From a bacterium (GTDB lineage: Bacteria > Ratteibacteria > UBA8468 > B48-G9 > JAFGKM01), in the NCBI GenBank assembly GCA_023230585.1, contig JALNXB010000001.1, positions 69,847 to 133,846 of the forward strand: a DNA stretch of 64,000 nt, given 5' to 3'. Positions 1 through 64,000 of the stretch are shown piece after piece. The translations under genes and the position numbers were made by a program. How positions within the stretch are numbered: the first letter of the stretch is position 1; every line of letters starts with the position of its first letter. Below the pieces are notes generated by a model. That model was not told where the DNA came from. It searched no databases and was given only the letters and a program-made list of their open reading frames with translations.

Positions 1-8
1 ATTAGACT

Positions 9-80
9 CCCCCTTATATGTCATTCCGGATTTATTCGGAATCTCGTTTTTATTACTTCATAGATAACAAAATGAGGCGT
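9..80. repeat. Partial copy of dispersed modular intergenic repeat (module 'tgtcattccggatttattcggaatc' hairpin + 'gataacaaaatgagg')
   Basis: Same motifs recur at ~10512, 17496, 56581, 43150(rc) in this window. Confidence 0.5.
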
Positions 81-90
81 TCAGGATGGA

Positions 91-1218
91 GTGGTGGGCA
101 AGGATAAAGCCATCAAGGATGAAGGTGTAAGAAAAAAATATTTGACAAGAAAATCAAATAGTTATAACCTTAAGATTGTGAAACAAATCACAATGATAAT
201 GGAAACCTTATATATTACCAAGCAAGACTGGGAAGGTTTTATTAAGGGCAAAACTGTCGATAAAACAATCTTTGCTCCTTTTGATGATAGGGGGTCCTTA
301 TTTTACAAGAGAGTTTTTGCTACTAATTGTCAGGATATTGTTTATAATAGAGCAAGACCTATTGAGCCCTTAAAACTATTTTTGTTACCTTTCAAAGAAA
401 GAGTTTTTCCTTCAATTGACGCCATATCCGAAATTATCGTTATGGGGGCTACCTCATGCGATATAAAGGGGTTACAAATTCTTGATAAAGTTTTTTTAGA
501 AGAAGATTATAAAGACCCTAACTACTCATACCGCCGTGATAATACTCTAATAATAAGTTTTGATTGCCTATCTCCGTACTCGTCCTGTTTTTGTGAACTT
601 GTAGGTGTACATCCCTACCCCGAGAATGGTTTTGATTTAAATCTTTCTCTTTGTCAGGATGGGTTTTTAATAGATGTAACTACAGATAAAGGGGCTGCGT
701 TTATTGGGAATGACCAGAAGTTTTTTCAATCTTCAGGTGAACAGGTAGGAATGAGGAAAGAGCAGAGAAAAAGAGTAACAGAACAACTTAAAGAAAGCAA
801 TAGAAGGTTCGATTTTTCAAAATTAGATAACCTGAAAGGTGCATATCAGAGCGAAATCTGGCAAACTCCTAAAGATGTTGAGAATTGTGTTCAATGCGGT
901 AGTTGTACCAACAATTGTCCAACCTGTGTATCTTTTTTGCTTGAAGATGTAGGTACCTCAGAAAATATAAAAAAAAATAAGGTTTGGGATAGTTGTCTTT
1001 TCCCCGGATACGCTAAAATGGCTGCAGGTGCTTCGCCTCGACCGTCTTTGTATGATAGGTATGCTAATAGATTGTTATGTAAATACTGGTATATGGTTGA
1101 AAATTTTGGGGTTAAGGGGTGCACTGGGTGTGGAAGATGTATATCAGGATGTATAGGGAAGATAGATAAAAGGTCGGTCATAACTGAGGTGTTAAGAAAC
1201 GAAAAGGTAAATATTTGA
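91..1218 (+). CDS. FeS subunit with two CxxCxxCxxxCP-type motifs, HydB/AsrA-like (sulfhydrogenase beta / anaerobic sulfite reductase A family); start codon uncertain (GTG 91 or ATG 196)
   Basis: Motifs CVQCGSCTNNCPTC and GCTGCGRCISGC in translation; positioned immediately upstream of FAD/NAD subunit as in hydBG/asrAB pairs. Confidence 0.5.
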   Translation: MVGKDKAIKDEGVRKKYLTRKSNSYNLKIVKQITMIMETLYITKQDWEGFIKGKTVDKTIFAPFDDRGSLFYKRVFATNCQDIVYNRARPIEPLKLFLLPFKERVFPSIDAISEIIVMGATSCDIKGLQILDKVFLEEDYKDPNYSYRRDNTLIISFDCLSPYSSCFCELVGVHPYPENGFDLNLSLCQDGFLIDVTTDKGAAFIGNDQKFFQSSGEQVGMRKEQRKRVTEQLKESNRRFDFSKLDNLKGAYQSEIWQTPKDVENCVQCGSCTNNCPTCVSFLLEDVGTSENIKKNKVWDSCLFPGYAKMAAGASPRPSLYDRYANRLLCKYWYMVENFGVKGCTGCGRCISGCIGKIDKRSVITEVLRNEKVNI

Positions 1219-2048
1219 TGAAAAAAAATATTTATGCGCCAATAAAATGTAATGTTATTGAAGTAGTGACTGAATCTCCTAACATTGTGACAGTTAAACT
1301 AAAACCCTTAGAAGAGTTTTCTTTTCTTGCAGGACAGTTTGCCTCTTTAACTGTTTTTGGAATTGGTGAAGCACCTTTTACTCCATCATCTTCTCCTTAT
1401 GATAAAGACAAAATAGAGTTTACTGTAATGAAAACAGGAAGAGTGACAGACGCAATACATAATCTGCAAGTAGGAGATATTGTCGGAGTGAGAGGTCCTT
1501 ATGGTAAACCTTACCCATTAGATTTTTACCAAGGTAAAGAGATTCTTCTTGTTGGAGGCGGTGTTGGGTTGGCACCTTTAAGGGCTCTCTTTTTTGCGTT
1601 AATGGAGACGGTTGACAACTATAAGAAGATTATCTTTTGTTGTGGTGCGAAGACTCCAGAGGACTATATTTATAAAGATAAAATTCTGGACGAGTGGCAC
1701 AATTTTTGTGATAGGTTTCCTTTAAGTTTCAGGATAACGGTTGATAGGAAATGCCCTGGTTGGAAGTATGGTGAAGGGGTGGTAACAGAAACTCTTGATG
1801 GGTTGGCTCTTGATATTTCTAACTCTGTTGCGGTTGTTTGTGGACCTCCTATAATGATGAAATTTACTACATTGAAACTTCTTGAGATAGGTTATACAGA
1901 TGCTCAGATATATCTTTCTATGGAAAGGAAGATGTATTGTGGGGTAGGTCAATGTCGACATTGCCTTATTGGTGACCTTTTTGTGTGTAAAGATGGACCG
2001 GTGTTTACTTATGCTCAGTTGAAAGATAAACCTAATATATGGGTCTAA
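1215..2048 (+). CDS. FAD/NAD(P)-binding oxidoreductase subunit with C-terminal 2Fe-2S motif (HydG/AsrB/PyrK-like electron transfer subunit)
   Basis: Gly-rich LLVGGGVGLAPL nucleotide-binding motif; C-terminal CGVGQCRHCLIGDLFVC cluster motif typical of PyrK/HydG family; 4-bp overlap with upstream gene. Confidence 0.65.
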   Translation: MMKKNIYAPIKCNVIEVVTESPNIVTVKLKPLEEFSFLAGQFASLTVFGIGEAPFTPSSSPYDKDKIEFTVMKTGRVTDAIHNLQVGDIVGVRGPYGKPYPLDFYQGKEILLVGGGVGLAPLRALFFALMETVDNYKKIIFCCGAKTPEDYIYKDKILDEWHNFCDRFPLSFRITVDRKCPGWKYGEGVVTETLDGLALDISNSVAVVCGPPIMMKFTTLKLLEIGYTDAQIYLSMERKMYCGVGQCRHCLIGDLFVCKDGPVFTYAQLKDKPNIWV

Positions 2049-2542
2049 AAAGAATGAAAAAACTTTATATAGATTATGATATATTGTTGCAAACAGAAGA
2101 GGTTTTCCAATGTAGTTATAAGTTACACCCTTATAACGATGGAATAACTACTTTAAGAGAAGAGATTGCTTTTATGTTTGCGTGCCGTAGATGTGAAGAT
2201 TATCCTTGTGTTAACTCTTGCCCTAACGGTGCCTTAAAAAGAGAGGCAGGACTAATTAAACGTTCAAATTTAGTATGTATAGCTTGTAAGACCTGTTCAA
2301 TTGCTTGTCCTTTTGGGACTATATTGGTAGAATTACTCCCTTACCTTGTGGGTAGATGTGATGAGTGTATTGGGCGCCTTAAAAAAGACGAGGTGCCTTT
2401 ATGTGTTGCCAGATGTGAAAGTGGAGCGATACAGTATCTAAAAGAAGATGATATTACCGACAAAACTAACCTTTATAAGATGGGAGAAAAGATTATTGTA
2501 AGAGTATTTAACTGGCTTAATTTTTATGGAATTAAAAAATGA
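2039..2542 (+). CDS. Cys-rich 4Fe-4S ferredoxin-type (polyferredoxin-like) protein
   Basis: Multiple CxxCxxCxxxCP-like motifs (CRRCEDYPCVNSCP, CIACKTCSIACP, CDECIG...CVARC). Confidence 0.55.
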   Translation: MGLKRMKKLYIDYDILLQTEEVFQCSYKLHPYNDGITTLREEIAFMFACRRCEDYPCVNSCPNGALKREAGLIKRSNLVCIACKTCSIACPFGTILVELLPYLVGRCDECIGRLKKDEVPLCVARCESGAIQYLKEDDITDKTNLYKMGEKIIVRVFNWLNFYGIKK

Positions 2543-3468
2543 GTATAGGTAACTATCTAATATTTATCATTAGAAGTTTCTTTCTTTTAAACGTATTAGG
2601 TCTGGTGGCTATGTGGATAGATAGAAAATTGACAGCGCGCCTACAATTTCGTGTGGGACCGCCGTGGTATCAGAATTTTGTAGATTTTTTTAAACTGGTA
2701 GGTAAGGAAGTACTAATTCCAGAGAAATCTAACGTTTTTATGTTTGTTTTTGCTCCACTGCTTGCTCTTCTCTCGGCATCAATGGCTGGAACGATAATGT
2801 TGTTTGCTATGAAGTTAGGCCTATCTTTTGCTGGGGATATAATTCTTATTGTATACCTGTTGACCATTCCTTCTTTCGCTATAATATTGGGCGGTAGCGC
2901 TTCTGGGAATGTTCTTGCAGCTGTTGGTATTAGTAGAGAAATAAAACTTCTTTTGGGGTATGAGTTACCTTTTGTTTGCGCTATTATTATCCCTGCCTTA
3001 AAGAGCGGCTCAACAACCTCTTTTTTTACAATTATCCAACACCAACAGACAAACGGTATGTTTATAGGTTCTATCTCTGGTATTATAGGGTTTGTTATAG
3101 GGTTACTTTCTTTACAAGGTAAACTTGGGCTTGTGCCGTTCGACCTTGCAGAAGCTGAAGGTGAACTTGCAGCTGGTGCTTTTATGGAATATTCTGGGAT
3201 TCTGTACGGTTTTTTTAAATTAACAAAAGCAGTTCTGTTTATATCAGGACCATTGTTTCTTGTATCTCTATATTTTGGAGGGGTATCTACCTCCTCGGTG
3301 GGTGGCACAATAACTGGTATTTTAAAGTACCTTTTAGTATTAGTTTTAATAACCCTTATTAGAAACACTAACCCAAGGTTAAGGATAGACCAAGCTTTAA
3401 AATTGTTTTGGGGTTGGCTAACTCTTTTAGGGTTGGTAGGTATACTTTTAGCATTTATGGGGAGATAA
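2539..3468 (+). CDS. Membrane subunit, NuoH/HyfC/MbhM-like, of group 4 hydrogenase
   Basis: Polytopic membrane protein ~309 aa, position in Nuo-like module before small subunit; overlapping start with upstream gene. Confidence 0.6.
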   Translation: MSIGNYLIFIIRSFFLLNVLGLVAMWIDRKLTARLQFRVGPPWYQNFVDFFKLVGKEVLIPEKSNVFMFVFAPLLALLSASMAGTIMLFAMKLGLSFAGDIILIVYLLTIPSFAIILGGSASGNVLAAVGISREIKLLLGYELPFVCAIIIPALKSGSTTSFFTIIQHQQTNGMFIGSISGIIGFVIGLLSLQGKLGLVPFDLAEAEGELAAGAFMEYSGILYGFFKLTKAVLFISGPLFLVSLYFGGVSTSSVGGTITGILKYLLVLVLITLIRNTNPRLRIDQALKLFWGWLTLLGLVGILLAFMGR

Positions 3469-3884
3469 TGAACTTAAAGTTAAAAGCATTAAAAAAATCT
3501 TTGTGGGTCTACCATTTATCGGGAGGTTCTTGTAATAACTGTGATATAGAGATACTTGATTGTCTTACACCAAGGTTTGATATTGAACGTTTTGGTATGG
3601 TGCTTGTTGGTAGCCCAAGACACGCTGATGCTCTTTTATGTACAGGTATTGTAAATAAAAAATGTGTAGAAAGGATAAAAGAGGTATACCATCAGACAGC
3701 TAAACCGTGTGTTGTTGTAGCGATAGGCGCCTGTGCTTGTTCAGGCGGAATTTTTAGGGACGGGTACCAGATGGGAGGACCGTTAAATCAAATTATACCG
3801 GTAGATATTTATATACCTGGCTGTCCACCTAAACCTGAAGCAATGATTGCTGGTATAGTTAAACTTCTGGAGAAACTCAAATGA
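3468..3884 (+). CDS. [NiFe]-hydrogenase small subunit, NuoB/MbhJ-like (start chosen at taATG overlap with upstream stop; ORF track starts at 3408)
   Basis: GGSCNNCDIE, GACACSGG and GCPPKPE motifs (NuoB/20 kDa family Fe-S ligands). Confidence 0.7.
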   Translation: MNLKLKALKKSLWVYHLSGGSCNNCDIEILDCLTPRFDIERFGMVLVGSPRHADALLCTGIVNKKCVERIKEVYHQTAKPCVVVAIGACACSGGIFRDGYQMGGPLNQIIPVDIYIPGCPPKPEAMIAGIVKLLEKLK

Positions 3885-4327
3885 AGTTATTGAAAACCTT
3901 AAAAGCAACACTTAAAAATTATATAAAAGATGTAAAAGTTCATAATGAACGAAGAATATATATAACAATTGATAGTAAATTTCTTAAAGAGTGCGTTAAT
4001 ATTCTTTTTCGCCAACTTAATGGAAGGTATATTATTATTTCCGGAGTTGACAATTTTGATTCTTTTGAATTGATATACCATTTTGGGTTTGACTTGTTTG
4101 GTGCAATAGTATCGTTACGGGTTTTTCTTGAACGTAACAATCCTGAAGTTGTATCTCTTGTAGACACTATTCCGGGCGTTTTTTATATTGAAAGAGAGAT
4201 TTGGGAACTTTTAGGGATAAATTTTGTAGGTCACCCTAACCTTAAACATTTCTTGTTAAGAGACGATTGGCCTAAAGAAGATTATCCTTTACGTAAAAAC
4301 AGTAACAATATAACTGGTGACAAATAA
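3881..4327 (+). CDS. NuoC/30 kDa-like subunit (MbhK-like)
   Basis: Size and position between small and large hydrogenase subunits; overlapping start/stop. Confidence 0.5.
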   Translation: MKLLKTLKATLKNYIKDVKVHNERRIYITIDSKFLKECVNILFRQLNGRYIIISGVDNFDSFELIYHFGFDLFGAIVSLRVFLERNNPEVVSLVDTIPGVFYIEREIWELLGINFVGHPNLKHFLLRDDWPKEDYPLRKNSNNITGDK

Positions 4328-4330
4328 ATA

Positions 4331-5530
4331 ATGAAAAACAAAAAGAAGAAAGTTGTTGTGCCAATAGGTCCTTACCACCCTCTACTTGAAGAACCAGAGT
4401 TTTTTGCTCTATATTGTGAAGGAGAAAAGGTTGTTGATGTGGAATGGCAAGCAGGTTACAACCATAGAGCAATAGAAAAGTTGTCTGAAGGTAAACATTG
4501 GGACCAGGTAACGTTTCTTGTGGAAAGGATATGTGGGATATGTTCTACCTCGCACCCTTTTGCGTATTGTAACGCTGTGGAAGACCTGTTGGGTATATCT
4601 ATACCAGACAAAGCCAAATATATTAGGTGCGTAATTGGAGAGATGGAGAGAATACATAGCCACCTTTTATGGGTAGGGCTTGCTGGTCATTTTCTTGGGT
4701 ATAACACAATTTTTATGTGGGCGTGGAAATATAGAGAATCTATTCTTGAGATGTTTGAGATAATAACAGGTAATAGAAACCATTATGCTATGTTTAAGAT
4801 AGGTGGTGTTAGACGAAATATTGAAGATGAAGATATCCCTACTTTAAGAAAAGTGTTGACCAACCTTGCCGGGAAACTTAAGATGCTTACTAATGCGGTT
4901 CTTGATGACCCTGTTTTAGGTGTTCGTTTGAAAGGTGTGGGTGTTTTAACAGAAGAGCATATTAAAGATTTTGGTGCGATAGGTCCTGTTGCAAGGGCAA
5001 GCGGTGTTTCAGTAGATGTAAGAAAAGATGACCCGTACTCTGCATACCCTTTTTTAGATTGGAAGGTTATAAAGACACAAAACGGGGATGTTTTTGATAA
5101 AGCTGTAGTAAGATTGCTTGAATGTATGGAGTCGGTACAAATTATTGAGCAAGCATTAAATTTTATTGAAGGCAACGATGGAGAAATACTAAATGAGGTT
5201 AGAGAAATACCTCCAGGCGAGGGGATAGGTCACCACGAAGCTCCTCGTGGCGAGTGTTTCCATTATGTAAAAAGCGATGGAGCCAACAGCCCAGTTAGAC
5301 ATAAAATACGGGCTCCCAGTTCTAACAATATACCTACCTTTAAAGCAAGTTGTATAGGACAAATGATATCAGATGTTGCAATTATCCTTGCCGCTGTTGA
5401 CCCGTGTTACTGTTGCACAGAAAGGGTTGCAGTATACGATATTGAAAAGAAGAATAAGAAGAGGTACGATTTTTCTGATTTGGTTGAACTCTCAAGAAAA
5501 AGAACTGAAGAATTGAGAAGAGAGGTATAA
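4331..5530 (+). CDS. Group 4 [NiFe]-hydrogenase large subunit (NuoD/EchE/MbhL-like)
   Basis: N-terminal RICGICSTSH (RxCGxCxxxH, L1) and C-terminal DPCYCCTER (DPCxxCxxR, L2) Ni-Fe ligand motifs both present. Confidence 0.8.
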   Translation: MKNKKKKVVVPIGPYHPLLEEPEFFALYCEGEKVVDVEWQAGYNHRAIEKLSEGKHWDQVTFLVERICGICSTSHPFAYCNAVEDLLGISIPDKAKYIRCVIGEMERIHSHLLWVGLAGHFLGYNTIFMWAWKYRESILEMFEIITGNRNHYAMFKIGGVRRNIEDEDIPTLRKVLTNLAGKLKMLTNAVLDDPVLGVRLKGVGVLTEEHIKDFGAIGPVARASGVSVDVRKDDPYSAYPFLDWKVIKTQNGDVFDKAVVRLLECMESVQIIEQALNFIEGNDGEILNEVREIPPGEGIGHHEAPRGECFHYVKSDGANSPVRHKIRAPSSNNIPTFKASCIGQMISDVAIILAAVDPCYCCTERVAVYDIEKKNKKRYDFSDLVELSRKRTEELRREV

Positions 5531-5537
5531 AAAAGGA

Positions 5538-6155
5538 ATGAGAAAACCTAAACTAAGGGAACTTAAAGAAGCTATATCAAGTATTTTTTCAAAACCTTTT
5601 ACAACAGAATTCCCTTTTAAAACTCATACTCCAGCAGAAAGGTTTAGAGGAAAACCTGAATATAATCAAGATACCTGTGTAGGTTGTGGGGCTTGTTTTC
5701 AAGTCTGTCCTTCTAACGCTATTGAGATGATAGATACAGTTGTTGAAGGTAAAGGCAAACGTGTACTTGTTCAACATCCTAAGGATTGCCTGTTTTGTGG
5801 AGAATGCGAAAGAAACTGTATCACTGAAACAGGTATACAGCTTACTAAAGTTTTTGATGTATCTTACTTTGACGAGAAAAAAGTTCAAAGTAGTATAGAG
5901 CATAACCTTGTTGTTTGTAAGCATTGTAAAGAGGTTATAGGGGCAGAAAAACATATCCTCTGGACCTTAAGGAAACTTGGTAACCTTGCATATTCTCAAC
6001 CTGTGATGATATCTGGATTGATGTCAGATTTGGAGCTAAAGGTTGAGGTAGAAGAGACCGTGGTAGCCCCTATACAGAGAACAGATATCCTTAAGGTTGT
6101 ATGCCCTAAATGTAGGCGTCTTGCTTTTATAACAGATGAGAAGAGGGAGAGGTAG
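5538..6155 (+). CDS. 2x[4Fe-4S] ferredoxin subunit (NuoI/MbhN-like) with extra C-terminal Cys pairs
   Basis: CVGCGACFQVCP and CLFCGECERNC motifs; further CKHC...CPKC pairs C-terminal. Confidence 0.6.
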   Translation: MRKPKLRELKEAISSIFSKPFTTEFPFKTHTPAERFRGKPEYNQDTCVGCGACFQVCPSNAIEMIDTVVEGKGKRVLVQHPKDCLFCGECERNCITETGIQLTKVFDVSYFDEKKVQSSIEHNLVVCKHCKEVIGAEKHILWTLRKLGNLAYSQPVMISGLMSDLELKVEVEETVVAPIQRTDILKVVCPKCRRLAFITDEKRER

Positions 6156-6161
6156 TCATAA

Positions 6162-7583
6162 ATGTATATTGACCAAAAAATGTTGATGTCAGTTTTGCTG
6201 TTGCCTTTTGCTGGCGCACTTATAGTACTGCTGTTACCAGCAAGGAGATCCATTATAACAGGTTTTTTCGTTCTTTTAACACAATTAGTTTGCTCTTTTC
6301 CTATTATTAACACTATGGTTGGGTGTGGTCCTGTACAAGTACAAGAGCGTTTTAGGGAAAACACAGTTGAGGTGAGTATTCTTAATGTCTTTTTTAGATG
6401 TACTTCATTAAGTTACATCTTTGCTTTGACTTCTATTTTTGTGGGAGTAGTTATATACCTCTTTTCTCTGGGTTATTTTAAGGAAGAGAAGGTTGAAGAA
6501 CAAAAGAAATTTTCTTTCTGGGGGTTGCTCTTTATAGGGAGTATGATGGGGGTGATATTTTCTGATAACCTTATCTCTCTATACCTTTTTTGGGAACTGG
6601 CAGGGTTATGTTCTTGGAAACTTATAGGTTTTTACAGAAAAGACGAGCACCTCTTAAAAGCAGATAAGGCCTTTCTTATTACTAGCGCTGGTGCCGGGTT
6701 GATGATGTTAAGTTTTGCGTGTATATATGCGCAGACGGGAACCTTAAGTTTATCTCAGTTATCTTGTCAGCAAGTATCTCCTTTGGTGTTTACTCTTTTT
6801 TTTATAGGGGTATTAACAAAGTCAGCCAGTTTCCCTTTTCATACGTGGTTACCCGACGCATCTGTTGCCCCTACTCCCGTAACGGCCTTTCTTCATGCTG
6901 CTGTCCTTGTGAAGATAGGTGTCTATGGGCTTTTTAAGATTTTTGTTAGAACACTTTTGGTTTCAGGGTGGACATTATGGGCGGGGTGGCTGGCTCTCTT
7001 TAGTAGTATTGTTGCTGGTATTATTGCTTTAAGAGAAGAAGATATAAAGAAGATACTTGCTTTTTCTACTGTTAGCCAACTTGGTTTAATGATAGCCGGG
7101 CTGATGGTATTTAATATGACGGCAGCTGAGGGTGTGTTAATATTTTATTTTGCTCACGCTCTGGGTAAAGGAGGGCTTTTTCTTTGTGCCGGTGTTATTG
7201 AGAGGGTATTTGGTACAAAAAATATTAAAGAGATGGGTGGTTTAATAAAAGAGATGCCAGCACTAACTTTTGCTTTTTTTATAGGGATGCTCTCTGTAAT
7301 AGGGATACCACCTTTACCGGGTTTTTTTGGTAAATTAGAGATTATAATAGGAATGGTTCAAAGTAAACAGATTATTTATGCTCTCTCTGCTATTCTTTCA
7401 TCGGTTTTAACTCTTTTATATATGTTCAGGTTTTTCTTTTATGTGTTTATGGGGGAAAAAAGAGAGGTTTTGAGAGAAAATAGAGTTGGGTTTAAACCTA
7501 TGCTTACTTCTGTCCTGTTACTTGCAATAGTTTCTCTTGTTTTGGTTATAATTATGACAGGGCACTATTTTAAATTTCTTTAG
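6162..7583 (+). CDS. MrpD/NuoM/N-like antiporter-type membrane subunit (MbhH-like)
   Basis: ~473 aa polytopic protein with HTWLPDA motif characteristic of NuoL/M/N-MrpA/D family. Confidence 0.65.
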   Translation: MYIDQKMLMSVLLLPFAGALIVLLLPARRSIITGFFVLLTQLVCSFPIINTMVGCGPVQVQERFRENTVEVSILNVFFRCTSLSYIFALTSIFVGVVIYLFSLGYFKEEKVEEQKKFSFWGLLFIGSMMGVIFSDNLISLYLFWELAGLCSWKLIGFYRKDEHLLKADKAFLITSAGAGLMMLSFACIYAQTGTLSLSQLSCQQVSPLVFTLFFIGVLTKSASFPFHTWLPDASVAPTPVTAFLHAAVLVKIGVYGLFKIFVRTLLVSGWTLWAGWLALFSSIVAGIIALREEDIKKILAFSTVSQLGLMIAGLMVFNMTAAEGVLIFYFAHALGKGGLFLCAGVIERVFGTKNIKEMGGLIKEMPALTFAFFIGMLSVIGIPPLPGFFGKLEIIIGMVQSKQIIYALSAILSSVLTLLYMFRFFFYVFMGEKREVLRENRVGFKPMLTSVLLLAIVSLVLVIIMTGHYFKFL

Positions 7584-7658
7584 TTTTTATGTAATTATGT
7601 TATATCAAACGGATATGATTAGTTGTAGAGAATTATATATACCAATGGAGGGAAAAAG

Positions 7659-9494
7659 TTGAATCTTAATGTGTGGTTTCTACCTGTAATAATAAGTTTT
7701 GGAATATCTTTACTTCATCTTGTTTCTCCCAGGATGGGCAGAAAGTATAGAAGATGGGTCTCGCTATTTGGAGGGTTCGCTATTCTTGTGAGTTGCTTAT
7801 ACTCTCTTTATATTAACAATGATTATCTTTACTCTTGGCAAAACTTTGGTCTTCTTTTTGGTATACTTATCTCAGCTATCTCTCTTTCAAGTATCTCTTT
7901 TTCTCAGTGGTACAATCCTGACGACGGTTACGCCTATGACTCCCTGCTCTTTCTATTTATTGGTGCAATGAACGGGGTGGTCTTATCTCACTCTTTTATT
8001 GCCCTATTCGTATATTGGGAAATAATGACCATTGCAAGTTTCTTTCTTGTTCTTTTTAATGATACCATCGAAGCAAGGCAGGCATCAGTTAAATACATAA
8101 TTATGACAGGAGCGGGGAGTATGATGCTTCTTTTTGGAATTATTGGTATCTTAGTTGGCACTACCATTATCGGTGACAATATTGTATGGGAACATATCTT
8201 TTTTGCTTCTATACTTATTGGCACAGGCATTAAAGCTGGCATTATTCCTTTACATACTTGGCTTCCTGATGCCCATCCTGCAGCTCCAACACCTGTCTCC
8301 TCTATGTTATCAGGGATAATGATTAAGACAGGTGTTTATGCTTTTATAAAACTATATTTTGGAATATTTAACCCTTCGTGGTCATTATCTTGGGATGTAA
8401 TCCTAACTATAATAGGTGTTTTGACTCTTGTAGGCGGGGTGTTCCTTGCTCTTATCCAGAGTGATATAAAAAGACTTCTTGCTTACCATAGTATCAGCCA
8501 GATAGGGTATATCTTTCTTGGTATATCTTGCGGTACAAGTATAGGTCTTGTTGGTGCTATCTACCACACAATTAACCACGCCATATTCAAAAGTTTACTC
8601 TTTCTTGGCGCAGGAGTCTTGATAAAAACAACAGGTTCTCGATACCTACAAGATTACGGAGGGCTTGCTAAAAAATTACCCTTCACTTTTGCTGTTATGA
8701 CTGTTGCTTCAATGTCTATATCAGGGATACCTCCGTTTAATGGTTTTATTTCAAAATGGATAATCTATCAAGCGCTCCTAACTAAAGGAAACAGTTTGTC
8801 TATTTTTGCTATGGTTGCTGCTCTATTGGGTAGCGTTTTAACACTTGCTTCTTTTATAAAAGTTTTGAACGATTCGTTTATGGGGGTAAGAGAGAAAGAA
8901 CTAAAAGGAGAAAGATTGGAAAGTTCTCCCTTTATGAATATACCTATGTTTATTTTAGCACTGGGCTGTTTTATTTTTGGAGTTTTTCCAGGGTTGGTAT
9001 TAGAGAGAATTGTTTTTCCCTCTATTGGAGAGTATGTGAACCTTAACATTTCGCATATAAAATTGGTTGGTATGTATGGGTGGTTGGTCATAGTTTTATT
9101 TATATTTGTACTTGTGTTTACCAAGTTTTTTAAAAAAGTAAGGATAGTGAAAAACTTTGTAGGTGGAGAACTTTTATCTTCTCAAGATACATCTTTTGAT
9201 GGTACCCATTTTTATGGCACAATAAAAGATATTCCTTTAATTAAGATATTCTATTTGGCAGAAGAGAGGGGTGCCCTTGATATTTACCAGAGAGCTCTAC
9301 AATCTCTTCCCAAAACAGGTAGATTCTTTAAAGTTATAGGGGTTAGAATGGTAGACAACGTGTACCATAGAGGAAACCATATCTTAAACAGGTGGGTATC
9401 TAAACTTAAAGTGATACAGAACGGGCTGCTTGCAAAGTATATTATATGGATTTTTGCAGGGATTATACTATTAATGGAGGTTATAAGAAGATGA
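7659..9494 (+). CDS. MrpA/NuoL-like antiporter subunit
   Basis: 611 aa polytopic protein with LHTWLPDAHPAAPTPVS motif. Confidence 0.65.
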   Translation: MNLNVWFLPVIISFGISLLHLVSPRMGRKYRRWVSLFGGFAILVSCLYSLYINNDYLYSWQNFGLLFGILISAISLSSISFSQWYNPDDGYAYDSLLFLFIGAMNGVVLSHSFIALFVYWEIMTIASFFLVLFNDTIEARQASVKYIIMTGAGSMMLLFGIIGILVGTTIIGDNIVWEHIFFASILIGTGIKAGIIPLHTWLPDAHPAAPTPVSSMLSGIMIKTGVYAFIKLYFGIFNPSWSLSWDVILTIIGVLTLVGGVFLALIQSDIKRLLAYHSISQIGYIFLGISCGTSIGLVGAIYHTINHAIFKSLLFLGAGVLIKTTGSRYLQDYGGLAKKLPFTFAVMTVASMSISGIPPFNGFISKWIIYQALLTKGNSLSIFAMVAALLGSVLTLASFIKVLNDSFMGVREKELKGERLESSPFMNIPMFILALGCFIFGVFPGLVLERIVFPSIGEYVNLNISHIKLVGMYGWLVIVLFIFVLVFTKFFKKVRIVKNFVGGELLSSQDTSFDGTHFYGTIKDIPLIKIFYLAEERGALDIYQRALQSLPKTGRFFKVIGVRMVDNVYHRGNHILNRWVSKLKVIQNGLLAKYIIWIFAGIILLMEVIRR

Positions 9495-10021
9495 TACTAA
9501 ATATACCTCTCTTATCTTCTCTGTTGGTTCTTATGGCTGTTGGTTCTGTTATTGCAATATCAGCAAAAAGTCTTACCTCTTCTGTTGTGGCAATGGGTAC
9601 AGCAGGCCTTATTCTGAGTATCCTCTTTCTTATTCTTGGAGCGCCTGATATTGCTATAGTACAGGTCTTTGTGGAGATTGTAGCGTTAATCGTTCTATTA
9701 TCAATTATTTCACGAGAATCTTCTGCGGATATGTCTTCGTCGGGTATGTACGCAGGGTTTGTGCTACTTATTTTTAGTATATTTCTTTTTACTTTTATGC
9801 TTAACTCTAAACTGTTTTTAAGACCTTTTGGGGAACCGCTTATGACTATGGGCTCGGGGTACCTAAAATCTTCGGTAGAAACATTAAAAGGAGCGGATGT
9901 TGTCAACTCTATAGTACTTGATTTAAGAGGTTATGATACACTTGGTGAAGCTACAATTATTTTTACTGCTATATTGGGGGTATTGGCGATGTTGCGGCTA
10001 AAAGGGAGGATTGATGGATAA
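9446..10021 (+). CDS. MrpA C-terminal-domain-like / MbhD-E-like small membrane subunit
   Basis: Hydrophobic 191 aa; follows MrpA-like gene; ends ...LKGRIDG immediately before repeat insertion. Confidence 0.4.
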   Translation: MDFCRDYTINGGYKKMILNIPLLSSLLVLMAVGSVIAISAKSLTSSVVAMGTAGLILSILFLILGAPDIAIVQVFVEIVALIVLLSIISRESSADMSSSGMYAGFVLLIFSIFLFTFMLNSKLFLRPFGEPLMTMGSGYLKSSVETLKGADVVNSIVLDLRGYDTLGEATIIFTAILGVLAMLRLKGRIDG

Positions 10022-10026
10022 AGGGA
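9999..10026. repeat. 28-bp direct repeat (left copy) 'taaaagggaggattgatggataaaggga'
   Basis: Perfect identity with 10785-10812 by eye. Confidence 0.8.
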
Positions 10027-10784
10027 CAAAAAAGTATGTGGTGTCTACTCACTCTGGAACTACGGTGCATACACCTTCTACACAACAATCGGGCACTCTG
10101 AGAACTTACCCTTCTGCATAAAAGGCATCTCCGAAGGGTTTAACAGGCTCAGTGTAGTAGAACAAAAGGCTTGAACCTTTTGTTAACAGCCCGATTCTTG
10201 CTTGAGTTGTAGTAGCACCTCGTAATTCGTTCATAGACACATACTTTTTTAACGAAAAGAAAAACAAAGGCAATGATAAAAGCATAAAAGAAAAGCGTAT
10301 GGGGTGTTTACTCACTCTGGTACTACGGTGCATACACCTTTCCTTTTTTGCCTTCTACCCTTAGGGGATGTTTGGGGTAGTAAGTCCCCAAGAGTTTGCA
10401 AAGAGGTTAATGGGATGAGGTTTATCCGCCGAAGCTTGCATTTTAGCGCAGGTGGAGGGGTAGTTAGCAACTTAACCAAAAACGAAAGACGTAATGATAA
10501 AAGATGAGATTGCCCCCTGCATGTCATTCCGGACTTGATCCGGAATCTCGTTTTTACCGCTTCTGTTAAGTGGGTTAGGTTAGAGATCCTGAAACAAGTT
10601 CAGGATAACAAAATGTGGGAGTAGGGGAACAAAAGGCTTGAACCTTTTGTTAACAGCCCCCCATTCCGCCTTTTGTAGTTAGTCTTGCGAGTTTTACCCG
10701 CCGAAGCCTTGGCGTAGGAGGGGCTTCGTAACGTGGCAATCTCGCCGAAGGCGGAAAAGGAATGGGAAGGAATAATAGTATGGT
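10027..10784. mobile_element. 758-bp composite block of dispersed repeat modules inserted between two operon genes (non-coding, MITE-like)
   Basis: Contains duplicated modules 'ggtgtttactcactctggtactacggtgcatacacc' (x2), hairpin 'caaaaggcttgaaccttttgttaacagc' (x2), 'gtcattccggacttgatccggaatctcgtttt', 'ccccattccgccttttgtagtt...', 'gcggaaaaggaatg'; all recur elsewhere in window; flanked by 28-bp direct repeats. Confidence 0.6.
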
Positions 10785-10812
10785 TAAAAGGGAGGATTGA
10801 TGGATAAAGGGA
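10785..10812. repeat. 28-bp direct repeat (right copy)
   Basis: Identical to 9999-10026. Confidence 0.8.
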
Positions 10813-11267
10813 TGAGCGAGATAGTTAAGGGTATTTCAAAAATAGTGTTCCCATTTATTATACTTTTTGGCATTGCTCTTGTTTTATATGGGCATATTAA
10901 TCCAGGGGGCGGATTTTCAGGTGGGGCTGTTTTGGCTGGAGGGTTTGTACTGCTTCTGCTTGCTTTTGGGAAAGATTATGTGTTTAAAGTTTTCCCTCCA
11001 AAAATTGCTCGGCTGATTGATAGTTTAGGGGCTTTAGGGTTTTTGTGTATTGCTGTTTTAGGGTTTACAGGAGGCCACTTCTTTTATAATTTCCTCAATA
11101 AAGGCCGGCTCTTCCATTTATGGAGTGGTGGTACGATGGTATTTGCTAATATTGCTATAGGTATGAAAATTTGTTCAGCTCTTTTTGTTGGCATTTCTGT
11201 TCTGTCTATGGCTCGCCTTGAAAAGAAAGAGAATGGGCCTATATATAGGCAGAGCGGGGAGGAATAA
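10800..11267 (+). CDS. MrpB-like antiporter subunit
   Basis: PGGGFSGGAVLAGG motif typical of MrpB/MnhB; ORF track starts at TTG 10797, ATG at 10800. Confidence 0.55.
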   Translation: MDKGMSEIVKGISKIVFPFIILFGIALVLYGHINPGGGFSGGAVLAGGFVLLLLAFGKDYVFKVFPPKIARLIDSLGALGFLCIAVLGFTGGHFFYNFLNKGRLFHLWSGGTMVFANIAIGMKICSALFVGISVLSMARLEKKENGPIYRQSGEE

Positions 11268-11617
11268 TGGTTATATATCTTCTGGTTGCTCTTATTTTCT
11301 TTATAGGGTTATATGGTATTGTTGCTAAAAAGAATATCATAAAAATTATTATAGGGGCTAACATTGTGGGTTATGCAGTTAATCTGTTGTTTATAGTGAT
11401 GGGGTATCAATGGGGCGGGATGGCTCCGGTGTTAACTGAAAAGACCAAACCAGATGAATTCTATAAGTTAGCCGTTGACCCTTTACCTCAGGCACTTGTT
11501 TTAACATCAATAGTTATTGACCTTGCTTTCCTTGCTTTTTTGTCTGCACTTGCTATCCGTCTTTATGAAAAGTATGAAACCTTTGATATAGAAAAGATGC
11601 GGAGGTTAAAAGGATGA
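11267..11617 (+). CDS. MrpC/NuoK-like subunit
   Basis: 116 aa, three predicted TM helices, taATG overlap, position in Mrp order. Confidence 0.55.
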   Translation: MVIYLLVALIFFIGLYGIVAKKNIIKIIIGANIVGYAVNLLFIVMGYQWGGMAPVLTEKTKPDEFYKLAVDPLPQALVLTSIVIDLAFLAFLSALAIRLYEKYETFDIEKMRRLKG

Positions 11618-13119
11618 ACCTTATTGTTATGCCGGTGGTTATTTATTTAGGTTCTGCTTTTGTTATACCGTTGTTATTTAGGAAGAACGAGGAGTTGGCA
11701 GGGAAATTTACCTGTATATGCACGTTTCTTGCGTTTGTTATATCTATCCTTATAGGAATCAATGTTTTTTCTCAAGGTAGATTTATATCTTTTGCAGGCG
11801 GTTGGGAAAATCCCGTAGGTATAGCTTTAATGGTTGACCCTTTATCTGCGTTATTTCTTATAGTATGCAATTTTATAACATTCTTCATACTACTATATTC
11901 AGATACCTATATGAAAAAATATACAGGTAGAATATATTTTAACTCTCTCTTTATGTTAATGCTTGCAGGTATGAACGGTGTACTTATAAGTATGGATATA
12001 TGGAACATTTTTGTCTTTTTTGAAATAGCTTCAATATCGTCTTTTATACTTGTTGCTTTTGGTTTGAAGGCAGAAGAGTTGGAAGCATCATTAAAATATA
12101 CTATTATGGGGTTCTTGGCATCAACTATGATACTTTTTGGCATGGCTATGATATACGGGCTTACTGGGACCTTAAACCTGCCTGATATTGCATTTGCTTT
12201 ATCTAAATTACCTCCTTCTCATTTATGGTTCACTGTTGCTCTGCTTTTGTCTGGGTATATATTAAAGATGGCTCTTGTACCTTTCCATACTTGGCTACCA
12301 GACGCTCATTCTATGGCACCTGCACCAGTGTCGGCTATATTGTCGAGCCTTTTTATAAAAATTATAGGGTTTTACCTTGTGATACGTGTTTCTTTGAACC
12401 TTTTTGGGGATATATACCAGATAAAGACAGCGCTTATTGTGTTGGGAGTGGTGTCTATGATACTTGGCGGTATTATGGCTTATGGACAACAAAATATCAA
12501 ACGGTTGTTTGCCTATTCTACTATCAGTCAGATAGGGTATTGTGCGATTGGAATAGGTATTGGAGGTTACTTGGGATACCTTGGGGCTATTATGCATTTT
12601 ATTGGGCACGCTTTTTCTAAATCACTACTATTTTTAGATATAGGCGCAATTGAATATATGACAGGCACCACTGATTCTAATGATTTGGAAGGAATCAATG
12701 AGCAGATGCCTTTTACAACCTTATTTTCAAATATGGGAATGTTCGGAATATCAGGTATTCCTCCTTTAGGTAATTTTTGGAGTAAACTGATTATTATACT
12801 TGCAGCTGTAAAAGCAGGATACTTTGGGGTTGCTCTTTTATCAGTTTTTGTTGCTGTCTTAACTCTCGGGTATTTTCTTAAACTATTAAGGAACGTCTAC
12901 TACAACAAACCTAAAACCAAAGAAGAAAAAAAAGAAGCTCCTTTGGGGTTGTTGGTGCCAATGGCAACCTTATCGTTTATGGTGCTATTTACAGGGGTTT
13001 TTCTGATACCTTCTATAAGAAAAACTGTTTTAGATAAAACCGTTGGAGTGATGGAAAACTTTTCGTATAAAAGTTTACATATTTCGGAAACCGATGAAAG
13101 TATATTGTTAGAAGAGTAA
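11614..13119 (+). CDS. MrpD/NuoN-like antiporter subunit
   Basis: 501 aa with FHTWLPDAHSMAPAPVS motif. Confidence 0.7.
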   Translation: MNLIVMPVVIYLGSAFVIPLLFRKNEELAGKFTCICTFLAFVISILIGINVFSQGRFISFAGGWENPVGIALMVDPLSALFLIVCNFITFFILLYSDTYMKKYTGRIYFNSLFMLMLAGMNGVLISMDIWNIFVFFEIASISSFILVAFGLKAEELEASLKYTIMGFLASTMILFGMAMIYGLTGTLNLPDIAFALSKLPPSHLWFTVALLLSGYILKMALVPFHTWLPDAHSMAPAPVSAILSSLFIKIIGFYLVIRVSLNLFGDIYQIKTALIVLGVVSMILGGIMAYGQQNIKRLFAYSTISQIGYCAIGIGIGGYLGYLGAIMHFIGHAFSKSLLFLDIGAIEYMTGTTDSNDLEGINEQMPFTTLFSNMGMFGISGIPPLGNFWSKLIIILAAVKAGYFGVALLSVFVAVLTLGYFLKLLRNVYYNKPKTKEEKKEAPLGLLVPMATLSFMVLFTGVFLIPSIRKTVLDKTVGVMENFSYKSLHISETDESILLEE

Positions 13120-13131
13120 AAGGAAAAAGAA

Positions 13132-13617
13132 ATGAGATACTTTTTTATGTTTATAGTTTTGTATATTATCTGGCTAATGGTAACTTGCAATATGGAGGTT
13201 GCCAATTTTTATGCTGGGGCAATCGTTGCTTTAATTGTTACAGCGTTATTTGGGAAAGAATTTCCTTACCACCCTAAACATACTTTTCAAATAAAGAGAT
13301 ACTTTGCATTTATTAAATTTTTAGGTGTCTTTTTTGTGCAGGTTGTACATGCTAACTTCATAATGGCTTATAGGGTTTTAAGTCCAAACTTACCAATTAA
13401 ACCGGGGATAGTAGAGATACCTCTCTATCTTAAATCCCCTCTGGGTAGAGTAATTCTTGCTAACGCTATCACTCTTGCGCCGGGCACTTTTACTATGGAC
13501 ATCACAAGTGATACACTTATATTACACTGGATATACGTACAGACAGAAGACCCACATAAAGCAGAAGAAATTATATGCGGTAGGTTACAAAGAATTCTTA
13601 AGGAGGTATTTGAATGA
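13132..13617 (+). CDS. MrpE-like subunit
   Basis: 161 aa, N-terminal hydrophobic; position in MrpA-G order. Confidence 0.45.
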   Translation: MRYFFMFIVLYIIWLMVTCNMEVANFYAGAIVALIVTALFGKEFPYHPKHTFQIKRYFAFIKFLGVFFVQVVHANFIMAYRVLSPNLPIKPGIVEIPLYLKSPLGRVILANAITLAPGTFTMDITSDTLILHWIYVQTEDPHKAEEIICGRLQRILKEVFE

Positions 13618-13868
13618 TTGCCTTATTAGTTTTTTTAACAGTGTGTGTTGCTTTGTGTGTCTACAGAATTTTTGTTGGACCTACTTCTGCAGACAGGATG
13701 GTAGGGATAGATATTCTTGGTATAATAGTTGTGATATTTTGTGTTCTATTGGCGTTATACACAGGTTTTGATTATTATATGAATATAGGTATCGCTTGGT
13801 CAATTATTGGTTTTGTTAGTACAATCACTTTTGCAAAGTTTCTTGAAGGGAGGCATTTAGATGAGTGA
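13614..13868 (+). CDS. MrpF-like subunit
   Basis: 84 aa hydrophobic, overlapping start/stop with neighbours. Confidence 0.45.
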   Translation: MIALLVFLTVCVALCVYRIFVGPTSADRMVGIDILGIIVVIFCVLLALYTGFDYYMNIGIAWSIIGFVSTITFAKFLEGRHLDE

Positions 13869-14181
13869 AGTTATTGGGCAAATATTTCTTGTTGTAGGGT
13901 TATGTTTTACATTTTTTGGATGTGTAGGGTTGGTAAGAATGCCTGACGTATACTGCAGGTTGCAGGCGGCAACAAAATGTGTTACTCTGGGAACAGGTAG
14001 TGTTTTGATAGGGGCTCTTATAATAACAGGGTTTACTGGTATAGGAATAAAATCTTTGGTATGTTTTATATTTCTTTTTTTAAACTCACCAACGGCTGCA
14101 CACGCTCTTGCTAAATCAGCTAAAGCTGCTGGAGTGCCTGTCTGGAAAAAAACTGAACCTGATAAAAACAAAAATCTCTAA
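13861..14181 (+). CDS. MrpG-like subunit
   Basis: 106 aa, N-terminal TM helices; end of Mrp module. Confidence 0.5.
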   Translation: MSEVIGQIFLVVGLCFTFFGCVGLVRMPDVYCRLQAATKCVTLGTGSVLIGALIITGFTGIGIKSLVCFIFLFLNSPTAAHALAKSAKAAGVPVWKKTEPDKNKNL

Positions 14182-14224
14182 CAACCTTTCTTAAAGGTCT
14201 TTAGCAACATTGTAAAAAAATAAA

Positions 14225-14494
14225 ATGCATGAACTTGTATTGATTTCAAATCTTTTAAAAATTCTTAACAAAATAAAAGAAGACGATAGGAATATATATT
14301 CTTTTCTGGCAATACATATTACTGTAAACCCATATAGTTGTATAGATGAGGAAAATCTTAATTTTATGTTTCGCTCTGTAGTCGGAAAAGAAGAGATATA
14401 TAAAGATGCTAAAATATGTGTAACAAGAGGGGCTAACCCTGCTGATAGAGAGTTTATACTTGATAATGTGGAGGTAGAGGTTTATGAAGAATAA
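14225..14494 (+). CDS. hypA: HypA-like hydrogenase nickel-insertion protein, N-terminal Ni-binding domain only (no Zn-finger CxxC...CxxC)
   Basis: Starts MHEL (conserved MHE Ni site) and resembles HypA N-domain; only two Cys in 89 aa; overlaps hypB start. Confidence 0.45.
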   Translation: MHELVLISNLLKILNKIKEDDRNIYSFLAIHITVNPYSCIDEENLNFMFRSVVGKEEIYKDAKICVTRGANPADREFILDNVEVEVYEE

Positions 14495-15602
14495 GGTTAA
14501 AACAATTAAGGTAGGAGCAAGCATATTGAAAGAAAATGATAAAATATCTGAAGAGAATAGGTTATTATTTGAAAAAAACAATGTGTGCTGTATAAATGTT
14601 ATGGGGTCTCCCGGTTCGGGTAAAACATCTCTACTTGAGAAGACAATACCTAAACTTAAATTAAAAAATATAAAACCTGGGGTTATAGAGGGAGATATAG
14701 AAGGAACGTTAGATGGTGAACGGCTTTTAAAATATGGTATACCTGTGGTGCAGATAAACACAGGGGGAGCGTGTCATCTGGATGCCAATATGGTAAAGAA
14801 AGGCCTTGAGAACCTCAATTTGAATGAGATAGATATCCTATTTATTGAAAATGTTGGCAATCTTGTATGCCCTGCTGCGTTTACTCTCGGCGAAAGTTAC
14901 AACGTTATTATTTCAAGTTGCCCAGAAGGAGAGGAAAAACCTTTAAAATATCCTTTGATGTTTAATATTTCTAATATATGCCTCCTTAATAAAATGGACT
15001 TGTCTGAACATTTGGATTTTAATACCAAACAATTTAAAGAGTACCTATTTAAGGTTGCGCCAGATACTAAACTTATACCGCTATCTTCAAAAACAGGAGA
15101 TGGTTTTGAAGAATGGTTAGATTTTCTTTACTTGTCTGCCCCTGAAAATAAAAAAGAACGTATAGTGGTGGTAGGTTTGGGGGATAGGATGAAAGGGGAC
15201 GATGCAGCAGGATGCGAAATAGCTGAACAACTTCATAAAGAGGATATCTCAGAGAATGTAAAAATAATTAATGCTGAAAACGCTATAGAAAACTATATTG
15301 GCGTGATAAAAGGATTTAAGCCAGATAGAATATATTTTGTTGACGCTGTTGACTTTAGTGGAACTCCAGGAGAAGTAAGACTTATGGAGGCAGGTTCTCT
15401 GGTAAGCAACACCTCTTCAACACATACTTTAGCTTTGCCGTTGATAATAGAAAATATTAAAGCAGAAACTTCTGCAAAATGTACTATCGTTGGAGTTCAA
15501 CCTAAAAAGATATTGTTTTCACAGAAGATTTCAAATGAGGTTAGGGAAGGTATTATGAATGCAGTTAAAATGTTGAGGGAAATATTATGGAAAAAGAGAT
15601 AG
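14484..15602 (+). CDS. hypB: Fusion of HypB nickel-GTPase and hydrogenase maturation endopeptidase (HycI/HybD-like)
   Basis: P-loop GSPGSGKTSLLEKT, CHLDANMV, ENVGNLVCPAAF (HypB) followed in same frame by VVVGLGDRMKGDDAAGCEIAEQL (HycI/HybD N-terminal signature). Confidence 0.75.
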   Translation: MKNKVKTIKVGASILKENDKISEENRLLFEKNNVCCINVMGSPGSGKTSLLEKTIPKLKLKNIKPGVIEGDIEGTLDGERLLKYGIPVVQINTGGACHLDANMVKKGLENLNLNEIDILFIENVGNLVCPAAFTLGESYNVIISSCPEGEEKPLKYPLMFNISNICLLNKMDLSEHLDFNTKQFKEYLFKVAPDTKLIPLSSKTGDGFEEWLDFLYLSAPENKKERIVVVGLGDRMKGDDAAGCEIAEQLHKEDISENVKIINAENAIENYIGVIKGFKPDRIYFVDAVDFSGTPGEVRLMEAGSLVSNTSSTHTLALPLIIENIKAETSAKCTIVGVQPKKILFSQKISNEVREGIMNAVKMLREILWKKR

Positions 15603-15952
15603 TTATGAAGTATGCAAATAAAGAAATCAAAATTTTAATGAAAGATAGCCGTTTAGCAAAAGCAATATGTGAGAAATTACCGTTTAAGGTGAATGTAAAT
15701 GTTTGGGGTAGAGAAATCTATTTTGAGATACCTGTAAAGTCCAGTATAACAGACTCTGTAATAGAACTTGAAGAAGGAGATGTGGCTTACTGGCCAGATG
15801 GAAGGTGTCTATGCTTTTTTTTCGGACCCACCCCAGCAAGCACAGGAACAAAACCAAAAGCTGCCGGTTATGTTGAGGTGGTTGGAAGGGTTACTTCTGA
15901 TTTGAAAGAACTTGAAAAGGTGAAATCAGGAGAAGAGGTGGTAATTGAATGA
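15587..15952 (+). CDS. Hypothetical protein, possibly cyclophilin-like (TM1367-type) fold
   Basis: Motif AYWPDGRCLCFFFGPTP recalled from cyclophilin-like DUF family; weak. Confidence 0.3.
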   Translation: MEKEIVMKYANKEIKILMKDSRLAKAICEKLPFKVNVNVWGREIYFEIPVKSSITDSVIELEEGDVAYWPDGRCLCFFFGPTPASTGTKPKAAGYVEVVGRVTSDLKELEKVKSGEEVVIE

Positions 15953-15965
15953 AGACGTAAAAAAC

Positions 15966-16145
15966 ATAAAAGACCCCCTCACCTTGCATCCTCTCCCCCA
16001 AAAGGAGAGGCAAATAAGGAAAGATTGTCATTCTGGGGTTTATCCCGAGTACCCTCGAGGGGCTTAACAGGCTCATAGTAGTAGAACAAAAGGCTTAAAC
16101 CTTTTGTTAACAGCCTCCCCATTCCGTCTTTTTTAGTTGACTTTC
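15966..16145. repeat. Dispersed modular intergenic repeat copy
   Basis: Modules 'gaccccctcaccttg...ctctccccc' (rc of module at 56497/17578), 'gtcattctggggtttatcccgagtaccctcgagggg', 'caaaaggcttaaaccttttgttaacagc', 'ccccattccgtctttt'. Confidence 0.6.
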
Positions 16146-16174
16146 TACTTATTTGGTAGTATAATACAAAAAAG

Positions 16175-17467
16175 TTGATACTTTTATGCAATATAATGGA
16201 AGAATATAAAATGATTAGAGATATTTTGATTATTCAAAAGCGAGAACTGGAACAAAAACAGAAAGAAAGGTTTATTGAGAGGCAGGTTGATTATACAACA
16301 CCTATGAAAAACGATTTAGTAAAGGTGATTATTGGTCCTCGCCGGGCGGGAAAATCTTCACTTGCTTTCAATATGCTTAAATCATTAAAAGAAAAATTTG
16401 GTTATGTCAATTTTGATGATGAAAGACTTGTTGGGATTAAAAATTATGATGATATCATTAATGCTATTGAGTCTGTTTACGACAACCCAAAATTTATTTT
16501 GTTTGATGAAATACAGAACCTTACCAAATGGGAACTGTTTGTAAACCGTTTACAAAGGCAAGGGTACAACCTTGTTATTACTGGTAGTAACTCAAATCTT
16601 TTAAGCAAAGAACTTGCTTCTCATCTTACCGGTAGACATATCTTGATAAATATTTTGCCTTTTTCGTTTGCGGAGTTTTTAACAGCAGGGGCAGAACATC
16701 TAATCCTAACAGAAAGCGAAAAGAGAGCAAAACTTTCAGACTATATTTACTGTGGTGGATACCCTGAACCTCTTTTTAAACAACTGGATGAAAAAGAATA
16801 TCTTGCTACTCTTTATAACTCAATTATTTATAAAGATATCATTAGCCGATTTAAAATTCGTATTGTGCCAGCAATAGAAAACCTTGCGGGATATCTTTTA
16901 TCTAATACAGGTAGAGAGTTTTCTTATAATACATTGTGTAAAATTTCTGGTTGTGGAAGTGTCCATACAGTAGACAAGTATCTACAATACCTTGAAGAGT
17001 CTTTTCTATTTTTTAAAATACATAGGTTCTCTCCTAACTTTGAAGGGCAACTAAGTTCTAATAAGAAAGTCTACTGTATTGATAATGGTTTTATTCAAAG
17101 CAGATCTTTTAAGACAGAAGACTATATTTCAACCCTATACGAAAATGTTGTAGCGGTTAAACTCAAGAAAGACGAGATGAACGGAGGGGCAAAGGTATTT
17201 TACTGGAAACACCCTCTTCAACAGGAGGTTGATTTTGTCCTTAAAGATGGTGTAGAAGTAAAGAAATTGATACAGGTATGTTGGAATATTGAAGATGTAC
17301 AAAAAAGAGAGAAAAAAGAAAAATCTTTGATGAAAGCAGGTAATCAAGTAAAATGCGATAACTTGTTTGTTCTTAATGATAATTATGAAGGGGAAGAAGA
17401 ATTTACATGGTTTGGGGTAACCAGAACAATTAAATATATTTCTTTATGGAAATGGTTACTTGAGTAA
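16175..17467 (+). CDS. AAA+ ATPase of the COG1373/DUF4143 type
   Basis: Walker A GPRRAGKSSLA, Walker B ILFDEIQ; C-terminal domain typical of DUF4143 proteins; start may be internal Met. Confidence 0.65.
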   Translation: MILLCNIMEEYKMIRDILIIQKRELEQKQKERFIERQVDYTTPMKNDLVKVIIGPRRAGKSSLAFNMLKSLKEKFGYVNFDDERLVGIKNYDDIINAIESVYDNPKFILFDEIQNLTKWELFVNRLQRQGYNLVITGSNSNLLSKELASHLTGRHILINILPFSFAEFLTAGAEHLILTESEKRAKLSDYIYCGGYPEPLFKQLDEKEYLATLYNSIIYKDIISRFKIRIVPAIENLAGYLLSNTGREFSYNTLCKISGCGSVHTVDKYLQYLEESFLFFKIHRFSPNFEGQLSSNKKVYCIDNGFIQSRSFKTEDYISTLYENVVAVKLKKDEMNGGAKVFYWKHPLQQEVDFVLKDGVEVKKLIQVCWNIEDVQKREKKEKSLMKAGNQVKCDNLFVLNDNYEGEEEFTWFGVTRTIKYISLWKWLLE

Positions 17468-17487
17468 AAATGTACCTCTTTTGTGAA

Positions 17488-17835
17488 GGGATTCCCCCTT
17501 ATATGTCATTCCGGATTTATCCCTCGGGGATACTTGGAACAAGCCGCCGAAAGCGGAAAAGGAATGTACCTTCTTTGCCCTCTAACCCTTGGGGGAGAGG
17601 GATCAAGGGTGAGGGGGTCTTTTGCTTTACGCTTTTGTTTTTATACGTTACTCCCCCCATTCCGTCTTTTGTAGTTAATCTTGCGAGTTTTACCCGCCGA
17701 AGGCGGAAAAGGAATGCACCTTCTCTTTGCCTTCTACCCTTGGAGTGTTTGGAGTAGTAGTCCCCAAAGGGTTGCAGAGAGTTTAATGGGATGAGGTTTA
17801 TCCCTCGAGGTACTCGGTAGACAAGCCTTTACAAT
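17488..17835. repeat. Dispersed modular intergenic repeat copy (composite)
   Basis: Modules 'ccccttatatgtcattccggatttatccc', 'gcggaaaaggaatg' (x2), 'ccctctaacccttgggggagagggatcaagggtgaggggg', 'ccccattccgtcttttgtagttaatcttgcgagttttacccgccgaagg', 'ttctacccttgg...gtttaatgggatgaggtttatccctcgagg'. Confidence 0.65.
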
Positions 17836-17865
17836 GACAAACAAGGCGCAAGGAATGAAACGTTA

Positions 17866-19944
17866 ATGATGAGAAAAAAACTGAAAATATGTAAAAACGG
17901 TCTTCCTAACAATACACCAAGCAAGATTAAACTGCCTCCAGACATCTCTATATGCAATGAGTGCCTTGAAGAACTCTTTTCACCACACAACAGAAGGTAT
18001 CTATACCCTTTTATAAATTGTTCTAACTGCGGACCTAAATTTTCTATCGTTAAAGATATCTCCTACAATAGAGATAAAACCTCTATGTATAAGTTTTCGA
18101 TGTGTCCTGATTGTTATAACGAATATACCAACCCATCAGATAGACGGTTTCACACACAATCTGTATGTTGTCCTGTATGTGGTCCAAAATATCTATTGTT
18201 TGATAAAAAAGGTACACAGGTAGGAACCTCCTTAGATGCAATAAAAAAAGCGGTCTCTTTTGTAGAAGAAGGGCATATAGTTGCAATGAAAGGGATAGGC
18301 GGGTACCACCTTGTTTGTGATGCTACAAAAGTGGAGACGGTAAAAACTCTTAGAGTAAGAAAAAAAAGAGGAGATAAACCGTTTGCGCTTATGTCAAAGG
18401 ATATAAATACAATAAAACAATATTGTATTGTAAATAAAGAAGAAAAAGAAACTCTTCTTTCAAAGAGAGCGCCTGTGGTTATTTTAAGGAGAAAAAAAAA
18501 TTGTTGTTTGCCCAGCGATATTGCTCCTAACAATAAATATTTAGGTTTTTTTCTACCATACACTCCTGCCCATTATATCTTATTCTATTTTGGTAGGTTT
18601 GACACAATCATTGCAACCAGTGCAAATATATCTGATGAACCTACTTTTTATCAAGATGCAGATGTTTGTGATAATCTTTCTGTTGTTGCAGACTACATTC
18701 TTACCAATAACAGAAAAATAGAGATAGGTTGTGATGATTCTGTTGTAAAAATTGAGAAATTTAACAAAAAAACACATATACTGAGAAGGTCTCGAGGGTT
18801 TGTACCAGAACCTATAAGAACACCTTTTTCTGTTTCGCAACCAGTCTTTGCAACAGGTGCTGATATGAAAAATACCTTTTCTTTTGGGGTAGGGAACAAT
18901 ATTTTTACAAGCCAACATATTGGAAATCTTGAAAACCTAAAATCTTTTTTATTCTATAAAAACAGTTACCAACATTGGAAAAAGATTACTGGGTTTACAC
19001 CAAAATTAGTGGCTTGCGACCTTCATCCTGATTATATGTCCAGTAGTTTTGCTAAAGAAGTGGCACAGAAAGAAGGTGTTCCTTATGTTGGAGTTCAGCA
19101 TCACCACTCCCATATTGCTGCTTGTATGCTTGAAAATATGCTTCCAAATAAAGACGTTATAGGTATTGCTTTAGACGGAACAGGGTTTGGAGAAGCAGAG
19201 GATATTAGGGGGTGTGAGGTTATGATTGCCTCTTATAGCGGATATAAAAGGTATGCTTGGCTCGATTACATAGGGTTACCTGGGGGGGACATCTCTGTTA
19301 AAGAAGTATGGAGAACAGGGTTGTCATATCTTTATAACTCTTTTGGTAAAGATGTTTCTGGTATGAATATATCTTTATTTAAAGATGTTCCTTTTAAAAA
19401 GATGTATGGGGTTTATGAGATGCTAAAAAAAGATATTAACTGTACTCTTGCCTCCAGTATGGGGCGGTTGTTTGACGGTGTTGCTTCAATAATAGGGTTA
19501 CAAAATGAGGTATCTTTTGATGCCCAAGCAGCCATTGCACTTGAAATGGTTGCAAATAAATCTTCTTCTACATTTTATTCGTTTGATATAAAACAAGCGA
19601 AAGACAAAGGTTCTTTTGTTATAGATTATACGCCTGTAATAAGAGATATTGTTAAAGATATCCTCAAAAATAAAGATGTTGGTCTTATCTCTTGCAAGTT
19701 TCACAAAGGAGTGGTTGAAATAATTACAGAAATATGTAAAGCCATAAAACAAGAAAAGAATATATCTGCAACAGTCCTTACTGGCGGGGTTTTCCAAAAC
19801 TCGTTTCTTATGAAAATGATGAGCGAAAAACTTACCAACGAAGGTTTTCAAGTATACACCCATAGTCTGTTACCTTCCAATGATGGCGGTATATCTGCAG
19901 GGCAAGTTGCTGTTGCTTCTTTTAGTCAGTTGGCTGAATTTTAA
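17866..19944 (+). CDS. hypF: HypF carbamoyltransferase lacking N-terminal acylphosphatase domain
   Basis: Two Zn-finger CxxC..CxxC pairs at N-terminus, YrdC-like VAMKGIGGYHLVCDA, C-terminal Kae1-like region; begins directly with Zn fingers. Confidence 0.8.
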   Translation: MMRKKLKICKNGLPNNTPSKIKLPPDISICNECLEELFSPHNRRYLYPFINCSNCGPKFSIVKDISYNRDKTSMYKFSMCPDCYNEYTNPSDRRFHTQSVCCPVCGPKYLLFDKKGTQVGTSLDAIKKAVSFVEEGHIVAMKGIGGYHLVCDATKVETVKTLRVRKKRGDKPFALMSKDINTIKQYCIVNKEEKETLLSKRAPVVILRRKKNCCLPSDIAPNNKYLGFFLPYTPAHYILFYFGRFDTIIATSANISDEPTFYQDADVCDNLSVVADYILTNNRKIEIGCDDSVVKIEKFNKKTHILRRSRGFVPEPIRTPFSVSQPVFATGADMKNTFSFGVGNNIFTSQHIGNLENLKSFLFYKNSYQHWKKITGFTPKLVACDLHPDYMSSSFAKEVAQKEGVPYVGVQHHHSHIAACMLENMLPNKDVIGIALDGTGFGEAEDIRGCEVMIASYSGYKRYAWLDYIGLPGGDISVKEVWRTGLSYLYNSFGKDVSGMNISLFKDVPFKKMYGVYEMLKKDINCTLASSMGRLFDGVASIIGLQNEVSFDAQAAIALEMVANKSSSTFYSFDIKQAKDKGSFVIDYTPVIRDIVKDILKNKDVGLISCKFHKGVVEIITEICKAIKQEKNISATVLTGGVFQNSFLMKMMSEKLTNEGFQVYTHSLLPSNDGGISAGQVAVASFSQLAEF

Positions 19945-21682
19945 ACTCAAACGCCTTGTGAATATCCTGCTCCAGTGCATCAAATTCTGTTAGACGTGTA
20001 GGTGGTATATATCTTGCTTTTACAATTGCTTCTCTTATATCCATTTTCATAATTTCGTCTAAATCTGCACCTTCTGAGATTTTTTTACTTGCCAGACGAT
20101 GAAAAAGTAGTATAGAGTTGAGCATTTTATACTGCTTTTGAAGTGTAGTATAAGAATCTCTTTCATCAAAAGCACTCTGGTGGAGAAAGTCTTCTCTAAT
20201 AGAGCGGGCTGTTTCCAGCACAAGTCTATCTTGTGCAGATAAAGTTTCCATTCCTACAAGACGGACAATCTCATTTAAGTCTGCCTCTTTTTCCAGTATA
20301 ACTATTGTATCATTCTTGTTTTTAATAAAATCTTCACCAACATCTTTAGTAAGAAAATCTTTGATATTGTCTTCATATAAAGAGTAACTTGTAAGCCAGT
20401 TTATGGCAGGGAAATGCCTCTGATAAGCAAGTTTATCGTCAAGACCCCAGAATACCTTGACAACTCTAAGAGTCATCTGTACAACAGGGTCTGTTAGGTC
20501 GCCACCGGGAGGGCTTACAGCGCCTATAACAGATAGAGAACCTGTCTTTTCTGCCTGTCCAAGGCAAGAGACTTTTCCTGCTCTTTCATAAAATGATGCT
20601 ACACTTGTTCCCAAGTAAGCAGGGTATCCTTCTTCGCCGGGCATTTCTTCCATTCTACCTGACATTTCTCTTAAAGCCTCTGCCCATCTACTGGTTGAAT
20701 CTGCCATTAATGCTACAGAATATCCCATATCTCTAAAATATTCTCCAAGAGTTATTCCAGTATAGATAGAAGCTTCCCTTGCAGCCACAGGCATATTAGA
20801 TGTATTGGCTATAAGAATGGTACGCTCCATCAAAGGTCTGTCAGAAGCAGGGTCTTTAAGTTCAGGGAACTCTATCAGAACATCAGCCATCTCATTGCCT
20901 CTCTCGCCACAACCTATATAAACTATTATTTGTGCGTCTGCCCATTTTGCTACCTGGTGCATAACTACTGTTTTTCCGCTACCAAACGGACCTGGAATAC
21001 AAGCAGTACCACCTTTCATAACAGGGAAAAGTGTATCTATAATTCGTTGCCCAGTAACAAGAGGTTGGTCGGGAGAGAGTTTGTTTTTTACAGGTCTTCT
21101 TTGGCGTACAGGCCATTTTTGCATAAGGTAGAAAGGTGTCTCACCTTTGTTTGTCTTGATTTTGCCTATAACATCTTCAACCGTAAAATCTCCTGCTTTT
21201 ATTTCTATTAATTCACCTTCCAAATAAGGTGGTAACATTATTTTATGCATAAGTAACGGGGTTTCCTGCACTTCGCCAACAATATCTCCGCCTTTAAGGT
21301 GGTCTCCTTTACTTACAAAAGGAGTAAATTTCCACTTCTTTTCCCTGTCTAACGGAGGCATTTCTAACCCTCTGAGTATAAAATCTCCTCCTGCTTCAAG
21401 TTTAGACAAAGGTCTTTGTATCCCGTCAAATATATTTGTTAGAAGTCCAGGACCAAGTTCTACTTCAAGAGGTACACCTGTTTCATAGACAGGGTCGCCG
21501 ACTTTAAGGCTTTCTGTCTCTTCATATACTTGAATAGAGGCGATATTATCTTCAATACGTATTACTTCTCCAACAAGCCGTACATCGCCAACCCTCACAA
21601 CATCATACATTTTTGCTCCGCTCATTCCTTCTGCTTGAACAAGAGGTCCGCTTACCTTAATTATTCTACCTTGTTGAGCCAT
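19922..21682 (-). CDS. atpA: V-type (A/V) ATP synthase catalytic subunit A
   Basis: Walker A GPFGSGKT, 586 aa, N-terminal beta-barrel region typical of V/A-type subunit A. Confidence 0.85.
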   Translation of the reverse strand: MAQQGRIIKVSGPLVQAEGMSGAKMYDVVRVGDVRLVGEVIRIEDNIASIQVYEETESLKVGDPVYETGVPLEVELGPGLLTNIFDGIQRPLSKLEAGGDFILRGLEMPPLDREKKWKFTPFVSKGDHLKGGDIVGEVQETPLLMHKIMLPPYLEGELIEIKAGDFTVEDVIGKIKTNKGETPFYLMQKWPVRQRRPVKNKLSPDQPLVTGQRIIDTLFPVMKGGTACIPGPFGSGKTVVMHQVAKWADAQIIVYIGCGERGNEMADVLIEFPELKDPASDRPLMERTILIANTSNMPVAAREASIYTGITLGEYFRDMGYSVALMADSTSRWAEALREMSGRMEEMPGEEGYPAYLGTSVASFYERAGKVSCLGQAEKTGSLSVIGAVSPPGGDLTDPVVQMTLRVVKVFWGLDDKLAYQRHFPAINWLTSYSLYEDNIKDFLTKDVGEDFIKNKNDTIVILEKEADLNEIVRLVGMETLSAQDRLVLETARSIREDFLHQSAFDERDSYTTLQKQYKMLNSILLFHRLASKKISEGADLDEIMKMDIREAIVKARYIPPTRLTEFDALEQDIHKAFEFKIQPTD

Positions 21683-21710
21683 TATGTGCTTCTCCTTAAC
21701 TATTATAAAA

Positions 21711-22013
21711 TTATTCTTTCATACCTGTTGCCGTTCTTATCAGGTCTTCTACTATCTGGTATCCTTTACCTATATTAGATGTAAGACTTGGTAAAGGAAG
21801 TAGTTGTTTACGCATAACATATTTAGAAAGAAGGTCTCTGTCAAAGACTTCTTCAGTTATAAAAATTATAGAATAGTCTGAAAAACTAATATTTTTAATA
21901 ATTTTGACAGCTTCTTCAACTGTTGTTGCAGGGAAAATTTCTGCACCAAAAATTTTAAAAAAACCTACCGATGTTTTATCGCCTATAAATCCTATTTTTT
22001 TATTTTCTTCCAT
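21711..22013 (-). CDS. atpF: V-type ATP synthase subunit F
   Basis: 100 aa, IGFIGDKTSVGFF...IIFITE pattern matching NtpG/F subunits; immediately upstream of atpA. Confidence 0.6.
   Translation of the reverse strand: MEENKKIGFIGDKTSVGFFKIFGAEIFPATTVEEAVKIIKNISFSDYSIIFITEEVFDRDLLSKYVMRKQLLPLPSLTSNIGKGYQIVEDLIRTATGMKE
21923..21961. repeat. 39-bp direct repeat copy A (inside atpF coding sequence)
   Basis: 'ttgttgcagggaaaatttctgcaccaaaaattttaaaaa' identical to 30243-30281. Confidence 0.8.
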
Positions 22014-22116
22014 TTTTTTCTAATTATAATGTAAATTGTTTATAAACTAAAATTTGATTGCAAAGATACGTTATTAAATATACAATAAAATCGAATAACT
22101 TACAAGGGGAAAAGCA

Positions 22117-22465
22117 GGTGGATATATATGTTGGTATAGATATTCTTGAATTTAATAGGTTTCAAAAGGTTCTTAAAAAACGTAGAGATAGGTTTTTAGA
22201 TAGGGTTTATACAGATAAAGAGGTTGCCAATACACCTAAACTAAAAGAAGAGTTATTTTTATGTTTTACTTTCTCTTTTAAGGAATCTATATGGAAAGCC
22301 TTACCAGATTATTTACAGAAAGAGGTTGGCTTTAAGGATATAGAAATTATATGGAGAAGAAGAAAACCTCAAATATTTATTAAGGGCAAGCACTATTTCA
22401 AAACAGTATCCCACTTTTTTGAAATGGATGGAAATGTTGTCACTCTGGTTATAATAACAGTATAA
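22117..22465 (+). CDS. acpS: Holo-[acyl-carrier-protein] synthase (4'-phosphopantetheinyl transferase); probable GTG start after GGGGA RBS (ORF track begins 22058)
   Basis: IYVGIDILEFNRF...RFLDRVYTDKE and FKDIEI motifs align with AcpS GxDxxE and downstream regions. Confidence 0.6.
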
Positions 22466-22499
22466 GGCTTTTTTAAAATCAGTTACTTTTTGGAAGGTC

Positions 22500-22640
22500 T
22501 GTTTACAACCCGTTCATCAGAGGTTCTCGGGATAAACCTTGCCGTTAGATGGGCAAAGAATTGGACAATACGCAGTTCCTTTAGATGAGTGGGCTTGAGG
22601 CAAACTTCTCTATAAAATGAACGGTGTTTACTAATGATTT
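22500..22640. repeat. Dispersed modular intergenic repeat copy
   Basis: 'ttctcgggataaacc' (rc of ggtttatcccgag module) and 'gaacggtgtttactaatgat' (cf. 'ggacggtgttcactgaagat' at 30385 and 'ggacggtgttcgctg' at 43232). Confidence 0.5.
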
Positions 22641-22714
22641 ATTGTAGAGAATAGGACATTAAAAGGCGAAAGGGAATAATTTGTTATAAATATTTATGAG
22701 ACGAAATACTTTCA

Positions 22715-23311
22715 TTAAAGAATATTCTTTCCGTTGTTTACTTTTGTATGACTTTCAGAGAATATTTTATAATTACGACGGTTGTAACCAAAAAGTTCTT
22801 GGTCTTGTAACCCCTTACGTTCTAATAACTTAGCCATACAATCGGGTTCAATAACTATAATATTAACATTAAATATAAGCCATCTGAAGTAACTGAAATC
22901 TTTATCGAAGATTTGTTGTATCGTAGAACCTTTATACTTGCCAAATTGTATTATTGTTGATTCATAATATATCTTTGTTTTCTTGGATACTCGCACTTTC
23001 TTCTTCATCATTTTATCTTTGACATATGTTCCGTTAACCAGTTTAACATTCACATGTTTCCAGCGATATACCCCAGCATTGTGGATAATACGTTCGGAGT
23101 TCCACTCTGGATAGTAGGTGTATATATCAGAAGGTGTTCCGTTGATTGTAGGATAACCACGTGCAACTCCATATGGCCAACGTCTGATTTTTATCTCTTC
23201 AACAATAGTATATCTATTTTCATTCCAACTATCCAACCATGCAGCAAGTGGCAATAATTCTCCATTATATTTCCAAATTTGAAAGAGGTTTAGTTTGTTG
23301 TGTATACACAT
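22715..23311 (-). CDS. Hypothetical protein; C-terminal FGKYKGSTIQQIFDKDFSYFRWL resembles DUF3820/ExoX C-terminal-like motif
   Basis: Motif recollection only; N-terminal region unrecognised. Confidence 0.3.
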   Translation of the reverse strand: MCIHNKLNLFQIWKYNGELLPLAAWLDSWNENRYTIVEEIKIRRWPYGVARGYPTINGTPSDIYTYYPEWNSERIIHNAGVYRWKHVNVKLVNGTYVKDKMMKKKVRVSKKTKIYYESTIIQFGKYKGSTIQQIFDKDFSYFRWLIFNVNIIVIEPDCMAKLLERKGLQDQELFGYNRRNYKIFSESHTKVNNGKNIL

Positions 23312-23329
23312 ACGATTTTTCCAATGTAA

Positions 23330-26300
23330 TTAATTCTCATAATAAGGAGATGGCACTGAAGGATAAGCTCGATATATATGATAGAAAACATCTTGTGCTT
23401 TTTTAACAACTTCAGTATGAGCATAACATTGCAGGGGTAATCCTGTTTTTTCATCCCATAAGAAATCTCTAATCAAGCTTCTTACTGCATCCCTTGTGGG
23501 TTCTCTGTTCTGCCAGTTATAGAGTCCTTGTAATTTTTCTTTTAGTTTTACCAGCAACGCTTCAGCAACTCTTTTTATTTTTTTAATCTCTGAAGGCGTT
23601 AATTGCGGTTTTGCAAGAAGGTCATATATTGCAAGCGTTTCTTCGTCCATACCCTCTTTCAATGCTCTTTTTTCTTCGTTATCCAAATCCTCATAAAATT
23701 TCAAAAGGGCTTCAAATGTAGCTTCAATACTTTTTCTGTCTTTTTCTTTGTTGTACTCATCAATGATTCTTTCATAATGTTCCTGGAAGTTTGTCCGAAG
23801 GGGATTCTTCATAATAAGCTGCTGCAATTTTTTCTCAATAACAGTTTTTAATTCTTGCACCACAGTATTTTTAGCTCTGGTTTTTTCAAATTCAGTTCGA
23901 AGTAGGTTAAAATCAATTTTACTTACATCATAAGGTGCGCTTTTGTCTTCTAAAGGTGTGCCTGTAACAACCGCTTCATCTACTATTTTATGCAACTTCT
24001 TGATAATATTGCTTATATCTGCAGATTCCCTGTCTTCCTGCAAGCTTTTATATATAATGTTGATAGCGCTGTAATAACCTCGGTATTCATTTACTTCCGG
24101 TATAGTGAGGCATGCCTTAAACTTAATAAAAACTTCTCTGCATATTACTTCAAATTTTTTTCTGGTTTCATCATTGACATTTACAGCTTCTTTGATCAGA
24201 ACAATATTGCTGTTTCTCTCAAATCCACTCGAATTTATGATGTCGGTCAGCGACACTTTTTCATCTGACAGAAATTCTTTCACCATCTTAATGGTTTCTC
24301 TCAATTCTCCCAGAAGTTGTTCTTTGGTTCTTGTGGGGTCTACCTTTTCCAATCCAGGGCTACCTTGCCTGCCTTTATCGGTTGTTCCAGCAAATGTGGC
24401 AAGTGCCTTTCTTAAATTCTTGAGGATGCCACAATAATCTATAATAAGCCCATTGTTTTTATCCTTGTTAACACGATTAGCTCTTGCTATCGCTTGCATT
24501 AGAGTGTGAGCTTTAAGTGGTTTATCAAGGTAAAGGTTTGCAAGGCTTGGCACATCAAAACCTGTAAGCCACATAGCACAAACAATGGCTATGCGGAAAG
24601 GATGCTCCTCTTTTTTGAATGCGGAATCAACATCAATCCGTGTTCCGTCTGAAAGTTCAAACCCGTTTTTCATCAATCTGCGGTGAGGAGTGATATCAAA
24701 CCCACATTTTCTAAACTTGTCTACTTCTCCCTGTTCTTCGCTGACAATTACTGCCATTTTTGTCTCTTGCATCCATTTAAGTTGATTTGATAGTTCTTCT
24801 CTGGTTTCATCTGAGGCAGACTTTAATAAGTTTGACAATTCTTCCTCTTTATTCTTCCAGTATAGATTTATGAGCTTGTGCATTTTGACACAAGTGAGTT
24901 TATCAATACATATAAACATCGCCTTGCCTGCTTCCCATGAAGTTGTGTAATGCTCGACAAAATCTTGGGCTATATCTTTAAGCCTTCTCTTTGCCGTGAT
25001 TATGTGATAATCTCTTCTGAGTTCTTTTTCAAGGCGTGCCCTCAAATTGATATCTTCTGTATCTACCTGCTCCAGTTTTTCTGCAAGCCGTTCATTAATA
25101 TCCGAAGTAGACACCCCGAGTGTATCGCCCCGGGAATCGTAATAAAGAGGAACCGTGGATTTGTCTTCCACTGCTCTTTGGAAATCGTATGTGGAAACAT
25201 AGTTACCGAAAACTTGTGAAGTGATTTCCTCATCTTTAAACAAAGGTGTGCCTGTAAATCCTATAAAGTTGGCGTTTGGCAGGGCTTTACGCATATTGAG
25301 TGCAAGATTGCCGTATTGCGTACGGTGTGCCTCGTCTGTAATAACAATTATATCGTCTCTCTTGGTATAACCCTCATCGGTGTTAACGTCTTGATTGAAT
25401 TTTTGAATTGTGGTAAATACATAAGCCTTGTGTTGCCTCATTAGTTTGGCAAGGTGCTTGCCGCTTTCGGGTCGACACGGATTTCTATCGTTATCCACTA
25501 TGCCACACCCTGCAAAAGTCTGGTAAATCTGTTTATCGAGGTCGTCGCGGTCAGTACATATAAGAAACGTATAGTTACCTGCTATCTTTCTATGTACCTT
25601 GGTGGTAAAAAATACCATAGAGTAACTTTTACCTGCACCCTGGGTATGCCAAAATACTCCAAGTTTGCCTTTTGCTCTGGAAGGATTTTTTAGGGCTTTG
25701 ATTACTTTGTTCACGCCAAGATACTGGTGGTTCTTTGCAAGTATCTTTATTCTTTTGCCTTTAGAATCGTCATAAAGAATAAAATTCTCAAAAATATCCA
25801 AGAAATTGTTTTTATCACAAACCCCTTTAAGAAGTGTTTCCATATCTATAATACCCGGGTCGGATTCAGATAATCGTTTCCAATCGTGGAAGTGTTCGTA
25901 ACCTGCGGTTATGCTTCCTATTTTTGCTTTTTCGCCGTTGGCAAGCATAATGATAGCGTTATGATGGAAAAAATGGGGGATAGTATCTTTGTAATCGGCA
26001 AGGTTTTTTCTGTATGCGTTTTCAAGGTTTCTATGGATATTTTTGCACTCTACAAATAAAAGGGGTATGCCGTTGACAAACCCTGCGATATCAACTCTCC
26101 TGCGATAAAGACTGCCCTGTACCCACAGTTCACGTACAGCCATAAAGTGATTATTTGTAGCATCATCAAAATCAAAGACCTTGAGCCGTTCTTTTTTTAT
26201 CTCCCCGTTGCTGCCCTGAAAAGAAACAAGCACGCCGTCTTTGAATAATTTGTATTTATCGAAATTGTTGGCAAGTAGTGATTGGCTCTGGGAATAGTCC

Positions 26301-26536
26301 ATAACCTGCCTCACCGCCTCTTCATATACGGTTTCAGGCAGTTGGGGATTAAGTTTTTCAAGTGCTTGTCGTAGATAACGTTTAAGTACAACCTCCCTGT
26401 CGGAATCTCTTCCCAGAAGCCCGTCAACGTCAAAAGTTTCACGATTATAAGCATAAACAGATTCCCATCCGAGATTATCTTTGAGGTAATCTACGGTTGG
26501 TTTCTGTACCAGAGTATCTTCGTTAAAGTTAGTCAT
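23330..26536 (-). CDS. hsdR: Type I restriction enzyme R subunit (HsdR)
   Basis: 1068 aa; helicase motifs incl. DEAH (VITDEAHRTQYG); adjacent hsdS/hsdM. Confidence 0.9.
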   Translation of the reverse strand: MTNFNEDTLVQKPTVDYLKDNLGWESVYAYNRETFDVDGLLGRDSDREVVLKRYLRQALEKLNPQLPETVYEEAVRQVMDYSQSQSLLANNFDKYKLFKDGVLVSFQGSNGEIKKERLKVFDFDDATNNHFMAVRELWVQGSLYRRRVDIAGFVNGIPLLFVECKNIHRNLENAYRKNLADYKDTIPHFFHHNAIIMLANGEKAKIGSITAGYEHFHDWKRLSESDPGIIDMETLLKGVCDKNNFLDIFENFILYDDSKGKRIKILAKNHQYLGVNKVIKALKNPSRAKGKLGVFWHTQGAGKSYSMVFFTTKVHRKIAGNYTFLICTDRDDLDKQIYQTFAGCGIVDNDRNPCRPESGKHLAKLMRQHKAYVFTTIQKFNQDVNTDEGYTKRDDIIVITDEAHRTQYGNLALNMRKALPNANFIGFTGTPLFKDEEITSQVFGNYVSTYDFQRAVEDKSTVPLYYDSRGDTLGVSTSDINERLAEKLEQVDTEDINLRARLEKELRRDYHIITAKRRLKDIAQDFVEHYTTSWEAGKAMFICIDKLTCVKMHKLINLYWKNKEEELSNLLKSASDETREELSNQLKWMQETKMAVIVSEEQGEVDKFRKCGFDITPHRRLMKNGFELSDGTRIDVDSAFKKEEHPFRIAIVCAMWLTGFDVPSLANLYLDKPLKAHTLMQAIARANRVNKDKNNGLIIDYCGILKNLRKALATFAGTTDKGRQGSPGLEKVDPTRTKEQLLGELRETIKMVKEFLSDEKVSLTDIINSSGFERNSNIVLIKEAVNVNDETRKKFEVICREVFIKFKACLTIPEVNEYRGYYSAINIIYKSLQEDRESADISNIIKKLHKIVDEAVVTGTPLEDKSAPYDVSKIDFNLLRTEFEKTRAKNTVVQELKTVIEKKLQQLIMKNPLRTNFQEHYERIIDEYNKEKDRKSIEATFEALLKFYEDLDNEEKRALKEGMDEETLAIYDLLAKPQLTPSEIKKIKRVAEALLVKLKEKLQGLYNWQNREPTRDAVRSLIRDFLWDEKTGLPLQCYAHTEVVKKAQDVFYHIYRAYPSVPSPYYEN

Positions 26537-26567
26537 GGTTTTTTCTTTGCGGATTTAAGAATTTTTT

Positions 26568-26867
26568 TTATATGTCTGTCAAAAGGTTATAGAATTTTGT
26601 CTGATAAGTTTTTCCGTCATTTGCAGTATGTGCAAATTTTGCACATACTGAATTTTCTTTTAACTCTCCGCTCTTAAAGATGTTTTTAAGATGTTTGGTA
26701 ATCACGCTTCTGTCAACCTTGAACAGTTCAGCAATTTTTGCCTGAGTCAACCATATTGTCTCGTTGCGTAAAAATATCTCCACCTTCACCTTGCCGCCAG
26801 GGGTAGTATAGAGCAGGAATTTCGTAAATTCGTTTTGCTGGATAATCTGCTTGTTTTTTTTAATCAT
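26568..26867 (-). CDS. RhuM-family protein, N-terminal fragment only (99 aa)
   Basis: Resembles N-terminus of RhuM-like proteins commonly found between hsdS and hsdR; remainder of family absent. Confidence 0.45.
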   Translation of the reverse strand: MIKKNKQIIQQNEFTKFLLYTTPGGKVKVEIFLRNETIWLTQAKIAELFKVDRSVITKHLKNIFKSGELKENSVCAKFAHTANDGKTYQTKFYNLLTDI

Positions 26868-28211
26868 TTATACCTCTATCTTACCGTTCATCAGACGAGG
26901 CAGAAGCAAATCTCTCGCCTGTGTGAGTTTCTGGTTTTGGTTTCTTAAATAAGAACATTGTTCCAAAAGTGAATTGACGATTTTTGAATATTGTTCAATT
27001 AAGTCTATTTTAGGTAAAAGCACTTTTATTTTTTTTAAGCTACTGTCGTTGAGAGATACCTGTGTTGCTCCAGTAGCATAATTATTCTTATATTGCACAA
27101 ACTCATAGGAAGTTAAAAGCCCAAACAAGAAGCCTAAATACTTTTCCTCTGTTGTGAAACCAACCATTCCTGTTGAAAGTATTATTTTGGAAAGTAAAAA
27201 AGAATTCCCTTTATTAAAATACAACACCTTTTCTGTATCTTTCATTTTGGCAAAATATATAGTATTAATTTTGGGCAGGACATCTGCTCGGCTCGGTCTA
27301 TTTTCATAATCTACTTCTTCTCCATATCCTGTTATATTTGTTCCGTCAATTTCTGAGGTCTGATAATATTGACGTATATCAGTAAAAACGGGCATTCCCA
27401 AAGGAGCCTTTTTAAATATTTTTATTTTTGTAATCGGTAAATAATCCCACTCGGCAGGCATCTTTTTGCCTTTACCATCAACTATTTTTATTTTTTCATA
27501 TCCTGGGAAACGAAAATATACAAACCATTCTCTGAAGAGAAGGCGTGCCGATTCTTCCAACAATTCTATCCGCCTTTGATTAGTTTCAATAAGGTCGTCA
27601 TAGGTAGAGAGTATATTTGCGATTTTTTTTTGATCTCCAATATGTGGAAGTAATAATGAAATATCTCCAAGCATGGCAAGATTAATGTTAGGTTGTGCTG
27701 CTTGGGCATTAATACTTTGCAAGTATTTAAATGTCAATGGGTTTTTAAACCAATAATAAATATATTGGCTATTGGCTAATTCTGGTTTGATTCGCACTAT
27801 ACCAACAGCTTGATTTGTATTTGCAGGCAAATGTTTTCGTTTTATAATTCCAACTTTGCCAATATTAATTCCTGCTATTGTAACTAAAATATCGTTTTCT
27901 TGAAGAATAGACCGCTTTAATTTATTTTGAGCAGATTCGTTTATATAAGCAAACCCTTGAGTATCGAGTTCGCTATCCCCATTTAAAGCTTCTGCTTTAA
28001 TAAAATTTATGCCAGAATCAGTAAAATCAAAACCAACTGTTGTTGGAGTTGTTCCCTTTGTTATCCTGTCAGTGATACATTTTAACTTAACGATTTGCTT
28101 CATATCCCAACCTCTTAAAGTTTTCGCTGATTTTCTTTGCAAGTTCGCCTGCTGTTTTATTAAGTTCATCCAATTCCGTGTGTATTGCAAGCATTGTTCC
28201 GCTAAAGTCAA
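26868..28211 (-). CDS. hsdS: Type I R-M specificity subunit (HsdS), two target-recognition domains; true start probably internal Met near 28103
   Basis: Size, two repeated TRD-like halves with conserved coiled-coil spacers (LIETNQRRIELLEE.., LTQARDLLLPRLMNGKIEV). Confidence 0.8.
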   Translation of the reverse strand: MTLAEQCLQYTRNWMNLIKQQANLQRKSAKTLRGWDMKQIVKLKCITDRITKGTTPTTVGFDFTDSGINFIKAEALNGDSELDTQGFAYINESAQNKLKRSILQENDILVTIAGINIGKVGIIKRKHLPANTNQAVGIVRIKPELANSQYIYYWFKNPLTFKYLQSINAQAAQPNINLAMLGDISLLLPHIGDQKKIANILSTYDDLIETNQRRIELLEESARLLFREWFVYFRFPGYEKIKIVDGKGKKMPAEWDYLPITKIKIFKKAPLGMPVFTDIRQYYQTSEIDGTNITGYGEEVDYENRPSRADVLPKINTIYFAKMKDTEKVLYFNKGNSFLLSKIILSTGMVGFTTEEKYLGFLFGLLTSYEFVQYKNNYATGATQVSLNDSSLKKIKVLLPKIDLIEQYSKIVNSLLEQCSYLRNQNQKLTQARDLLLPRLMNGKIEV

Positions 28212-30213
28212 AATCAGGGTCTTCTTCTTCAGGTGTTACACCTACATATCTTCCAGGAGTTAAACTCCAGTCATTTTCTTCAATCTCTTTTTTGTCAACC
28301 AGTTTAACAAGCCCTTCTACATCTCTTAGTTTTTCTTCGGGAAACCGTTCGAGAAGCCATTCTGCCTGATGAAAAAAATATCTAACAAGTTTTAACTGCT
28401 TAACCAATATATCCCGCGTTTCTTCTGCCTGCTTTTTAAGGTTGGTTATCTCGCGGTTATTTTCTTTGCTGTTTCCATTGTTGTTCGTATTAATAAAATC
28501 CTCTGTCAGCCGGTTTGCAAGCCGATACATAAGTTCTGCTTCTTTTATAAGTTTATTATTTTCTTCTGCTAGAGGTTTAAGTTTCTCCAAAATCTTTAGC
28601 GAATTCAACTTCTCTTTGTTTTTCCGCAAATGCATTTCCTCAGGCATTTCTGCAAGAATCTTTGTGTAGTTTTTGCTAATGTTTTTATAAGTTCTCGTGC
28701 TTACCGTAAGTTTACCGGCAATTTCGTATTGTTTACTGTTAACAGGAAGCTGCTCAATAAACGATTTAAGCTTTTTGTACAACTCTTCAAAATCTTGCTC
28801 GTATTGGCATGTGAGCAATTGTATATGTGCAGATTCATCAAGGAACCTTAACATATAATTTAGCACCAGTTTATGGAATCGGTCTGTTTCTCCCCTGTAT
28901 AGCCATACTATAGAGAGGATGTTTTGAAGTTGTTCTGGACTGAAATCATAAATTTTGCGGGTCACTTTTCTGTAGATGTTTCGCGCATCTATCATCAAGA
29001 CCTTATCTTTCTGCGCTTTAGATTTACCTTTGTTGAAAAACCAGAGTTCACAGGGAACAGTGCGGGTATAGAAGAAATTTGAGCGGATGGCTATCATAAC
29101 ATCAACATCACCTGTTTCTACAATTTTCTGTCTAACCTTTGATTCGCTCTTTCCTGCGCTTGATGCCTGCGAAGACATTACAAAACCTGCTCTGCCTTTT
29201 TCTGTAAGATAACTGTAAAAATAGCTTATCCAGATATAGTTGCCATTGCTTACCTTTCCTTTTTTATTGACACCCGGCAAACCGAAAGGTAATCGAGGAT
29301 CGTTTTTTATTTTATCTGCATCTATTTCATCCACATTAAAGGGAGGATTTGCCATAACAAAACCTGCCTTTTTATACAAGTCATGGGGGTCTTCATAGTA
29401 GGTAATCGCCTTTTTTATATCTCCTACCAGACCGTGCACAGCAAGGTTCATTTTAGCTAGATTGATGGTTGTTGCATTTTTTTCCAGACCATAAAAAGAT
29501 AAGGCGTCCGTAGGATTTTTATGAAGATTTTCCACAAAACGAGCGCTCTGAACAAACATCCCTCCGCTTCCGCAGGCAGGGTCAAGTACTGTACCTCTTT
29601 TGGGTTCAAGGACATTGGCAATAAGAGAGACAAGTGATACGGGCGTGAAAAATTCTCCCCCATCGTGAGCTTTTAAGTCGGCAAACTGAGTAAGAAAATA
29701 TTCGTAAATTCTGCCGAAGACGTCCCCGTCAACTTTTTTAAGTTCTTCCGGATTCAGTACTCGGAGCAGATGCCCGAGTATTTCATTGTCCAGTTCTCTG
29801 TATTCTCTTTTAGGTAGAACGCCACGCAAAGTTTCATAATCCGCTTCAATAGATTCCATAGCGTCAATAATAGCCTTTGCCCGGTCGTCGCTGTCTTTCA
29901 GTGTGACGAGATAGTCAAATTGGGCTTTCTGTTGCAAGAAAATAGCTGATTTTTTGCTGAAATCTTCTTTGGTTATAGGCCGTTTTATTCCGCCTCTCGT
30001 AGGAAGAGTCTCTTCAATCGTATCTTTTACCGCTAAATAACGGCTATAGGCATGCCGTAAAAAGACTAGCCCCATAACTGGCATAAAGTATTCGTTGCTG
30101 GCATAATTGGAATTGGCTCGTAGTGTGTCTGCCGCGCTCCAGAGCCTTTTTTCGATTGCTTCGATATTTGCAAGTTGTGCCATAATATACTCGTAGAGAA
30201 ATATCTGTTTCAA
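28087..30213 (-). CDS. hsdM: Type I R-M N6-adenine DNA methyltransferase (HsdM), long form with C-terminal coiled-coil extension
   Basis: AdoMet motif LDPACGSGGMF and catalytic NPPF (VMANPPFNVDE). Confidence 0.9.
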   Translation of the reverse strand: MKQIFLYEYIMAQLANIEAIEKRLWSAADTLRANSNYASNEYFMPVMGLVFLRHAYSRYLAVKDTIEETLPTRGGIKRPITKEDFSKKSAIFLQQKAQFDYLVTLKDSDDRAKAIIDAMESIEADYETLRGVLPKREYRELDNEILGHLLRVLNPEELKKVDGDVFGRIYEYFLTQFADLKAHDGGEFFTPVSLVSLIANVLEPKRGTVLDPACGSGGMFVQSARFVENLHKNPTDALSFYGLEKNATTINLAKMNLAVHGLVGDIKKAITYYEDPHDLYKKAGFVMANPPFNVDEIDADKIKNDPRLPFGLPGVNKKGKVSNGNYIWISYFYSYLTEKGRAGFVMSSQASSAGKSESKVRQKIVETGDVDVMIAIRSNFFYTRTVPCELWFFNKGKSKAQKDKVLMIDARNIYRKVTRKIYDFSPEQLQNILSIVWLYRGETDRFHKLVLNYMLRFLDESAHIQLLTCQYEQDFEELYKKLKSFIEQLPVNSKQYEIAGKLTVSTRTYKNISKNYTKILAEMPEEMHLRKNKEKLNSLKILEKLKPLAEENNKLIKEAELMYRLANRLTEDFINTNNNGNSKENNREITNLKKQAEETRDILVKQLKLVRYFFHQAEWLLERFPEEKLRDVEGLVKLVDKKEIEENDWSLTPGRYVGVTPEEEDPDFDFSGTMLAIHTELDELNKTAGELAKKISENFKRLGYEANR

Positions 30214-30242
30214 AACTGCTTTCTATAAGGATTTTACAGTTA

Positions 30243-30281
30243 TTGTTGCAGGGAAAATTTCTGCACCAAAAATTTTAAAAA
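30243..30281. repeat. 39-bp direct repeat copy B (non-coding fragment of atpF sequence)
   Basis: Identical to 21923-21961; flanking sequence does not maintain an ORF. Confidence 0.8.
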
Positions 30282-30294
30282 CTATCATGCTTCA

Positions 30295-30404
30295 TCACCC
30301 TACGCCAAGGTTTATCTGCCAAGTTTGTAGTTTAATGTAGGTTGGATTGGAGGAAAGTCGTGGAGGATTGCCCATTTCCCTACAAACTGGACGGTGTTCA
30401 CTGA
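30295..30404. repeat. Dispersed modular intergenic repeat copy
   Basis: 'caaggtttatctgccaag' and 'ctggacggtgttcactgaagat' modules. Confidence 0.45.
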
Positions 30405-30432
30405 AGATTTATCTTTTTTAAATAATATTTGG

Positions 30433-31227
30433 TTAAAAAAGTGGTGTGCCGATCTCCTGTTCAGCTTCTTGGATGAATTGATAATGAGAGTACCTCTTTA
30501 AACAAGAAGCCGCTTGGTGGTCTATAAGAATAGTAATTTTCGGGTGTAATTGCAGAATAGACGCTGGTACTATACTTGTTATTGGACCTTCAAGAGCCTT
30601 AGCAACAATTTCAGCTTTATTTTTACCTGTTGCAAGAAAGAGTATTTCTTTAGCTTCAAGAATCGTGCCTATACCCATTGAAATAGCAAACCTGGGAACC
30701 TCTTTTATATCAGTAAAAAACCTTGAATTATCTTGTATCGTCTGTTTATCGAGAGCAACAAGGCGTGTTCTTGATTTAAAAGAGGAACCCGGTTCATTAA
30801 AAGCAATATGTCCGTCGCCTCCTATACCGAGAATTTGTAAGTCTATACCACCTGCTTCAATGATTGTTTTCTCGTATAGTTGGCAGTATTGAGCCACTTC
30901 TTTGACGTTTAGGTCACCTTTTGGGATAAAGGTATTATTCTGGTTGATATCAATATGGTCAAAGAGGTTGGTCTTCATATAATATCTGTAACTTTGAGGA
31001 TGAGATGAATTGATACCATAATATTCATCAAGATTAAAGGTTTTCACATTACAAAAAGATATTTCTTTATCTTTATTTAACCTAACCAACTCTTTATATA
31101 GTTCGAGTGGAGTACTTCCTGTTGCCAGTCCAAGAGTGGTGTCAGATTTTTTGTTGACAAGATTTTTTATGATTCTGCTTGCTTCTTGTGAAATTTCTTT
31201 ATAATCTTTTTTAATTATCACTCTCAT
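30433..31227 (-). CDS. nagB: Glucosamine-6-phosphate deaminase (NagB/6-phosphogluconolactonase family)
   Basis: 264 aa, N-terminal and GIGxDGH-like (ILGIGGDGHIAFNEPGS) signature. Confidence 0.75.
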   Translation of the reverse strand: MRVIIKKDYKEISQEASRIIKNLVNKKSDTTLGLATGSTPLELYKELVRLNKDKEISFCNVKTFNLDEYYGINSSHPQSYRYYMKTNLFDHIDINQNNTFIPKGDLNVKEVAQYCQLYEKTIIEAGGIDLQILGIGGDGHIAFNEPGSSFKSRTRLVALDKQTIQDNSRFFTDIKEVPRFAISMGIGTILEAKEILFLATGKNKAEIVAKALEGPITSIVPASILQLHPKITILIDHQAASCLKRYSHYQFIQEAEQEIGTPLF

Positions 31228-32608
31228 TGCTATCTTCTGTCTCTGTATCTGGTTCAGTCTCTACGTTTTCGGTCTCTTCGTCATCGTCTTCTGGTATAGG
31301 AATATCCCCAAGTTGTTTCAATCCAAGTGAAATCCGTTTGTTGTCTGGGTCTATTTCAAGTATCATTACCTCAAGTTTTTGTCCTTTGTGTAAGACATCT
31401 GACGGGTGTTTAATCTGTTCAGTAGAGATGTTGGAGATATGTAAAAGTCCATCAATATCTTTTTCTATCTCTACAAACGCTCCGAAATCAGTTATATTGT
31501 AAACCTTCCCCTTTACAATGCTTCCTACAGGAAATTTTTCTGCGATTTCTGGCCAAGGGTTAGATTCGAGTTCTCTTAGACTGAAAGATATTTTCTGTTC
31601 AGCTTTTTTGATATCAATAACCTTAACTGTGACAGGGTCGCCCATAGCTACTATTTCTGAAGGTCTTCTAACTCTACCTGTCCAGGAAAGTTCTGATATA
31701 TGTAGCAGTCCTTCTACACCTTCTTCTATTTTGACAAACGCTCCGTAATCTGTGATGTTTACTATTTTACCTTCAATAGTAGAGCCAATGGGGTATTTTT
31801 CTTCAATGTTTTCCCATGGGTTAGGAGTTTTCTGTTTTAACCCAAAAGAAGCTATCTGTTTTTCAAGGTCAACATCAAGAATAACAACCTCAACTTTCTG
31901 TCCTAAACTTAGTAATTGAGACGGGTAACTTACCTTCCCCCAACTCATATCGTTAAGGTGGAGTAACCCAACAAGCCCGTATTCTATCTCTATGAACGCT
32001 CCATAATCAACAATGTTTCTAACGACTCCTGTAACAAGTTGATTTTTTTGGAGTTCTGAAAGATACTCTTTCTTCTGAACCGCCTGTTCTTCTTCAATAA
32101 ATTTTCTTCTTGATACAACAACATTTTTTCTTAAAGCATCAAGTTTAATAATCTTAAAAGTTGCTTGCGAGTTGATAAGTTTTGCAGGGTTAGAAAGAGG
32201 CGCTATATCTGCCTGTGATGTAGGTAGAAAAGCAAGAACCCCTATATCTACTCTAAAACCTCCCTTGATTGATTTAAAAATCGTGCCTTCTATTGGTGTA
32301 TCTGCTTCGTAAGCTTTTTCGATGTTTTCCCAATGTAATAATATGTCTGCTTTTTCTTTAGACAAAGGAATCAAACCAGTCTTGTCAGGGTCCAAAGATT
32401 CTACAATAACAGTAACTTCTGTTCCTTCAAGTTCTTCTCCAGAATCGTTTTTAAATTCTTCTCTTGGTGCTACCCCTTCAGACTTGTACTCGATGTCTAT
32501 TATTACGTCATCGTTGAGTACCCGTAAAATCTTCCCTTTAATTAGTGAACCAGGTTTAAAGCTTGCAATTTTTTCTTCCAGAAGTCTGCTTACTTCTTCT
32601 CTTGCCAT
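31211..32608 (-). CDS. rpsA: 30S ribosomal protein S1 (five S1 domains, acidic C-terminal tail)
   Basis: Repeated S1 motifs DYGAFVxIExGxxGLLHISE; start may be an internal Met given 53-nt overlap with ispH. Confidence 0.8.
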   Translation of the reverse strand: MAREEVSRLLEEKIASFKPGSLIKGKILRVLNDDVIIDIEYKSEGVAPREEFKNDSGEELEGTEVTVIVESLDPDKTGLIPLSKEKADILLHWENIEKAYEADTPIEGTIFKSIKGGFRVDIGVLAFLPTSQADIAPLSNPAKLINSQATFKIIKLDALRKNVVVSRRKFIEEEQAVQKKEYLSELQKNQLVTGVVRNIVDYGAFIEIEYGLVGLLHLNDMSWGKVSYPSQLLSLGQKVEVVILDVDLEKQIASFGLKQKTPNPWENIEEKYPIGSTIEGKIVNITDYGAFVKIEEGVEGLLHISELSWTGRVRRPSEIVAMGDPVTVKVIDIKKAEQKISFSLRELESNPWPEIAEKFPVGSIVKGKVYNITDFGAFVEIEKDIDGLLHISNISTEQIKHPSDVLHKGQKLEVMILEIDPDNKRISLGLKQLGDIPIPEDDDEETENVETEPDTETEDSNESDN

Positions 32609-33464
32609 GTATACCTACCTCCTTATATCCTTTATTTTTTAATTTTTCTTTAACCGCCAGTATGAAGTTTTCAGGAGTAGATGTTCCTGACACTAAGCCG
32701 ACGGAAGAAATTTCTTCTAATGATACTTCTTCTAACTCTTCAAGTTTTTCTACATAATGAACATTTGCGTTGAAACTTTTGCATGTCTGGTAAAGTTTGC
32801 CTGTATTGGAACTGGTTTTGCCGCCCAACACTATTACCATATCGCTCTTTTTACTTATAAGGACAGATTCTGCTTGACGTTCTTCTGTCACTTTACATAT
32901 TGTATTATAAATTATAACTTTTTTAAAACGGAGATTTTCAAGTATATAATTTGCTGTAGAAAGATAATCTTTAAAAGATAAGGTTGTCTGCCCTATCACA
33001 GCAAGTTGTTCAAACTGTCTTCTATTTTTAAACTCGCTTTTTTCTTGAACAACAAGTGTGTTCTTCCCGTAATCTCTTAACGCTTCAACTTCAGGGTGTT
33101 TTCTATTCCCTATTATTATAACAAAATATTTTTTATTGTCTAATTTTTTTATTAACGAGTGAAGTTTTTTTACCGATGGACACGTTGCGTCGTATATATC
33201 AACTTTCTGTTTTTTTAGTCTTTCAAGTTTAGGAAGCCCTATTCCGTGAGACCTGACAATAAAAGGGCAATTATGTATTTCATTTAAATTCTCTGTTACT
33301 TTTAACCCTTCTGATTTAAGTTGAGCCATAACAACAGGGTTATGAACTATATCTCCAATACTATATAGGGTTTTATGTTCTCGTAGAAGGTTTTCAGCCA
33401 TTTTAACAGTTCTGTTTACACCAAAACAGAAGCCGATGTTTTTTGCTACAATAAGTTTTTTCAT
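32556..33464 (-). CDS. ispH: 4-hydroxy-3-methylbut-2-enyl diphosphate reductase (IspH/LytB)
   Basis: 302 aa, conserved Cys/His pattern and GFCFGVNR N-terminus; classic ispH-rpsA linkage. Confidence 0.8.
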   Translation of the reverse strand: MKKLIVAKNIGFCFGVNRTVKMAENLLREHKTLYSIGDIVHNPVVMAQLKSEGLKVTENLNEIHNCPFIVRSHGIGLPKLERLKKQKVDIYDATCPSVKKLHSLIKKLDNKKYFVIIIGNRKHPEVEALRDYGKNTLVVQEKSEFKNRRQFEQLAVIGQTTLSFKDYLSTANYILENLRFKKVIIYNTICKVTEERQAESVLISKKSDMVIVLGGKTSSNTGKLYQTCKSFNANVHYVEKLEELEEVSLEEISSVGLVSGTSTPENFILAVKEKLKNKGYKEVGIHGKRRSKQTSGRKNCKL

Positions 33465-34057
33465 AGTGCCTCAAGTTTTGCTATCTCATCCATAGCCAGT
33501 TGTGAAATGGCCGCATAATCTGTTTCTTCAGTCTTTATGGGAGGTCCATAAATTACTGTAATTGTTGTGCTAGGTCTTATAAATCTTGCGCCAACAGGCA
33601 TTGCTTTGTTGGTACCTTTGATTAAAACGGGTATTAAAGGGGCTCCACTTTTTATATGCAGAAAACCTATACCTGGTTTTGGATCAAGCATCTTGCCTGT
33701 TTTGCTTCTTGTGCCCTCAGGGAAGACAACAAGTGCTCTCTTTTTTTTTAAAGCTTTTATTCCCGCTCTTAAAGATGTTGAAGAAGGTTTATCTCTTTCT
33801 AATGGGATAGCACCAAGGTACGCAAGTATGCGGGATATAATAAATATATGGAGAAGGTTATCTTTAGCGAAATAGTTGACAGGCATAGGTAATGAGTGGC
33901 CAACAACTATTGCGTCGAGAAAACTTATATGGTTTGCTACTATAATGCACGGACCTTCTTTAACTATATTTTCTCTGCCTTCCACCTTTATACGAAAAAC
34001 AAATTTAAATGTTATAAAAGCAAGAAATTTTGCAGAAAAGTAAAGAAATGTTTCCAT
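33461..34057 (-). CDS. plsC: 1-acyl-sn-glycerol-3-phosphate acyltransferase
   Basis: HxxxxD (VANHISFLDAIV) and FPEGTRS motifs. Confidence 0.7.
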   Translation of the reverse strand: METFLYFSAKFLAFITFKFVFRIKVEGRENIVKEGPCIIVANHISFLDAIVVGHSLPMPVNYFAKDNLLHIFIISRILAYLGAIPLERDKPSSTSLRAGIKALKKKRALVVFPEGTRSKTGKMLDPKPGIGFLHIKSGAPLIPVLIKGTNKAMPVGARFIRPSTTITVIYGPPIKTEETDYAAISQLAMDEIAKLEAL

Positions 34058-34329
34058 TATTTATCCAATATGTTTGACAGAAGAGTGATTCCAATAATTT
34101 TGTTTTTTAATATATCTACTTCTTTTCTATTGGGAGCGATACCATCTTGTTTGACTAAAATAGCGTATTCGTGTTTGCTAAGAGAAACTTCTGCGTGATC
34201 AAAAGCATCTACCTGTTTTAGGGTGATACATAAAGGGCTTTCTGTATCAAATGTTCCTATATATACCCACCTAGAATCTGTATCTATTATTACCTGTTTA
34301 CCTCTATATTTTTCATTGAATGAACACAT
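34057..34329 (-). CDS. Hypothetical small protein
   Basis: ORF only, in operon context between dtd and plsC. Confidence 0.3.
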   Translation of the reverse strand: MCSFNEKYRGKQVIIDTDSRWVYIGTFDTESPLCITLKQVDAFDHAEVSLSKHEYAILVKQDGIAPNRKEVDILKNKIIGITLLSNILDK

Positions 34330-34336
34330 TTTTAGT

Positions 34337-34780
34337 CTATTTTTTACTGTTGAGAAGTATTGTTACAGGACCATCGTTATGTATCTCAACAAGCATATAT
34401 TTACCGAATTCTCCTGAAACAACCTTTAAGCCAGAAAGGTTGAGCATTTCAAGAAAATTGTTGTATAAGAGAAGCGCTTTATTTGGGGGAGCAGCTTCTG
34501 TAAAGTCAGGGCGGTTACCTCTCTTGCAGTTACCACAGAGGGTAAACTGAGAGATTATCATCAGAGCTCCGTTTATATCAGAAACAGAGTTGTCCATTTT
34601 GCCGTGCAGGTTTTCAAATATTCTCATAGAAAGGATTTTTCCTACAAGGTATTCACAATCCTTTTCTGTATCGTCCTGTTCAACGGCAACAAGTACCACT
34701 AAACCAGTATCTATCTCGCCTCTTTTTTCGTTCTCTACATACAGAACACCTTTCTTAACTCGTTGAATAACTGTTTTCAT
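34337..34780 (-). CDS. dtd: D-aminoacyl-tRNA deacylase
   Basis: MKTVIQRV start, SQFTL motif, ~147 aa. Confidence 0.8.
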   Translation of the reverse strand: MKTVIQRVKKGVLYVENEKRGEIDTGLVVLVAVEQDDTEKDCEYLVGKILSMRIFENLHGKMDNSVSDINGALMIISQFTLCGNCKRGNRPDFTEAAPPNKALLLYNNFLEMLNLSGLKVVSGEFGKYMLVEIHNDGPVTILLNSKK

Positions 34781-34836
34781 AATTTAAGTTTACTCCTAAA
34801 CATATTTCCTTGCAAATTTGGGTACCAATCTGGTTA

Positions 34837-35628
34837 TTAAAACGGAAATGTTTCTGATTCAGGTGCTTTGGAGAGTTGTAAGAACAATTCTGACCACACC
34901 TTTACGCCTACCTGAAATATTTTATCTGCTTTGTCTGCTGAAGATTTACGAGCGTCGCCTCCAGCTGAAGTTGGAAGATGTAAATGCCATGGTTTAACAA
35001 AGTGGACATGACAATCTTCTAATATGCTCAGTTTTGGATCAACCATAGGGTTGACACCTATTTTATCTTTTTTTACAAGGTTAGGTTTTAGAAACAACAT
35101 ATTGGAAGTCTCCCATTCTCCTGCGTGCGGGCTGTAATGTTCTATTAAGTTTTCTACGTCAGCATAGTATTGAGGAAGTCCAGGACCGAGAGGTAGAAGT
35201 CCTACAAAAAGCCCTTTTATTCCAGCAACATCTCTTTGGACGGCTTTTAAAACATCAATGTTACCACCGTGCCCGTTGGTAATAATTATTCTGTTAATAT
35301 TTTCTCCCTTCAAAAAGAGTATCAAGTCTTTTACCATAGCCATAAACACTGGTACACTCATACGGCAAGCAAACGGTAATGCATAAAAATTATTGTTAAG
35401 AGAAATTTTTTGTACAGGTAAACATATAACTCTTGCGCCATTCTTGTTTGCCTGTCTGGTTGCTTCATAAGTTTTTGCTCCTACTGCAAAACTATCTGTT
35501 CCGTATGGTAGAGCAGGTCCGTGAGGTTCTGTTGAACCTATAGGTATAACTCCAACATTAGGGTTAAGTTCTTTAACATCTTCAGTTGTCATCTCTTCAA
35601 GAATACCTGAAAGGTTTAATTTACTCAT
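34837..35628 (-). CDS. Creatininase-family amidohydrolase
   Basis: GSTEPHG and NGHGGN motifs. Confidence 0.65.
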   Translation of the reverse strand: MSKLNLSGILEEMTTEDVKELNPNVGVIPIGSTEPHGPALPYGTDSFAVGAKTYEATRQANKNGARVICLPVQKISLNNNFYALPFACRMSVPVFMAMVKDLILFLKGENINRIIITNGHGGNIDVLKAVQRDVAGIKGLFVGLLPLGPGLPQYYADVENLIEHYSPHAGEWETSNMLFLKPNLVKKDKIGVNPMVDPKLSILEDCHVHFVKPWHLHLPTSAGGDARKSSADKADKIFQVGVKVWSELFLQLSKAPESETFPF

Positions 35629-35740
35629 ATTAAAAAACCTCCTTTTTGTGTTGATAATCCTTGTTTTTACTTAAATTAATTATACCATATATGGGGTATA
35701 TCGGCTAATTTGACAATAAACATCTTGAAGGCCTTTTTGT

Positions 35741-35769
35741 TTGACATAAACGGCTATTGTAGATATAAT
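35741..35769 (+). promoter_or_regulatory. Consensus sigma70-like promoter TTGACA-17-TATAAT
   Basis: ttgaca(35741)-17 nt-tataat(35764), ~45 nt upstream of ATG 35814 with GGGGGAG RBS. Confidence 0.45.
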
Positions 35770-35813
35770 GAAGGTTACCTGTTTTATTTTAAGGAACAAC
35801 CCAGGGGGAGAAA

Positions 35814-36914
35814 ATGGTTGAAGCTAAAGTGAAATATATTAATTTTAAAACAAAAACGCTTCCAGAATATAAGATGCCGTATTGGGATATAGATTCTGGG
35901 AAAGAAGGTCCGTGTTTTTTGGTAACAGCGGCGATTCACGGTAACGAAGTTCAAGGTAGCGAAGCTATCAGAAGGTTCTGCCCTATTGCAGAAAAGAGTC
36001 TTCTTAAAGGACGGATTGTTCTGGTTCCTTTTGTTAACCCTCTTGCTTTATGGAATCGACGACCTCATATTGTATCTACTTTAGGTGAACCTTTTGGAGT
36101 ATATGCAGGTAAACTGGAAAAAGATAACCTTAACCGTGCGTGGCCTGGCGACCCTGACGGTAACGAGAGTGACCAGGTCGCTTATATTTTCTTTAATGAT
36201 TTTTTCAAAAAAATTGCTCCAACCCATTATGTTGACCTACACTGTTATAACAGGTTTATCGCTGCCTGTTCTATAGCAGAGAAAGGTAACCCTAAAAGTA
36301 TAGAGTTTGCAAAACAATCTACTTTCCCGATATTTAGACTTTTTACATTTGGTTCCTTACTAAATACAGAAGATGTTCCTGAGGAACTGAAAAAAAGAGA
36401 ACGGTTTTCGCTTATGCAATGGGTTAGTAAAAACGGTGGGGCTGCTTTTGCAGTCGAATTTTCTGGTCAATACACCCTTATAGAGAAAGAGGTTGAAAGA
36501 GGTGTAAGAATGTTGAGTAATAGCGCAAAATATATAGGTGTTTTTGAAGGACAACTTGAAGGTATGGATGAACTTGTGATTCATAAGGAAGAAGAGAATG
36601 TGGAGATGGTTGCCGTAAGGGTGCCACACCAGGGGTTGTTTATAGAAAACGGGTTGTCTATTGGCGATTATGTAAAAAAAGGTGATGTTTTGGGACATCT
36701 TTTTAATGATGCTACATTAAAGACCATACCTATTGAAGCGCCTATCTCTGGTTACCTATATTATTACGGTAGTGCCAGGAGGCGGTGTGATGTGGATTTA
36801 GCTTCAATGCATCCTTTTGTAGATAAAGATGGAAATATAGCAACAATCATAAGAGAAAAACCAAGTTCTGAACAAGAAGAAGCAGAGCAAAGGGAGGGTA
36901 AAAACAATGGTTAA
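35814..36914 (+). CDS. Succinylglutamate desuccinylase/aspartoacylase (AstE/AspA) family zinc hydrolase, paralog 1
   Basis: HGNEVQGSE zinc-binding motif; 366 aa. Confidence 0.6.
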   Translation: MVEAKVKYINFKTKTLPEYKMPYWDIDSGKEGPCFLVTAAIHGNEVQGSEAIRRFCPIAEKSLLKGRIVLVPFVNPLALWNRRPHIVSTLGEPFGVYAGKLEKDNLNRAWPGDPDGNESDQVAYIFFNDFFKKIAPTHYVDLHCYNRFIAACSIAEKGNPKSIEFAKQSTFPIFRLFTFGSLLNTEDVPEELKKRERFSLMQWVSKNGGAAFAVEFSGQYTLIEKEVERGVRMLSNSAKYIGVFEGQLEGMDELVIHKEEENVEMVAVRVPHQGLFIENGLSIGDYVKKGDVLGHLFNDATLKTIPIEAPISGYLYYYGSARRRCDVDLASMHPFVDKDGNIATIIREKPSSEQEEAEQREGKNNG

Positions 36915-37938
36915 AGCTAAGGTAAGGCACCTACCTGTTAAGATTAAAGATAGACCAGAATTTAATTTGGCGTACTGGGAAATAGATTCAGGCAACGAAG
37001 GTCCTTGTCTTCTTGTAACAGCGGCTCTGCACGGTAACGAGGTCCAAGGAAGCGAAGTTATAAGAAGGTTCTGCCCTATTGCAGAAAAAGAGATTGTTAA
37101 AGGTAAGATGGTTCTTGTTCCTTTTGCTAACCCTCTTGCTGTGTGGAATAGACGACCTCACATTGTATCTACCCTTGCTGAACCTAAAGGAAGGATGGTC
37201 GAGAGAGTTATCGGCGAGAAAAAGATGGTTGTTCCTGATAGAAGAGATAATTTGAACTGTACTTGGCCCGGTAATCCAGAAGGAAATGAATCTGAACAGA
37301 TGTCTTATATTTTATTTAATGGGCTTGTTCAGCAGGCAACCCATAATATAGATTTACATTGTTGGAACAAGTTTTGGGCAACATCTGCTCTACCAATAAA
37401 GACAGAAGAGAGTTTAGAATTTGCAAAAGCAGGGGCTTACCCTTTTGTTATACCATCAGCGCCTCTACCTAAAGATTTTCAGGGTCCGTATACTCTTACC
37501 GGATGGTTCAATTCTCATGGGAGAGTTGCTTTTGCGGTTGAGTTTTCTGGTCAATATATTCTGTTTGAAAAAGAGATTAATATAGGGGTTAGGTCATTGG
37601 TGAATTGTTCAAAATATTTGAAAATGTTTAAGGGAGACCTGCAAGGGTTGGATGAAACACTTGTTGTTAAAGATGATTCTACCAAAGTGTTTAAAGTAAC
37701 GGCTCCTATTGAAGGGCTATTTATAGAGACAGATTTGAAGATTAGAGATTTTGTTAAACAAGGTACTCTGCTTGGGTATCTGTTTAGCGATAAAAACCTT
37801 GAAACAATAGAGATAAAAGCTCCTGCTGATGGGTATCTTTACTCTTACGGAAGCCATAGGGCTTTATGTGATGTTGACCTTGCAGGGATGCATCCTTACT
37901 CTGATAAAGGGGACACTCTTGCAATAATCAAGAGTTAA
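36907..37938 (+). CDS. AstE/AspA family zinc hydrolase, paralog 2 (tandem duplicate)
   Basis: N-terminal ~70 aa nearly identical to upstream paralog (…YWEIDSGNEGPCLLVTAALHGNEVQGSEVIRRFCPIAEK). Confidence 0.6.
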   Translation: MVKAKVRHLPVKIKDRPEFNLAYWEIDSGNEGPCLLVTAALHGNEVQGSEVIRRFCPIAEKEIVKGKMVLVPFANPLAVWNRRPHIVSTLAEPKGRMVERVIGEKKMVVPDRRDNLNCTWPGNPEGNESEQMSYILFNGLVQQATHNIDLHCWNKFWATSALPIKTEESLEFAKAGAYPFVIPSAPLPKDFQGPYTLTGWFNSHGRVAFAVEFSGQYILFEKEINIGVRSLVNCSKYLKMFKGDLQGLDETLVVKDDSTKVFKVTAPIEGLFIETDLKIRDFVKQGTLLGYLFSDKNLETIEIKAPADGYLYSYGSHRALCDVDLAGMHPYSDKGDTLAIIKS

Positions 37939-37977
37939 GAAGAAGTGTTTGACATATATAGATATAAGAGTTAAAAT

Positions 37978-38466
37978 ATGTTTGTTGTAAATCTAAACTA
38001 TATTATGAACAGAATAAATGTTTTTCTGGTTTCTACTATATTGGTTTTATTTAGTGGATGTGCTTGGTATAATAAGAAGGGTGTTTCCTCTGAAGTTTCA
38101 AAGATAGAAGAACAAGAGGTTGTTGTGCAACAACAAGTAGAAGGCAAAGATGTTATACCTCCTCCTGTATCTGAAAAAACTAATATTGATACAGTTAAAA
38201 CAGAAGAAACGCCTCAAACAACTGAAGATATTAAAGCAAAATTTTTGTCGGGAGAATCTTTAGCAGGTTTTAATAAAAAAGATGTTTTAAAGTTATTCGG
38301 AGAACCGTATACCGTCTATTTATCTGATACAGATACAATGGAAATATGGTTCTATAAAGACTTTTATGTAGGGTTTAATGTTAAAGATATTGCTGTAAAA
38401 GTTTCTTCAGATAAAAGAGAATATAGGCAAATACTTCAACAATATATTGACAAGCAAGAGACTTAA
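37978..38466 (+). CDS. Putative lipoprotein (signal peptide with LFSGC lipobox); start may be ATG 38008
   Basis: Hydrophobic N-terminus followed by LFSGC; Glu/Val/Gln-rich linker. Confidence 0.45.
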   Translation: MFVVNLNYIMNRINVFLVSTILVLFSGCAWYNKKGVSSEVSKIEEQEVVVQQQVEGKDVIPPPVSEKTNIDTVKTEETPQTTEDIKAKFLSGESLAGFNKKDVLKLFGEPYTVYLSDTDTMEIWFYKDFYVGFNVKDIAVKVSSDKREYRQILQQYIDKQET

Positions 38467-38503
38467 CGGGTAGAATTACTACTTCAAGACCGAAAATAAT
38501 TTA

Positions 38504-38577
38504 GGGGCGGTAGTTCAGTGGCCTAGAATGCCAGACTGTCGATCTGGATGTCGCGGGTTCAAATCCCGTCCGCCCCG
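38504..38577 (+). tRNA. tRNA-Asp (anticodon GTC); no encoded CCA
   Basis: Cloverleaf: acceptor ggggcgg/ccgcccc, anticodon stem ccaga/tctgg with loop ctGTCga, T-loop ttcaaat. Confidence 0.85.
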
Positions 38578-38664
38578 CTTATTCTTGGTTAAGGTTAGGT
38601 TGTCTTGCAGATTCATCAATCTGGTAAATAACCCACCTATGAAAATCTATAAGAGAAAATAAAA

Positions 38665-40386
38665 ATGGAACAAAAATTTGATAATAAAGAAGAATATTGG
38701 CATAGTTCTGCTCATATTCTTGCTCAGGCTGTTAAAAGACTTTTTCCTGAAGTAAAACTTGGAACTGGTCCGGCTATAGAGAATGGTTTTTATTATGATT
38801 TTTTTAGAGAAACACCGTTTACTCCTGAAGACCTTTCAATGGTTGAGGCTGAAATGAAAAAAATCATTAAAGAGAACCATAAAATTGAGAAGTTCTCTCT
38901 ATCAAGGGAAGAGTCTCAAAAATTGTTGGCACAGGAACCTTTTAAACTTGAGATACTTCAAGAGTTAAAAGATGAAGAGATTACTTTTTATAAGAACGGA
39001 GAATTTTCAGATTTATGTGAAGGTCCCCACCTTCTTTGTACGGGTGATATTAAGCATTTTAAACTGTTAAGTATAGCGGCTTCTTATTGGAGAGGTGACG
39101 AAAAAAGAGAAAATATGCAAAGAATTTATGGTATATCTTTTCCCAGTAAAAAGGAACTTGCTGAATACTTAACATTTTTAGAGGAAGCCAAAGCAAGAGA
39201 CCATAGAGTGCTTGGACCAAAACTTGACTTATTTAGCATACATCCTGAATTTGGTTCAGGTTTAATTTTTTGGCATCCAAAAGGTAGTTTGATAAGAAAA
39301 ATTATAGAAGATTTTTGGAAAGAGACTCATCTGAAGAGTGGTTATGAACTTGTTAACACTCCTCATATTGCTGATATTTCTCTTTGGCATAAGTCTGGAC
39401 ATACAGAATATTATAAAGAGAATATGTTTCCGCCGATGTTTTTTGAGTCGAGAGAAAAAGAATATCAGTTGAAACCAATGAACTGTCCGTTTCATATCTT
39501 GATATACAACAATAGGTTAAGAAGTTATAGAGAACTACCTATAAGATGGGCTGAACTTGGTACTGTGTATAGGTATGAGAAACAGGGTGTTTTGCACGGG
39601 CTTTTACGAGTGAGAGGGTTTACACAGGACGATGCGCACATCTTTTGTACTGAAGACCAGGTTGAAGAAGAGGTTAAAAAAGTAATAGAACTTACAGCAT
39701 TTTTTCTTGGAAGGTTTGGGTTTAAAGATTATAAGGTGTTCTTATCTACCCGTCCGGAAAAATATGTGGGGACTTCTGAGAATTGGGACAAGGCAACATC
39801 TGCTCTTAGTAATGCGTTAAAGAGCCAGAATATAGATTTCGAAACAGACCCAGGTGAAGGTGTTTTTTATGGACCTAAGATAGATATAAAGATTAGGGAC
39901 AGTTTGAATAGAGAATGGCAATGTACCACAATACAGGTAGATTTTAATAATCCTGAAAAGTTTAATGTTAAGTATATTGATAGGGAAGGTGATTTTAAAG
40001 TGCCAATTCTTATTCACAGAGCTATTTTTGGGTCTCTCGAAAGGTTTTTTGGAATATTGATAGAGCAGTATAAAGGTAATTTTCCTTTTTGGCTTGCACC
40101 TGAACAGATGAGAATTTTACCTATAGGCGATAGACATATAGAGTTTGCCAGAGAGGTAAAAGAGAAAATAGATAAGAAGTTTAGGGTGAATATTGATGAA
40201 AGGAATGAAAAAATCAATAAGAAGATAAGGGACGCTGAGGATGAAAAAATCCCTTATATGGCCATAGTCGGTGATAAAGAAATATCTACTGGACAGGTGG
40301 CTCTAAGGCAACACCAGAAGGGTATGTTAGGTAATTTTGATATTAAAGATTTAGAGAACCTTTTTAATGAAGAGCTCTTTAAATAG
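38665..40386 (+). CDS. thrS: Threonyl-tRNA synthetase lacking the N-terminal TGS domain
   Basis: 573 aa starting at the HSxAH-like second N-domain (WHSSAHILAQAV), class II catalytic core and anticodon-binding domain. Confidence 0.9.
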   Translation: MEQKFDNKEEYWHSSAHILAQAVKRLFPEVKLGTGPAIENGFYYDFFRETPFTPEDLSMVEAEMKKIIKENHKIEKFSLSREESQKLLAQEPFKLEILQELKDEEITFYKNGEFSDLCEGPHLLCTGDIKHFKLLSIAASYWRGDEKRENMQRIYGISFPSKKELAEYLTFLEEAKARDHRVLGPKLDLFSIHPEFGSGLIFWHPKGSLIRKIIEDFWKETHLKSGYELVNTPHIADISLWHKSGHTEYYKENMFPPMFFESREKEYQLKPMNCPFHILIYNNRLRSYRELPIRWAELGTVYRYEKQGVLHGLLRVRGFTQDDAHIFCTEDQVEEEVKKVIELTAFFLGRFGFKDYKVFLSTRPEKYVGTSENWDKATSALSNALKSQNIDFETDPGEGVFYGPKIDIKIRDSLNREWQCTTIQVDFNNPEKFNVKYIDREGDFKVPILIHRAIFGSLERFFGILIEQYKGNFPFWLAPEQMRILPIGDRHIEFAREVKEKIDKKFRVNIDERNEKINKKIRDAEDEKIPYMAIVGDKEISTGQVALRQHQKGMLGNFDIKDLENLFNEELFK

Positions 40387-40446
40387 TTGTATATAGACAA
40401 AGATAAAATAAAATGTTATAATCATTAATGAAAAAGGAGAGAAACT

Positions 40447-40986
40447 ATCGACAATCGAAACAGAGGTTTTAAAGGTGGAAGAAGCGTAAGGAATAGAATC
40501 AATTTTCAGATAAGGGTGCCTAATGTAAGATTAATAGGTGATGACGGAACCCAGTATGGTGTAGTAAATAAAAATGAAGCTTTACAGATGGCAAAAGATA
40601 AGGATTTGGACCTTGTAGAAATAGTTGCCACTTCTACCCCCCCTGTTTGTCGCATAATGGATTACAAGAAGTTTCTTTACGAACAGAAGAAGAAAGAGAA
40701 AGAAAGGAAGAAAAAACAGAAGATTTCTCAGATAAAAGAGATTAGGTTTACTCCAGAAACGAGTGAACACGATTATAAATTCAAAAAACAACATATAGAA
40801 GATTTTTTGAAAGCAGGATATAGAGTTAAAGTAACAATTTTCTACAAAGGTAGAGAAATATTGCACAAGGAAAGAGGTTACCAGATGCTTGAAAAACTTA
40901 CAAAAGAACTAGCAACTTATGGGAAGATAGAACTTCGACCTAAATTGGAAGGTCCTCGATTGACGGTAACGTTTATTCCTGTTTGA
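40447..40986 (+). CDS. infC: Translation initiation factor IF-3, probable non-AUG (ATC) start 6 nt after AAAAAGGAGAG RBS (ORF track begins at GTG 40516)
   Basis: In-frame upstream extension KGGRSVRNRINFQIRVPNVRLI matches IF3 N-terminus; frame open back to stop at 40429-40431. Confidence 0.7.
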   Translation: MDNRNRGFKGGRSVRNRINFQIRVPNVRLIGDDGTQYGVVNKNEALQMAKDKDLDLVEIVATSTPPVCRIMDYKKFLYEQKKKEKERKKKQKISQIKEIRFTPETSEHDYKFKKQHIEDFLKAGYRVKVTIFYKGREILHKERGYQMLEKLTKELATYGKIELRPKLEGPRLTVTFIPV

Positions 40987-40995
40987 GAGGGAAAA

Positions 40996-41196
40996 ATGCC
41001 TAAATTAAAGACAAATAAAGCTATTAAAAAAAGATTTAAAATTACGGGAACAGGTAAAGTACTCCGTTACGGTTCTGGCGGGGCTCATCTGCTTTCCAAA
41101 AAGAGCTCAAAACGAAAAAGACGCGCTAAGCAAGCTTCAAGTGTAACAACAAAGGGTGAAGTTAAGATGGTGAAGAACCTTTTACCCTATAAATAA
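40996..41196 (+). CDS. rpmI: 50S ribosomal protein L35
   Basis: MPKLKTNKAIKKRFKITGTGK signature. Confidence 0.85.
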   Translation: MPKLKTNKAIKKRFKITGTGKVLRYGSGGAHLLSKKSSKRKRRAKQASSVTTKGEVKMVKNLLPYK

Positions 41197-41212
41197 ATTC
41201 AGGAGATATATA

Positions 41213-41584
41213 ATGCCAAAAACAAGAAATGCGCCGGCTTCCAGACAGAGAAGAAAAAAAGTTCTGGAGAGAGCTAAGGGGTACCGCCAAGGGCGTTCTA
41301 AACTTTACAGGAAAGCAAGAGAGTTTGTTGAGAAAGGGATGACCTACGCTTATAGAGATAGAAGAAGTAAGAAGAGAGTTTTTAGAAAACTGTGGATAAC
41401 AAGGATTTCTGCAGCCTGTAAACTGAACGATATTTCTTATAGTGTTTTTATGAACGCTCTCAAAAAAAATAATATTAACATCAATAGAAAAATGCTTGCG
41501 GATATAGCTTTTAACGAGCCGGGTAAATTCTCCGAACTTGTGGATAAGGTAAAAGGGGAACAAGGCTTGAATGAGAAAATTTAG
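41213..41584 (+). CDS. rplT: 50S ribosomal protein L20
   Basis: MPKTRNAPASRQRRKKVLERAKGYRQGRSKLYR signature. Confidence 0.9.
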   Translation: MPKTRNAPASRQRRKKVLERAKGYRQGRSKLYRKAREFVEKGMTYAYRDRRSKKRVFRKLWITRISAACKLNDISYSVFMNALKKNNININRKMLADIAFNEPGKFSELVDKVKGEQGLNEKI

Positions 41585-42761
41585 AAACACTTTTTTTCTT
41601 TTAGTTATCGCATATATAGCTGTTCTAACAATTACTTTTTCTCGTGGCATACAGTTTAGCGTTAATCTCTATTTTTTTACTCTAACAACAGTATTATCTT
41701 CTATAATAGTTATTGAGATAATATATACATTTTATGTAACGGAAGATATTAGGCAATTTCAGAGAGAAAAAGAGAAGATGATGCTCAATATTCTTGATAA
41801 TGAGCAAGAAACGATGCTTCTCTCTACCTTGACCGATATTATTGAAACTTTTAATGAAGATATAACTCTTGATGAAATTCTTAATACAGTGAGTGAATCG
41901 CTCTATAATATTTTTAAAAAAGAGACTATCGTTTTACAACTTTTAGGTAATAACTTTAAAAAAACTCTTAAAGGTAAAAACATAGATTTCTCGGAAGATA
42001 TTCTTAGACAGGTTTCAGATAAAGCTTTCCCTATTTTAGTTAATAACACAAGGTCATTCGCTCAATATAGCGATTTAGTTAAACAAGGCGTAACCTCGTT
42101 TATTATCTCTCCTTTTCACCAAAAAAGAAATGTAATAGGAATTATAGGTATATTCTCTTTTGATAAGAAACAGTTTAGTATCAAAGAACTGAATCTTATG
42201 CGTAAAGTTTCAGCCCCTACTTCTTTGTTGATAGAGAACGCAATGCTGTTTGATAAAACAAAAATACTTTCCATAACCGATAGCCTTACCCTGCTTTACA
42301 ATAGACGACATTTTGAACAAAAACTTGAAGAAGTTATTGAAAATTCTGAAAGAAGAAAAACAGAGGTTTCATTATGTATCGCTGACGTTGATTTTTTTAA
42401 ACATTATAATGATGTGAACGGACACCAAGCAGGCGATTTTGCTTTGAAAAAGATTGCAGAAATCTTTAAAAGCGGGGTGAAAGGGTCAGATATTGTGGGG
42501 AGGTACGGCGGTGAGGAGTTTATAATTATTTTCCCTGATACAGACAAAGAGTCTGTAGTAAAGATTTGTGAAACAATGAGAAAGAAGATCAAGTCTTATG
42601 AATTTCCAAATGAACAGGCTCAACCTAACAAAGATTTGACTGTCAGTTTTGGTGTGGCAACCTACCCTGAAGACGCACAAACACCAGAAGAACTTATTAA
42701 AAAGGCAGATTTTGCTTTATATAGAGCAAAAGAAATGGGTAAAGATATGGTGGTCACTTAA
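41571..42761 (+). CDS. Diguanylate cyclase (GGDEF) with N-terminal TM helices and GAF-like sensor region
   Basis: RYGGEEF active-site motif, DxLT..NRR upstream. Confidence 0.75.
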   Translation: MRKFRNTFFLLVIAYIAVLTITFSRGIQFSVNLYFFTLTTVLSSIIVIEIIYTFYVTEDIRQFQREKEKMMLNILDNEQETMLLSTLTDIIETFNEDITLDEILNTVSESLYNIFKKETIVLQLLGNNFKKTLKGKNIDFSEDILRQVSDKAFPILVNNTRSFAQYSDLVKQGVTSFIISPFHQKRNVIGIIGIFSFDKKQFSIKELNLMRKVSAPTSLLIENAMLFDKTKILSITDSLTLLYNRRHFEQKLEEVIENSERRKTEVSLCIADVDFFKHYNDVNGHQAGDFALKKIAEIFKSGVKGSDIVGRYGGEEFIIIFPDTDKESVVKICETMRKKIKSYEFPNEQAQPNKDLTVSFGVATYPEDAQTPEELIKKADFALYRAKEMGKDMVVT

Positions 42762-43077
42762 AAAATTCTTCTTGAAGTTCCTTCCAGATGGTTTCAATAG
42801 AAACATTTTTCTTATCTTCAGTTCTTTTCTTGAATTTTTTTAGTTGTTCTTCGAATTCTGTCTGTATATTTGAAATTAATTTTGCTGTATCAGTTGTTTT
42901 AGTTTTTGAGTATTCAGTTATAGATTTTTTTAAAAAATCTTCCTGAAGTGTAATAAATTCTTCTAATTTTTCATTTAATGAGTTTGTAATAACTGAAGCT
43001 TTATTTTTTCCTTCTTGGATAATTTTTTCTGCCTGCTCTTCTACTTCTTTAATTATTTTGATCTGTTCTTTAAGCAT
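42754..43077 (-). CDS. Hypothetical coiled-coil protein; possibly a V/A-ATPase peripheral stalk-like (G/H-type) subunit
   Basis: 107 aa, EEQAEKIIQEGKNKA-type helical repeats reminiscent of AtpH/NtpF; weak. Confidence 0.2.
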   Translation of the reverse strand: MLKEQIKIIKEVEEQAEKIIQEGKNKASVITNSLNEKLEEFITLQEDFLKKSITEYSKTKTTDTAKLISNIQTEFEEQLKKFKKRTEDKKNVSIETIWKELQEEFFK

Positions 43078-43127
43078 CTTCTTCTCCTTCTTTTCGTATA
43101 CAGTATGTTGTAGTTAGTATTATGAAC

Positions 43128-43262
43128 TTACCCCGAATGCTTTCCGAGGGTATTAGGGATAAATCCAGAATGACATAAAAGGGGCAACCTCATCCCATTA
43201 ACCTCTCTCAAACCCGTAAAAGCAGATTACACGCCCTGGACGGTGTTCGCTGCGGGCTCACC
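43128..43262. repeat. Dispersed modular intergenic repeat copy (inverted orientation)
   Basis: rc of 'gtcattctggatttatccc...ccctcgg', rc of 'gggatgaggtt', plus 'ctggacggtgttcgctg'. Confidence 0.55.
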
Positions 43263-43317
43263 AATAATAATGGTTTTATATATTGTACCAGCCGATTGAA
43301 TGTTTTGAAACAGTTTT

Positions 43318-44685
43318 TTATTTTGACTGACCTTTTTTATAAATATCCCTATATACCTCTTTATCTCTAACAACACAGCCGGTTTTACCGCCATCTCTCA
43401 TAATTTGTGAGCAACAAGAACAAGCAATACATAATTGGTTACGTGTAAGTTGTTTATCTTTTAAAAATTCATTTGGAAGGTTGGGGTAAGCAAAAGCTAG
43501 TCTACCCAAACCGAAAGCGCCAACTTTTGCATCTTTTTTCATTTTTGCACCAACAAGGACAGAATATTGACGTAACCAAGAGAAACCTGTGTTGATTATA
43601 AAAAGGGAGGGAAATTTCTCTGAGAGTTGGTATGTTAAATCAATGATTCTGGAGATAGATATCAAAGGGTGCTCAGCCGGAATGTAACCACCTTTGACAG
43701 GAACATCGTAAGGTCTGCTTATATGAGGATTATAATACGGGTTGCCAGCAGTAAGATTTAACATATTAACCCCTAAATTTTGCAATTGTTCTACTAAGGC
43801 GATGGGTTCTGTCATATCGGGTAACAAAGTGTTGTCTTGTTTCATTCCCCAACCGTAAGGGTAGGGTGTGCCATCATAAAAACTTAACCTTGTGGTTACG
43901 TCAATGGAACAGATATGTTTTTTTATTTCTTGAATCGTCTCTCTTAAAAACCTTGTTCTATTTTCAAAAGAACCTCCATACCTACTATTTTCTCTTGTAT
44001 ATGCTGATAAAAGTTCATATAAGAGGTATCCGTGACAAGATTTTATGTCTATTGCGTCAACCCCACATTCTTGTGCCATTTGAGATGCTACAACAAATTT
44101 CTCTTTCAATTTATCCAGTTGGTTATCGGTAATAATTCTTGTAACACTATTTTCTTGATGTTTTAAAACAGGCGAGCGGTAAGCTATAATTGGAGTAGAA
44201 ACGCCTAACGGTTTACAATACCTTCCCGAATGAGTAAGTTGAAGGACTAAATAAGGTTTATGATTTTCTCCTTTATGGTTTAAGGCGTTCTCTTTAATAA
44301 TCTCTATAAGGTTTTTAAATTTTGGTAGAGAATCTTCGTTTATCCAAAATTGGCGTGGGTTAGCTCTACCTTCAGAGGTTACGGCTGTTGCTTCTATCCA
44401 GATGATACCAGCACCTCCTGCTGCAAAACGTTTATACCGCCTTATTGAGAGTTCCCCTGGACTTCCATTTTTTTCTCCATCGCAACCTTCCATAGGCTGA
44501 ATACAGAAAGAGTTTGGTACATCTCTTTTGTTAAAAAAAGATTTTTGAGCAAGTATTTTAGCGCTCTCCTCAAAAGTTTCTTCAATAGGAATATTGACTT
44601 TTAAGGAAGCAATTTCTCTTTTTAACTCTTTTAAATTAGGGTAATTAAAAGTTTTAAACGTTTTATCGGTATTTTTGCAAGGCAT
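43318..44685 (-). CDS. Old-yellow-enzyme-like NADH:flavin oxidoreductase with C-terminal Cys cluster
   Basis: N-terminal FMN-binding-like region, C-terminal CIACSCCSQ...GCV cluster; weak. Confidence 0.5.
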   Translation of the reverse strand: MPCKNTDKTFKTFNYPNLKELKREIASLKVNIPIEETFEESAKILAQKSFFNKRDVPNSFCIQPMEGCDGEKNGSPGELSIRRYKRFAAGGAGIIWIEATAVTSEGRANPRQFWINEDSLPKFKNLIEIIKENALNHKGENHKPYLVLQLTHSGRYCKPLGVSTPIIAYRSPVLKHQENSVTRIITDNQLDKLKEKFVVASQMAQECGVDAIDIKSCHGYLLYELLSAYTRENSRYGGSFENRTRFLRETIQEIKKHICSIDVTTRLSFYDGTPYPYGWGMKQDNTLLPDMTEPIALVEQLQNLGVNMLNLTAGNPYYNPHISRPYDVPVKGGYIPAEHPLISISRIIDLTYQLSEKFPSLFIINTGFSWLRQYSVLVGAKMKKDAKVGAFGLGRLAFAYPNLPNEFLKDKQLTRNQLCIACSCCSQIMRDGGKTGCVVRDKEVYRDIYKKGQSK

Positions 44686-44797
44686 TAAGGTCTCCTGTGC
44701 CCATTTTATTGTAAAATTTGAGTTTGTTTTTTATAGTGGGTTATACCGCTTTATTGTAACCAATAACCAGTTTTTAATCAAATCCTGTGTAGGATGG

Positions 44798-44826
44798 TTG
44801 GATATACAGGTATATTATAGTATAAT
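44798..44826 (+). promoter_or_regulatory. sigma70-like promoter TTGGAT-17-TATAAT placed for a leaderless transcript of the downstream MBL gene
   Basis: -10 hexamer ends 7 nt before ATG 44833; no room for an RBS. Confidence 0.35.
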
Positions 44827-44832
44827 ATATAG

Positions 44833-45438
44833 ATGGATATAAAAATTGAAAAGGTTGTTGTTGGAGAAATAGAGGCTAACTGTTATATTGTTACCTGTAA
44901 AAAGACCGGCCAACTTCTTGTGATAGACCCTGGTGATGATTATGAACAAATATCAAGAGTTCTTGCTGGTAGAAAACCAGAGTTTGTGCTTAATACTCAT
45001 GGACATATAGACCATATAAAAGAGGATGCACGGTTTGGGGTGGATGTATATATACATTCAAAAGATAAATCTTGTCTTATCGATCCAGAAAAAAATCTTT
45101 CATCTTTTTTAGGAACGCCTATAAGCATTGATGCCAATATAATAACTTTTGAAGATAACGAGGTAATTAAACTTGGAGAACTCGCTCTTAAGGTTGTCCA
45201 TACACCTGGTCATACACCAGGTAGCGTATGTTTTAAAGTGGGCAACATTCTTTTTTCTGGAGATACATTGTTTTGTGGTGGCTATGGTAGAACCGACCTG
45301 CCTGGCGGCTCTGAAAGCCAACTGTTTGTTTCTATTAAAGATGTGTTGTTTGCCCTGCCTGTAAACACTATAGTTTACCCAGGACACGGCCCAGAAACAA
45401 GCATTGCAACCGAACAGGCATACTGGAGCAACCCTTAA
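44833..45438 (+). CDS. MBL-fold metallo-hydrolase (glyoxalase II-like)
   Basis: HGHIDH motif (NTHGHIDHI), later H and D ligands. Confidence 0.7.
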   Translation: MDIKIEKVVVGEIEANCYIVTCKKTGQLLVIDPGDDYEQISRVLAGRKPEFVLNTHGHIDHIKEDARFGVDVYIHSKDKSCLIDPEKNLSSFLGTPISIDANIITFEDNEVIKLGELALKVVHTPGHTPGSVCFKVGNILFSGDTLFCGGYGRTDLPGGSESQLFVSIKDVLFALPVNTIVYPGHGPETSIATEQAYWSNP

Positions 45439-45458
45439 TTTTTTACAACAATATTAAA

Positions 45459-46229
45459 ATGGAATATATAAAGTTTCTTGGTACTGCTGGAGCTCGGTTT
45501 GTAATGATACGCCAACTGAGAGCGTCAGGAGGAATGTGGTTTTCTGTCTGCAATACAAATTTTATTGTTGACCCTGGACCAGGGTGTCTTGTAAATATTG
45601 TTAAAAGTAGACCGAAACTTGACCCTGCAAAACTCGATTTTATATTTCTTTCTCATAAACATCTTGACCATTCGTGTGATATAAATCTTATGATTGAAGC
45701 AATGAGTAATGGTGGATATAATAAGAGAGGCGTTGTTTTGGCTCCAGAAGACGCTTTAACTGTTGACCCAGTTATTTTTAAATATATTTTGAATTACCTT
45801 GAAAGAATAGAAACAATTGTTGCAGGTAACACCTACAAAATAGATAATATTAGATTGGAAATCCCTATCAAACTACGTCATAGTGTAGAGACTTATGGAT
45901 TTAAGATGAAATGTCAAGGGTTACCTGTTATCTCGTACCTACCTGATACAGGTTTTTTTGAAGAACTTATTGAAGCGTACGCTGGTAGCGATATTCTTAT
46001 AATCAATACTGTAATGTATGAAAGAAGATGTGGGGTGTCCCATTTGTCTCTCCCTGAAACTGAAGAGATAATTAAAGGTGTTAAACCCAAGAAAGCAATT
46101 TTGACACATTTTGGTATGCAGATGTTGCAAAACAAGATATGGCAGAAGGGTGCTGAAATCTCTGAAAGAACAGGGACTGAAGTTATTATTGCAGATGATG
46201 GTATGAGTATTGACCTTAAAGATATATAA
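45459..46229 (+). CDS. MBL-fold metallo-hydrolase (RNase Z/PhnP-like)
   Basis: SHKHLDHSCD motif. Confidence 0.6.
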   Translation: MEYIKFLGTAGARFVMIRQLRASGGMWFSVCNTNFIVDPGPGCLVNIVKSRPKLDPAKLDFIFLSHKHLDHSCDINLMIEAMSNGGYNKRGVVLAPEDALTVDPVIFKYILNYLERIETIVAGNTYKIDNIRLEIPIKLRHSVETYGFKMKCQGLPVISYLPDTGFFEELIEAYAGSDILIINTVMYERRCGVSHLSLPETEEIIKGVKPKKAILTHFGMQMLQNKIWQKGAEISERTGTEVIIADDGMSIDLKDI

Positions 46230-46317
46230 AATAAAATATTTTCAGGGTGTGCTTTTTTAAAGTTTCTCAACAAAACACACCCCGAAAAAGTGTTACCGTT
46301 TTAACCTGACAAAAGTG

Positions 46318-47058
46318 TTATCCTTTAAGAATTTTGCGAAGGTTCGCTAATATCATTTCTTTGGCATTATTCCCATACTCGAGCGAAGCGTTTTTTGCTT
46401 CTAAACTATACCAGTTTTTCTCAGAAAACTTGCTCATATCTACCCCTTCAGGGCAGAAAGCAAACATAAGAGAAGTCTCCTGAATACCTGCATGGTCTAC
46501 AGGGAATTTTTTCTGGGTTTCTGAGTCCATAAAAGGATGCACTTTTATCCAGTTAAAAGGATCTGAACCAGCATCGTGCATCTTGTAATAATCTTTCATT
46601 TCTTCATTGCCCCACCATCCTTCGCCTTTTTCTTTCTCAAGGTGTTCAAAAATTACTTCTCTTGCGCCCAACCTAAAAGCTAAATCTGTTGGCATGCCAG
46701 CAAAAAAGTTTTCACTCTGATGATGAATAAAGATATGTATATTTCTGAACCCTACCCTGAGCATACTTTTAAAAATATCTTTTGCAAGGAAATATAATGT
46801 TTGGCTAGATACTTGTATGGTTCCTTTGTTTTCTGGTCCTTCTACAGCGTAACTTGCTGCACCATAATAGAAGGACGGGAAGAGAACCAAAGGTATTTCG
46901 TTTTCAAGTATTCTGAAAGCCTCTTCTACCACAATTGTATCTACGCCAAATACAGAATGTTCCGAATGATACTCAAGAACTCCTACTGGCAGTACAACAG
47001 GGTAATTGTTTTTAATTGCCTGTTGTAACTGGTCAGGGAACATCTTTTCATATCTCAT
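46318..47058 (-). CDS. Creatininase-family amidohydrolase (second copy)
   Basis: LPVGVLEYHSEH and HAGIQETSLM motifs. Confidence 0.65.
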   Translation of the reverse strand: MRYEKMFPDQLQQAIKNNYPVVLPVGVLEYHSEHSVFGVDTIVVEEAFRILENEIPLVLFPSFYYGAASYAVEGPENKGTIQVSSQTLYFLAKDIFKSMLRVGFRNIHIFIHHQSENFFAGMPTDLAFRLGAREVIFEHLEKEKGEGWWGNEEMKDYYKMHDAGSDPFNWIKVHPFMDSETQKKFPVDHAGIQETSLMFAFCPEGVDMSKFSEKNWYSLEAKNASLEYGNNAKEMILANLRKILKG

Positions 47059-48227
47059 TATACCTCCAGTTCTATTATCTCATTCATAGTGCTTGAGAGA
47101 GGGATGGTTTCTGTTTTGCCTATAAGTACACCGTTTTCCCATCTTAAACCGTAATCTTCGCAATATAGGAAAGTATCTACCTGGAAAGTCATATTTTCTT
47201 CAAGCAGATATTCAGAACGAGATTCCATCCAGGGTTTTTCTACTTCAAGCATACCAAGTCCGTGACAAGGTCCATACAGGATGTTTTTGGTTACTCCCAA
47301 TTTTTCGCCGTACTCGTAGAATTTTCTTACAACTTCTTTAGCTTTTATTCCTGGTTTTATCCATTCTATAGTTTTTAAATGCATATCCAACCCTGCCTGT
47401 ACAAGTTTTTTTGCATCAGGAGTCATTGGTCCAATAGATACTGGTCTACCAACGCTTGATGAGTACCCTGCAACTCTGGCTCCAACATTAAGTTGTATAA
47501 GGTTGTTCGTACCAAGTTTTGCATATCCAGGTCTACCTATAGCGTGGTTTGAGTTCTTTCCAGCAAGAACGTACTGAGGATGCCCTTCATATTCTGCTCC
47601 TTCTGCGTAAAGTTCTTTCTGAATAAGCCCGACAACCTGCAATTCTGTCATTTCAGGTCTCATTTGAGGAAGAGTCCTTTCAAAAGCCACCTCAGAGATT
47701 CTGAAAGCTTCTTTAAGTATTTCTATCTCTACCTCACTCTTTATCATTCTTAAGTTGACCAGAATGTCGCCACTATTGGTTATTGTAGCGTTGGGTGCTG
47801 CTGCTTTGATGCTCTCGTATACGGGTAAGGGGAAAATCTGATACCCTGCTAAACCTATCTTCTGAGGGATACCTCCACATACTTCCTGAAAAACCTGTGG
47901 GAAGGTATCAACTTCTATATCTGGATATTCTGGTTCTGCACTTTCTCTATACTCTATCATCTTGTATATCTTTTTAATTTTGCTCTTATCTTCTGCATAA
48001 GTTCCGCTTTCAGGACCAATTAGAAGAACTGGTGCTCCTGTTTTAGGAATAACTACCCCAGCACACTCAAATAAAGGCCAATAGTTAGAAAGGTATCTGA
48101 CATGGGTAAAATCTGCTTCATTGGAATGTGCAATTAGTACATCCAGACCCGCTTTATTTACTCCTTCTTGTACAGCTTTCCACCGTTGTTCAAACTCTAT
48201 ATCAGGCACTTGAAACACTTTATTCAT
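47058..48227 (-). CDS. M24-family metallopeptidase of creatinase/Xaa-Pro aminopeptidase type
   Basis: Creatinase-like N-domain plus pita-bread C-domain with His/Glu/Asp ligand spacing; start/stop ATG overlap with creatininase gene. Confidence 0.6.
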   Translation of the reverse strand: MNKVFQVPDIEFEQRWKAVQEGVNKAGLDVLIAHSNEADFTHVRYLSNYWPLFECAGVVIPKTGAPVLLIGPESGTYAEDKSKIKKIYKMIEYRESAEPEYPDIEVDTFPQVFQEVCGGIPQKIGLAGYQIFPLPVYESIKAAAPNATITNSGDILVNLRMIKSEVEIEILKEAFRISEVAFERTLPQMRPEMTELQVVGLIQKELYAEGAEYEGHPQYVLAGKNSNHAIGRPGYAKLGTNNLIQLNVGARVAGYSSSVGRPVSIGPMTPDAKKLVQAGLDMHLKTIEWIKPGIKAKEVVRKFYEYGEKLGVTKNILYGPCHGLGMLEVEKPWMESRSEYLLEENMTFQVDTFLYCEDYGLRWENGVLIGKTETIPLSSTMNEIIELEV

Positions 48228-48299
48228 TACTACCTCCTTATTGTTGAGGAGAGGGTTTTAATATAAAACCTCTCCAAAATGAAAAGGTTAATCTTTCTT

Positions 48300-50261
48300 T
48301 CATTCAAAAATAGTTAAACTATACCCTTCTACTTCAGGTATCTTTATCCAAATATAGTCTTGGTCATCCTTAAAATCTATTGGCTTACGTGAAGGTGCTA
48401 AATATACTTGTTTTATATCTTTTCCGTCTTTACGCAAACCAAGTGTTAAGTTTTTTAAACATATAGGTTCTTCTATCATCTGAGTTGTTTCTCCACGTTT
48501 TTCTGGTAGATAAGACAATATATGTACTGCTTGGAATTTATCTTTTTTTGTTGCTGTAACTTGGGCGAATGAAGGGAGATTTTTTACTTTAATTAAAGGT
48601 TTAGGTAAGACCATCTTTATACAGTTGTCGAGCAGTTGTTTGTAAGCCACCACAGCGTGGTTGTTGTATGCAAAAAATATAGGAAAACTAAAATGGAATA
48701 TATTGCCACATCTAACAAGAGCTGGTCTTTTGGTATCTTTTTCTGGGGGAGTGTATCTATGCCAGTGTTTCATATCCCAAGAATCAACATTAAAATAAGG
48801 TTGGAACAATTTACAGAGAACCTCTGCACCTTTTTCTGCTTTTATAGCAACCCCTTTATCATATATTGTAATCAACATATCAGGTAGCCCGTGAGAAATT
48901 TTCTTTTCGGCCTTAAAGAAAGAAGGGTTATGTTCTTCTTCACCAAGGTAAGAGAGTTTATATTCTTCGAGAGCAAATTTTTCTCTGTTTTCATCTAACC
49001 CTCCTGAACCTGCGCTAATAATATAACCTCCTTGAGATAAATACTCCTTCAATTTTTTCTTTAAACTTTTATTGATTAGCACATCTTCAGGTATAAAAAT
49101 AATCTTATATTTTGAAGAGATTTTTGTCTCGTTATCAATAATATCAAACTGGTATTTTAATTCCATCAACATTCTTGTTGCTCCTGCAATTGATTTACGA
49201 GCATTAAAAGATAAGAATGCAGGGAATTGTTCTGCCTCAGGTAATAGGATTGCCATCTCAGAGGTAGGAGTAGCCCCGTATGTCCACGGTTCCAGTTCTT
49301 CTATTTTGGAATATACGTTACCTATAACCCGATATACTTCTGGGTCAAGTCTTCCTCTCGGGTGCATATGGTCGCCAATAGAACAGGTACCGCCGTTGGC
49401 TATAGCGTTATAACAGTCAAAAAGAAGAGACTCTTCTGGTCTTAACCCTCCAAAATCTCCCCAAGATTTATGGAACCTGCCTGTCATTTTAATAAAAGGT
49501 TTATTGAGGGTTCTGGCATACCTGCCTGCCCAAGGGAAATAGTCGTAACCCCAGGCAGGTGGCAGAACTTCTATCTCTGTGTGGGTGGGTTGACTGGAGT
49601 AAGGTAGCCCGTTAAAACAGAAGAATATGTCGCCCCTCTTTTTCTTTGCTAAAGATACAACTTCTTCTTGAAATTTCATAGTTTGCATAAAAGTATAGTC
49701 TGTTACTTGTGTTTCATCTGATATATCCATCCCCAGTTTTTCCATACTTTCAAGGCATTCTACACCATAACACGGAGCCTTTGAAAAACAGTCCAGAAAC
49801 AGTCCGTCTACGGGGTATTTAGTTAAAACCTCTTCTATCATTGAAAGAAGGTGTTGCCTGTATCCGGAATTAAGGCACATTCTCCTGAAAAAAGAACCGC
49901 CCAACTTTATATCATAAACTAAACCATCTTTGCTTACCTGGCACCATTCTCTATGCAATAAAGCGTGCTGATGGTCAAGCCCGGCGTTTATATAGGCAGC
50001 AACCTTAATACCTTCTTTATGGCAAGCTTTCACCATACCACCTAACATATCTTTTGTCTGCATACCTGGGTGAATAATACCAACTTTTGTGGGGTAATAA
50101 GTAAAACCAAGATTACAACGAGCAAAAACAGTTATATAATCAATATGTGCATTTTTGAGGGTTGTAGCAAATTCTTTTGGGTCAAATTCTGCTCCTACAT
50201 CATATATTTTAGGCATTGTGTGGAAATCAAGATGGATAGCTCTTTTAACAAAGTTTTTCAT
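48300..50261 (-). CDS. Putative TIM-barrel glycoside hydrolase (GHL6-like, 'LDFHT' family)
   Basis: N-terminal HLDFHTMP...ITVFARCNLGFTYYPTK resembles GHL6-type hypothetical glycosidases; weak. Confidence 0.4.
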   Translation of the reverse strand: MKNFVKRAIHLDFHTMPKIYDVGAEFDPKEFATTLKNAHIDYITVFARCNLGFTYYPTKVGIIHPGMQTKDMLGGMVKACHKEGIKVAAYINAGLDHQHALLHREWCQVSKDGLVYDIKLGGSFFRRMCLNSGYRQHLLSMIEEVLTKYPVDGLFLDCFSKAPCYGVECLESMEKLGMDISDETQVTDYTFMQTMKFQEEVVSLAKKKRGDIFFCFNGLPYSSQPTHTEIEVLPPAWGYDYFPWAGRYARTLNKPFIKMTGRFHKSWGDFGGLRPEESLLFDCYNAIANGGTCSIGDHMHPRGRLDPEVYRVIGNVYSKIEELEPWTYGATPTSEMAILLPEAEQFPAFLSFNARKSIAGATRMLMELKYQFDIIDNETKISSKYKIIFIPEDVLINKSLKKKLKEYLSQGGYIISAGSGGLDENREKFALEEYKLSYLGEEEHNPSFFKAEKKISHGLPDMLITIYDKGVAIKAEKGAEVLCKLFQPYFNVDSWDMKHWHRYTPPEKDTKRPALVRCGNIFHFSFPIFFAYNNHAVVAYKQLLDNCIKMVLPKPLIKVKNLPSFAQVTATKKDKFQAVHILSYLPEKRGETTQMIEEPICLKNLTLGLRKDGKDIKQVYLAPSRKPIDFKDDQDYIWIKIPEVEGYSLTIFE

Positions 50262-50417
50262 AATTCTCCCTATATTATAAGTGTAGAATTGTTTTATAAC
50301 ATTGTATTATATTGGTAGTTAAATTGCAAATAAAAAGGATAACGAGCCCTTACAAAAATAAGGTGTAACTAAAACAAGGTGTATATAACTACTTATTTAT
50401 TTTAGGGTACTTATTTG

Positions 50418-53400
50418 TTACTGTATAAGGACTGTAAGTTCAGGAGAATCAGAAGACCGATTGTCCCAATTATCAACAGCAACAACTCTGTAGTAGTAGG
50501 TATTGCCTGCCTCAAGCACAGAATCTAAAAATTCTTGTGTGGAGGTACTTCCAACAAGAGTTGCTGAAGTAGTTTTTAAATTAGGTGTTTTAGAACGGTA
50601 AACATTGTAGTACCTTACACCTTGCGGTACCTTTACTTCATTCCATACAAGTTTAACATAAGGTGGTCTTACTCTATACCCTCCTTGTTGTAATGGTTCT
50701 CCCTGCACAAGAGTTGTTACTGCTTTCAATCCTGACGGTGCCCCGTTGAGAAGTGAAGGTGAGTTGCTCTTGCTGGTTGGCGTAAATCTTAGGTCATTGG
50801 TGACCATTATGTTATCCAGGGCAATGCTTGAGTCTGACGTTTCAAAACTCACCTCATATTCACCTTTTGCAAGATTAATGTTACCAGTATCAATACCTAC
50901 CCACTTCCACCTAAATTCAGAAACATCTATTTTACCTACCTGTTTCCCGTTCACCTTAACTGTAAAACTTCCTTTGCCAATTTCCTCTTTTTCTGGCCAA
51001 CCTGTAGTAGAACTTTCACATTCAAACCTGCTCATACCTCGCACCCGTGCCATCAGTTTTGTAGCCCCTTTGTAAGGAATTTGTATTTTTAGAGATACGC
51101 TACCTTTTAACAACCTTTCGCTTAATCGTTCTTTATACAGTAGGCTTGGGTCTGTTATAGCAACTCCATAAGAATTGCTTGCTTCTTTAGGTTCAAAAAA
51201 AGGTACCATAGGTTTTACTATTTTACCGGTTTCTGCTTCATAAAAATGTCTGTAACGATTATTCTTTCCAAGTTGAACCTCATTAGAAAACATTCTGCTC
51301 TCCAAACCAGAGTATTCCACAGATGTCATCACATAAAACCCCTTCTTTGATAGATTGTAGTTGTTCTCAGTAATTATCTGGTTGTTAACTTTCTTGTAGT
51401 TTTTACCACTTTCATTTGAACGGTAAAGGTTATATCCTTCTATTTCTGCGTGAAAACGAGGTTGTTCCCATAAGAGTTTGCCTTTGACGATTTTAAGATT
51501 TGATGGTGGCATAGGGTATCTTACAACAGCTATATACGTGTCTCCTATTTCGTATTCTGGTCGTTCAGCGGTAAGCATAGAAGATGCGTACCCTACTTTT
51601 GTGTAATCAGGGCTTGGGTTTGGCATAGACCATATTGTTTTTGCTTGCAACCTGCTATCACCAGTAGGGGTTCCTGATTTGCGTAGATTGGCTGCTCTTT
51701 TTGCTCGTTCTTCGCGGTCATAGTAGTTTGACATTGCTACTGCCCAGAAAGTTTCGTGTTCAAGATCTATCATAACAATTGGGACTGTTGGAACATTTTT
51801 TGACCATATAAGAGCAAATTCTATATCTCTCCTAAATTCGTGAGGCCAAGATATGTGGTCAAGGCCAGGGTAGTTGCCAAGAAATTTTACTTCACCGTTA
51901 TAAGGGTTGTTTACAGTAATTGTGCCAAAAAAGTTGCTATGCATACCTAAAGCGTTCATATGTACCAGAGTGTTGTCTTCAAGCAGAAGAGGAGTATTAT
52001 CTCCTGAACGGGGAAGACCCCCTGCAAGGTTCCACCAGGTATCGCCTTTCCATATAGGTTTATCTCCTGTCAAGGGTATATGTGTAATATTAGGTGTGGG
52101 AATTACTTGTATAAGTCCTCGTTTATCAGTAAGAGAAAGAGGTAGAGCCCATACTTGATAAGGGTTATCGTCTGTAAGAAATTTGTTACGGTTAATCTCA
52201 AAAAGAAAGTATCTTATACCGTTTTTATCAACCGCATTTGCCCAGTTATTCCCTGATTTACCCCAAACGGAATTCATTGCTAAATAATCACGGTTTTTTT
52301 CTCCTGCCGGATAAACAATGTCTTGTTCAGGGTTTTTGGAGATACTTTTGACTTTGAAAGAACGGAAATTATTACCTTCAATATCAGATAAAGCAAACTC
52401 TTTTCTATCTTCTGATTGCCATACAAGAATTTCGTGCGTAATATATTTTAGACGAGGTCCTCTACCTCCGTCTTCTGAAGGTCGTTTGATAATTTGCCAA
52501 CCTTCTTTTTGGGGTAGATTTATAATATGGGTCTTGCCTGTCTCAAGGTTCAAAAATGTTTGAGTAGAAAAACTTCTTGATACATTTATCCATTCAGAAG
52601 GGTCGCTTCCTTCGGGAAGCCGTTTTTCTTCCCATGGAAATAGCCACGGAATCCTGTTTGCCCAACTTTTTGGTTTAGCAGACCTATGGCGGAAAGTGCC
52701 GTCGGTTCTTATGATATCGCCAGGGGTTCTTTTGCCTGCAAAAAAATATTTACCTTCATTACTGAAATCTTGAGAACCTGAGTATGAAAGATTGACTTCC
52801 CCACCTTGAGTCATAAGCCATAACTCTGTACCAATAAAAGAGTCTTTAAAAATAACCTTTCCAGGTCTATCTGGGTGGGATATTTTTTTTAGAGTATCAA
52901 GACCGTGGATTATGCTGGTTGATGTTTTTGAAGTCCAATCATCAGGTAACACAGTATTTCCGAGTCGTACTATTTCTATTTCTTTAACTTGAACTACAGC
53001 TCTATGTTTAGCAGGGTCTCCATAAGCCCGTGCAATACCTGTGTAATACTTTTTCTTCTCTGTTCCTTCTACATAAAAAGGAAGAATAATTTCTCGAAAT
53101 TCCTCAGATATCCCTATCGGCATAACAAATATATCACCAGTAGCAACAGGTTGTTTGTCTACAAAAAGTTTTGCGGAATGAGAATTTGTTTTTGCTACTG
53201 CTCGCAAAATGTAATGGCCGGGAGTTAGTTCTACCTGTTTTGTGATGCCTTGCCAACTACAAAGTAAAGCAAAAGATGCTATACCTGTCTGGTCGTTATA
53301 TGAAAAATCGGTATACACACCTCCTCTCGACCCTCCCCAACCGGTTTTGGATGTTATGTCAAACTTTATTCGAAATGCTTCATTCTTTCCGTTAGTTGAA

Positions 53401-53483
53401 CTGTCAGCAGAAAGGTTCTGACATAAAACACAGAAGATTGTAAATAAGGTTAGCATATAAATAAACTTGTGAAAAAGTCTCAT
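50418..53483 (-). CDS. Large secreted protein (signal peptide) with fibronectin type III-like domains
   Basis: N-terminal hydrophobic leader; Fn3-like repeats (…YNLYRS.., …YYNVYRS…TYYYRVVAVD). Confidence 0.45.
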   Translation of the reverse strand: MRLFHKFIYMLTLFTIFCVLCQNLSADSSTNGKNEAFRIKFDITSKTGWGGSRGGVYTDFSYNDQTGIASFALLCSWQGITKQVELTPGHYILRAVAKTNSHSAKLFVDKQPVATGDIFVMPIGISEEFREIILPFYVEGTEKKKYYTGIARAYGDPAKHRAVVQVKEIEIVRLGNTVLPDDWTSKTSTSIIHGLDTLKKISHPDRPGKVIFKDSFIGTELWLMTQGGEVNLSYSGSQDFSNEGKYFFAGKRTPGDIIRTDGTFRHRSAKPKSWANRIPWLFPWEEKRLPEGSDPSEWINVSRSFSTQTFLNLETGKTHIINLPQKEGWQIIKRPSEDGGRGPRLKYITHEILVWQSEDRKEFALSDIEGNNFRSFKVKSISKNPEQDIVYPAGEKNRDYLAMNSVWGKSGNNWANAVDKNGIRYFLFEINRNKFLTDDNPYQVWALPLSLTDKRGLIQVIPTPNITHIPLTGDKPIWKGDTWWNLAGGLPRSGDNTPLLLEDNTLVHMNALGMHSNFFGTITVNNPYNGEVKFLGNYPGLDHISWPHEFRRDIEFALIWSKNVPTVPIVMIDLEHETFWAVAMSNYYDREERAKRAANLRKSGTPTGDSRLQAKTIWSMPNPSPDYTKVGYASSMLTAERPEYEIGDTYIAVVRYPMPPSNLKIVKGKLLWEQPRFHAEIEGYNLYRSNESGKNYKKVNNQIITENNYNLSKKGFYVMTSVEYSGLESRMFSNEVQLGKNNRYRHFYEAETGKIVKPMVPFFEPKEASNSYGVAITDPSLLYKERLSERLLKGSVSLKIQIPYKGATKLMARVRGMSRFECESSTTGWPEKEEIGKGSFTVKVNGKQVGKIDVSEFRWKWVGIDTGNINLAKGEYEVSFETSDSSIALDNIMVTNDLRFTPTSKSNSPSLLNGAPSGLKAVTTLVQGEPLQQGGYRVRPPYVKLVWNEVKVPQGVRYYNVYRSKTPNLKTTSATLVGSTSTQEFLDSVLEAGNTYYYRVVAVDNWDNRSSDSPELTVLIQ

Positions 53484-53507
53484 ATTGTCCCCCTTTTTAG
53501 TAAAATA

Positions 53508-54602
53508 TTAAATAAACTCGCTAAGAACTCTGTTTGCCAGTAAAATTCCTTGAGAAGTTAATCTATACCTTGTGCCTGTCTCTTCTAAAAGATGGTTTTG
53601 AATAAGTTTATTCACCTGTTTTTCATATCCTATAAAATTTTTTTTATCAACCCCTTTTGACATACGAAGCCCTAAAAATATGGTCTCTTCTTTAATTGAA
53701 AGGGTAGAACCTTCTGTATATTCAACAATAGATTTTGAAGGGGTTGCAAGATAATCTTTAAGAGAAGTGGTGTTTGCCCATCTTTTACCGTTAAAATGGG
53801 AATGGGCAGCAACCCCTACACCTATATAGTTGCCGTTTTCCCAATAGTTTACATTATGTTTACATTCCATTCCTATGGTTGCGAAATTAGAAATTTCGTA
53901 TCTGTAAAACTTCTGTTTTAAGAGGAATTCAACTGCATAAATATACATATCAGCATCTTGGTCTTCTGAAGGTAGATTGAGGTTCCCTTTTTCTTTTTCT
54001 TCCCAGAATGGTGTTCCTTCTTCTATCTGTAAATTATAAATGGAATAATGCTGTAATTCCATAGATATGGCTTTCTGTAAATCTTGTTTCCATAACTCTA
54101 TTGTTTGTCCTGGTAGAGCAAACATAAGGTCTATACTGATATTTTTAAAGTCGGCTTGCCTACATTCTTTATAAGTTTTCAAGGTATCTTCACTTGAATG
54201 AATTCTTCCAAGTTTAGTTAAAATATTATTATTAAAAGTTTGAACTCCCAATGATATACGGTTTATACCCAACTGTTTGAAGTCTTTCAATTTTGTGATA
54301 TCTGCAGTTGCAGGGTTCACCTCTATACTTATTTCTATATTAGGTGAAAGTAGGGGGGATATTTTGTTTATAGATGAAAAAATTTTTTCAATATGTAAAG
54401 GAGAAAGTAGGCTTGGAGTGCCTCCACCGATGTATATGGTAGAAATACCTTTTGAAAGAATATCTTCTCTTATTTTTAGTTCTGTGCAGAGAGCCTCTGA
54501 GTATTGGTTAAAAACTTGGTTTTCATACCCCGTGTATGATACAAAATCGCAGTAGGCACACTTTTTTACACAAAAAGGTATGTGTATATAAAGGCCTGTC
54601 AT
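53508..54602 (-). CDS. hemW: Radical SAM heme chaperone HemW (oxygen-independent coproporphyrinogen-III oxidase-like)
   Basis: CVKKCAYCDF CxxxCxxC motif; downstream of lepA. Confidence 0.8.
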   Translation of the reverse strand: MTGLYIHIPFCVKKCAYCDFVSYTGYENQVFNQYSEALCTELKIREDILSKGISTIYIGGGTPSLLSPLHIEKIFSSINKISPLLSPNIEISIEVNPATADITKLKDFKQLGINRISLGVQTFNNNILTKLGRIHSSEDTLKTYKECRQADFKNISIDLMFALPGQTIELWKQDLQKAISMELQHYSIYNLQIEEGTPFWEEKEKGNLNLPSEDQDADMYIYAVEFLLKQKFYRYEISNFATIGMECKHNVNYWENGNYIGVGVAAHSHFNGKRWANTTSLKDYLATPSKSIVEYTEGSTLSIKEETIFLGLRMSKGVDKKNFIGYEKQVNKLIQNHLLEETGTRYRLTSQGILLANRVLSEFI

Positions 54603-54612
54603 AGTTTTTTTA

Positions 54613-56394
54613 TTATCTATTTATTTTAAGAACGGCAAGAAACACCTCTTGAGGAATATCTACGCTACCAATTCTTTTCATTCTGCTTTTACCTTCTTTT
54701 TGTCTTTCGAGCAGTTTTCTTTTTCTTGAAATGTCTCCACCATAACATTTTTGTAGAACATCTTTACGGACAGGCGGTATGGTTTCTCTTGCTACAACTT
54801 TACTTCCTATAACTGCTTGAATAGGGATTTCAAACTGGTGGCGCGGGATTAAAGTGCGTAGTTTGGCAGCAAGGGCTCGCCCTACATACTGGGCTTGCTC
54901 TCTTGATACAATAGAACTTAAAGCATCCACTTGCTCATAATTTAAAAGTATATCCATCCTAACAGCGTTAGATACTCTGTAACCTATAATTTCGTAATCC
55001 ATCGAAGCATAGCCTCTTGTGCAAGCTTTTAGCATATCGTGAAAATCAACAATAATTCGAGATAGAGCCATTTCAACAACAAGCATTACCCTTGTAGGGT
55101 CAAGATATTCTGTAGAAATAAAATCACCATTCTTCTCATTTACAAGTTGCATTATTGCTCCAGTATATTCGGATGGAGAAAGAATAGTTAAACGGCAGTA
55201 AGGTTCTTCAATGGTCTCTATTTCTGTTGTAGGAGGTAGCGATGATGGGTTATCAACCATTTTAATGCTCTTATTTTTTAATGTAACTCTGTATACCACA
55301 CTTGGAGCTGTGGCAATAATGTTTAGATTAAACTCTGTTTCCATCCGTTCTTGAACAATTTCAAGGTGTAAAAGTCCAAGAAAACCGCAACGGAAACCAA
55401 AACCAAGAGCAGAAGATGTTTCCTGTTCGTAGTGGAAAGAAGCGTCATTTAATTGTAATTTACCCATAGCGTCTTTAAGCATATCAAAGTCTTGCCCATC
55501 TATAGGGTAGAACCCACAAAACACCATAGGTTTCATACGTTTATATCCAGGCAAAGCTTCTTTTGCAGGGTGCACATCATCAGTAATAGTATCTCCCACC
55601 CTACAATCTCTAACATCTTTAATCCCTGCAATGACATACCCTACCTCTCCAGAAGATATTGTTTGGGAGGGGATAGGTCCTAACCTTAGATACCCTGCTT
55701 CTTGAACCTCAAATTTTCTACCTGTGCTCATCATCCTTATAAACATACCTTTCTTTATTTCCCCATTAAAAACTCTTACTCGAGCAATAACGCCTCTAAA
55801 AGAATCATAATGAGAATCAAAGATGAGGGCTTGCAAACAAGAATCTTTTTCTATGGTAGGAGATGGAACCCGATCTATGATAGCACTAAGAATCTCCTCC
55901 ACTCCTTCGCCTGTTTTAGCTGATACAAGCAGAACCTCTTCAGACGGTATCCCAAAAACCTTTTTGAACTCTTCTTTTATTCTATCTGGGTCGGCAGCTG
56001 GTAGGTCTATCTTGTTTATGACAGGAATAATAACAAGGTTGTTTTCTACTGCTAAATAAGCGTTAGCAAGCGTTTGAGCTTCGATACCTTGGGTTGCGTC
56101 CACAAGCAAAATTGCACCTTCACAGGCAGCAAGAGAACGAGAAACTTCGTAAGCAAAGTCAACATGACCAGGAGTATCTATAAGGTTTAGTATATAACCT
56201 TTATACTCCATCCTAACGGCTTGTGCCTTGATAGTGATACCTCTCTCTCTTTCAATATCCATTGTATCCAGAACCTGTTCTTTCATCTTCCTCTGCTCAA
56301 CGGTTCCGGTGTAGGTTAGAAGCCTATCTGCAAGTGTTGATTTGCCGTGGTCTATATGGGCTATAATAGAAAAATTTTTAATTTGTTTACTCAT
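54613..56394 (-). CDS. lepA: Elongation factor 4 (LepA)
   Basis: G1 [10 protein letters not shown]3 DTPGH, NKID G4 motifs; 593 aa. Confidence 0.9.
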
Positions 56395-56462
56395 AACTTA
56401 CTATTATACCATAAAAAGTAAGTATTCGGTAAATATAGTTATATTTTTACTTAGAATTAGTG

Positions 56463-56725
56463 TAAAAAAGTATGTGATGTCTATTCTCTCTCTTTGCCCT
56501 CTACCCATAGGGGAGAGGGACCAAGGGTGAGGGGGGCTTTTACGTTTTGTCTTTATTGTTCCGTCTCCCGTTTTTTGTTAGGGTGCCCCTTTTTGTCATT
56601 CCGGACTTGAGCCGGAATCTCGTTTTTACTACCGCTGTATAGAGGATGACAAAATGGGGCGTAAAGCAAAAGAACAGGTGAAGCAATTCCCTCGGAGGTA
56701 CTCGGGATAAACCTCCAATAAGAAC
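56463..56725. repeat. Dispersed modular intergenic repeat copy (composite)
   Basis: 'aaaaaagtatgtgatgtcta' (cf. 10030), 'ccctctacccataggggagagggaccaagggtgagggg', 'gtcattccggacttgagccggaatctcgtttt', 'gatgacaaaatgggg', rc 'ccctcggaggtactcgggataaacc'. Confidence 0.65.
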
Positions 56726-56808
56726 AATAAATAATACACATAAATTTGAAATAAAAGGGGAATGATTGTATCATAATTGAAATATTTATAAAAAAAGAGG
56801 AGAGCAAA

Positions 56809-57963
56809 ATGAGATGGACAGGGTACTTTATGCCAACATCAAAAGAAGCCCCAAAAGACGCTGAAACAATAAGCCATAAACTTATGTCGAGGGCAGGACT
56901 TATAGATAAAACATCGTCAGGGGTTTACTCGTATCTACCGGCAGGATATAAGGTGTTGAGGAATGTGGAAGGAATTGTAAGAAGAGAGATGAATAAAGCA
57001 GGAGCGGTGGAGTTGCTTATGCCAGCACTTCAACCAGCAACCCTTTGGAAAGAGAGCGGTAGGTTAGATTTGATGGGTGAAGAAATGATAAGGTTTACCG
57101 ATAGGCATAACAGGGTTATGCTTTTTGGACCTACCCACGAAGAGGTGATAACAGATATTGTTAGAAAAAACATCAAGTCTTGGAAACAGTTACCTGTCAC
57201 TTTATACCAAATACAAACAAAATTTCGTGATGAGATGCGACCTCGCTTTGGGATAGTTCGTTCAAGAGAGTTTTTGATGAAAGACGCTTATAGTTTTGAT
57301 ATAAATACTAATGGTTTAGATGAAACTTACTCTAAAATGAAAGTAGCTTACCAGAATATTTTTTCGGCATGCGGACTAAAGTTTACTATACAGCAAGCAG
57401 ATTCAGGTGTTATAGGTGGTAAGTTTTCAGAGGAATTTTTTGCACAAGGGGAATGTCCTGAACTTGAGGTAGGTCATATATTTAAACTTGGTACTCAGTA
57501 TAGTGAATCAATGAAAGCGTTTTTTGTTGATAAAGACGGGACCCAAAAACCTATGGTTATGGGATGTTATGGAATAGGGGTTAGTAGAATTGTTGCTGCA
57601 ACAATTGAGGGGAATTTTGATGAGAAAGGTATTGTCTGGCCCTTAAATATAGCTCCTTTTAAGGTTCTGGTGCTTCCTGTGAATGTGGAAAACACTGATA
57701 TAATGGAAATATCAGAGAATCTCTACTCTTCTTTAGTATCTGAAGGTATAGAGGTGCTTTTAGATGATAGAGCCGAGAGTACAGGTGCTAAATTTGCTGA
57801 TGCCGACCTTACTGGAATACCTTTATGGGTGGTTGTAGGTAAAAAGATTTCAGAAGGTAAGGTAGAAATTAAAATAAGGAGAGAAAATAGGTTGATACCA
57901 ATTGATGTCAACAATGTGTTACCCTGGGTTGTTGACTATATAAAACAGCAAGAAAATGGCTAA
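56809..57963 (+). CDS. proS: Prolyl-tRNA synthetase, bacterial type but lacking the INS editing domain
   Basis: Collinear with E. coli ProS N-terminal catalytic and C-terminal anticodon-binding domains; motif QADSGVIGG runs directly into GHIFKLGT with no insertion domain. Confidence 0.85.
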   Translation: MRWTGYFMPTSKEAPKDAETISHKLMSRAGLIDKTSSGVYSYLPAGYKVLRNVEGIVRREMNKAGAVELLMPALQPATLWKESGRLDLMGEEMIRFTDRHNRVMLFGPTHEEVITDIVRKNIKSWKQLPVTLYQIQTKFRDEMRPRFGIVRSREFLMKDAYSFDINTNGLDETYSKMKVAYQNIFSACGLKFTIQQADSGVIGGKFSEEFFAQGECPELEVGHIFKLGTQYSESMKAFFVDKDGTQKPMVMGCYGIGVSRIVAATIEGNFDEKGIVWPLNIAPFKVLVLPVNVENTDIMEISENLYSSLVSEGIEVLLDDRAESTGAKFADADLTGIPLWVVVGKKISEGKVEIKIRRENRLIPIDVNNVLPWVVDYIKQQENG

Positions 57964-58660
57964 TTGGTTAAGGTTGTTAAAAACAGGTTTTTTGGTTAGA
58001 AAAAATGAACTCCTGCTTGCGCTTATTGTTCTGCTTTATCTAATATTGTTTCGGTTTATCTTATCCATTCCACTTAGAGAAGAGCATATCTTTATTTTTC
58101 AGGTATTCTTTCTTTTTATGGAAAATTACATAACTATCTGCGCATATAATGGTTTGAAAGAATCTTTATTAAAGGGTACCTTAAATATTGGGCAGTTGTT
58201 TAAAAACAGTATACTTTTTTTTGGAAGGATGTTGCTCTACAAAATGTTTGTAGGTCTGGTTGCTATCATTATAATGAGTTTTGGATTTGGAATGATAGAG
58301 GTTGTAAAAAATGCGTCTCTTGTAAAATCTACTCTTGTTATGCTTATAACAATTGTATGGCTTTCATTTCCAGTATATCTTGTTCTATTAACTTTTCTTA
58401 CCCCTTTCGTAATAGTTGTTGATGATGTTCCAGTCTTGTCTGCTATGAAAAAAAGTGTCAAAGTTTTAAGAAAAAATCTTACCACATCTATTATACTGAT
58501 ATTTTCGGTATTACCTTTATGGGTATTTGCTTTTTTTCTACTTAAATTGTATAATGAGAAGGGGTTGTTATTTCAGTTGTTCTTGTTATGCCTGATTGCT
58601 ATATTGGAAATTATCACCATAAAAATCTGGATGCTTTTTTACCAGAAAACTTCTACCTAA
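57956..58660 (+). CDS. Hypothetical polytopic membrane protein
   Basis: Hydrophobic 234 aa ORF. Confidence 0.35.
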   Translation: MANWLRLLKTGFLVRKNELLLALIVLLYLILFRFILSIPLREEHIFIFQVFFLFMENYITICAYNGLKESLLKGTLNIGQLFKNSILFFGRMLLYKMFVGLVAIIIMSFGFGMIEVVKNASLVKSTLVMLITIVWLSFPVYLVLLTFLTPFVIVVDDVPVLSAMKKSVKVLRKNLTTSIILIFSVLPLWVFAFFLLKLYNEKGLLFQLFLLCLIAILEIITIKIWMLFYQKTST

Positions 58661-58726
58661 TCTTTATATAAACTACTAATTATTAGTTATTAACAAATAT
58701 TAACATAACACAGATGGAGAGATAAT

Positions 58727-59305
58727 ATGAAAGAAATGTTTGAGGTTAGATGGCATGGCAGAGGAGGGCAAGGAGCCAAAACAGCTGCTCTGTTGTTTGG
58801 AGATGCGGCTTTGTCCACAGGTAAATATATACAGGCATTCCCTGAATATGGACCTGAAAGAATGGGTGCTCCTGTTCAGTCTTTTAATAGAATTAGCGAA
58901 AAACCGATAAGAATACATTCTGGGATTGAAGAACCAGATGTGGTTCTTGTCCTTGATGTAACTCTGGTTGGGCAGGTTGATGTAACAAAGGGGCTTGACA
59001 AAGAAAAGGGGATACTTATTATTAACACTCCTTTATCTCCTGAAGAGATGAAAAAGAAGCTCGGTTATGAAGGGAAAGTATATACAGTAAACGCTTCTGT
59101 TATATCAACAGAAACCATAGGTAGAAACATCCCTAACACACCTATGATAGGCGCTCTTACAAAGATAACAGGTATGTTAGAGATAGGTGCCCTACTTGAA
59201 GATACAAAAAAGAAATTGTCAGCAAAGTTTAGAAACAGACCAGAGATTGTAGATGGTAATCTTAAAGCAATAGAAAGAGCTTATAACGAGGTTAAAGGAG
59301 CTTAA
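58727..59305 (+). CDS. porG: Pyruvate:ferredoxin oxidoreductase gamma subunit
   Basis: RWHGRGGQGAKTAA motif. Confidence 0.8.
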   Translation: MKEMFEVRWHGRGGQGAKTAALLFGDAALSTGKYIQAFPEYGPERMGAPVQSFNRISEKPIRIHSGIEEPDVVLVLDVTLVGQVDVTKGLDKEKGILIINTPLSPEEMKKKLGYEGKVYTVNASVISTETIGRNIPNTPMIGALTKITGMLEIGALLEDTKKKLSAKFRNRPEIVDGNLKAIERAYNEVKGA

Positions 59306-59306
59306 A

Positions 59307-59606
59307 ATGGAAGAAAAAAAAGCAACGTGGAAAGAACTTCCAGAAGGTGATGTACTTGAAGGAAGTTCATCATTAAAGTTTAAAACTGGTAATTGGAGAA
59401 CCCTTAAACCTATTCATATACCTGAAAAATGTATACATTGTCTTTTCTGTTGGGTTTCTTGCCCTGATGGAGCGGTTGTTGTTGATAAAGAGACAAGCAA
59501 ATTTGTAAGGTTTGATTATGATTACTGTAAAGGGTGCGGTATATGTGCTTATGAATGTCCTAAAGATGCAATAGATATGGTTGATGACCAGGGAGAAGAT
59601 AAATGA
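59307..59606 (+). CDS. porD: Pyruvate:ferredoxin oxidoreductase delta subunit (2x[4Fe-4S])
   Basis: CIHCLFCWVSCP and CKGCGICAYECP. Confidence 0.8.
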   Translation: MEEKKATWKELPEGDVLEGSSSLKFKTGNWRTLKPIHIPEKCIHCLFCWVSCPDGAVVVDKETSKFVRFDYDYCKGCGICAYECPKDAIDMVDDQGEDK

Positions 59607-59893
59607 AAAGTGCTGTTAAATGGATAGCTTTGGTTTTAATATTGTCAGGTTGGGTAGCGTTTATAGCTCGACACGCAACTGCTGGCAAAGAAAAAGCTCT
59701 ACTAAACAGTAAAATCTCTCAACTTGAATCAGAGTTGGATTCTTACCAGTTTCTTGTTAAGGATGTGGAGACAAGCGCAAAAAAAATAGATGATATGATA
59801 TCTATTCTTGAAAATCTTAAAACGAATTTAGATAAATTAAAATCAAAAATGGATAAGGGAGTGAAAAATGAAAGTAGCCAAAACGGGGAATGA
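59603..59893 (+). CDS. Small ORF, N-terminal TM helix + coiled coil, between porD and porA
   Basis: ATGA overlap with porD stop; 26-nt overlap with porA start; no homology recognised. Confidence 0.25.
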   Translation: MKSAVKWIALVLILSGWVAFIARHATAGKEKALLNSKISQLESELDSYQFLVKDVETSAKKIDDMISILENLKTNLDKLKSKMDKGVKNESSQNGE

Positions 59894-61052
59894 AGCTTTT
59901 GCAGAGGCTATGCGTCAGATAAACCCTGATGTAGTAGCAGCATATCCTATTACTCCGGCAACAGAAATAGTACAGATTTTTTCACAATTTGTTGCCGATG
60001 GATTGGTTAAGACAGAATTTGTAGCAGTAGAAAGTGAACATAGCGCTATGAGCGCTTGTATTGGAGCCAGTACTGCTGGTATAAGAACAATGACAGGCAC
60101 CTCTTCCCAGGGACTTGCTCTTATGTGGGAGATGTTATATATTGCTTCTGGATTACGGCTTCCAATAATTATGTCGGTTGTTAACAGGGCGTTATCTGCC
60201 CCTATCAATATACATTGTGACCATTCAGATGGTATGGGTGCAAGGGATAGCGGTTGGATACAACTTTTTTCTGAAAATGTACAGGAAGCTTATGACAACC
60301 TGATTCAAGCAGTAAGAATAGCAGAACATCCTGATGTTAAGTTACCAGTAATGGCAACCACCGATGGTTTTATATTAAGCCATTGTCTTGAAACTCTTGA
60401 GATGCTCTCTGATGAAGATGTTCAGAAATTTGTTAAAGAGCCACCAGAAAGAGAGAACCTTATAAAGAGTTTAAAAGAAAAAAAACCTATAACTATAGGG
60501 GCATTGGATTTGCAGGACTACTATTTTGAACATAAAAGACAGTCAGCTGAAGGGATGTTTAATGCTCTAAAAGTTATTCCAGAAATAGGAAAAGAATTTG
60601 GTCAAACTTTTGGTAGAGAGTACGGTTTTTTTGAAGAGTATAAACTTGATGATGCACAGGTCGCTATCCTGGTTCTTGGTTCAACGGCCGGAACAGCAAA
60701 AGAGGTTGTTGATAAACTTAGAGCTGAAGGGAAAAAAGTAGGACTATTAAAACTGAGAGTGTATAGACCTTTCCCAGCAGAACAGTTAGCTAAGGCTCTT
60801 TCAAAGGTGAAGGCTCTTGGAGTAATGGATAGGGCTGAAGGAATGAGCGGTGTTTCAGGTCCTTTATATCCAGAAGTGTGTGCAGCTCTTTATGATTCAG
60901 AAGAAAAACCTATAATAACAGACTATATTTATGGTCTTGGTGGAAGAGATATAACAATGGAAGATATTGAGTATATTTACACTGAACTTTTAAAAATAGC
61001 GGAAGCAGGTAAAAAAGAGTATACCCTTAAATATATTGGTTTAAGAGAATAG
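59868..61052 (+). CDS. porA: Pyruvate:ferredoxin oxidoreductase alpha subunit
   Basis: 394 aa, N-terminal MKVAKTGNEAFAEAMRQINPDVVAAYPITPATEI typical of PorA. Confidence 0.85.
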   Translation: MKVAKTGNEAFAEAMRQINPDVVAAYPITPATEIVQIFSQFVADGLVKTEFVAVESEHSAMSACIGASTAGIRTMTGTSSQGLALMWEMLYIASGLRLPIIMSVVNRALSAPINIHCDHSDGMGARDSGWIQLFSENVQEAYDNLIQAVRIAEHPDVKLPVMATTDGFILSHCLETLEMLSDEDVQKFVKEPPERENLIKSLKEKKPITIGALDLQDYYFEHKRQSAEGMFNALKVIPEIGKEFGQTFGREYGFFEEYKLDDAQVAILVLGSTAGTAKEVVDKLRAEGKKVGLLKLRVYRPFPAEQLAKALSKVKALGVMDRAEGMSGVSGPLYPEVCAALYDSEEKPIITDYIYGLGGRDITMEDIEYIYTELLKIAEAGKKEYTLKYIGLRE

Positions 61053-61074
61053 AAAAACTATATAGGAGAGAGAA

Positions 61075-61962
61075 ATGAAGGTTTTCATAATGACTGATTT
61101 GGAAGGAGTCGCAGGAGTGTTGGATTCAAACAACTGGTGTTTGCCTGGGGGTGCTCATTACCTTAAGGCAAGAGAACTTCTTACTATGGAAATCAACTCC
61201 GCTATAGAAGGGTTTCTTGAAGGAGGCGCTACTGAGATACTTGTTTCTGATGGGCACGGTGGCGGCGGAACAATTGATAGAAGTTTGTTACATCCTAAAG
61301 CAGAATTTTCCTGTTTTTGGCCTGAAGGGCGTAGAGGTACTTTTAGTATGGACGATAAAAAGTTTGATTATATGGCTTTTATAGGTCAACACCCTATGGC
61401 TGGTACTATCGGAGGGCATCTGTGCCATACAGGTAATATGGGGGTTGTGGTGCAGACGTTTAATGGTATTCCTGTAGGTGAATATGGAGACCTTGTTTTT
61501 ACTGCAAATGAACTTGGTATTAGGGTTATATTTGCATCAGGATGTAAAGCATTCTGTCTTGAAGCAGAAAACCTTGTGCCTGGTATAGAAACAGTAGCAG
61601 TTAAAAGAGGAACTCAGACTACCTCTGGTAATCATCTACCTGGTGATGTGTATAGGCAACATAATAAATCAGCAATACATTTACACCCACAAGAAGCCCG
61701 CAGAAGAATAAAAGAGGGAACTAAAAGAGCAATAGAGAGAGCTCAAAAAGAGGATTTTGGTTTTACAAAAGAAAAACTTACGCCTCCTTTTACCAGAATT
61801 AGGATACAGAGAGGAAATGGCGAGTTTCCTCCAAGAATATATAAGCAGACCCATCCGACAAGCTTGTTTGATATGCACTACGAGCAGTGGGAAGGCTATG
61901 AGTTAGAAATCAACCCAGCAGATTCTGAGTTACAGAAATTGTTAGGTAGACGGATTGTATAA
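61075..61962 (+). CDS. Peptidase M55 (DppA-type D-aminopeptidase)-like protein inserted between porA and porB
   Basis: MKVFIMTDLEGVAGV start and spaced His/Asp/Glu ligands (SDGHGG, GQHPMAGT..H) align with B. subtilis DppA. Confidence 0.55.
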   Translation: MKVFIMTDLEGVAGVLDSNNWCLPGGAHYLKARELLTMEINSAIEGFLEGGATEILVSDGHGGGGTIDRSLLHPKAEFSCFWPEGRRGTFSMDDKKFDYMAFIGQHPMAGTIGGHLCHTGNMGVVVQTFNGIPVGEYGDLVFTANELGIRVIFASGCKAFCLEAENLVPGIETVAVKRGTQTTSGNHLPGDVYRQHNKSAIHLHPQEARRRIKEGTKRAIERAQKEDFGFTKEKLTPPFTRIRIQRGNGEFPPRIYKQTHPTSLFDMHYEQWEGYELEINPADSELQKLLGRRIV

Positions 61963-62052
61963 AGAAACGGGAACAGGCAATATTTAATATTCCTGCCCTT
62001 AATATAAAGTTGAAAATTACTCCTTGTTGCTTAGGAGTAAAGGAGAAGAATA

Positions 62053-62970
62053 ATGCCAAGTATAAAAGAACTTGCTCAAAGAGAAGAAAAATTTGTTTCA
62101 GGTCATAGGTTATGTGCTGGTTGTGGTGAAGGGATAGTGGCAAGGTTGGTTACTCTTGCTATAGATAAACCTTTTATAGCTTGTAATGCTACTGGATGTA
62201 TGGAGGTAGCAAGTACAATTTTCCCTTACTCTTCATGGAATGTGCCTTGGGTACATTCAGCGTTTGAGAACGCTGCTGCTACAATTAGCGGAGTAGAGGC
62301 AGCTTACCAATCACTAAAAAAACAAGGCAAGATAGACGAAGATGTTGTTTTTCTTACTTTCGGTGGAGATGGCGGAACGTATGATATAGGGCTACAGGCA
62401 CTTTCAGGCGCAGCAGAAAGAGGTCATAAAGTGTTATATGTGTGTTGTAACAACCAAGCTTATATGAACACTGGTATACAACGTTCTTCTGCTACCCCTA
62501 AAGCTGCAAGCACAACAACTACTCCTTCTGGGAAAGTTATTCCTGGAAAGATACAGTTTCAGAAAGACCTTCCATCTATAATGGTGGCTCACAATATCCC
62601 TTACGTAGCAACTTCAATTCCTGGTAGATGGAGGGATTTAACAAATAAGGTTGAAAAAGCAATAACTTTTGATGGGTTTACCTATATAGATGTTCTAACA
62701 CCTTGTAGATTGGGCTGGCCTCATGACCCAGCGCTAACAATGGAAATATCAAGGTTGGCTGCTGAAACCTGTATATGGCCCCTATATGAAGTGGTAGAAG
62801 GAAAATATAAAATCAATTATAAACCAAGAGAAAAGAAACCCATTGCTGACTGGTTTAAACTCCAGAGAAGGTTTGACCATCTTTTGAAACCATCTAACGA
62901 ACAACTTCTTGCAGAACTACAGGCTGAAGTAGATAAACGTTGGGAGATTTTGCTTAATAAAGAAGGATAA
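62053..62970 (+). CDS. porB: Pyruvate:ferredoxin oxidoreductase beta subunit (TPP-binding)
   Basis: GDGGTYDIG...CCNNQAYMNTG TPP motif, CAGCGEG cluster motif. Confidence 0.85.
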   Translation: MPSIKELAQREEKFVSGHRLCAGCGEGIVARLVTLAIDKPFIACNATGCMEVASTIFPYSSWNVPWVHSAFENAAATISGVEAAYQSLKKQGKIDEDVVFLTFGGDGGTYDIGLQALSGAAERGHKVLYVCCNNQAYMNTGIQRSSATPKAASTTTTPSGKVIPGKIQFQKDLPSIMVAHNIPYVATSIPGRWRDLTNKVEKAITFDGFTYIDVLTPCRLGWPHDPALTMEISRLAAETCIWPLYEVVEGKYKINYKPREKKPIADWFKLQRRFDHLLKPSNEQLLAELQAEVDKRWEILLNKEG

Positions 62971-62978
62971 TAACAACT

Positions 62979-64000
62979 ATGAATTCCCTTTTTTTGGCGG
63001 GGTTTTCGCTTCTGTTTTTTCTGCTTTCGTACCGTTTTATGGGCAGAAAACTTGAACGGTTGTGGGATGTTTCACCTGAAAGAAAAACTCCCGCTATTGA
63101 ATGCCCTGATGGAGTTGACTGTGTTCCTGTTAAACACTGGTCAATCCTTTTCGGACACCATTTTGCTTCGATAGCAGGTGCAGGTCCAATACTGGGTCCT
63201 GTGATTGCCTGTATGTTATGGGGTTGGCTACCGGCTGCTCTGTGGCTATTACTTGGTTCAGTTTTTTTAGGGGGAGTTCACGATTTTTCTTCTCTTATTT
63301 TAAGTTTGAGACATAAAGGTGGGTCTTTTGGAGAGATAACTGAATCGGTGATGGGCAGAAAAAGTAAGATTATATTTCTTATCTTTCTCTGGTTGACTCT
63401 GGTGTTGGTAGTTGCGGTTTTTGCTTCTGTTACAGCCAATACTCTTGTAGAAGAACCGTCCATTGTTATACCAACCTTTGGGCTTATACTGATAGCAGTC
63501 ATCTTTGGAGTATTTGTATATAAATTCAAATATTCTTATATAAATGCAACAGTTTTGTCTGTACTGCTATTGTTAATTACCTTTGTGCTTGGGAGTAAAT
63601 TCCCTGTATCTATTCCGTTTTACTCCCCTGTCAAAACCTGGATACTTATACTTCTCTTATACTCTTTTGTTGCAAGTATTATTCCTGTAAATCTCCTTCT
63701 TCAACCGCGTGACTATCTGTCTTCCTTTATCCTTCTTTTTGGGCTATTGTTTGGATATGCGGGGCTACTTCTTTCTCGTCCCAATATAACAGCGCCAGCA
63801 TATATCTCTTTTTCTTCACCTAAAGACGGTTACCTATGGCCTATGATGTTTGTAATGATTGCTTGTGGCGCTATTAGCGGTTTCCACAGTCTTGTAGCAA
63901 GCGGAACTACATCAAAACAGATTACTAGCGAAACTGATGCAAAAAAAATAAGTTATGGAGGTATGCTAACGGAAGGATTTTTATCTATACTTGCTCTTTT
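62979..64000 (+). CDS. cstA: Carbon starvation protein A family transporter (5' portion; continues past window end)
   Basis: FGHHFASIAGAGPILGPV...GGVHDF CstA signature; no stop before 64000 (not in ORF track). Confidence 0.8.
   Translation, partial: MNSLFLAGFSLLFFLLSYRFMGRKLERLWDVSPERKTPAIECPDGVDCVPVKHWSILFGHHFASIAGAGPILGPVIACMLWGWLPAALWLLLGSVFLGGVHDFSSLILSLRHKGGSFGEITESVMGRKSKIIFLIFLWLTLVLVVAVFASVTANTLVEEPSIVIPTFGLILIAVIFGVFVYKFKYSYINATVLSVLLLLITFVLGSKFPVSIPFYSPVKTWILILLLYSFVASIIPVNLLLQPRDYLSSFILLFGLLFGYAGLLLSRPNITAPAYISFSSPKDGYLWPMMFVMIACGAISGFHSLVASGTTSKQITSETDAKKISYGGMLTEGFLSILAL

Follow-up and report, generated by a model that had tools for sequence, protein, structure and literature searches.

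The intergenic repeats that recur along the 64,000-nucleotide stretch of DNA analyzed here (the window) are real and occur far beyond chance, and they are probably lineage-specific, non-autonomous, REP-like stem-loop DNA modules that make up co-oriented mosaics between genes. Judged from its sequence, one of them, module A, is a head-to-head dimer of CGTC-tagged REPs, a superfamily that is already known and that includes the Neisseria dRS3 repeats, and another, module B, reads as a second hairpin with a GTAG-like tag. The host is an uncultured bacterium of 36% GC related to Margulisbacteria. The repeats are a fresh example of a known, still poorly explained kind of bacterial repeat and do not constitute a novel class.

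RESULTS

Repeat islands in the window and in related DNA

A sequence-only reading of the window had described repeat modules at eight loci, and the strings that it quoted are present at all eight. Self-BLAST of the 64-kb window, a check proposed in that reading, gave 28 repeat pairs (best E-value, 2e-17), about 22 of which connect the listed intergenic gaps; the remaining pairs comprise a 39-nt copy of a coding fragment, a single palindrome, and coding repeats that are paralogous or internal. The window has 5 occurrences of the string TGTCATTCYGGAYTT against an expectation of 0.00, and 2 of the module E core against 0. As to whether the modules are confined to the window, a search of other DNA recovered related copies at 46 loci in two other metagenomes. 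The window and 412 kb of related metagenome DNA together hold 60 copies of B, 52 of A1, 49 of C, 37 of A2, 34 of G, 26 of F, 16 of D, 10 of P, and 6 of E; the metagenome loci were picked for carrying module B, so repeat densities from them are inflated. The repeat bases are 96% intergenic and form 103 islands with at least 12 module types, in combinations that differ between sites. The earlier description needs correction on two points: the quoted "modules" are real strings but parts of longer units, and the strings quoted at 22500-22640 and 30295-30404 belong to single- or low-copy elements that have only 13- to 25-nt motifs in common with other islands.

We consider it extremely unlikely that the repeats are assembly or binning artefacts, arising from chimeric joins or collapsed repeats. 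Contig ends are indeed frequent inside islands (three further contigs stop in an island or at its edge), and the left junction of the island in the Mbh operon (9999-10060) is known only from the window's own assembly. Against this, one ENA contig equals window positions 10061-28944 at 99.99% identity and a second equals 51613-59394 at 100%, together reproducing five islands; the 46 loci with related copies come from two other metagenomes; and the genes across the Mbh island are in normal Mrp/Mbh order.

Architecture of the islands

The Mbh/Mrp operon island, on the plus strand, lies between the two copies of an exact 28-bp direct repeat. The left copy (9999-10026) spans the RBS together with the start/stop overlap (ATGGATAA) of the flanking gene pair, and the right copy (10785-10812) gives the MnhB-like gene its RBS and start. 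The island begins with the 165-nt unit C-x1-B (10028-10192), composed of the C stem-loop (10028-10078), x1 (10079-10155), GTAG (10154-10157), and the B hairpin (stem 10161-10169/10176-10184, loop CTTGAA), of which there are 27 full-length copies with a mean column identity of 95%. The segment at 10193-10340 holds spacer x2 (10193-10296) and a second C module (10297-10340); C-x1-B-x2 forms a 263-nt unit that is found in up to 3 tandem copies in L151. Module D (10341-10435) and spacer x3 (10436-10512) occupy 10341-10512 and are followed by a complete module A (10513-10618), a CGTC-type head-to-head REP heterodimer. This hairpin doublet of about 100 nt consists of A1 (TGTC 10522-10525; 8-bp stem ATTCCGGA/TCCGGAAT, starting AT, at 10526-10533/10539-10546; loop CTTGA; tail CTC) and, after a 33-nt spacer, the inverted hairpin A2 (10583-10609; stem CCTGAA, degenerate tag). 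The last segment (10619-10766) contains a second B hairpin (GTAG 10621-10624, stem 10628-10636/10643-10651), F (10657-10708), and G (10743-10766), the latter two separated by a 34- to 37-nt insert (about 10707-10742) with duplicated GCCGAAG at its flanks.

The islands described next are likewise on the plus strand. At the window edge (9-80), a module A unit has TGTC at 19-22, a stem at 23-30/35-42 with one G.T pair, and the loop TTTA; its right half is degenerate and terminates in ATAACAAAATG. Downstream of a cyclophilin-like gene (15966-16145) lie an inverted E-like segment (15968-16005), P (16034-16061), a B unit (16056-16115, with GTAG at 16078-16081), and an F fragment (16117-16138) that continues into a predicted sigma70-like promoter (16137-16165). 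The island upstream of hypF (17488-17835) has a truncated A1 (TGTC 17504-17507) joined to a P-like segment, then G (17545-17566), E (17572-17652), F-G (17653-17716), and D (17726-17803). The low-copy element of about 140 nt at 22500-22640 has imperfect terminal inverted repeats (GTTTACAACCCGTTCAT/ATGAACGGTGTTTAC) and holds an inverted P-like motif (gggataaacc), and that at 30295-30404 terminates in CTGGACGGTGTTCACTG (module H). Fourteen nucleotides to the left of the latter element, 39 nt from a V-ATPase F-subunit gene recur exactly (30243-30281). The island at 56463-56725 separates lepA from a divergently oriented gene resembling those of class II aminoacyl-tRNA synthetases (tRNA-synt_2b domain) and contains the 5' half of C (56464-56491), E (56491-56541), an A1 hairpin with a truncated right half (TGTC 56594-56597; stem 56598-56605/56611-56618 with an A.G mismatch), and inverted P (56689-56713). 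The island at 43128-43262 is reverse oriented, as are its co-directional minus-strand flanking genes, with a truncated A1 (43161-43175, minus strand), a D fragment (43186-43215), and an H motif (43236-43252).

Within islands, modules follow recurrent orders with sharp junctions, and module orientation is mixed in only 4 of the 103. Islands between co-directional genes run in the direction of the genes rather than the opposite one by 27:4, a bias that replication could also explain, since the directions of transcription and replication are confounded here.

Module A and the CGTC-tagged REPs

The CGTC-tagged REP superfamily was described by Di Nocera, De Gregorio, and Rocco in 2013 (BMC Genomics 14:522, PMC3733652). 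Its members are palindromes with an unpaired CGTC tag (TGTC or CCTC in many cases) at one terminus, a stem of 8 to 9 bp that opens with an A-T and a T-A pair, a loop of 4 to 5 nt of a few major types, and a 3-nt unpaired tail with the consensus CCA; most form head-to-head dimers with the tags outside, heterodimers occurring in families 2 and 3 (PMC3733652). The dRS3 repeats of NIMEs make up the CGTC-1 family, and published work has found no mobilizing enzyme or transposase for the superfamily (PMC3733652).

Module A shares with these repeats the tag, stem length and opening pairs, loop length, tail length (3 nt), head-to-head heterodimers, intergenic location, and lack of a transposase. In each of the five window copies the stem is preceded by TGTC, and CGTC, TGTC, AGTC, and GGTC tags occur on hairpins of other genomes. 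Pair 1 is A-U in 48 of 48 distinct hairpins and pair 2 is U-A in 41. The window loops are CTTGA (two) and TTTA (one), and CTTGA (153) and CTTGT (33) occur among 340 hairpins. An inverted A2 is found at most 140 nt away in 28 of 48 A1 copies, with the tags outside and the stems CCGGA versus CCTGAA, an arrangement that agrees with the CGTC-2/3 heterodimers as published (PMC3733652). Three features differ: the conserved 3-nt tail reads CTC instead of CCA, the dimers sit inside trains of other modules, and the host belongs to a Margulisbacteria-related candidate lineage.

An exact-pattern scan recovered the A hairpin in 106 DNA stretches from about 60 genomes of a dozen or more phyla, CPR bacteria among them. 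The 2013 survey listed five phyla (PMC3733652), to which the scan adds CPR/Patescibacteria, Caldisericota, Nitrospirota, Chloroflexota, Bacillota, Elusimicrobiota, Acidobacteriota, and WOR-3. The generic pattern GTCA-stem7-loop-stem7'-TC was matched 340 times, by hairpins of about 30 stem types with the loops CTTGA/CTTGT, compared with 22 times in shuffled DNA. Double changes occur in 7 of 8 stem pairs across genomes, whereas tag, loop, and tail stay fixed; these hairpins were preselected for pairing, and only the count of 340 versus 22 is unbiased.

The remaining modules have a much narrower distribution. B (at the 46 loci) and likewise C, D, E, F/G, P, and the spacers are lineage specific, occurring outside the window only in the two other metagenomes, at about 92% identity to the window copies, and all of these are absent from relatives whose LepA is 82 to 85% identical.

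Search for a mobilizing enzyme

The proposal that these are MITE/REP-type noncoding repeats with no transposase nearby was borne out, in that module A fits the CGTC-REP definition and a Pfam scan of 40 window ORFs turned up no transposase domain. Pfam misses RayT itself, so such scans are unable to exclude RAYTs; the RAYT search that had been suggested, run as six-frame phmmer with E. coli RayT over 1.35 Mb, gave no RayT-like ORF, and NCBIfam, whose NF047646 does detect RayT, gave none among the window's unannotated ORFs. No transposase is present among multi-copy ORFs in the 476 kb of lineage DNA (64 kb plus 412 kb, from partial genomes) that bear on this question. In the 106 hairpin loci, likewise from partial genomes, no transposase is flanked by CGTC hairpins and no protein family recurs near them; ORFs with hairpins on both flanks are housekeeping genes.

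Island flanks show no regular target duplications: the longest shared flank strings equal those of a random-pairing control, except at two islands (28 bp and 14 bp). The islands were rejected as DDE-type MITEs on this basis, there being no target-site duplication of fixed length. The DNA examined yielded no pair of empty and filled sites that would document a single insertion event.

We regard it as very unlikely that the modules are decayed ends or internal pieces of one or more ordinary insertion sequences with intact copies elsewhere in the genome. Coverage of the lineage is only about 476 kb, assemblies break at repeats so that long intact copies could be absent from contigs, and the 22500-22640 element does have imperfect terminal inverted repeats; the same 476 kb nevertheless yields no multi-copy ORF family with a transposase domain, no regular target duplications occur, the modules are co-oriented with no inverted pairs around coding sequence, and for the module A family no transposase has been found in any genome (PMC3733652).

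Folding and a possible function as RNA

All units fold as stem-loops with energies moderately below those of shuffled sequences (z of -2 to -3); for C-x1-B the predicted fold is at -43.6 versus -32.5 kcal/mol shuffled (z = -2.9). At 95% identity, the copies of the lineage-specific units are too similar to give a test of their predicted folds any power. The minimum-energy fold of A1-A2 is two separate hairpins plus a short outer stem. In module B, 45 of 57 copies carry GTAG at a distance of 3 nt on the 5' side of the stem, two intervening bases being variable; this GTAG is also inside the predicted long stem of C-x1-B, and B is single and head-to-tail with its neighbors.

Two hairpin variants had been cited as structure preserving. 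The copy at 23-42 does give a G.T pair, but that at 56598-56618 changes the loop-proximal A-T to an A.G mismatch, which is not compensatory. The argument from compensatory change is weak within the window, and hairpins have to be compared across many genomes before real covariation is seen. Among 58 one-mismatch hairpins, G.T (18) and A.C (16) are about equally frequent on the tagged strand, so there is no strand-specific wobble signal and nothing that favors RNA over DNA.

These data bear on the possibility, which we hold to be tentative, that the modules are primarily functional RNA (mRNA 3'-end stabilizers, attenuators, weak intrinsic terminators, RNase processing sites, or sRNAs), with mobility secondary and with abundance and orientation kept by selection on transcripts. 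The 27:4 alignment with transcription, the folding of all units below shuffles, and the CTCGTTTTT that follows the A1 hairpin, flagged as terminator-like by prediction, speak for such a role, and many REPs have been argued to act as RNA (Di Nocera et al., PMC3733652). On the other side, in an Rfam 15 search only tRNA-Asp passes and, with the cutoff relaxed to E <= 5, the islands still have no match; fold energies do not differ between sense and antisense, G.U-type wobble is not in excess on either strand, a sense-oriented terminator midway through the Mbh/Mrp operon (10526-10555) would be damaging, and close relatives keep the same genes and lack the modules. One 28-mer is, moreover, identical beside unrelated genes in a dozen or more phyla, which requires spread as DNA.

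DISCUSSION

The islands resemble the NIMEs of Neisseria, which consist of dRS3 and RS units, dRS3 being a 20-bp inverted repeat, ATTCCCNNNNNNNNGGGAAT (PMC1797815). Both are intergenic mosaics that combine a short ATTCC...GGAAT palindrome of the CGTC superfamily with many 50- to 150-bp repeat families and that vary from site to site, and C, x1, D, E, F/G, and P can be likened to the RS units of NIMEs or the accessory motifs of E. coli BIMEs. The palindromes differ, dRS3 being 20 bp (ATTCCC-N8-GGGAAT) and the one here 21 bp (ATTCCGGA-N5-TCCGGAAT), with only the ATTCC/GGAAT ends in common. NIMEs alternate dRS3 and RS regularly, whereas here an array has 0 to 2 CGTC hairpins and most module junctions lack one; the modules other than A have stem-loops of their own, and strict co-orientation and tandem 263-nt units are found here. 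The islands were accordingly rejected as NIMEs proper: they are mosaics, but with neither the 20-bp dRS3 repeat nor multi-dRS3 arrays.

For NIMEs, a published hypothesis has a filamentous-phage enzyme, the IS110-like Piv/Irg, act at dRS3, and phages have been reported to integrate there (PMC1797815). A corresponding scheme for the window, in which a site-specific recombinase acting at CGTC hairpins builds the arrays and the modules are captured spacer DNA instead of mobile units, appears unlikely. The identity of CGTC-1 REPs with dRS3 lends it some plausibility, as do the V-ATPase gene fragment adjoining one island and the duplication of native sequence around two islands (28 bp and 14 bp), which is more like recombination or repair than transposition. 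But most junctions are not at CGTC hairpins, the same modules stand at dozens of places with about 92 to 95% identity and hence were copied, not captured once, the hairpin pattern has no match in 2.9 million viral contigs, and no recombinase recurs beside the hairpins.

With E. coli REP/BIME elements and REPINs the repeats share inverted palindrome pairs and accessory motifs in intergenic, probably transcribed mosaics, and module B has a GTAG-like tag set 3 nt off the stem, reminiscent of GTAG-1/2 REPs, in which extra unpaired bases stand between the terminal GTAG and the stem. In contrast to REPIN/RAYT systems, no RAYT was found in the DNA searched, and A1-A2 was rejected as a REPIN because the inverted pair is predicted to fold as two hairpins and not as one long one; B hairpins are single and point in the same direction as their neighbors, an arrangement rare for GTAG REPs (PMC3733652). 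Like the Correia/NEMIS, RUP, and Nezha MITEs, the repeats are small (about 100 to 260 nt), noncoding, high copy, foldable, and gene adjoining, and can bring promoters or terminators; unlike with them, no target-site duplication is seen and no parent IS with matching ends was found, and their sub-unit shuffling is atypical of single MITE families.

Non-autonomous REP-like DNA modules are the reading that we prefer, with the proviso that we only infer transposition, since no mobilizing enzyme was found here and published work likewise found none for CGTC REPs. A trans-acting, hairpin-recognizing enzyme would copy or shuffle the modules as DNA; candidates are a RAYT-type Y1 HUH transposase or a site-specific recombinase, the gene for which may lie elsewhere in the genome or have been lost already. 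New modules would attach at the foot of an existing stem-loop, giving sharp recurrent junctions and head-to-tail trains. Selection would hold the trains in the direction of transcription, where they would be read through within UTRs or intercistronic RNA, and modules read through in this way may serve their host as stem-loop stabilizers or weak terminators.

The repeat population in the host chromosome

The window is ordinary chromosome with a GC content of 36%, encoding a Mbh/Mrp-type membrane hydrogenase operon, hypF, V-type ATPase subunits, a type I restriction system, lepA, aminoacyl-tRNA synthetases and tRNA-Asp. Its LepA is matched at 100% identity in metagenome contigs only, and the closest named relatives of the protein, from Margulisbacteria, Saganbacteria and WOR-1, are 65-70% identical.

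The short repeat modules that the sequence-only reading had reported at eight intergenic islands were found at all eight, and a self-BLAST run on the window with short words gave 28 repeat pairs, the best at an E-value of 2e-17. About 22 of these pairs link the intergenic gaps that hold the islands; the remainder comprise one palindrome, a copied 39-nt stretch of coding sequence, and coding repeats that are paralogous or internal. The head of module A (TGTCATTCYGGAYTT) is present in 5 copies where shuffles predict 0.00; for the core of module E, the figures are 2 and 0. A near-perfect palindrome of 27 nt (26624-26650) lies in the type I restriction system, between hsdR and the gene for the specificity subunit. 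Tandem paralogues, of which the first has an AstE_AspA-type succinylglutamate desuccinylase/aspartoacylase domain, lie at 35814-36914 and 36907-37938 and are 83% identical over 232 nt; they reflect ordinary gene duplication with no tie to the repeats.

An assembly artefact is refuted, as the islands are reproduced by one ENA contig identical to window positions 10061-28944 at 99.99% and by a second identical to 51613-59394 at 100%. Nor are the modules confined to the window, as an artefact had been predicted to leave them: module B is also present at 46 loci in metagenome contigs (412 kb), 44 of them from one metagenome and most with the match at a contig end, and the repeats there are approximately 92% identical to the window copies. 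Three further contigs of the same organism break off within an island or at its edge, which is what high-copy repeats would be expected to cause, and the repeats account for where this organism's contigs end. Same-organism assemblies were identical or broken at the islands, and no strain-level gain or loss of modules was recovered from them.

Lineage-specific modules are pieces of longer units

The population is dense, intergenic and recently amplified. In the window and metagenome loci together, bases repeated at least three times make up 6.8% of all bases and approximately 35% of intergenic bases, densities that are inflated by the choice of metagenome loci for containing module B; 96% of the repeat bases are intergenic. 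Matches have sharp, recurrent boundaries, and these delimit the units. The unit C-x1-B is 165 nt long and has 27 full copies with a mean column identity of 95%; its extended form with the spacer x2, C-x1-B-x2 (263 nt), occurs in tandem up to three times. Recurrent boundaries likewise define x3-A1-A2 (the spacer x3 followed by the two hairpins of module A), B-F-(insert)-G, and the units D, E and P. The modules other than A are lineage-specific pieces of longer units. Small open reading frames in unit C were considered and dropped, the start codon not being conserved.

In 45 of 57 copies of module B, GTAG stands 3 nt before the stem, a position reminiscent of GTAG-type REPs. At 10707-10749 the F-G element carries a 34- to 37-nt insert flanked by duplicated GCCGAAG, and F-G is uninterrupted at 17653-17716; the start of the insert, ccttggcgtagg, has an inverted copy at 30298-30309.

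Modules B to H were absent from 106 hairpin-bearing loci of other phyla, and the modules were not found in three relatives with a LepA identity of 82-85%. Two of these relatives were checked for composition and have 48-50% GC; this composition, together with the lack of repeats, precludes precise alignment of orthologous empty sites. Just downstream of lepA, one relative without modules (locus L156; LepA 85% identical) carries a direct repeat of 52 bp with no mismatch (11766-11817 and 11910-11961).

Module A is a CGTC-tagged REP dimer

An exact-pattern scan for GTCATTCCGGA-N4-10-CGGAATCTCG, with one genome per species, returned 106 DNA stretches from approximately 60 genomes, including Caldisericaceae, Desulfocapsa, Treponema, Leptospira, Bacteroidales, Ignavibacteriales, Holophagales, Dehalococcoidia, Nitrospira, Oscillospiraceae, Elusimicrobia, WOR-3 and many CPR lineages. 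Most of these loci have an inverted second hairpin 10 to 40 nt after the first, with a different stem and the same flanks (for example, GAGATCCTGAAACAAGTTCAGGATGAC), and the window has the same inverted two-hairpin layout at 10522-10609. The doublet is near-identical in at least a dozen phyla, tiny CPR genomes included. A generic search of 1.27 Mb for GTCA, a 7-nt stem, a loop, the complementary stem and TC found 340 hairpins versus 22 in shuffled DNA, which is the unbiased figure; they fall into approximately 30 stem types with loops that are mainly CTTGA or CTTGT. Among 48 distinct hairpins, both-sided changes occur at 7 of 8 stem pairs, a biased count from hairpins selected for pairing.

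CGTC-tagged REPs have been described with a CGTC or TGTC tag, a stem of 8 to 9 bp starting with AT, a loop of 4 to 5 nt and a 3-nt tail, mainly as head-to-head dimers, often heterodimers, with the tags outside and with no associated transposase (Di Nocera et al. 2013, PMC3733652). Hairpin A1 of the window, with its TGTC tag, stem ATTCCGGA/TCCGGAAT, CTTGA loop and CTC tail, has all of the defining features except the tail consensus. Module A is thus a known repeat type, the CGTC-REP head-to-head dimer, and it is the commonest member of the population. The phyletic spread found here is much wider than the five phyla listed in the 2013 survey.

In the Caldisericaceae MAG AUK232 and in Wolfebacteria, CGTC hairpins of several stem types lie at many gene boundaries (loci L004-L109; L026:3830-4035, L041, L103); AUK232 has its own accompanying modules, such as cctttcctcgccgaaggcgagcacttgtttcag, and so has similar mosaics. 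In the Desulfocapsa MAG GMC10, a CGTC homodimer lies within a longer conserved element, at least approximately 150 nt in length, that has outer inverted repeats of its own, ctcagcc...ctgag (L007, L009, L010, L018, L021, L023), which indicates that the hairpin pair can form the core of larger MITE-like units.

Orientation and folding of the mosaics

The stem-loop modules are joined as co-oriented mosaics biased to the direction of transcription: only 4 of 103 islands mix orientations, and islands between co-directional genes run with the genes in 27 cases and against them in 4. All units are predicted to fold into stem-loops, with a consensus fold of -36 kcal/mol for C-x1-B and z values of -2 to -3 for single-sequence folds. 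The sense and antisense strands fold with equal energy, and in one-mismatch CGTC hairpins G.T (18) and A.C (16) are equally common, giving no wobble-strand asymmetry; the mismatches concentrate beside the loop. Pairing is therefore constrained in a way that favours neither RNA nor single-stranded DNA. The 165-nt C-x1-B alignment has no power for covariation, its copies being 95% identical, and Rfam returned no family for any module at the gathering score or at E<=5. An RNA function as the primary cause of the repeats, which the predicted folds and the alignment with transcription would suit and the strand symmetry does not single out, is possible but doubtful.

Group II intron or ribozyme fragments were dropped for lack of an Rfam signal, and CRISPR or attC arrays for their wrong architecture. 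A near-consensus sigma70-type promoter (16137-16165; TTGACT-17-TATAAT, 11/12) starts within a truncated F module and faces an AAA_14/DUF4143 ATPase gene, whose -35 box may thus come from the repeat.

Insertion footprints

Two special cases apart, a search for target-site duplications at the islands found no regular flanking duplications. In the Mbh/Mrp operon, the island of 758 nt (10027-10784) has on either side an identical copy of a 28-bp direct repeat (9999-10026 and 10785-10812), which carries the ribosome-binding site and the overlapping start/stop ATGGATAA of both genes; with these duplicated, both flanking reading frames are intact. The metagenome locus L148 has a 14-bp analogue, also including a ribosome-binding site (4230-4243 and 4683-4696). 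Just inside the right 28-bp copy, a weak resemblance to another module is seen, and the left flanks of unit C often have AAGGGG-N immediately before AAAAAAGTATGT. A fixed staggered cut seems a poorer account of the 28-bp and 14-bp cases than rare events that selection has retained.

The V-ATPase F-subunit gene contains 39 nt (21923-21961) that have an exact intergenic copy upstream of hsdM (30243-30281), 14 nt from the island at 30295-30404; capture or recombination may have put the copy there.

Search for a mobilising enzyme

No transposase was found among 40 window ORFs with Pfam or among the leftover ORFs with NCBIfam, nor did one turn up elsewhere in the available DNA: no protein recurred when neighbour genes at the 106 hairpin loci were clustered, the ORF families with several copies in 476 kb are metabolic, and the ORFs with a hairpin on each side are housekeeping genes, including those for RuvB, RNase III and signal peptidase. 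The sequence-only reading was thus correct in its REP/MITE-like class without a nearby transposase, and the repeats belong to a known kind rather than to a new class. Its suggested search for a REP-associated tyrosine transposase (RAYT) or insertion sequence (IS) found neither, within partial genomes and, for RayT, 1.35 Mb: E. coli RayT as a phmmer query on six-frame ORFs gave nothing credible, two weak matches being rejected (one a MazF-like toxin, the other without a domain). E. coli rayT itself (L165:3638-4135) has no match at E<=0.01 in the Pfam-A copy searched and matches NCBIfam NF047646 at 5e-53, so that Pfam negatives are weak against RAYTs, which Pfam-only scans can miss. Modules A, B and F had no match in 2.9 million viral contigs. 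With no transposase from these searches of partial genomes, it is very unlikely that the modules are IS remnants.

Movement and significance of the repeats

We suggest that the modules are probably mobilised in trans by a hairpin-recognising enzyme, with arrays growing at stem-loop feet, and that they may also have a role at the transcript level. Di Nocera et al. (2013, PMC3733652) identify the CGTC-1 family as dRS3, the Neisseria repeat in NIME arrays, and by analogy the arrays here might be recombinase-built, as proposed for NIMEs (PMC1797815); we consider this unlikely. Somewhat less probable still is that the CGTC doublet spread by an undescribed mechanism, either a conserved host enzyme acting on single-stranded DNA hairpins or an unrecognised hairpin-specific nuclease or recombinase, a reading that rests on a doublet near-identical across phyla and never found beside a transposase. 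If it were true, the co-oriented trains would be the footprint of orientation-specific insertion at stem-loop feet.

The shape of bacterial genomes is influenced by REP-type repeats, with effects that include broken assemblies, seeded rearrangements and an altered fate of mRNA. For the CGTC branch, to our knowledge, the mobilising enzyme is still to be named, and the wide phyletic spread, CPR included, sharpens the question of how these repeats propagate. This lineage holds a dense, recently expanded population in which approximately 95%-identical copies fill about one-third of the intergenic DNA of the module-B-selected loci, with the pan-bacterial CGTC dimer set among lineage-specific modules in strict polarity. 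Its interest lies in that polarity and in the very wide spread of a near-invariant hairpin, and a complete genome with population data from such an organism could reveal how CGTC repeats move.

Follow-up and report, generated by a model that had tools for sequence, protein, structure and literature searches.

Several well described systems bear on Mrp-linked [NiFe]-hydrogenases. The Pyrococcus mbhA-N cluster begins with its Mrp genes, and in the formate and CO clusters of Thermococcus onnurineus the Mrp genes lie downstream. Sulfhydrogenase I of Pyrococcus furiosus, which combines a hydrogenase with beta and gamma subunits, has been proposed to recycle H2 into NADPH. Clusters like the one described here are known from metagenomes: an 'enigmatic' group 4 enzyme linked to Mrp has asrA/asrB/cooF-like neighbours (PMC6349859), the label 'Mbh-Mrp-oxidoreductase type' has been given to a cluster (bioRxiv 10.1101/765248) and 'Group 4g, Mrp-linked' enzymes have been listed in Omnitrophota and Cloacimonadota (PMC8542988). 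Published annotations have taken ferredoxin as the donor (PMC8542988, PMC9324843).

The locus comes from a Ratteibacteria assembly (GCA_023230585.1, contig JALNXB010000001.1, positions 69,847-133,846, forward strand); this stretch of 64,000 nt is referred to as the window. The list of open reading frames together with Pfam and NCBIfam places 19 genes, all on one strand, within positions 91-15602. They make up an operon in which a group 4 [NiFe]-hydrogenase is encoded together with the full Mrp module, a beta/gamma pair of sulfhydrogenase type and a connector of HycB/HydN type, followed by a hypA-like gene and hypB-hycI. The features of the locus are as follows.

142-168, + strand: weak sigma-70-like promoter candidate, found by eye (TTGACA 142-147, 15-nt spacer, TATAAC 163-168)
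176-193, no strand: Rex operator-like palindrome, TTGTGAAACAAATCACAA, abutting the probable beta start codon
193-1218 (ORF 91-1218), + strand: beta, sulfhydrogenase-beta/AsrA-like, multi-[4Fe-4S] (Pfam Fer4_22, 3.5e-25)
1215-2048, + strand: gamma, FAD-binding, NAD(P)-binding and C-terminal [2Fe-2S] (Pfam FAD_binding_6, NAD_binding_1, DHODB_Fe-S_bind)
2039-2542, + strand: HydN/HycB/CooF-type poly-[4Fe-4S] connector (Pfam Fer4_11)
2539-3468, + strand: NuoH/MbhM-like membrane subunit (Pfam NADHdh, 1.4e-61)
3468-3884, + strand: NuoB/MbhJ-like small subunit, proximal [4Fe-4S], Cys residues conserved (Pfam Oxidored_q6); most likely start ATG 3468
3881-4327, + strand: NuoC/MbhK-like (Pfam Complex1_30kDa)
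4331-5530, + strand: [NiFe] large subunit (Pfam NiFeSe_Hases and Complex1_49kDa)
5538-6155, + strand: NuoI/HycF-like, 2x[4Fe-4S], Cys-rich C-terminal extension (best NCBIfam match the FHL iron-sulfur subunit; PDB 7z0s_F)
6162-7583, + strand: extra antiporter-like subunit, HyfD-like (Pfam Proton_antipo_M)
7659-9494, + strand: MrpA N-terminal/MbhH-like antiporter-like subunit (Pfam; top PDB match 6cfw_H, 6.3e-64)
9491-10021, + strand: fused MbhD and MbhE, the MrpA C-terminal part (Pfam MbhD, MbhE); start most likely 9491, from the gene call in relative L088
10027-10781, no strand: core of a repeat insertion, non-coding, a mosaic of genomic repeats
10797-11267, + strand: MnhB/MbhF-like (Pfam MnhB)
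11267-11617, + strand: MnhC/NuoK-like (Pfam Oxidored_q2)
11614-13119, + strand: MnhD antiporter-like (Pfam Proton_antipo_M)
13132-13617, + strand: MnhE (Pfam MNHE)
13614-13868, + strand: MnhF (Pfam MrpF_PhaF)
13861-14181, + strand: MnhG (Pfam PhaG_MnhG_YufB)
14225-14494, + strand: short HypA-like protein, 89 aa (Pfam HypA, 27.9 bits, slightly below the 28.9 cut-off)
14484-15602, + strand: HypB (nickel GTPase) fused to a HycI-type maturation endopeptidase (Pfam cobW and HycI)
15587-15952, + strand: cyclophilin-like protein (Pfam Cyclophil_like, 4e-33)
17866-19944, + strand: HypF maturase (Pfam zf-HYPF, Sua5, HypF_C)

The gene content and order proposed in a first-pass annotation agree with the Pfam and NCBIfam assignments. 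Its description of a co-directional, translationally coupled block of 20 or more genes holds as to direction and, for most genes, as to tight packing (overlaps of 1-16 nt or gaps of 3-12 nt between most neighbours). The count falls to 19 inside 91-15602, the cyclophilin-like gene being a 20th that overlaps hypB-hycI by 16 nt at the end, and coupling is broken by a 786-nt non-coding mosaic between MbhD/E and MnhB. A cyclophilin-like gene also follows the cluster in relative L006. An AAA_14/DUF4143 gene and repeat modules separate the operon from hypF, and the Pfam assignments revealed no molybdopterin or CooS gene in the cluster.

The large subunit carries both RICGICSTSH and DPCYCCTER, the four Cys residues of these motifs are invariant in 14 relatives and the Mrp set is complete, which bears out the claim that this is a true group 4 [NiFe]-hydrogenase, linked to an entire Mrp module. 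Among solved structures, the core is closest to MbhL, MbhJ and MbhH of P. furiosus; the large subunit scores 284 bits with MbhL and 281 bits with HycE, and the NuoB-like subunit 171 bits with MbhJ (6cfw_J) versus 124 bits with HycG. Beyond DPCYCCTER the large subunit has a C-terminal extension of 34 aa, which is probably cut off by the HycI-type protease. The HypA-like protein has the N-terminal MHE motif and lacks the CxxC zinc motifs. In most relatives the NuoI/HycF-like gene is found after MnhG instead. The extra antiporter-like subunit has only 30-33% identity to the other two, which marks it, on sequence, as an old paralogue; it is present in a minority of the relatives (L004, L005, L020, L028 and L075).

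The insertion between MbhD/E and MnhB was missed in the first-pass annotation. Its unit of 786 nt (10027-10812) equals the offset between the junction copies, and its core has on either side a 27-31 nt copy of the sequence that carries the mnhB start and the ribosome-binding site before it (9996-10026 and 10782-10812). Within the insert, at 10526-10556, a hairpin precedes a run of T (fold of -14.7 kcal/mol, z = -2.1), and the insert has no match in Rfam. Short-read contigs of the same organism end at the insert, and in the closest relatives, L004 and L005, mbhDE and mnhB overlap by 4 nt and 1 nt, respectively. In the organism of contig JALNXB010000001.1, this insert and its terminator-like hairpin may separate expression of the Mrp genes beyond it from that of the genes before it.

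The three genes at the head of the operon resemble parts of soluble and formate-linked hydrogenases. The top PDB matches of beta and gamma are the corresponding subunits of sulfhydrogenase I (9nez_B, 1.3e-37, and 9nez_C, 1.8e-48), and the best NCBIfam matches of beta are ShyB, HydB and AsrA, each under its cut-off; beta and gamma both fall far under the equivalog cut-offs for HydB/HydG, ShyB/ShyC and AsrA/AsrB. Conservation among 64 homologues extends to the Cys motifs of beta but not to the initial 36 codons of ORF 91; since the homologues are also 333-347 aa long, the start of beta is most likely ATG 193 or 199 and not 91. In gamma, the nucleotide-binding GGGxGxxP, the flavin-site GEAPFTPSS and the four C-terminal 2Fe-2S Cys residues are conserved across 70 sequences. 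The HydN-like protein matches HycB4/HycB3 of HDCR and HycB of FHL (7z0s_B) in the PDB and has two CxxCxxCxxxCP-type motifs that are conserved among its homologues.

Relatives of the cluster are found in at least 598 species genomes, in phyla that include Bacteroidota, Omnitrophota, Cloacimonadota and Ratteibacteria, with the closest labelled relatives from Omnitrophota and Cloacimonadota. Hundreds of the carriers are anaerobes that have not been cultured; Labilibacter sediminis CG51 is a carrier in culture. The order beta-gamma-HydN directly upstream of the NuoH-like core is kept in all 61 informative loci, which span several phyla. The arrangement is thus the standard layout of a family and not unusual, and metagenome papers had already noted such clusters; nor is the downstream Mrp module peculiar to it, as the T. 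onnurineus formate and CO clusters share this order. Beta and gamma are standard subunits of the subgroup, which is not one characterized biochemically as ferredoxin-dependent. Across phyla the group-4-linked proteins share 34-48% (beta) and 41-62% (gamma) identity with each other, against 26-31% (beta) and 32-35% (gamma) with the group 3b counterparts encoded on the same contig; judged by these identities, they form a lineage of their own, separate from group 3b.

A scan of the sequence found no terminator-like site near 2040, where the gamma stop and the HydN start overlap by 10 nt. The overlapping genes, this result and the upstream position in 61 of 61 loci uphold the earlier placement of beta/gamma in one unit with the hydrogenase, and we infer that the two proteins are physically attached to it. 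That they are a separate soluble enzyme, merely co-transcribed, is scarcely credible given the gene overlaps and the invariant beta-gamma-HydN-NuoH order; three distant beta homologues (39-40% identity; Ignavibacterium, Latescibacteria and a JGI metagenome contig), the ones for which neighbouring genes were inspected, all sit in the same cluster type.

The promoter candidate at 142-168 went unreported by a promoter scan, which demands a spacer of 16-18 nt. The palindrome at 176-193 is the sole match to the Rex operator consensus (PMC6391272) in the 64 kb at two or fewer mismatches, which alone is not significant (45 of 100 shuffles also matched). In 38 of 65 related loci the motif recurs at conserved offsets ahead of beta; its rate there is 1.56 per kb, compared with 0.0074 per kb in the remaining parts of those loci (∼210-fold enrichment). 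A rex gene adjoins the cluster in 36 relatives, but neither the window nor 5.7 kb of upstream sequence from a sister contig contains one. Transcription of the operon is thus probably repressed by Rex and released as NADH/NAD+ rises. Rex control does not identify the direct donor, since a ferredoxin-dependent membrane-bound NiFe hydrogenase of Caldicellulosiruptor bescii is also under Rex (PMC6391272).

With moderate confidence, we favour an MBH-type (Mrp-linked) group 4 hydrogenase with a dedicated beta/gamma and HycB/HydN-type NAD(P)H input module on its peripheral arm. The conserved GGGxGxxP, flavin-site and 2Fe-2S motifs of gamma make it reasonable to expect NAD(P)(H) as its partner. Coupling of the hydrogenase to NAD(P)H is plausible. 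Electrons would pass from NAD(P)H to FAD and [2Fe-2S], both in gamma, then through the [4Fe-4S] clusters of beta, the HydN-like and NuoI-like proteins and the NuoB-like proximal cluster to the Ni-Fe site, and turnover in the NuoB/C/D/H-like part would be coupled to Na+/H+ movement through the Mrp-derived arm; donor, direction and ion coupling are all inferred here. Reduction of protons by NAD(P)H is endergonic (+18 kJ/mol under standard conditions from textbook potentials), so that H2 evolution from this donor cannot drive ion export: it must be gradient-driven, or the enzyme must run in the H2-uptake direction. The earlier proposal of an NAD(P)H:H+ oxidoreductase coupled to ion translocation needs amending on this point. 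If NAD(P)H is the donor, H2 evolution would consume the ion gradient, which would assist it rather than be built, and would take place only when the H2 pressure is low; the hydrogenase would act as a sink for excess NADH-level reductant and, in reverse, would oxidize H2 with energy conservation.

A ferredoxin-dependent, ion-exporting Mbh, with ferredoxin entering at the HydN-like or NuoI-like subunit and beta/gamma as a side branch to NAD(P)+ or for redox tuning, would fit a core nearest to the ferredoxin-dependent P. furiosus MBH, the 2-oxoacid:ferredoxin oxidoreductase encoded in the window and the textbook potentials, by which only ferredoxin oxidation is exergonic enough for ion export during H2 production. 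Published annotations assume this donor (PMC8542988, PMC9324843), and ferredoxin-dependent hydrogenases are Rex-regulated elsewhere (PMC6391272). In its branch variant the complex would be a membrane-bound ferredoxin:NAD(P)+ and H+ oxidoreductase. We nevertheless regard a ferredoxin-fed enzyme as rather unlikely: P. furiosus MBH works without HydN or a beta/gamma module, and a three-gene module of its own lineage at the operon head in 61 of 61 loci is hard to square with an optional branch.

An enzyme working mainly in H2 uptake, as an ion-pumping H2:NAD(P)+ oxidoreductase storing ∼18 kJ/mol as an ion gradient, would run in the thermodynamically downhill direction by textbook potentials and would parallel the role proposed for sulfhydrogenase I; gamma has conserved residues, the basic K146 and K154 as well as Y153, where we would place the 2'-phosphate site of FNR-family enzymes. 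Such an uptake enzyme is improbable, as a Rex-repressed operon turns on at high NADH, which suits an NADH sink more than a source of NAD(P)H, and the carriers are described as fermenters in the literature. The homology of beta to 'sulfhydrogenase subunit beta (sulfur reductase)' and AsrA would allow a membrane-bound sulfhydrogenase in which H2 or NAD(P)H supplies electrons to a sulfur/polysulfide (or sulfite-type) reductase site in beta. This is very improbable: the cluster contains neither an AsrC/siroheme subunit nor any sulfur-handling gene, the scores of beta miss the cut-offs of AsrA and HydB by far, and the large subunit, in contrast to the sulfane reductase MBS, keeps all of its Ni-Fe ligands.

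Compared with known systems, the preferred NAD(P)H-linked arrangement combines elements of several. P. furiosus MBH (PDB entry 6CFW; HydDB group 4d) has the same NuoB/C/D/H/I-like module, a true Ni-Fe site and an Mrp-derived arm, and is the top solved match for the large, small and MrpA-like subunits, but lacks subunits of the beta/gamma and HydN types and uses ferredoxin; it has one antiporter-like subunit, compared with two in most relatives and three in this window. As in T. onnurineus Fdh2-Mfh2-Mnh2 and CODH-Mch-Mnh3 (group 4b) and Escherichia coli FHL (7Z0S; group 4a), a soluble donor enzyme would be wired to the hydrogenase through a HycB/CooF/HydN-type polyferredoxin in modular fashion, and a HycF-like subunit and a HycI-processed C-terminal extension are common to all of them; the donor module is a formate or CO dehydrogenase in those systems and an FAD/NAD(P)-binding beta/gamma pair here. 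The P. furiosus sulfhydrogenases I and II (group 3b; 9NEZ) and Salmonella AsrAB share the domain make-up and cofactor motifs of beta/gamma, whose partner is a soluble alpha/delta in group 3b, AsrC in Asr and a membrane group 4 core here. Descriptions of clusters from Saganbacteria, Elusimicrobia, Omnitrophota and Cloacimonadota metagenome-assembled genomes, in which function was left open or ferredoxin assumed, include asrA/asrB/cooF-like genes next to an Omnitrophica-related, Mrp-linked group 4 enzyme and, for Omnitrophota and Cloacimonadota, Mrp-linked 4g enzymes; the Saganbacteria cluster has in addition a molybdopterin oxidoreductase that is absent here. The published 'Mbh-Mrp-oxidoreductase' and 'Group 4g, Mrp-linked' clusters very likely belong to the same family as this operon, whose large subunit (4331-5530) would take the HydDB label 4g.

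The operon at 91–15602 was found to hold 19 genes, in the order in which the first-pass annotation had listed them; the ORF listing and the profile searches agree on this. That annotation had counted 20 or more. The 20th gene, encoding a cyclophilin-like protein (PF04126; 15587–15952), only overlaps the end of the operon, by 16 nt with hypB-hycI, and follows the cluster in the related locus L006 too; such proteins are not known to take part in hydrogenase maturation. The genes are as follows.

ORF opening at 91: gene 1, beta, an AsrA/HydB-like poly-[4Fe-4S] protein
1215–2048: gene 2, gamma, an FAD/NAD(P)/[2Fe-2S] protein
2039–2542: gene 3, HydN-type polyferredoxin
2539–6155 (genes 4–8): genes 4–6, NuoH-, NuoB- and NuoC-like subunits
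gene 7, NuoD-like large subunit with RICGICSTSH and DPCYCCTER
gene 8, NuoI/HycF-like subunit
gene 9, additional antiporter-like subunit
gene 10, MrpA/MbhH-like subunit
gene 11, fused MbhD and MbhE
genes 12–17, MnhB, C, D, E, F and G
14225–15602 region: gene 18, short HypA-like protein; gene 19, HypB-HycI fusion

The true beta start is almost certainly the ATG at 193 or 199, as codons 1–36 of the ORF opening at 91 are unconserved when compared with 64 homologues, which are 333–347 aa long. The NuoB-like protein probably starts at 3468 and MbhD/E at 9491. An exact-sequence look-up of the gamma protein gave no match, because gene callers place its start differently. Adjacent genes mostly overlap by 1–16 nt or are separated by gaps of a few bases. 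A 786-nt noncoding insert interrupts the block, which is thus not translationally coupled throughout, as first described. The gamma and HydN genes overlap by 10 nt. A terminator scan returned 15 sites, against 13.1 expected in shuffled sequence, and none at the gamma/HydN junction; a terminator near 2040 that would set beta and gamma apart as a separate transcription unit, which the annotation had named as evidence against its own reading, is therefore unsupported. The HypA-like protein has 89 aa and an N-terminal MHE motif and lacks the CxxC zinc motifs; a HypA of 87 aa is also present in the related locus L002, and the fusion of HypB to a HycI-type protease is common to L004, L005 and L006.

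Both Ni–Fe motifs are present in the large subunit, which bears out its annotation as a genuine hydrogenase, and the four ligands (Cys68, Cys71, Cys359 and Cys362) are invariant in 14 relatives. The NuoB-like small subunit and its NuoC-, NuoH- and NuoI-like partners were identified by Pfam, and Cys residues are conserved in 76 and 60 homologues. The Ni–Fe ligand motifs together with the Nuo-like subunit set place the locus, as judged from sequence, among the group 4 [NiFe]-hydrogenases. The Mrp-derived membrane set is complete within the operon (MrpA-like, MbhD/E and MnhB–G). The large subunit is identical to MCK9265329.1, a MAG protein, and its nearest labelled relatives among the matches listed are from Omnitrophota and Ratteibacteria MAGs.

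Beta and gamma have their best PDB matches in the beta and gamma subunits of Pyrococcus furiosus sulfhydrogenase I (PDB entry 9NEZ; 1.3e-37 and 1.8e-48, respectively), and the HydN-type protein is similar to HycB-type connectors, as in formate hydrogenlyase and HDCR. The sulfhydrogenase-type domains are present, with a Fer4_22-type poly-cluster domain in beta and FAD, NAD(P) and 2Fe-2S domains in gamma, and the cofactor motifs of each subunit are conserved in 60–76 homologues. Gamma retains GEAPFTPSS, GGGxGxxP and four C-terminal cysteines, beta retains two CxxCxxCxxxC(P) motifs and N-terminal Cys, and HydN retains two cluster motifs. Beta and gamma fall far short of all of the NCBIfam equivalog cut-offs for HydB/G, ShyB/C and AsrA/B; for the group 3b equivalogs beta scores 154/141 bits against cut-offs of 690/750 and gamma 183/171 against 600/650.

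For the large subunit, a one-genome-per-species scan returned at least 598 relatives. Synteny was read in the best 80 of these loci, 61 of which have at least 5.2 kb of upstream sequence, and in 61/61 beta, gamma and HydN lie directly upstream of NuoH on the same strand. The carriers are labelled Bacteroidota, Omnitrophota, Cloacimonadota, Ratteibacteria, Desantisbacteria, Elusimicrobiota, Planctomycetia and Clostridia-labelled MAGs, and include the cultured Labilibacter sediminis CG51. More distant beta homologues (39–40% identity) sit in the same cluster type in all three contexts read (Ignavibacterium, Latescibacteria and a JGI metagenome contig). In the related locus L085 (3398–19002) rex, a full group 3b sulfhydrogenase operon (beta, gamma, delta, alpha and HycI) and then the group 4 cluster follow one another on one strand; the 3b operon directly precedes the group 4 cluster, and the two have separate beta and gamma genes. 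The group-4-linked proteins are 34–48% (beta) and 41–62% (gamma) alike across phyla, versus 26–31% and 32–35%, respectively, to the 3b copies on the same contig. The conserved synteny and the distinct likeness of beta and gamma indicate that this hydrogenase family has beta/gamma/HydN as a dedicated module that is maintained vertically; the earlier claim that beta and gamma belong to the same unit as the hydrogenase is supported by the 61/61 synteny, by the contexts of the distant homologues and by a lineage apart from 3b. Most loci fall in a narrow 61–66% band of identity to the window, so the correlations of the large subunit with gamma (rho 0.56) and beta (rho 0.23) carry no information on co-variation. 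The commoner layout in relatives places the NuoI-like gene after MnhG and has no additional antiporter-like gene; the layout of the window is common to its closest relatives, L004 and L005, and the additional subunit is an old paralogue (30–33% identical to the other two). The window is one of hundreds of equivalent examples and holds no unique biology beyond that of the other genomes.

The 18 bp Rex operator consensus, TTGTGAANNNNTTCACAA (PMC6391272), has a single match in the window, at 176–193 with one mismatch, which abuts the probable beta start and alone is not significant. In 38 of 65 loci the 400 nt upstream of beta contain the motif, and its offsets are conserved; its density is 1.56 per kb there versus 0.0074 elsewhere in the same loci (∼210-fold enriched). 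In 36 related loci the gene next upstream of beta is of the Rex family (Pfam Put_DNA-bind_N and CoA_binding), codirectional or divergent; no rex gene was found in the 64 kb window or in the 5.7 kb upstream of it on the sister contig. The enrichment of the motif and its conserved position upstream of beta make it very likely that the family is under NADH/NAD+-responsive control. The reading of Rex control as proof that NADH is the donor was rejected, since Rex regulates ferredoxin-dependent hydrogenases too: in Caldicellulosiruptor bescii it represses a ferredoxin-dependent membrane-bound NiFe hydrogenase (PMC6391272). The Rex link connects the enzyme with redox balance but singles out no donor.

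The 786 nt insert between the MbhD/E and MnhB genes (within 9996–10812) contains no credible ORF, and Rfam and tRNA scans of it gave no match. It lies five codons into mnhB and is missing in the closest relatives, where the MbhD/E and MnhB genes overlap (by 4 nt in L004 and 1 nt in L005). A direct duplication of 27–31 nt, comprising the mnhB ribosome-binding site and first five codons, flanks the insert (9996–10026 and 10782–10812) and restores the ribosome-binding site and start, so that mnhB is still intact; a stub ORF of 36 aa (10011–10121) was left behind. The insert is a mosaic of short modules with further copies at 1–60, 16056–16138, 17490–17808 and 56464–56645, all intergenic. Among these modules is a hairpin, ATTCCGGAyTTnAtyCGGAAT, that leads into CTCGTTTTTA; the hairpin and T-run fold at −14.7 kcal/mol (z = −2.1). 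The ORF at 17470–17757, with a repeated RRKRKRN(V/A)PSL, is probably an artefact of the repeats, and short-read contigs of the same organism (L087 and L088) break exactly at them. In several Bacteroidales the MbhD/E–MnhB junction holds a gene for a protein of ∼125 aa (L014, 4234–4605; L051, 13809–14198), by eye a four-helix bundle of the '23S rRNA intervening sequence' type, and L023, L061 and L065 have gaps of 300–600 nt there. The junction seems to be a recurrent insertion point.

Beyond the operon, an AAA_14/DUF4143 ATPase gene with repeat modules on either side stands between it and hypF (region 16175–19944), and none of the ORFs scanned in the 64 kb window matches HypD or HypE. A gene for the catalytic A subunit of a V/A-type ATPase (region 19922–30213, minus strand) shares 23 nt with the end of hypF and apparently stands alone, with no B subunit gene adjoining; a type I restriction-modification system (HsdR, S and M; 23330–30213) adjoins it. 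Tandem AstE/AspA-family paralogues with a 231 nt repeat at 82% identity, and a 1021-aa ORF without a Pfam match, occupy 35814–37938 and 50418–53483. The genes at 58727–62970 encode the gamma, alpha and TPP-binding beta subunits of a 2-oxoacid:ferredoxin oxidoreductase, the alpha and beta genes being separated by one for an M55 peptidase, and the organism thus makes reduced ferredoxin. Just upstream of the cluster, the sister contig L087 (1–5448, in the 5.7 kb upstream) carries hydF, hydG and hydE, the [FeFe]-hydrogenase maturase genes, so the organism probably also has an [FeFe]-hydrogenase.

Electrons would pass from the gamma flavin to the gamma [2Fe-2S] cluster, the beta clusters, HydN, the NuoI-like and NuoB-like subunits and finally the Ni–Fe site. 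As in the P. furiosus membrane-bound hydrogenase (MBH), the NuoH/Mrp arm would link turnover with the movement of ions. With textbook potentials of −320 mV (NAD(P)+/NAD(P)H) and −414 mV (H+/H2), the evolution of H2 from NAD(P)H costs +18 kJ/mol under standard conditions; by our calculation it comes to only about −5 kJ/mol at 10 Pa H2. Because the reaction is uphill under standard conditions, an ion-coupled NAD(P)H:H+ oxidoreductase could only work in one of two modes: with inward ions driving H2 evolution, or as a pump that oxidises H2 and reduces NAD(P)+. Rex-type derepression, which occurs when NADH is high, favours H2 evolution over uptake. A serious rival is a ferredoxin-driven enzyme, as in the literature, because ion export together with H2 evolution is feasible with ferredoxin only. 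It is possible, if rather doubtful, that the enzyme of this family is a complex-I-like machine with a sulfhydrogenase-type beta/gamma pair for its NADH-oxidising N-module and an Ni–Fe site for its quinone site, in which inward ion flow pushes NAD(P)H electrons onto protons and which Rex switches on when NADH accumulates.

The disposal of NADH as H2 by fermenters is usually explained by electron-confurcating [FeFe]-hydrogenases. A [NiFe]-hydrogenase linked to NAD(P)H and coupled to a gradient would be another solution, and as a complex-I-like machine it would let anaerobes of at least 598 species turn NADH into H2 with no need for flavin-based electron confurcation. Metabolic models would change for abundant lineages of sediments and digesters and for gut-related ones, such as Bacteroidales, Cloacimonadota and Omnitrophota, for which the enzyme is now depicted as an ion pump driven by ferredoxin. 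The invariant beta/gamma/HydN module, the separate beta/gamma lineage and the Rex control sharpen the question of the donor.

The cluster type is already on record. HydDB lists group 4g as of 'undetermined role' (PMC5037454); Williams et al. placed the Mrp-linked enzymes of Omnitrophota and Cloacimonadota in group 4g and assumed ferredoxin (PMC8542988), as was likewise assumed in PMC9324843. By that naming the present enzyme is a candidate member of 4g. Matheus Carnevali et al. described an 'enigmatic' Mrp-linked group 4 hydrogenase in Saganbacteria, with its closest relatives in Omnitrophica and Zixibacteria and with asrA-, asrB- and cooF-like genes 'that might compose an oxidoreductase module' (PMC6349859), and Meheust et al. 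a 'Mbh-Mrp-oxidoreductase type' with an oxidoreductase of unknown function (bioRxiv 10.1101/765248). A limited literature search turned up no earlier account of the invariant synteny, of beta and gamma as a separate lineage or of a link to Rex; the Caldithrix and Melioribacter genome papers and Nobu 2020 mention no such enzyme.

By PDB matches, which do not separate group 4d from 4g, the core appears nearest to MBH: the small subunit matches MbhJ with 171 bits versus 124 bits for HycG, and the best match of the MrpA-like subunit is MbhH, whereas the large subunit is tied between MBH and formate hydrogenlyase (MbhL, 284 bits; HycE, 281 bits). The MBH type (HydDB 4d) takes ferredoxin as its sole donor and has no extra oxidoreductase module, whereas here beta/gamma/HydN heads the operon. 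HydDB group 4b comprises formate- or CO-respiring, Mrp-linked enzymes encoded together with a formate or CO dehydrogenase, whereas here the ORFs between 1 and 20 kb gave no hit to a molybdopterin or a CooS domain. Compared with AsrABC, the AsrA and AsrB scores are 110 and 200 against TIGRFAM cut-offs of 323 and 289, and a Pfam scan of the cluster found no gene for an AsrC-like siroheme subunit. In the group 3b sulfhydrogenases the beta/gamma pair works with alpha and delta, whereas here its partner is a group 4 core and the pair forms a separate lineage.

Follow-up and report, generated by a model that had tools for sequence, protein, structure and literature searches.

A 758-bp non-coding segment (positions 10027-10784, forward strand) of the 64,000-nucleotide stretch of DNA analysed here (the window), which comes from an uncultured Omnitrophota-like bacterium, is, judged by comparison with related genomes, a lineage-specific insertion into an ancestrally overlapping stop/start junction. 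The insert is one copy of a modular, dispersed repeat element, and it separates two formerly coupled membrane-subunit genes of a hydrogenase/Mrp operon while leaving both of them intact. It indicates that selfish repeat DNA can colonise a translationally coupled, overlapping junction within an essential energy-conserving operon, the price of such colonisation being a duplication of ~30 bp that preserves one stop codon together with the ribosome-binding site and start of the next gene. The case is a fairly ordinary instance of selfish repeat DNA, of a kind already known; most probably the element is selfish or near-neutral, and not adaptive.

The duplicated junction between genes A and B

The operon encodes a group-4 [NiFe]-hydrogenase, an Mrp-like membrane arm and hyp maturation genes, with Pfam assignments to NuoH/B/C/D-like, Proton_antipo_M, MbhD/E, MnhB, C, E, F, G and HypA/B/HycI/HypF. 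Its large subunit (4331-5530) carries the motifs RICGIC and DPCYCC, which correspond to the N-terminal CxxC and C-terminal DPCxxC nickel ligands, so that domains and motifs agree with the operon context assigned by an earlier, sequence-only reading of this DNA. Gene A (9491-10021, + strand) is predicted from the ORF list and from Pfam PF13244 and PF20501 to encode an Mrp-like subunit with MbhD/MbhE domains, and a protein identical to its product occurs in independent assemblies. Gene B (10800-11267, + strand) is intact by alignment and encodes an MnhB-domain subunit (PF04039) whose product aligns as identical to NCBI protein MCK9265334.1; an exact look-up returned no record for the window's MnhB, for P0025 and P0030, or for a 35-amino-acid decoy ORF described below. 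Compared with a relative that has the empty site, dN/dS was 0.03-0.16 for genes A, B, C and D, and the genes on both sides of the insert are under purifying selection.

The insert is flanked by the 28-mer TAAAAGGGAGGATTGATGGATAAAGGGA, which occurs exactly twice in the window (9999-10026 and 10785-10812), both times on the + strand and with 0 mismatches, as had been read from the sequence. A third site was absent from the window at up to 3 mismatches, and the chance expectation over 100 shuffles was 0.00 matches. The repeat lengthens to 31 nt with one mismatch (9996-10026 versus 10782-10812, GGC versus GGT), the first copy having C instead of T at 9998. Copy 1 contains the final 7 codons of gene A (LKGRIDG) and its TAA stop. 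Copy 2 carries the Shine-Dalgarno sequence GGGAGG (10790-10795), the ATG at 10800 and the first four codons of gene B, and thus supplies the ribosome-binding site of gene B as the sequence-only reading had supposed. Because the junction of ~30 bp was duplicated, with the stop of gene A in copy 1 and the start of gene B in copy 2, the event survived with both genes intact.

That reading had further proposed that the ancestral junction was a tight stop/start overlap and that related operons should show it as an empty site, and both expectations are borne out by the relatives. A single junction was present in 12 of 12 relatives (61-83% amino-acid identity) and likewise in a close relative represented by loci L041-L043 (91-96% nucleotide identity), where the two BLAST segments of L041 overlap by 31 nt at the insert site. 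A metagenome scan with MnhB recovered three relatives at 73-74% identity and no extra strains. The filled site is also found beyond the window: the left junction was recovered from two further assemblies (L037 and L047), the right one from two (L038 and L039), and a variant form of the right junction from L040, a strain with the identical 28-mer boundary and a different sequence immediately upstream of it.

The 28-bp repeat is not a pure target-site duplication, since its final 4-9 nt equal the element's own left terminus. The 9-nt sequence ATAAAGGGA (10018-10026, + strand) is common to the native junction and to the conserved left terminus, which we aligned across six real copies outside the left junction itself, plus L048 copy A and the L050 copy. 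An ATAAA-type stretch precedes GTATG in every other aligned left end except that at window position 56470, and L048 copy C, the closest copy, has the same GGGAC as the window. The microhomology spans no fewer than 4 nt (GGGA) and no more than 9; other copies match at only 7-8 of the 9 positions, and the terminus is A/G-rich. At the opposite end, a junction filler GTATGGT (10778-10784, + strand) includes at 10782-10784 the GGT that natively precedes the 28-mer, which may be a 3-nt microhomology or part of the duplication.

Anatomy of the insert and its repeat family

On the + strand the insert begins with a 263-bp repeat unit (10028-10290) that comprises a MITE-like core of 223 bp (10028-10250) and an A-rich linker. 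The core is bounded by perfect 13-bp terminal inverted repeats, AAAAAAGTATGTG at 10028-10040 and CACATACTTTTTT at 10238-10250, and these are kept in other copies. A truncated second unit follows (10291-10340), consisting of the first 50 nt only, with 90-93% identity to 10028-10077. Next come variable internal modules (GCCTTCTACCC..., GGTTAATGGGATGAGGTTTATCC...; 10341-10513) with paralogues at window positions 17726-17803 and 43186-43206 (inverted) and at L048 629-790, and then a hairpin sub-element with inverted ends (CCCC..TGTCAT / ATAACAAAATGTGGG; 10514-10622) in which a terminator-like hairpin (10526-10546) is followed by CTCGTTTTTA. This sub-element has more copies at window positions 9-85 and 56586-56660 and at loci L048, L051 and L052.

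The remaining portion contains a hairpin module, AACAAAAGGCTTGAACCTTTTGTTAACAGCC, followed by a CCCCCCATTCCG... module (10623-10706; copies at 10160-10192, 16084-16138 and 17653-17702), a nested 36-nt piece (10707-10742) and a conserved right-end module, CGCCGAAGGCGGAAAAGGAATGGGAAGGAATAATA (10743-10777), that matches its counterpart at the right end of L050 with 93% identity and recurs at 17545-17566 and 17695-17716. The nested piece has an 8-nt direct repeat, CGCCGAAG, on either side (10699-10706 and 10743-10750); an uninterrupted version lies at 17692-17716, and the piece itself also occurs in L050 and L051. The two ends of the insert are not mutually inverted (left CAAAAAAGTATG..., right ...AATAATAGTATGGT). 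The GC content of the insert is 0.41-0.47 compared with 0.33-0.39 in most of the flanking coding sequence, and its RNA folds better than shuffled versions (z = -4.9).

Nearly all of the insert sequence has paralogues in other parts of the window or at further loci of this genome, which upholds the suggestion that the 758 bp derive from a dispersed repeat family. The same suggestion described them in terms of modules only, and this part has to be refined, since collinear copies with conserved ends exist elsewhere. Collinearity with L048 copy A extends over ~590 bp (88-91% identity), both ends of the insert are common to the L050 copy, and its left end is also found in L048. By this collinearity the insert is a full-length copy of a multi-copy modular family whose layout runs from a conserved left end through tandem 263-bp units and variable hairpin modules to a conserved right module. 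The 263-nt period is also present in L050 and L051, and L052 has three tandem units, the copy number per element ranging from 1.2 to 3 or more. Seven family clusters lie inside the window, with additional loci at L048 and L050-L052, and all clusters seen share the orientation of the gene on their 3' side. A gene for an AAA_14/DUF4143 protein between two module clusters was considered as composite-element cargo and rejected, as it is syntenic in relatives.

No module matched the relatives' loci (L001-L036, L041-L043), and as far as the available DNA shows the family therefore looks specific to this lineage; scans of viral contigs with two module patterns gave zero matches, and no description of such repeats in Omnitrophota was found in the literature. 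The family is a previously undescribed modular repeat of an Omnitrophota-like lineage, with a 263-bp tandem core, a strict orientation bias and a tendency to break short-read assemblies. Such elements affect operon predictions, gene-coupling inferences and the contiguity of MAGs in this lineage.

The insert was proposed to lack an ORF of recognisable function, and a Pfam search of its four ORFs gave no credible match. Rfam returned no match for 9900-10900 at E <= 1 and, at gathering thresholds across the whole window, only a tRNA-Asp located elsewhere; spurious ORFs within the 263-bp unit match 19 protein clusters. In copy 1, gene B's Shine-Dalgarno sequence and ATG, now present a second time, open a frame into the element, giving the 35-amino-acid decoy ORF (10014-10121, + strand), which has no Pfam match and is not recorded as a called gene. 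Two leader ORFs terminate at the start of gene B, one of them (10733-10807) sharing the A frame and preceded by AGGAGG, the other (10780-10800) via a UGAUG overlap, and the L040 variant likewise has an ATG directly before the 28-mer. The notion that the insert could carry a promoter or terminator has to be qualified. A canonical sigma-70-like promoter was not found on the + strand inside the insert, and the sole terminator-like site on the sense strand is a weak hairpin with a T-run (10526-10556). The hairpins are weak (about -10 to -15 kcal/mol), and most of them do not differ significantly from shuffled sequence.

Routes into the junction

We favour, with slightly better than even confidence, a microhomology-guided, non-transposase recombination or template-switch insertion of one modular repeat copy. 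This reading is preferred because the other copies examined have no long duplication and because the end of copy 1 matches the element's end. The event, whether a template switch during replication or an illegitimate recombination with a further element copy, would have exited the junction at the 4-9 nt it has in common with the element's left end and re-entered ~31 nt farther upstream, at GGT. With exit and re-entry ~31 nt apart, the intervening sequence would now stand on both sides of the insert, and selection would have kept the one product in which the end of gene A was duplicated along with gene B's ribosome-binding site and start. When the reconstructed empty target was aligned globally with other copies, the score was no better than shuffles, which counts against this explanation, as do the L040 variant taken up below and the A/G-rich terminus with its incomplete matches in other copies. 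Homologous recombination over a long tract was rejected, the alignment scores of empty target and element being equal to the shuffle mean.

The likely consequences of such an event are that termination-reinitiation coupling between genes A and B was lost and that translation of gene B would rely on its own Shine-Dalgarno sequence within a read-through transcript, whose structured leader of ~0.76 kb would include a single weak terminator-like hairpin. With filled and empty alleles both occurring in nature, the contribution of translational coupling to assembly of an Mrp/hydrogenase complex is readily open to study.

The sequence-only reading had offered a MITE-like insertion with a long target duplication or, failing that, a recombination event, and the latter fits better. 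Under classical transposition, a non-autonomous MITE-like element would have been mobilised by a transposase acting in trans with a 19-31-nt stagger, leaving a true long target duplication as in IS1634/IS1549. The target sequence repeated perfectly on either side of the insert, the conserved inverted repeats of the 10028-10250 core and the multi-copy nature of the family are all consistent with this route, and IS1634-family elements are documented with duplications of 8-514 bp (PMC2266710). However, the inverted repeats delimit only the 223-bp sub-element, the ends of the 758-bp insert are not inverted, and a portion of the apparent duplication is the element's own end. A long flanking duplication was seen at none of ~10 other copies (in the window and at L048, L050, L051 and L052, judged from their flanks alone), although these may have short or decayed target duplications. 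Further, no transposase was seen among the window genes scanned, including those near family clusters, or adjoining the clusters tested, in the ~90 kb of genome read. Transposition is an unlikely route.

Somewhat less likely again is a two-step history in which slippage first duplicated the 28-31-bp junction in tandem, creating a neutral spacer in which modules then accumulated serially. The insert is a mosaic with nested pieces, such as the 36 nt with its 8-nt flanking repeat (10699-10750), similar-sized module clusters occupy other intergenic regions, and between strains (L040) the 28-mer boundary stays constant although the content changes. This history fits poorly with terminal modules that are the same as those of the independent L050 copy and with the collinearity of the first 590 bp with L048, both of which point to arrival as one unit; it also needs the first insertion to have struck the exact boundary between the tandem copies, and a tandem duplication without the insert was seen in no relative.

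The insert could also have been retained as a useful intercistronic spacer, whether an attenuator, an element of RNA processing or stability, or an internal promoter, that sets how much of the hydrogenase/Mrp subunits encoded upstream is made relative to the MnhB-G and Hyp proteins encoded downstream, with the leader ORFs recoupling gene B. Its strongly structured RNA, its sense-strand hairpin and T-run, the co-orientation of every family cluster seen with the 3'-side gene, and the leader ORFs and L040 ATG at the start of gene B would all suit such a role. Against it, the insert is absent from all relatives, even at 91-96% nucleotide identity, and the operon therefore works without it; its content is not conserved among close strains, it has no canonical promoter, its hairpins have the low stability given above, and the leader ORFs are short enough for a chance origin. 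We consider a retained function improbable.

A single random template switch does not predict the arrangement in L040, with the same boundary and different upstream sequence. On a more speculative view, which we regard as quite improbable, the element family would enter or exchange at this junction by a repeatable, site-directed process, with the duplicated junction acting as an att-like cassette boundary. If true, the repeat family would settle in operons by copying coupling signals, possibly recoupling genes via short leader ORFs.

That the insert is an assembly artefact, a chimeric join via repeat copies, is highly improbable: three short-read assemblies do break within it (at 10050, 10061-10106 and 10100) and only the window's own contig spans it whole, but the order gene A, 28-mer, element is found in three assemblies and the order element, 28-mer, gene B in four from different samples, two ENA contigs overlap by 46 identical nt in a stretch of the element that is single-copy in the 64-kb window (with ~91% identical paralogues at other loci), and a misjoin would at worst alter the interior of the insert and not its existence.

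Relation to known repeat elements

The BIMEs (REP mosaics) of E. coli and the Correia/NIME elements of Neisseria are built as mosaics of short palindromic modules and lie in transcribed DNA between genes or cistrons, where they can influence mRNA stability, processing or termination. REP/BIME elements are defined by imperfect palindromes of 20-40 nt in inverted pairs and by association with a RAYT (TnpA-REP) gene. The insert resembles both groups as a mosaic of hairpin modules in an intercistronic position, but no sequence similarity to them and no Rfam match was found, and the 26-bp inverted repeats and TA duplication of Correia elements were not identified here.

Like prokaryotic MITEs, the element is small, non-coding, multi-copy and without a transposase, it includes a sub-element with perfect 13-bp terminal inverted repeats, and a direct target repeat flanks the insert. 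Unlike in MITEs, the inverted repeats are not at the ends of the inserted unit, and in place of a short duplication of fixed length there is one of 28-31 nt here and none at other copies; the flanking repeat is 3-10 times the usual length and partly equal to the element's end. The only well-documented transposon group with target duplications of tens to hundreds of bp is IS1634/IS1549 (PMC2266710). The 28-31 bp observed here fall within that range, whereas no transposase or matching ends were found and the long repeat is confined to the operon copy.

Integrative elements bearing the 3' end of their target gene, for instance those at tRNA-gene att sites, offer a further parallel, with direct repeats of tens of bp and a duplicated segment that restores the gene end and so preserves function; here, in contrast, there is no integrase, and the repeat is the ancestral target rather than an att core carried by other copies. 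FoSTeS/MMBIR-type events (microhomology-mediated template switching or illegitimate recombination) share with this case an insertion templated by another part of the genome, in which each junction shows microhomology and the stretch lying between exit and re-entry is duplicated; they are a class of mechanism and not an element family, and their involvement is suggested here by the junction sequence alone.

The pneumococcal BOX elements and the BOX/RUP/SPRITE clusters are non-coding, lineage-specific and hairpin-rich, with end modules and variable internal tandem units, and they lie between genes, including within operons, often clustered or nested (PMC10969869). They differ from the present family in having unrelated sequences and far smaller internal units than the 263 bp found here; a long junction duplication is not described for them, and the present element occupies an overlapping stop/start junction. 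The insert nevertheless has the architecture of BOX, with conserved terminal modules and a variable number of internal tandem units.

An insertion between two ancestrally overlapping hydrogenase-operon genes

The neighbouring genes constitute a group-4 [NiFe]-hydrogenase module, in which the large subunit carries the nickel-ligand motifs RICGIC and DPCYCC and the hydrogenase genes are followed by a Mrp-like membrane arm, hypA, hypB-hycI and hypF. Gene A (9491-10021, + strand; MbhD and MbhE domains) and gene B (10800-11267, + strand; MnhB domain) are separated by a 758-bp insert (10027-10784) lying between two copies of the 28-mer TAAAAGGGAGGATTGATGGATAAAGGGA, at 9999-10026 (copy 1) and 10785-10812 (copy 2). 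These were the only two sites found when the window was searched allowing up to 3 mismatches, and shuffled sequence gave zero matches; in a repeat search the match lengthened to 31 nt, spanning 9996-10026 and 10782-10812 and differing at one position (GGC in the first, GGT in the second). Copy 1 contains the final seven codons of gene A and its TAA stop, and copy 2 the Shine-Dalgarno sequence GGGAGG (10790-10795), the gene B ATG and its first four codons. The sequence-only reading had described the sequence correctly.

That reading had also proposed that the segment is an insertion and had called for comparison with empty sites, which bears the proposal out. Scanning species-representative genomes for relatives of gene A gave 36 loci, the nearest (64-83% amino-acid identity) being in MAGs named Candidatus Omnitrophota or just "bacterium". 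In each of the 12 loci with 61-83% identity, A and B directly abutted or overlapped, with a junction (...AAAGGGAG(G/A)ATTGATGAATAAGGGGATGAGCGAG...) equivalent to one 28-mer copy. A closer relative, represented by anaerobic-digester metagenome contigs (L041-L043) and reached via the MnhB protein cluster, was 91% identical to the window in nucleotide sequence upstream and 96% downstream, and it too had a single junction, gcgatgttgcggTTAAAAGGGAGGATTGATGGAcAAAGGGATGAGCG. BLAST of L041 against the window produced two segments, stopping at 10026 and resuming at 10782, that overlapped by 31 nt in L041, the textbook mark of an insertion that duplicated 31 nt of its flank. Of the two bases at the mismatch, T is the ancestral one and was kept in copy 2. 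The junction itself is fast-evolving: in L041 (1143-1694 / 1666-2133) the gene A stop is replaced by CAA, making A 7 codons longer and giving it a 29-nt overlap with B.

Both insert junctions were recovered in independent assemblies. The left one is present in L037 (ENA ERZ27247376; 100% match to window 1-10106) and L047 (Logan SRR6484323; 10,050 bp, with the same gene coordinates as the window), and the right one in L038 (ERZ27247376; equal to window 10061-21617) and L039 (ERZ27247346; equal to window 10100-15448). NCBI protein MCK9265334.1, encoded on a 158-kb MAG contig, has the same sequence as the window MnhB. Each of the four short-read contigs breaks inside the insert (at 10050, 10061-10106 or 10100), as expected because the insert is a repeat. 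The ends of L037 and L038 share 46 identical nt; this stretch occurs only once in the window, and ~91% identical paralogues of it exist at other loci. A misjoin through repeats could at most have altered the insert's internal sequence and would not call its existence into question. Repeat elements limit MAG contiguity in this lineage; window position 1 coincides with the first base of a Logan contig.

A modular repeat family

Parts of the insert recur in six intergenic regions of the window (1-90, 15953-16210, 17468-17865, 22466-22714, 43078-43317 and 56395-56808), and further loci of the same genome were reached using spurious ORFs in the insert as handles. The insert had been described as modules of a dispersed repeat family; the modules do recur, but they make up an ordered, full-length member of a modular element family rather than a random heap, with collinear copies on contigs L048 and L050. 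Window 10018-10617 aligns collinearly with L048 copy A (331-905) at 88-91% identity, and L048 copy C matches window 10021-10225 at 94.6%. The L050 copy has its left part in common with the insert (89% over 336 nt) as well as the right-end module CGCCGAAGGCGGAAAAGGAATGGGA(A)G.AATAATA, while the internal modules differ.

The family core is a 263-bp unit, in which a 223-bp segment is bounded by perfect 13-bp inverted repeats (AAAAAAGTATGTG / CACATACTTTTTT). The unit occurs in tandem at 263-nt spacing in the window (10028/10291), L050 and L051, and three times in L052 (2843-3515; 91-94% identity); the units form tandem arrays of variable copy number. Nineteen protein clusters consist of spurious ORFs from this unit, which indicates many family copies. 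Short hairpins make up the remaining insert modules, among them a sub-element whose ends are inverted (CCCC..TGTCAT...ATGACAAAATGGGG). One hairpin module contains a nested 36-nt piece (10707-10742) lying between 8-nt direct repeats CGCCGAAG (10699-10750); the same module is uninterrupted at 17692-17716, and the piece looks like a small insertion into the hairpin loop. The insert is richer in GC than most of its flanks and folds significantly better than its shuffled versions do (z = -4.9); it had no match in Rfam and no Pfam domain. Family modules were not detected in the loci of any relative or in viral contigs.

Clusters could be oriented in the window (1-90, 10027-10784, 15960-16140, 17480-17830, 43150-43215 [inverted] and 56464-56715), L048 (331-905, 4496-4738 and 10318-10525), L050 (2835-3401, - strand), L051 and L052 (-). 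Their orientation was that of the gene on the 3' side in approximately 11 of 11 cases, suggesting either selection for one orientation in transcripts or a strand bias of insertion. Three copies (L048 10318-10325, L048 326-331 and window 10019-10026) start no more than 2 nt from the TAA stop of a co-oriented upstream gene (TAA(A)GGGAC...), which could mean that gene 3' ends are preferred or that the element supplies the stop codon. An AAA_14/DUF4143 ATPase gene (16211-17467), which lies among hydrogenase maturation genes with a repeat cluster on each side, was considered as repeat cargo and rejected, being syntenic in relatives.

The closest known architecture is that of pneumococcal BOX, which like this family combines end modules with internal units of varying number; the family also resembles mosaic clusters such as BIME, NIME and BOX/RUP/SPRITE (PMC10969869). 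The phenomenon is of a well-known kind; a literature search on such repeats in Omnitrophota found none, and the family appears to be undescribed so far.

Origin of the junction

The left terminus of the element is similar to the end of the 28-mer. In addition to the one at the left junction, left ends were found at six copies in the window and L048, and in L048 copy A and the L050 copy; all except that at window 56470 have an ATAAA-type stretch before GTATG, and the closest, L048 copy C, reads AATAAGGGACAAAAAAGTATG. Because of this resemblance, the last 4-9 nt of copy 1 (ATAAAGGGA, 10018-10026) are native junction and element terminus at once. On the right side, GGT (10782-10784) is common to the insert end and the native sequence. 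We infer that this anatomy fits replication template switching or illegitimate recombination: the target would have been left at a microhomology, ~755 nt copied from an element located elsewhere, and the target re-entered at a second short microhomology, ~31 nt upstream of where it had been left, thereby duplicating the interval from exit to re-entry. Had the left microhomology been the only join, B would have been cut off from its ribosome-binding site and start; both genes would be kept only if the second join fell upstream of the Shine-Dalgarno sequence, and selection would preserve such a product. When the reconstructed empty target was aligned globally with other copies, the result was no better than chance.

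A transposase making long staggered cuts, as in IS1634 and IS1549 (8-514 bp; PMC2266710), is a less likely source of the duplication. However, an IS1634-type mechanism would be expected to leave long duplications at most copies, and no long flanking direct repeat was found at the others examined (five window clusters, three L048 copies, L050, L051 and L052). The same result, together with the resemblance between the 28-mer end and the left terminus, argues against the simple form of the earlier suggestion, a MITE-like insertion with a long target duplication. In contrast to MITEs, the mobile unit is not bounded by inverted repeats, the 13-bp pair enclosing an inner piece only, and the family lacks regular short target duplications.

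A strain variant, the 959-bp Logan contig L040 (ERR13731073), matches the window at 99.3% identity over genes B and C. Upstream of the 28-mer and gene B it carries the right half of the hairpin sub-element followed by 91 nt that matched nothing else in the data; L040 1-125 corresponds to window 10585-10784, the window having 10623-10784 in place of the 91 nt. The 28-mer boundary falls at the same nucleotide in both, and L040 has an ATG immediately before the 28-mer, within the former gene A frame (MLKGRIDG*). Two possibilities are remodelling of the insert as far as this boundary and a second hit at the site.

Consequences for the gene pair

Ancestrally, the gene B ATG lay 5 nt ahead of the gene A stop (ATGGATAA), a classic termination-reinitiation arrangement. 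The Shine-Dalgarno sequence and ATG duplicated in copy 1 now open a 35-aa decoy ORF, and gene B would have to use its own Shine-Dalgarno sequence for initiation, 786 nt further downstream. Two leader ORFs ending at the B start, 10733-10807 (+ strand; old A frame, AGGAGG upstream) and 10780-10800 (+ strand; UGAUG overlap), could partly restore coupling, but are short enough to arise by chance.

The sequence-only reading had suggested that the insert could carry a promoter or terminator: no sigma-70-like promoter was detected on its + strand, and one terminator-like hairpin followed by a T-run is present on the sense strand (10526-10556), although it is weak, the surrounding 66 nt folding at -14.7 kcal/mol. 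The downstream genes therefore most likely depend on read-through transcription. The genes on both sides are intact, with dN/dS of 0.03-0.16 against the empty-site relative, a measure that includes pre-insertion time. Every relative manages without the insert, and what it contains differs from one close strain to another; the insert is therefore more likely selfish or near-neutral than adaptive. The junction-preserving duplication offers a neat illustration of an overlapping gene pair tolerating an insertion.

Two other sets of repeats in the window lie inside ORFs. A 231-nt direct repeat (35862-36092 / 36955-37185; 82% identity) falls within the adjacent ORFs 35814-36914 and 36907-37938, probably tandem paralogous genes, and three 65-nt repeats ~260 nt apart (31434-32017) lie within ORF 31211-32608 (- strand), which probably encodes a protein with repeated domains.
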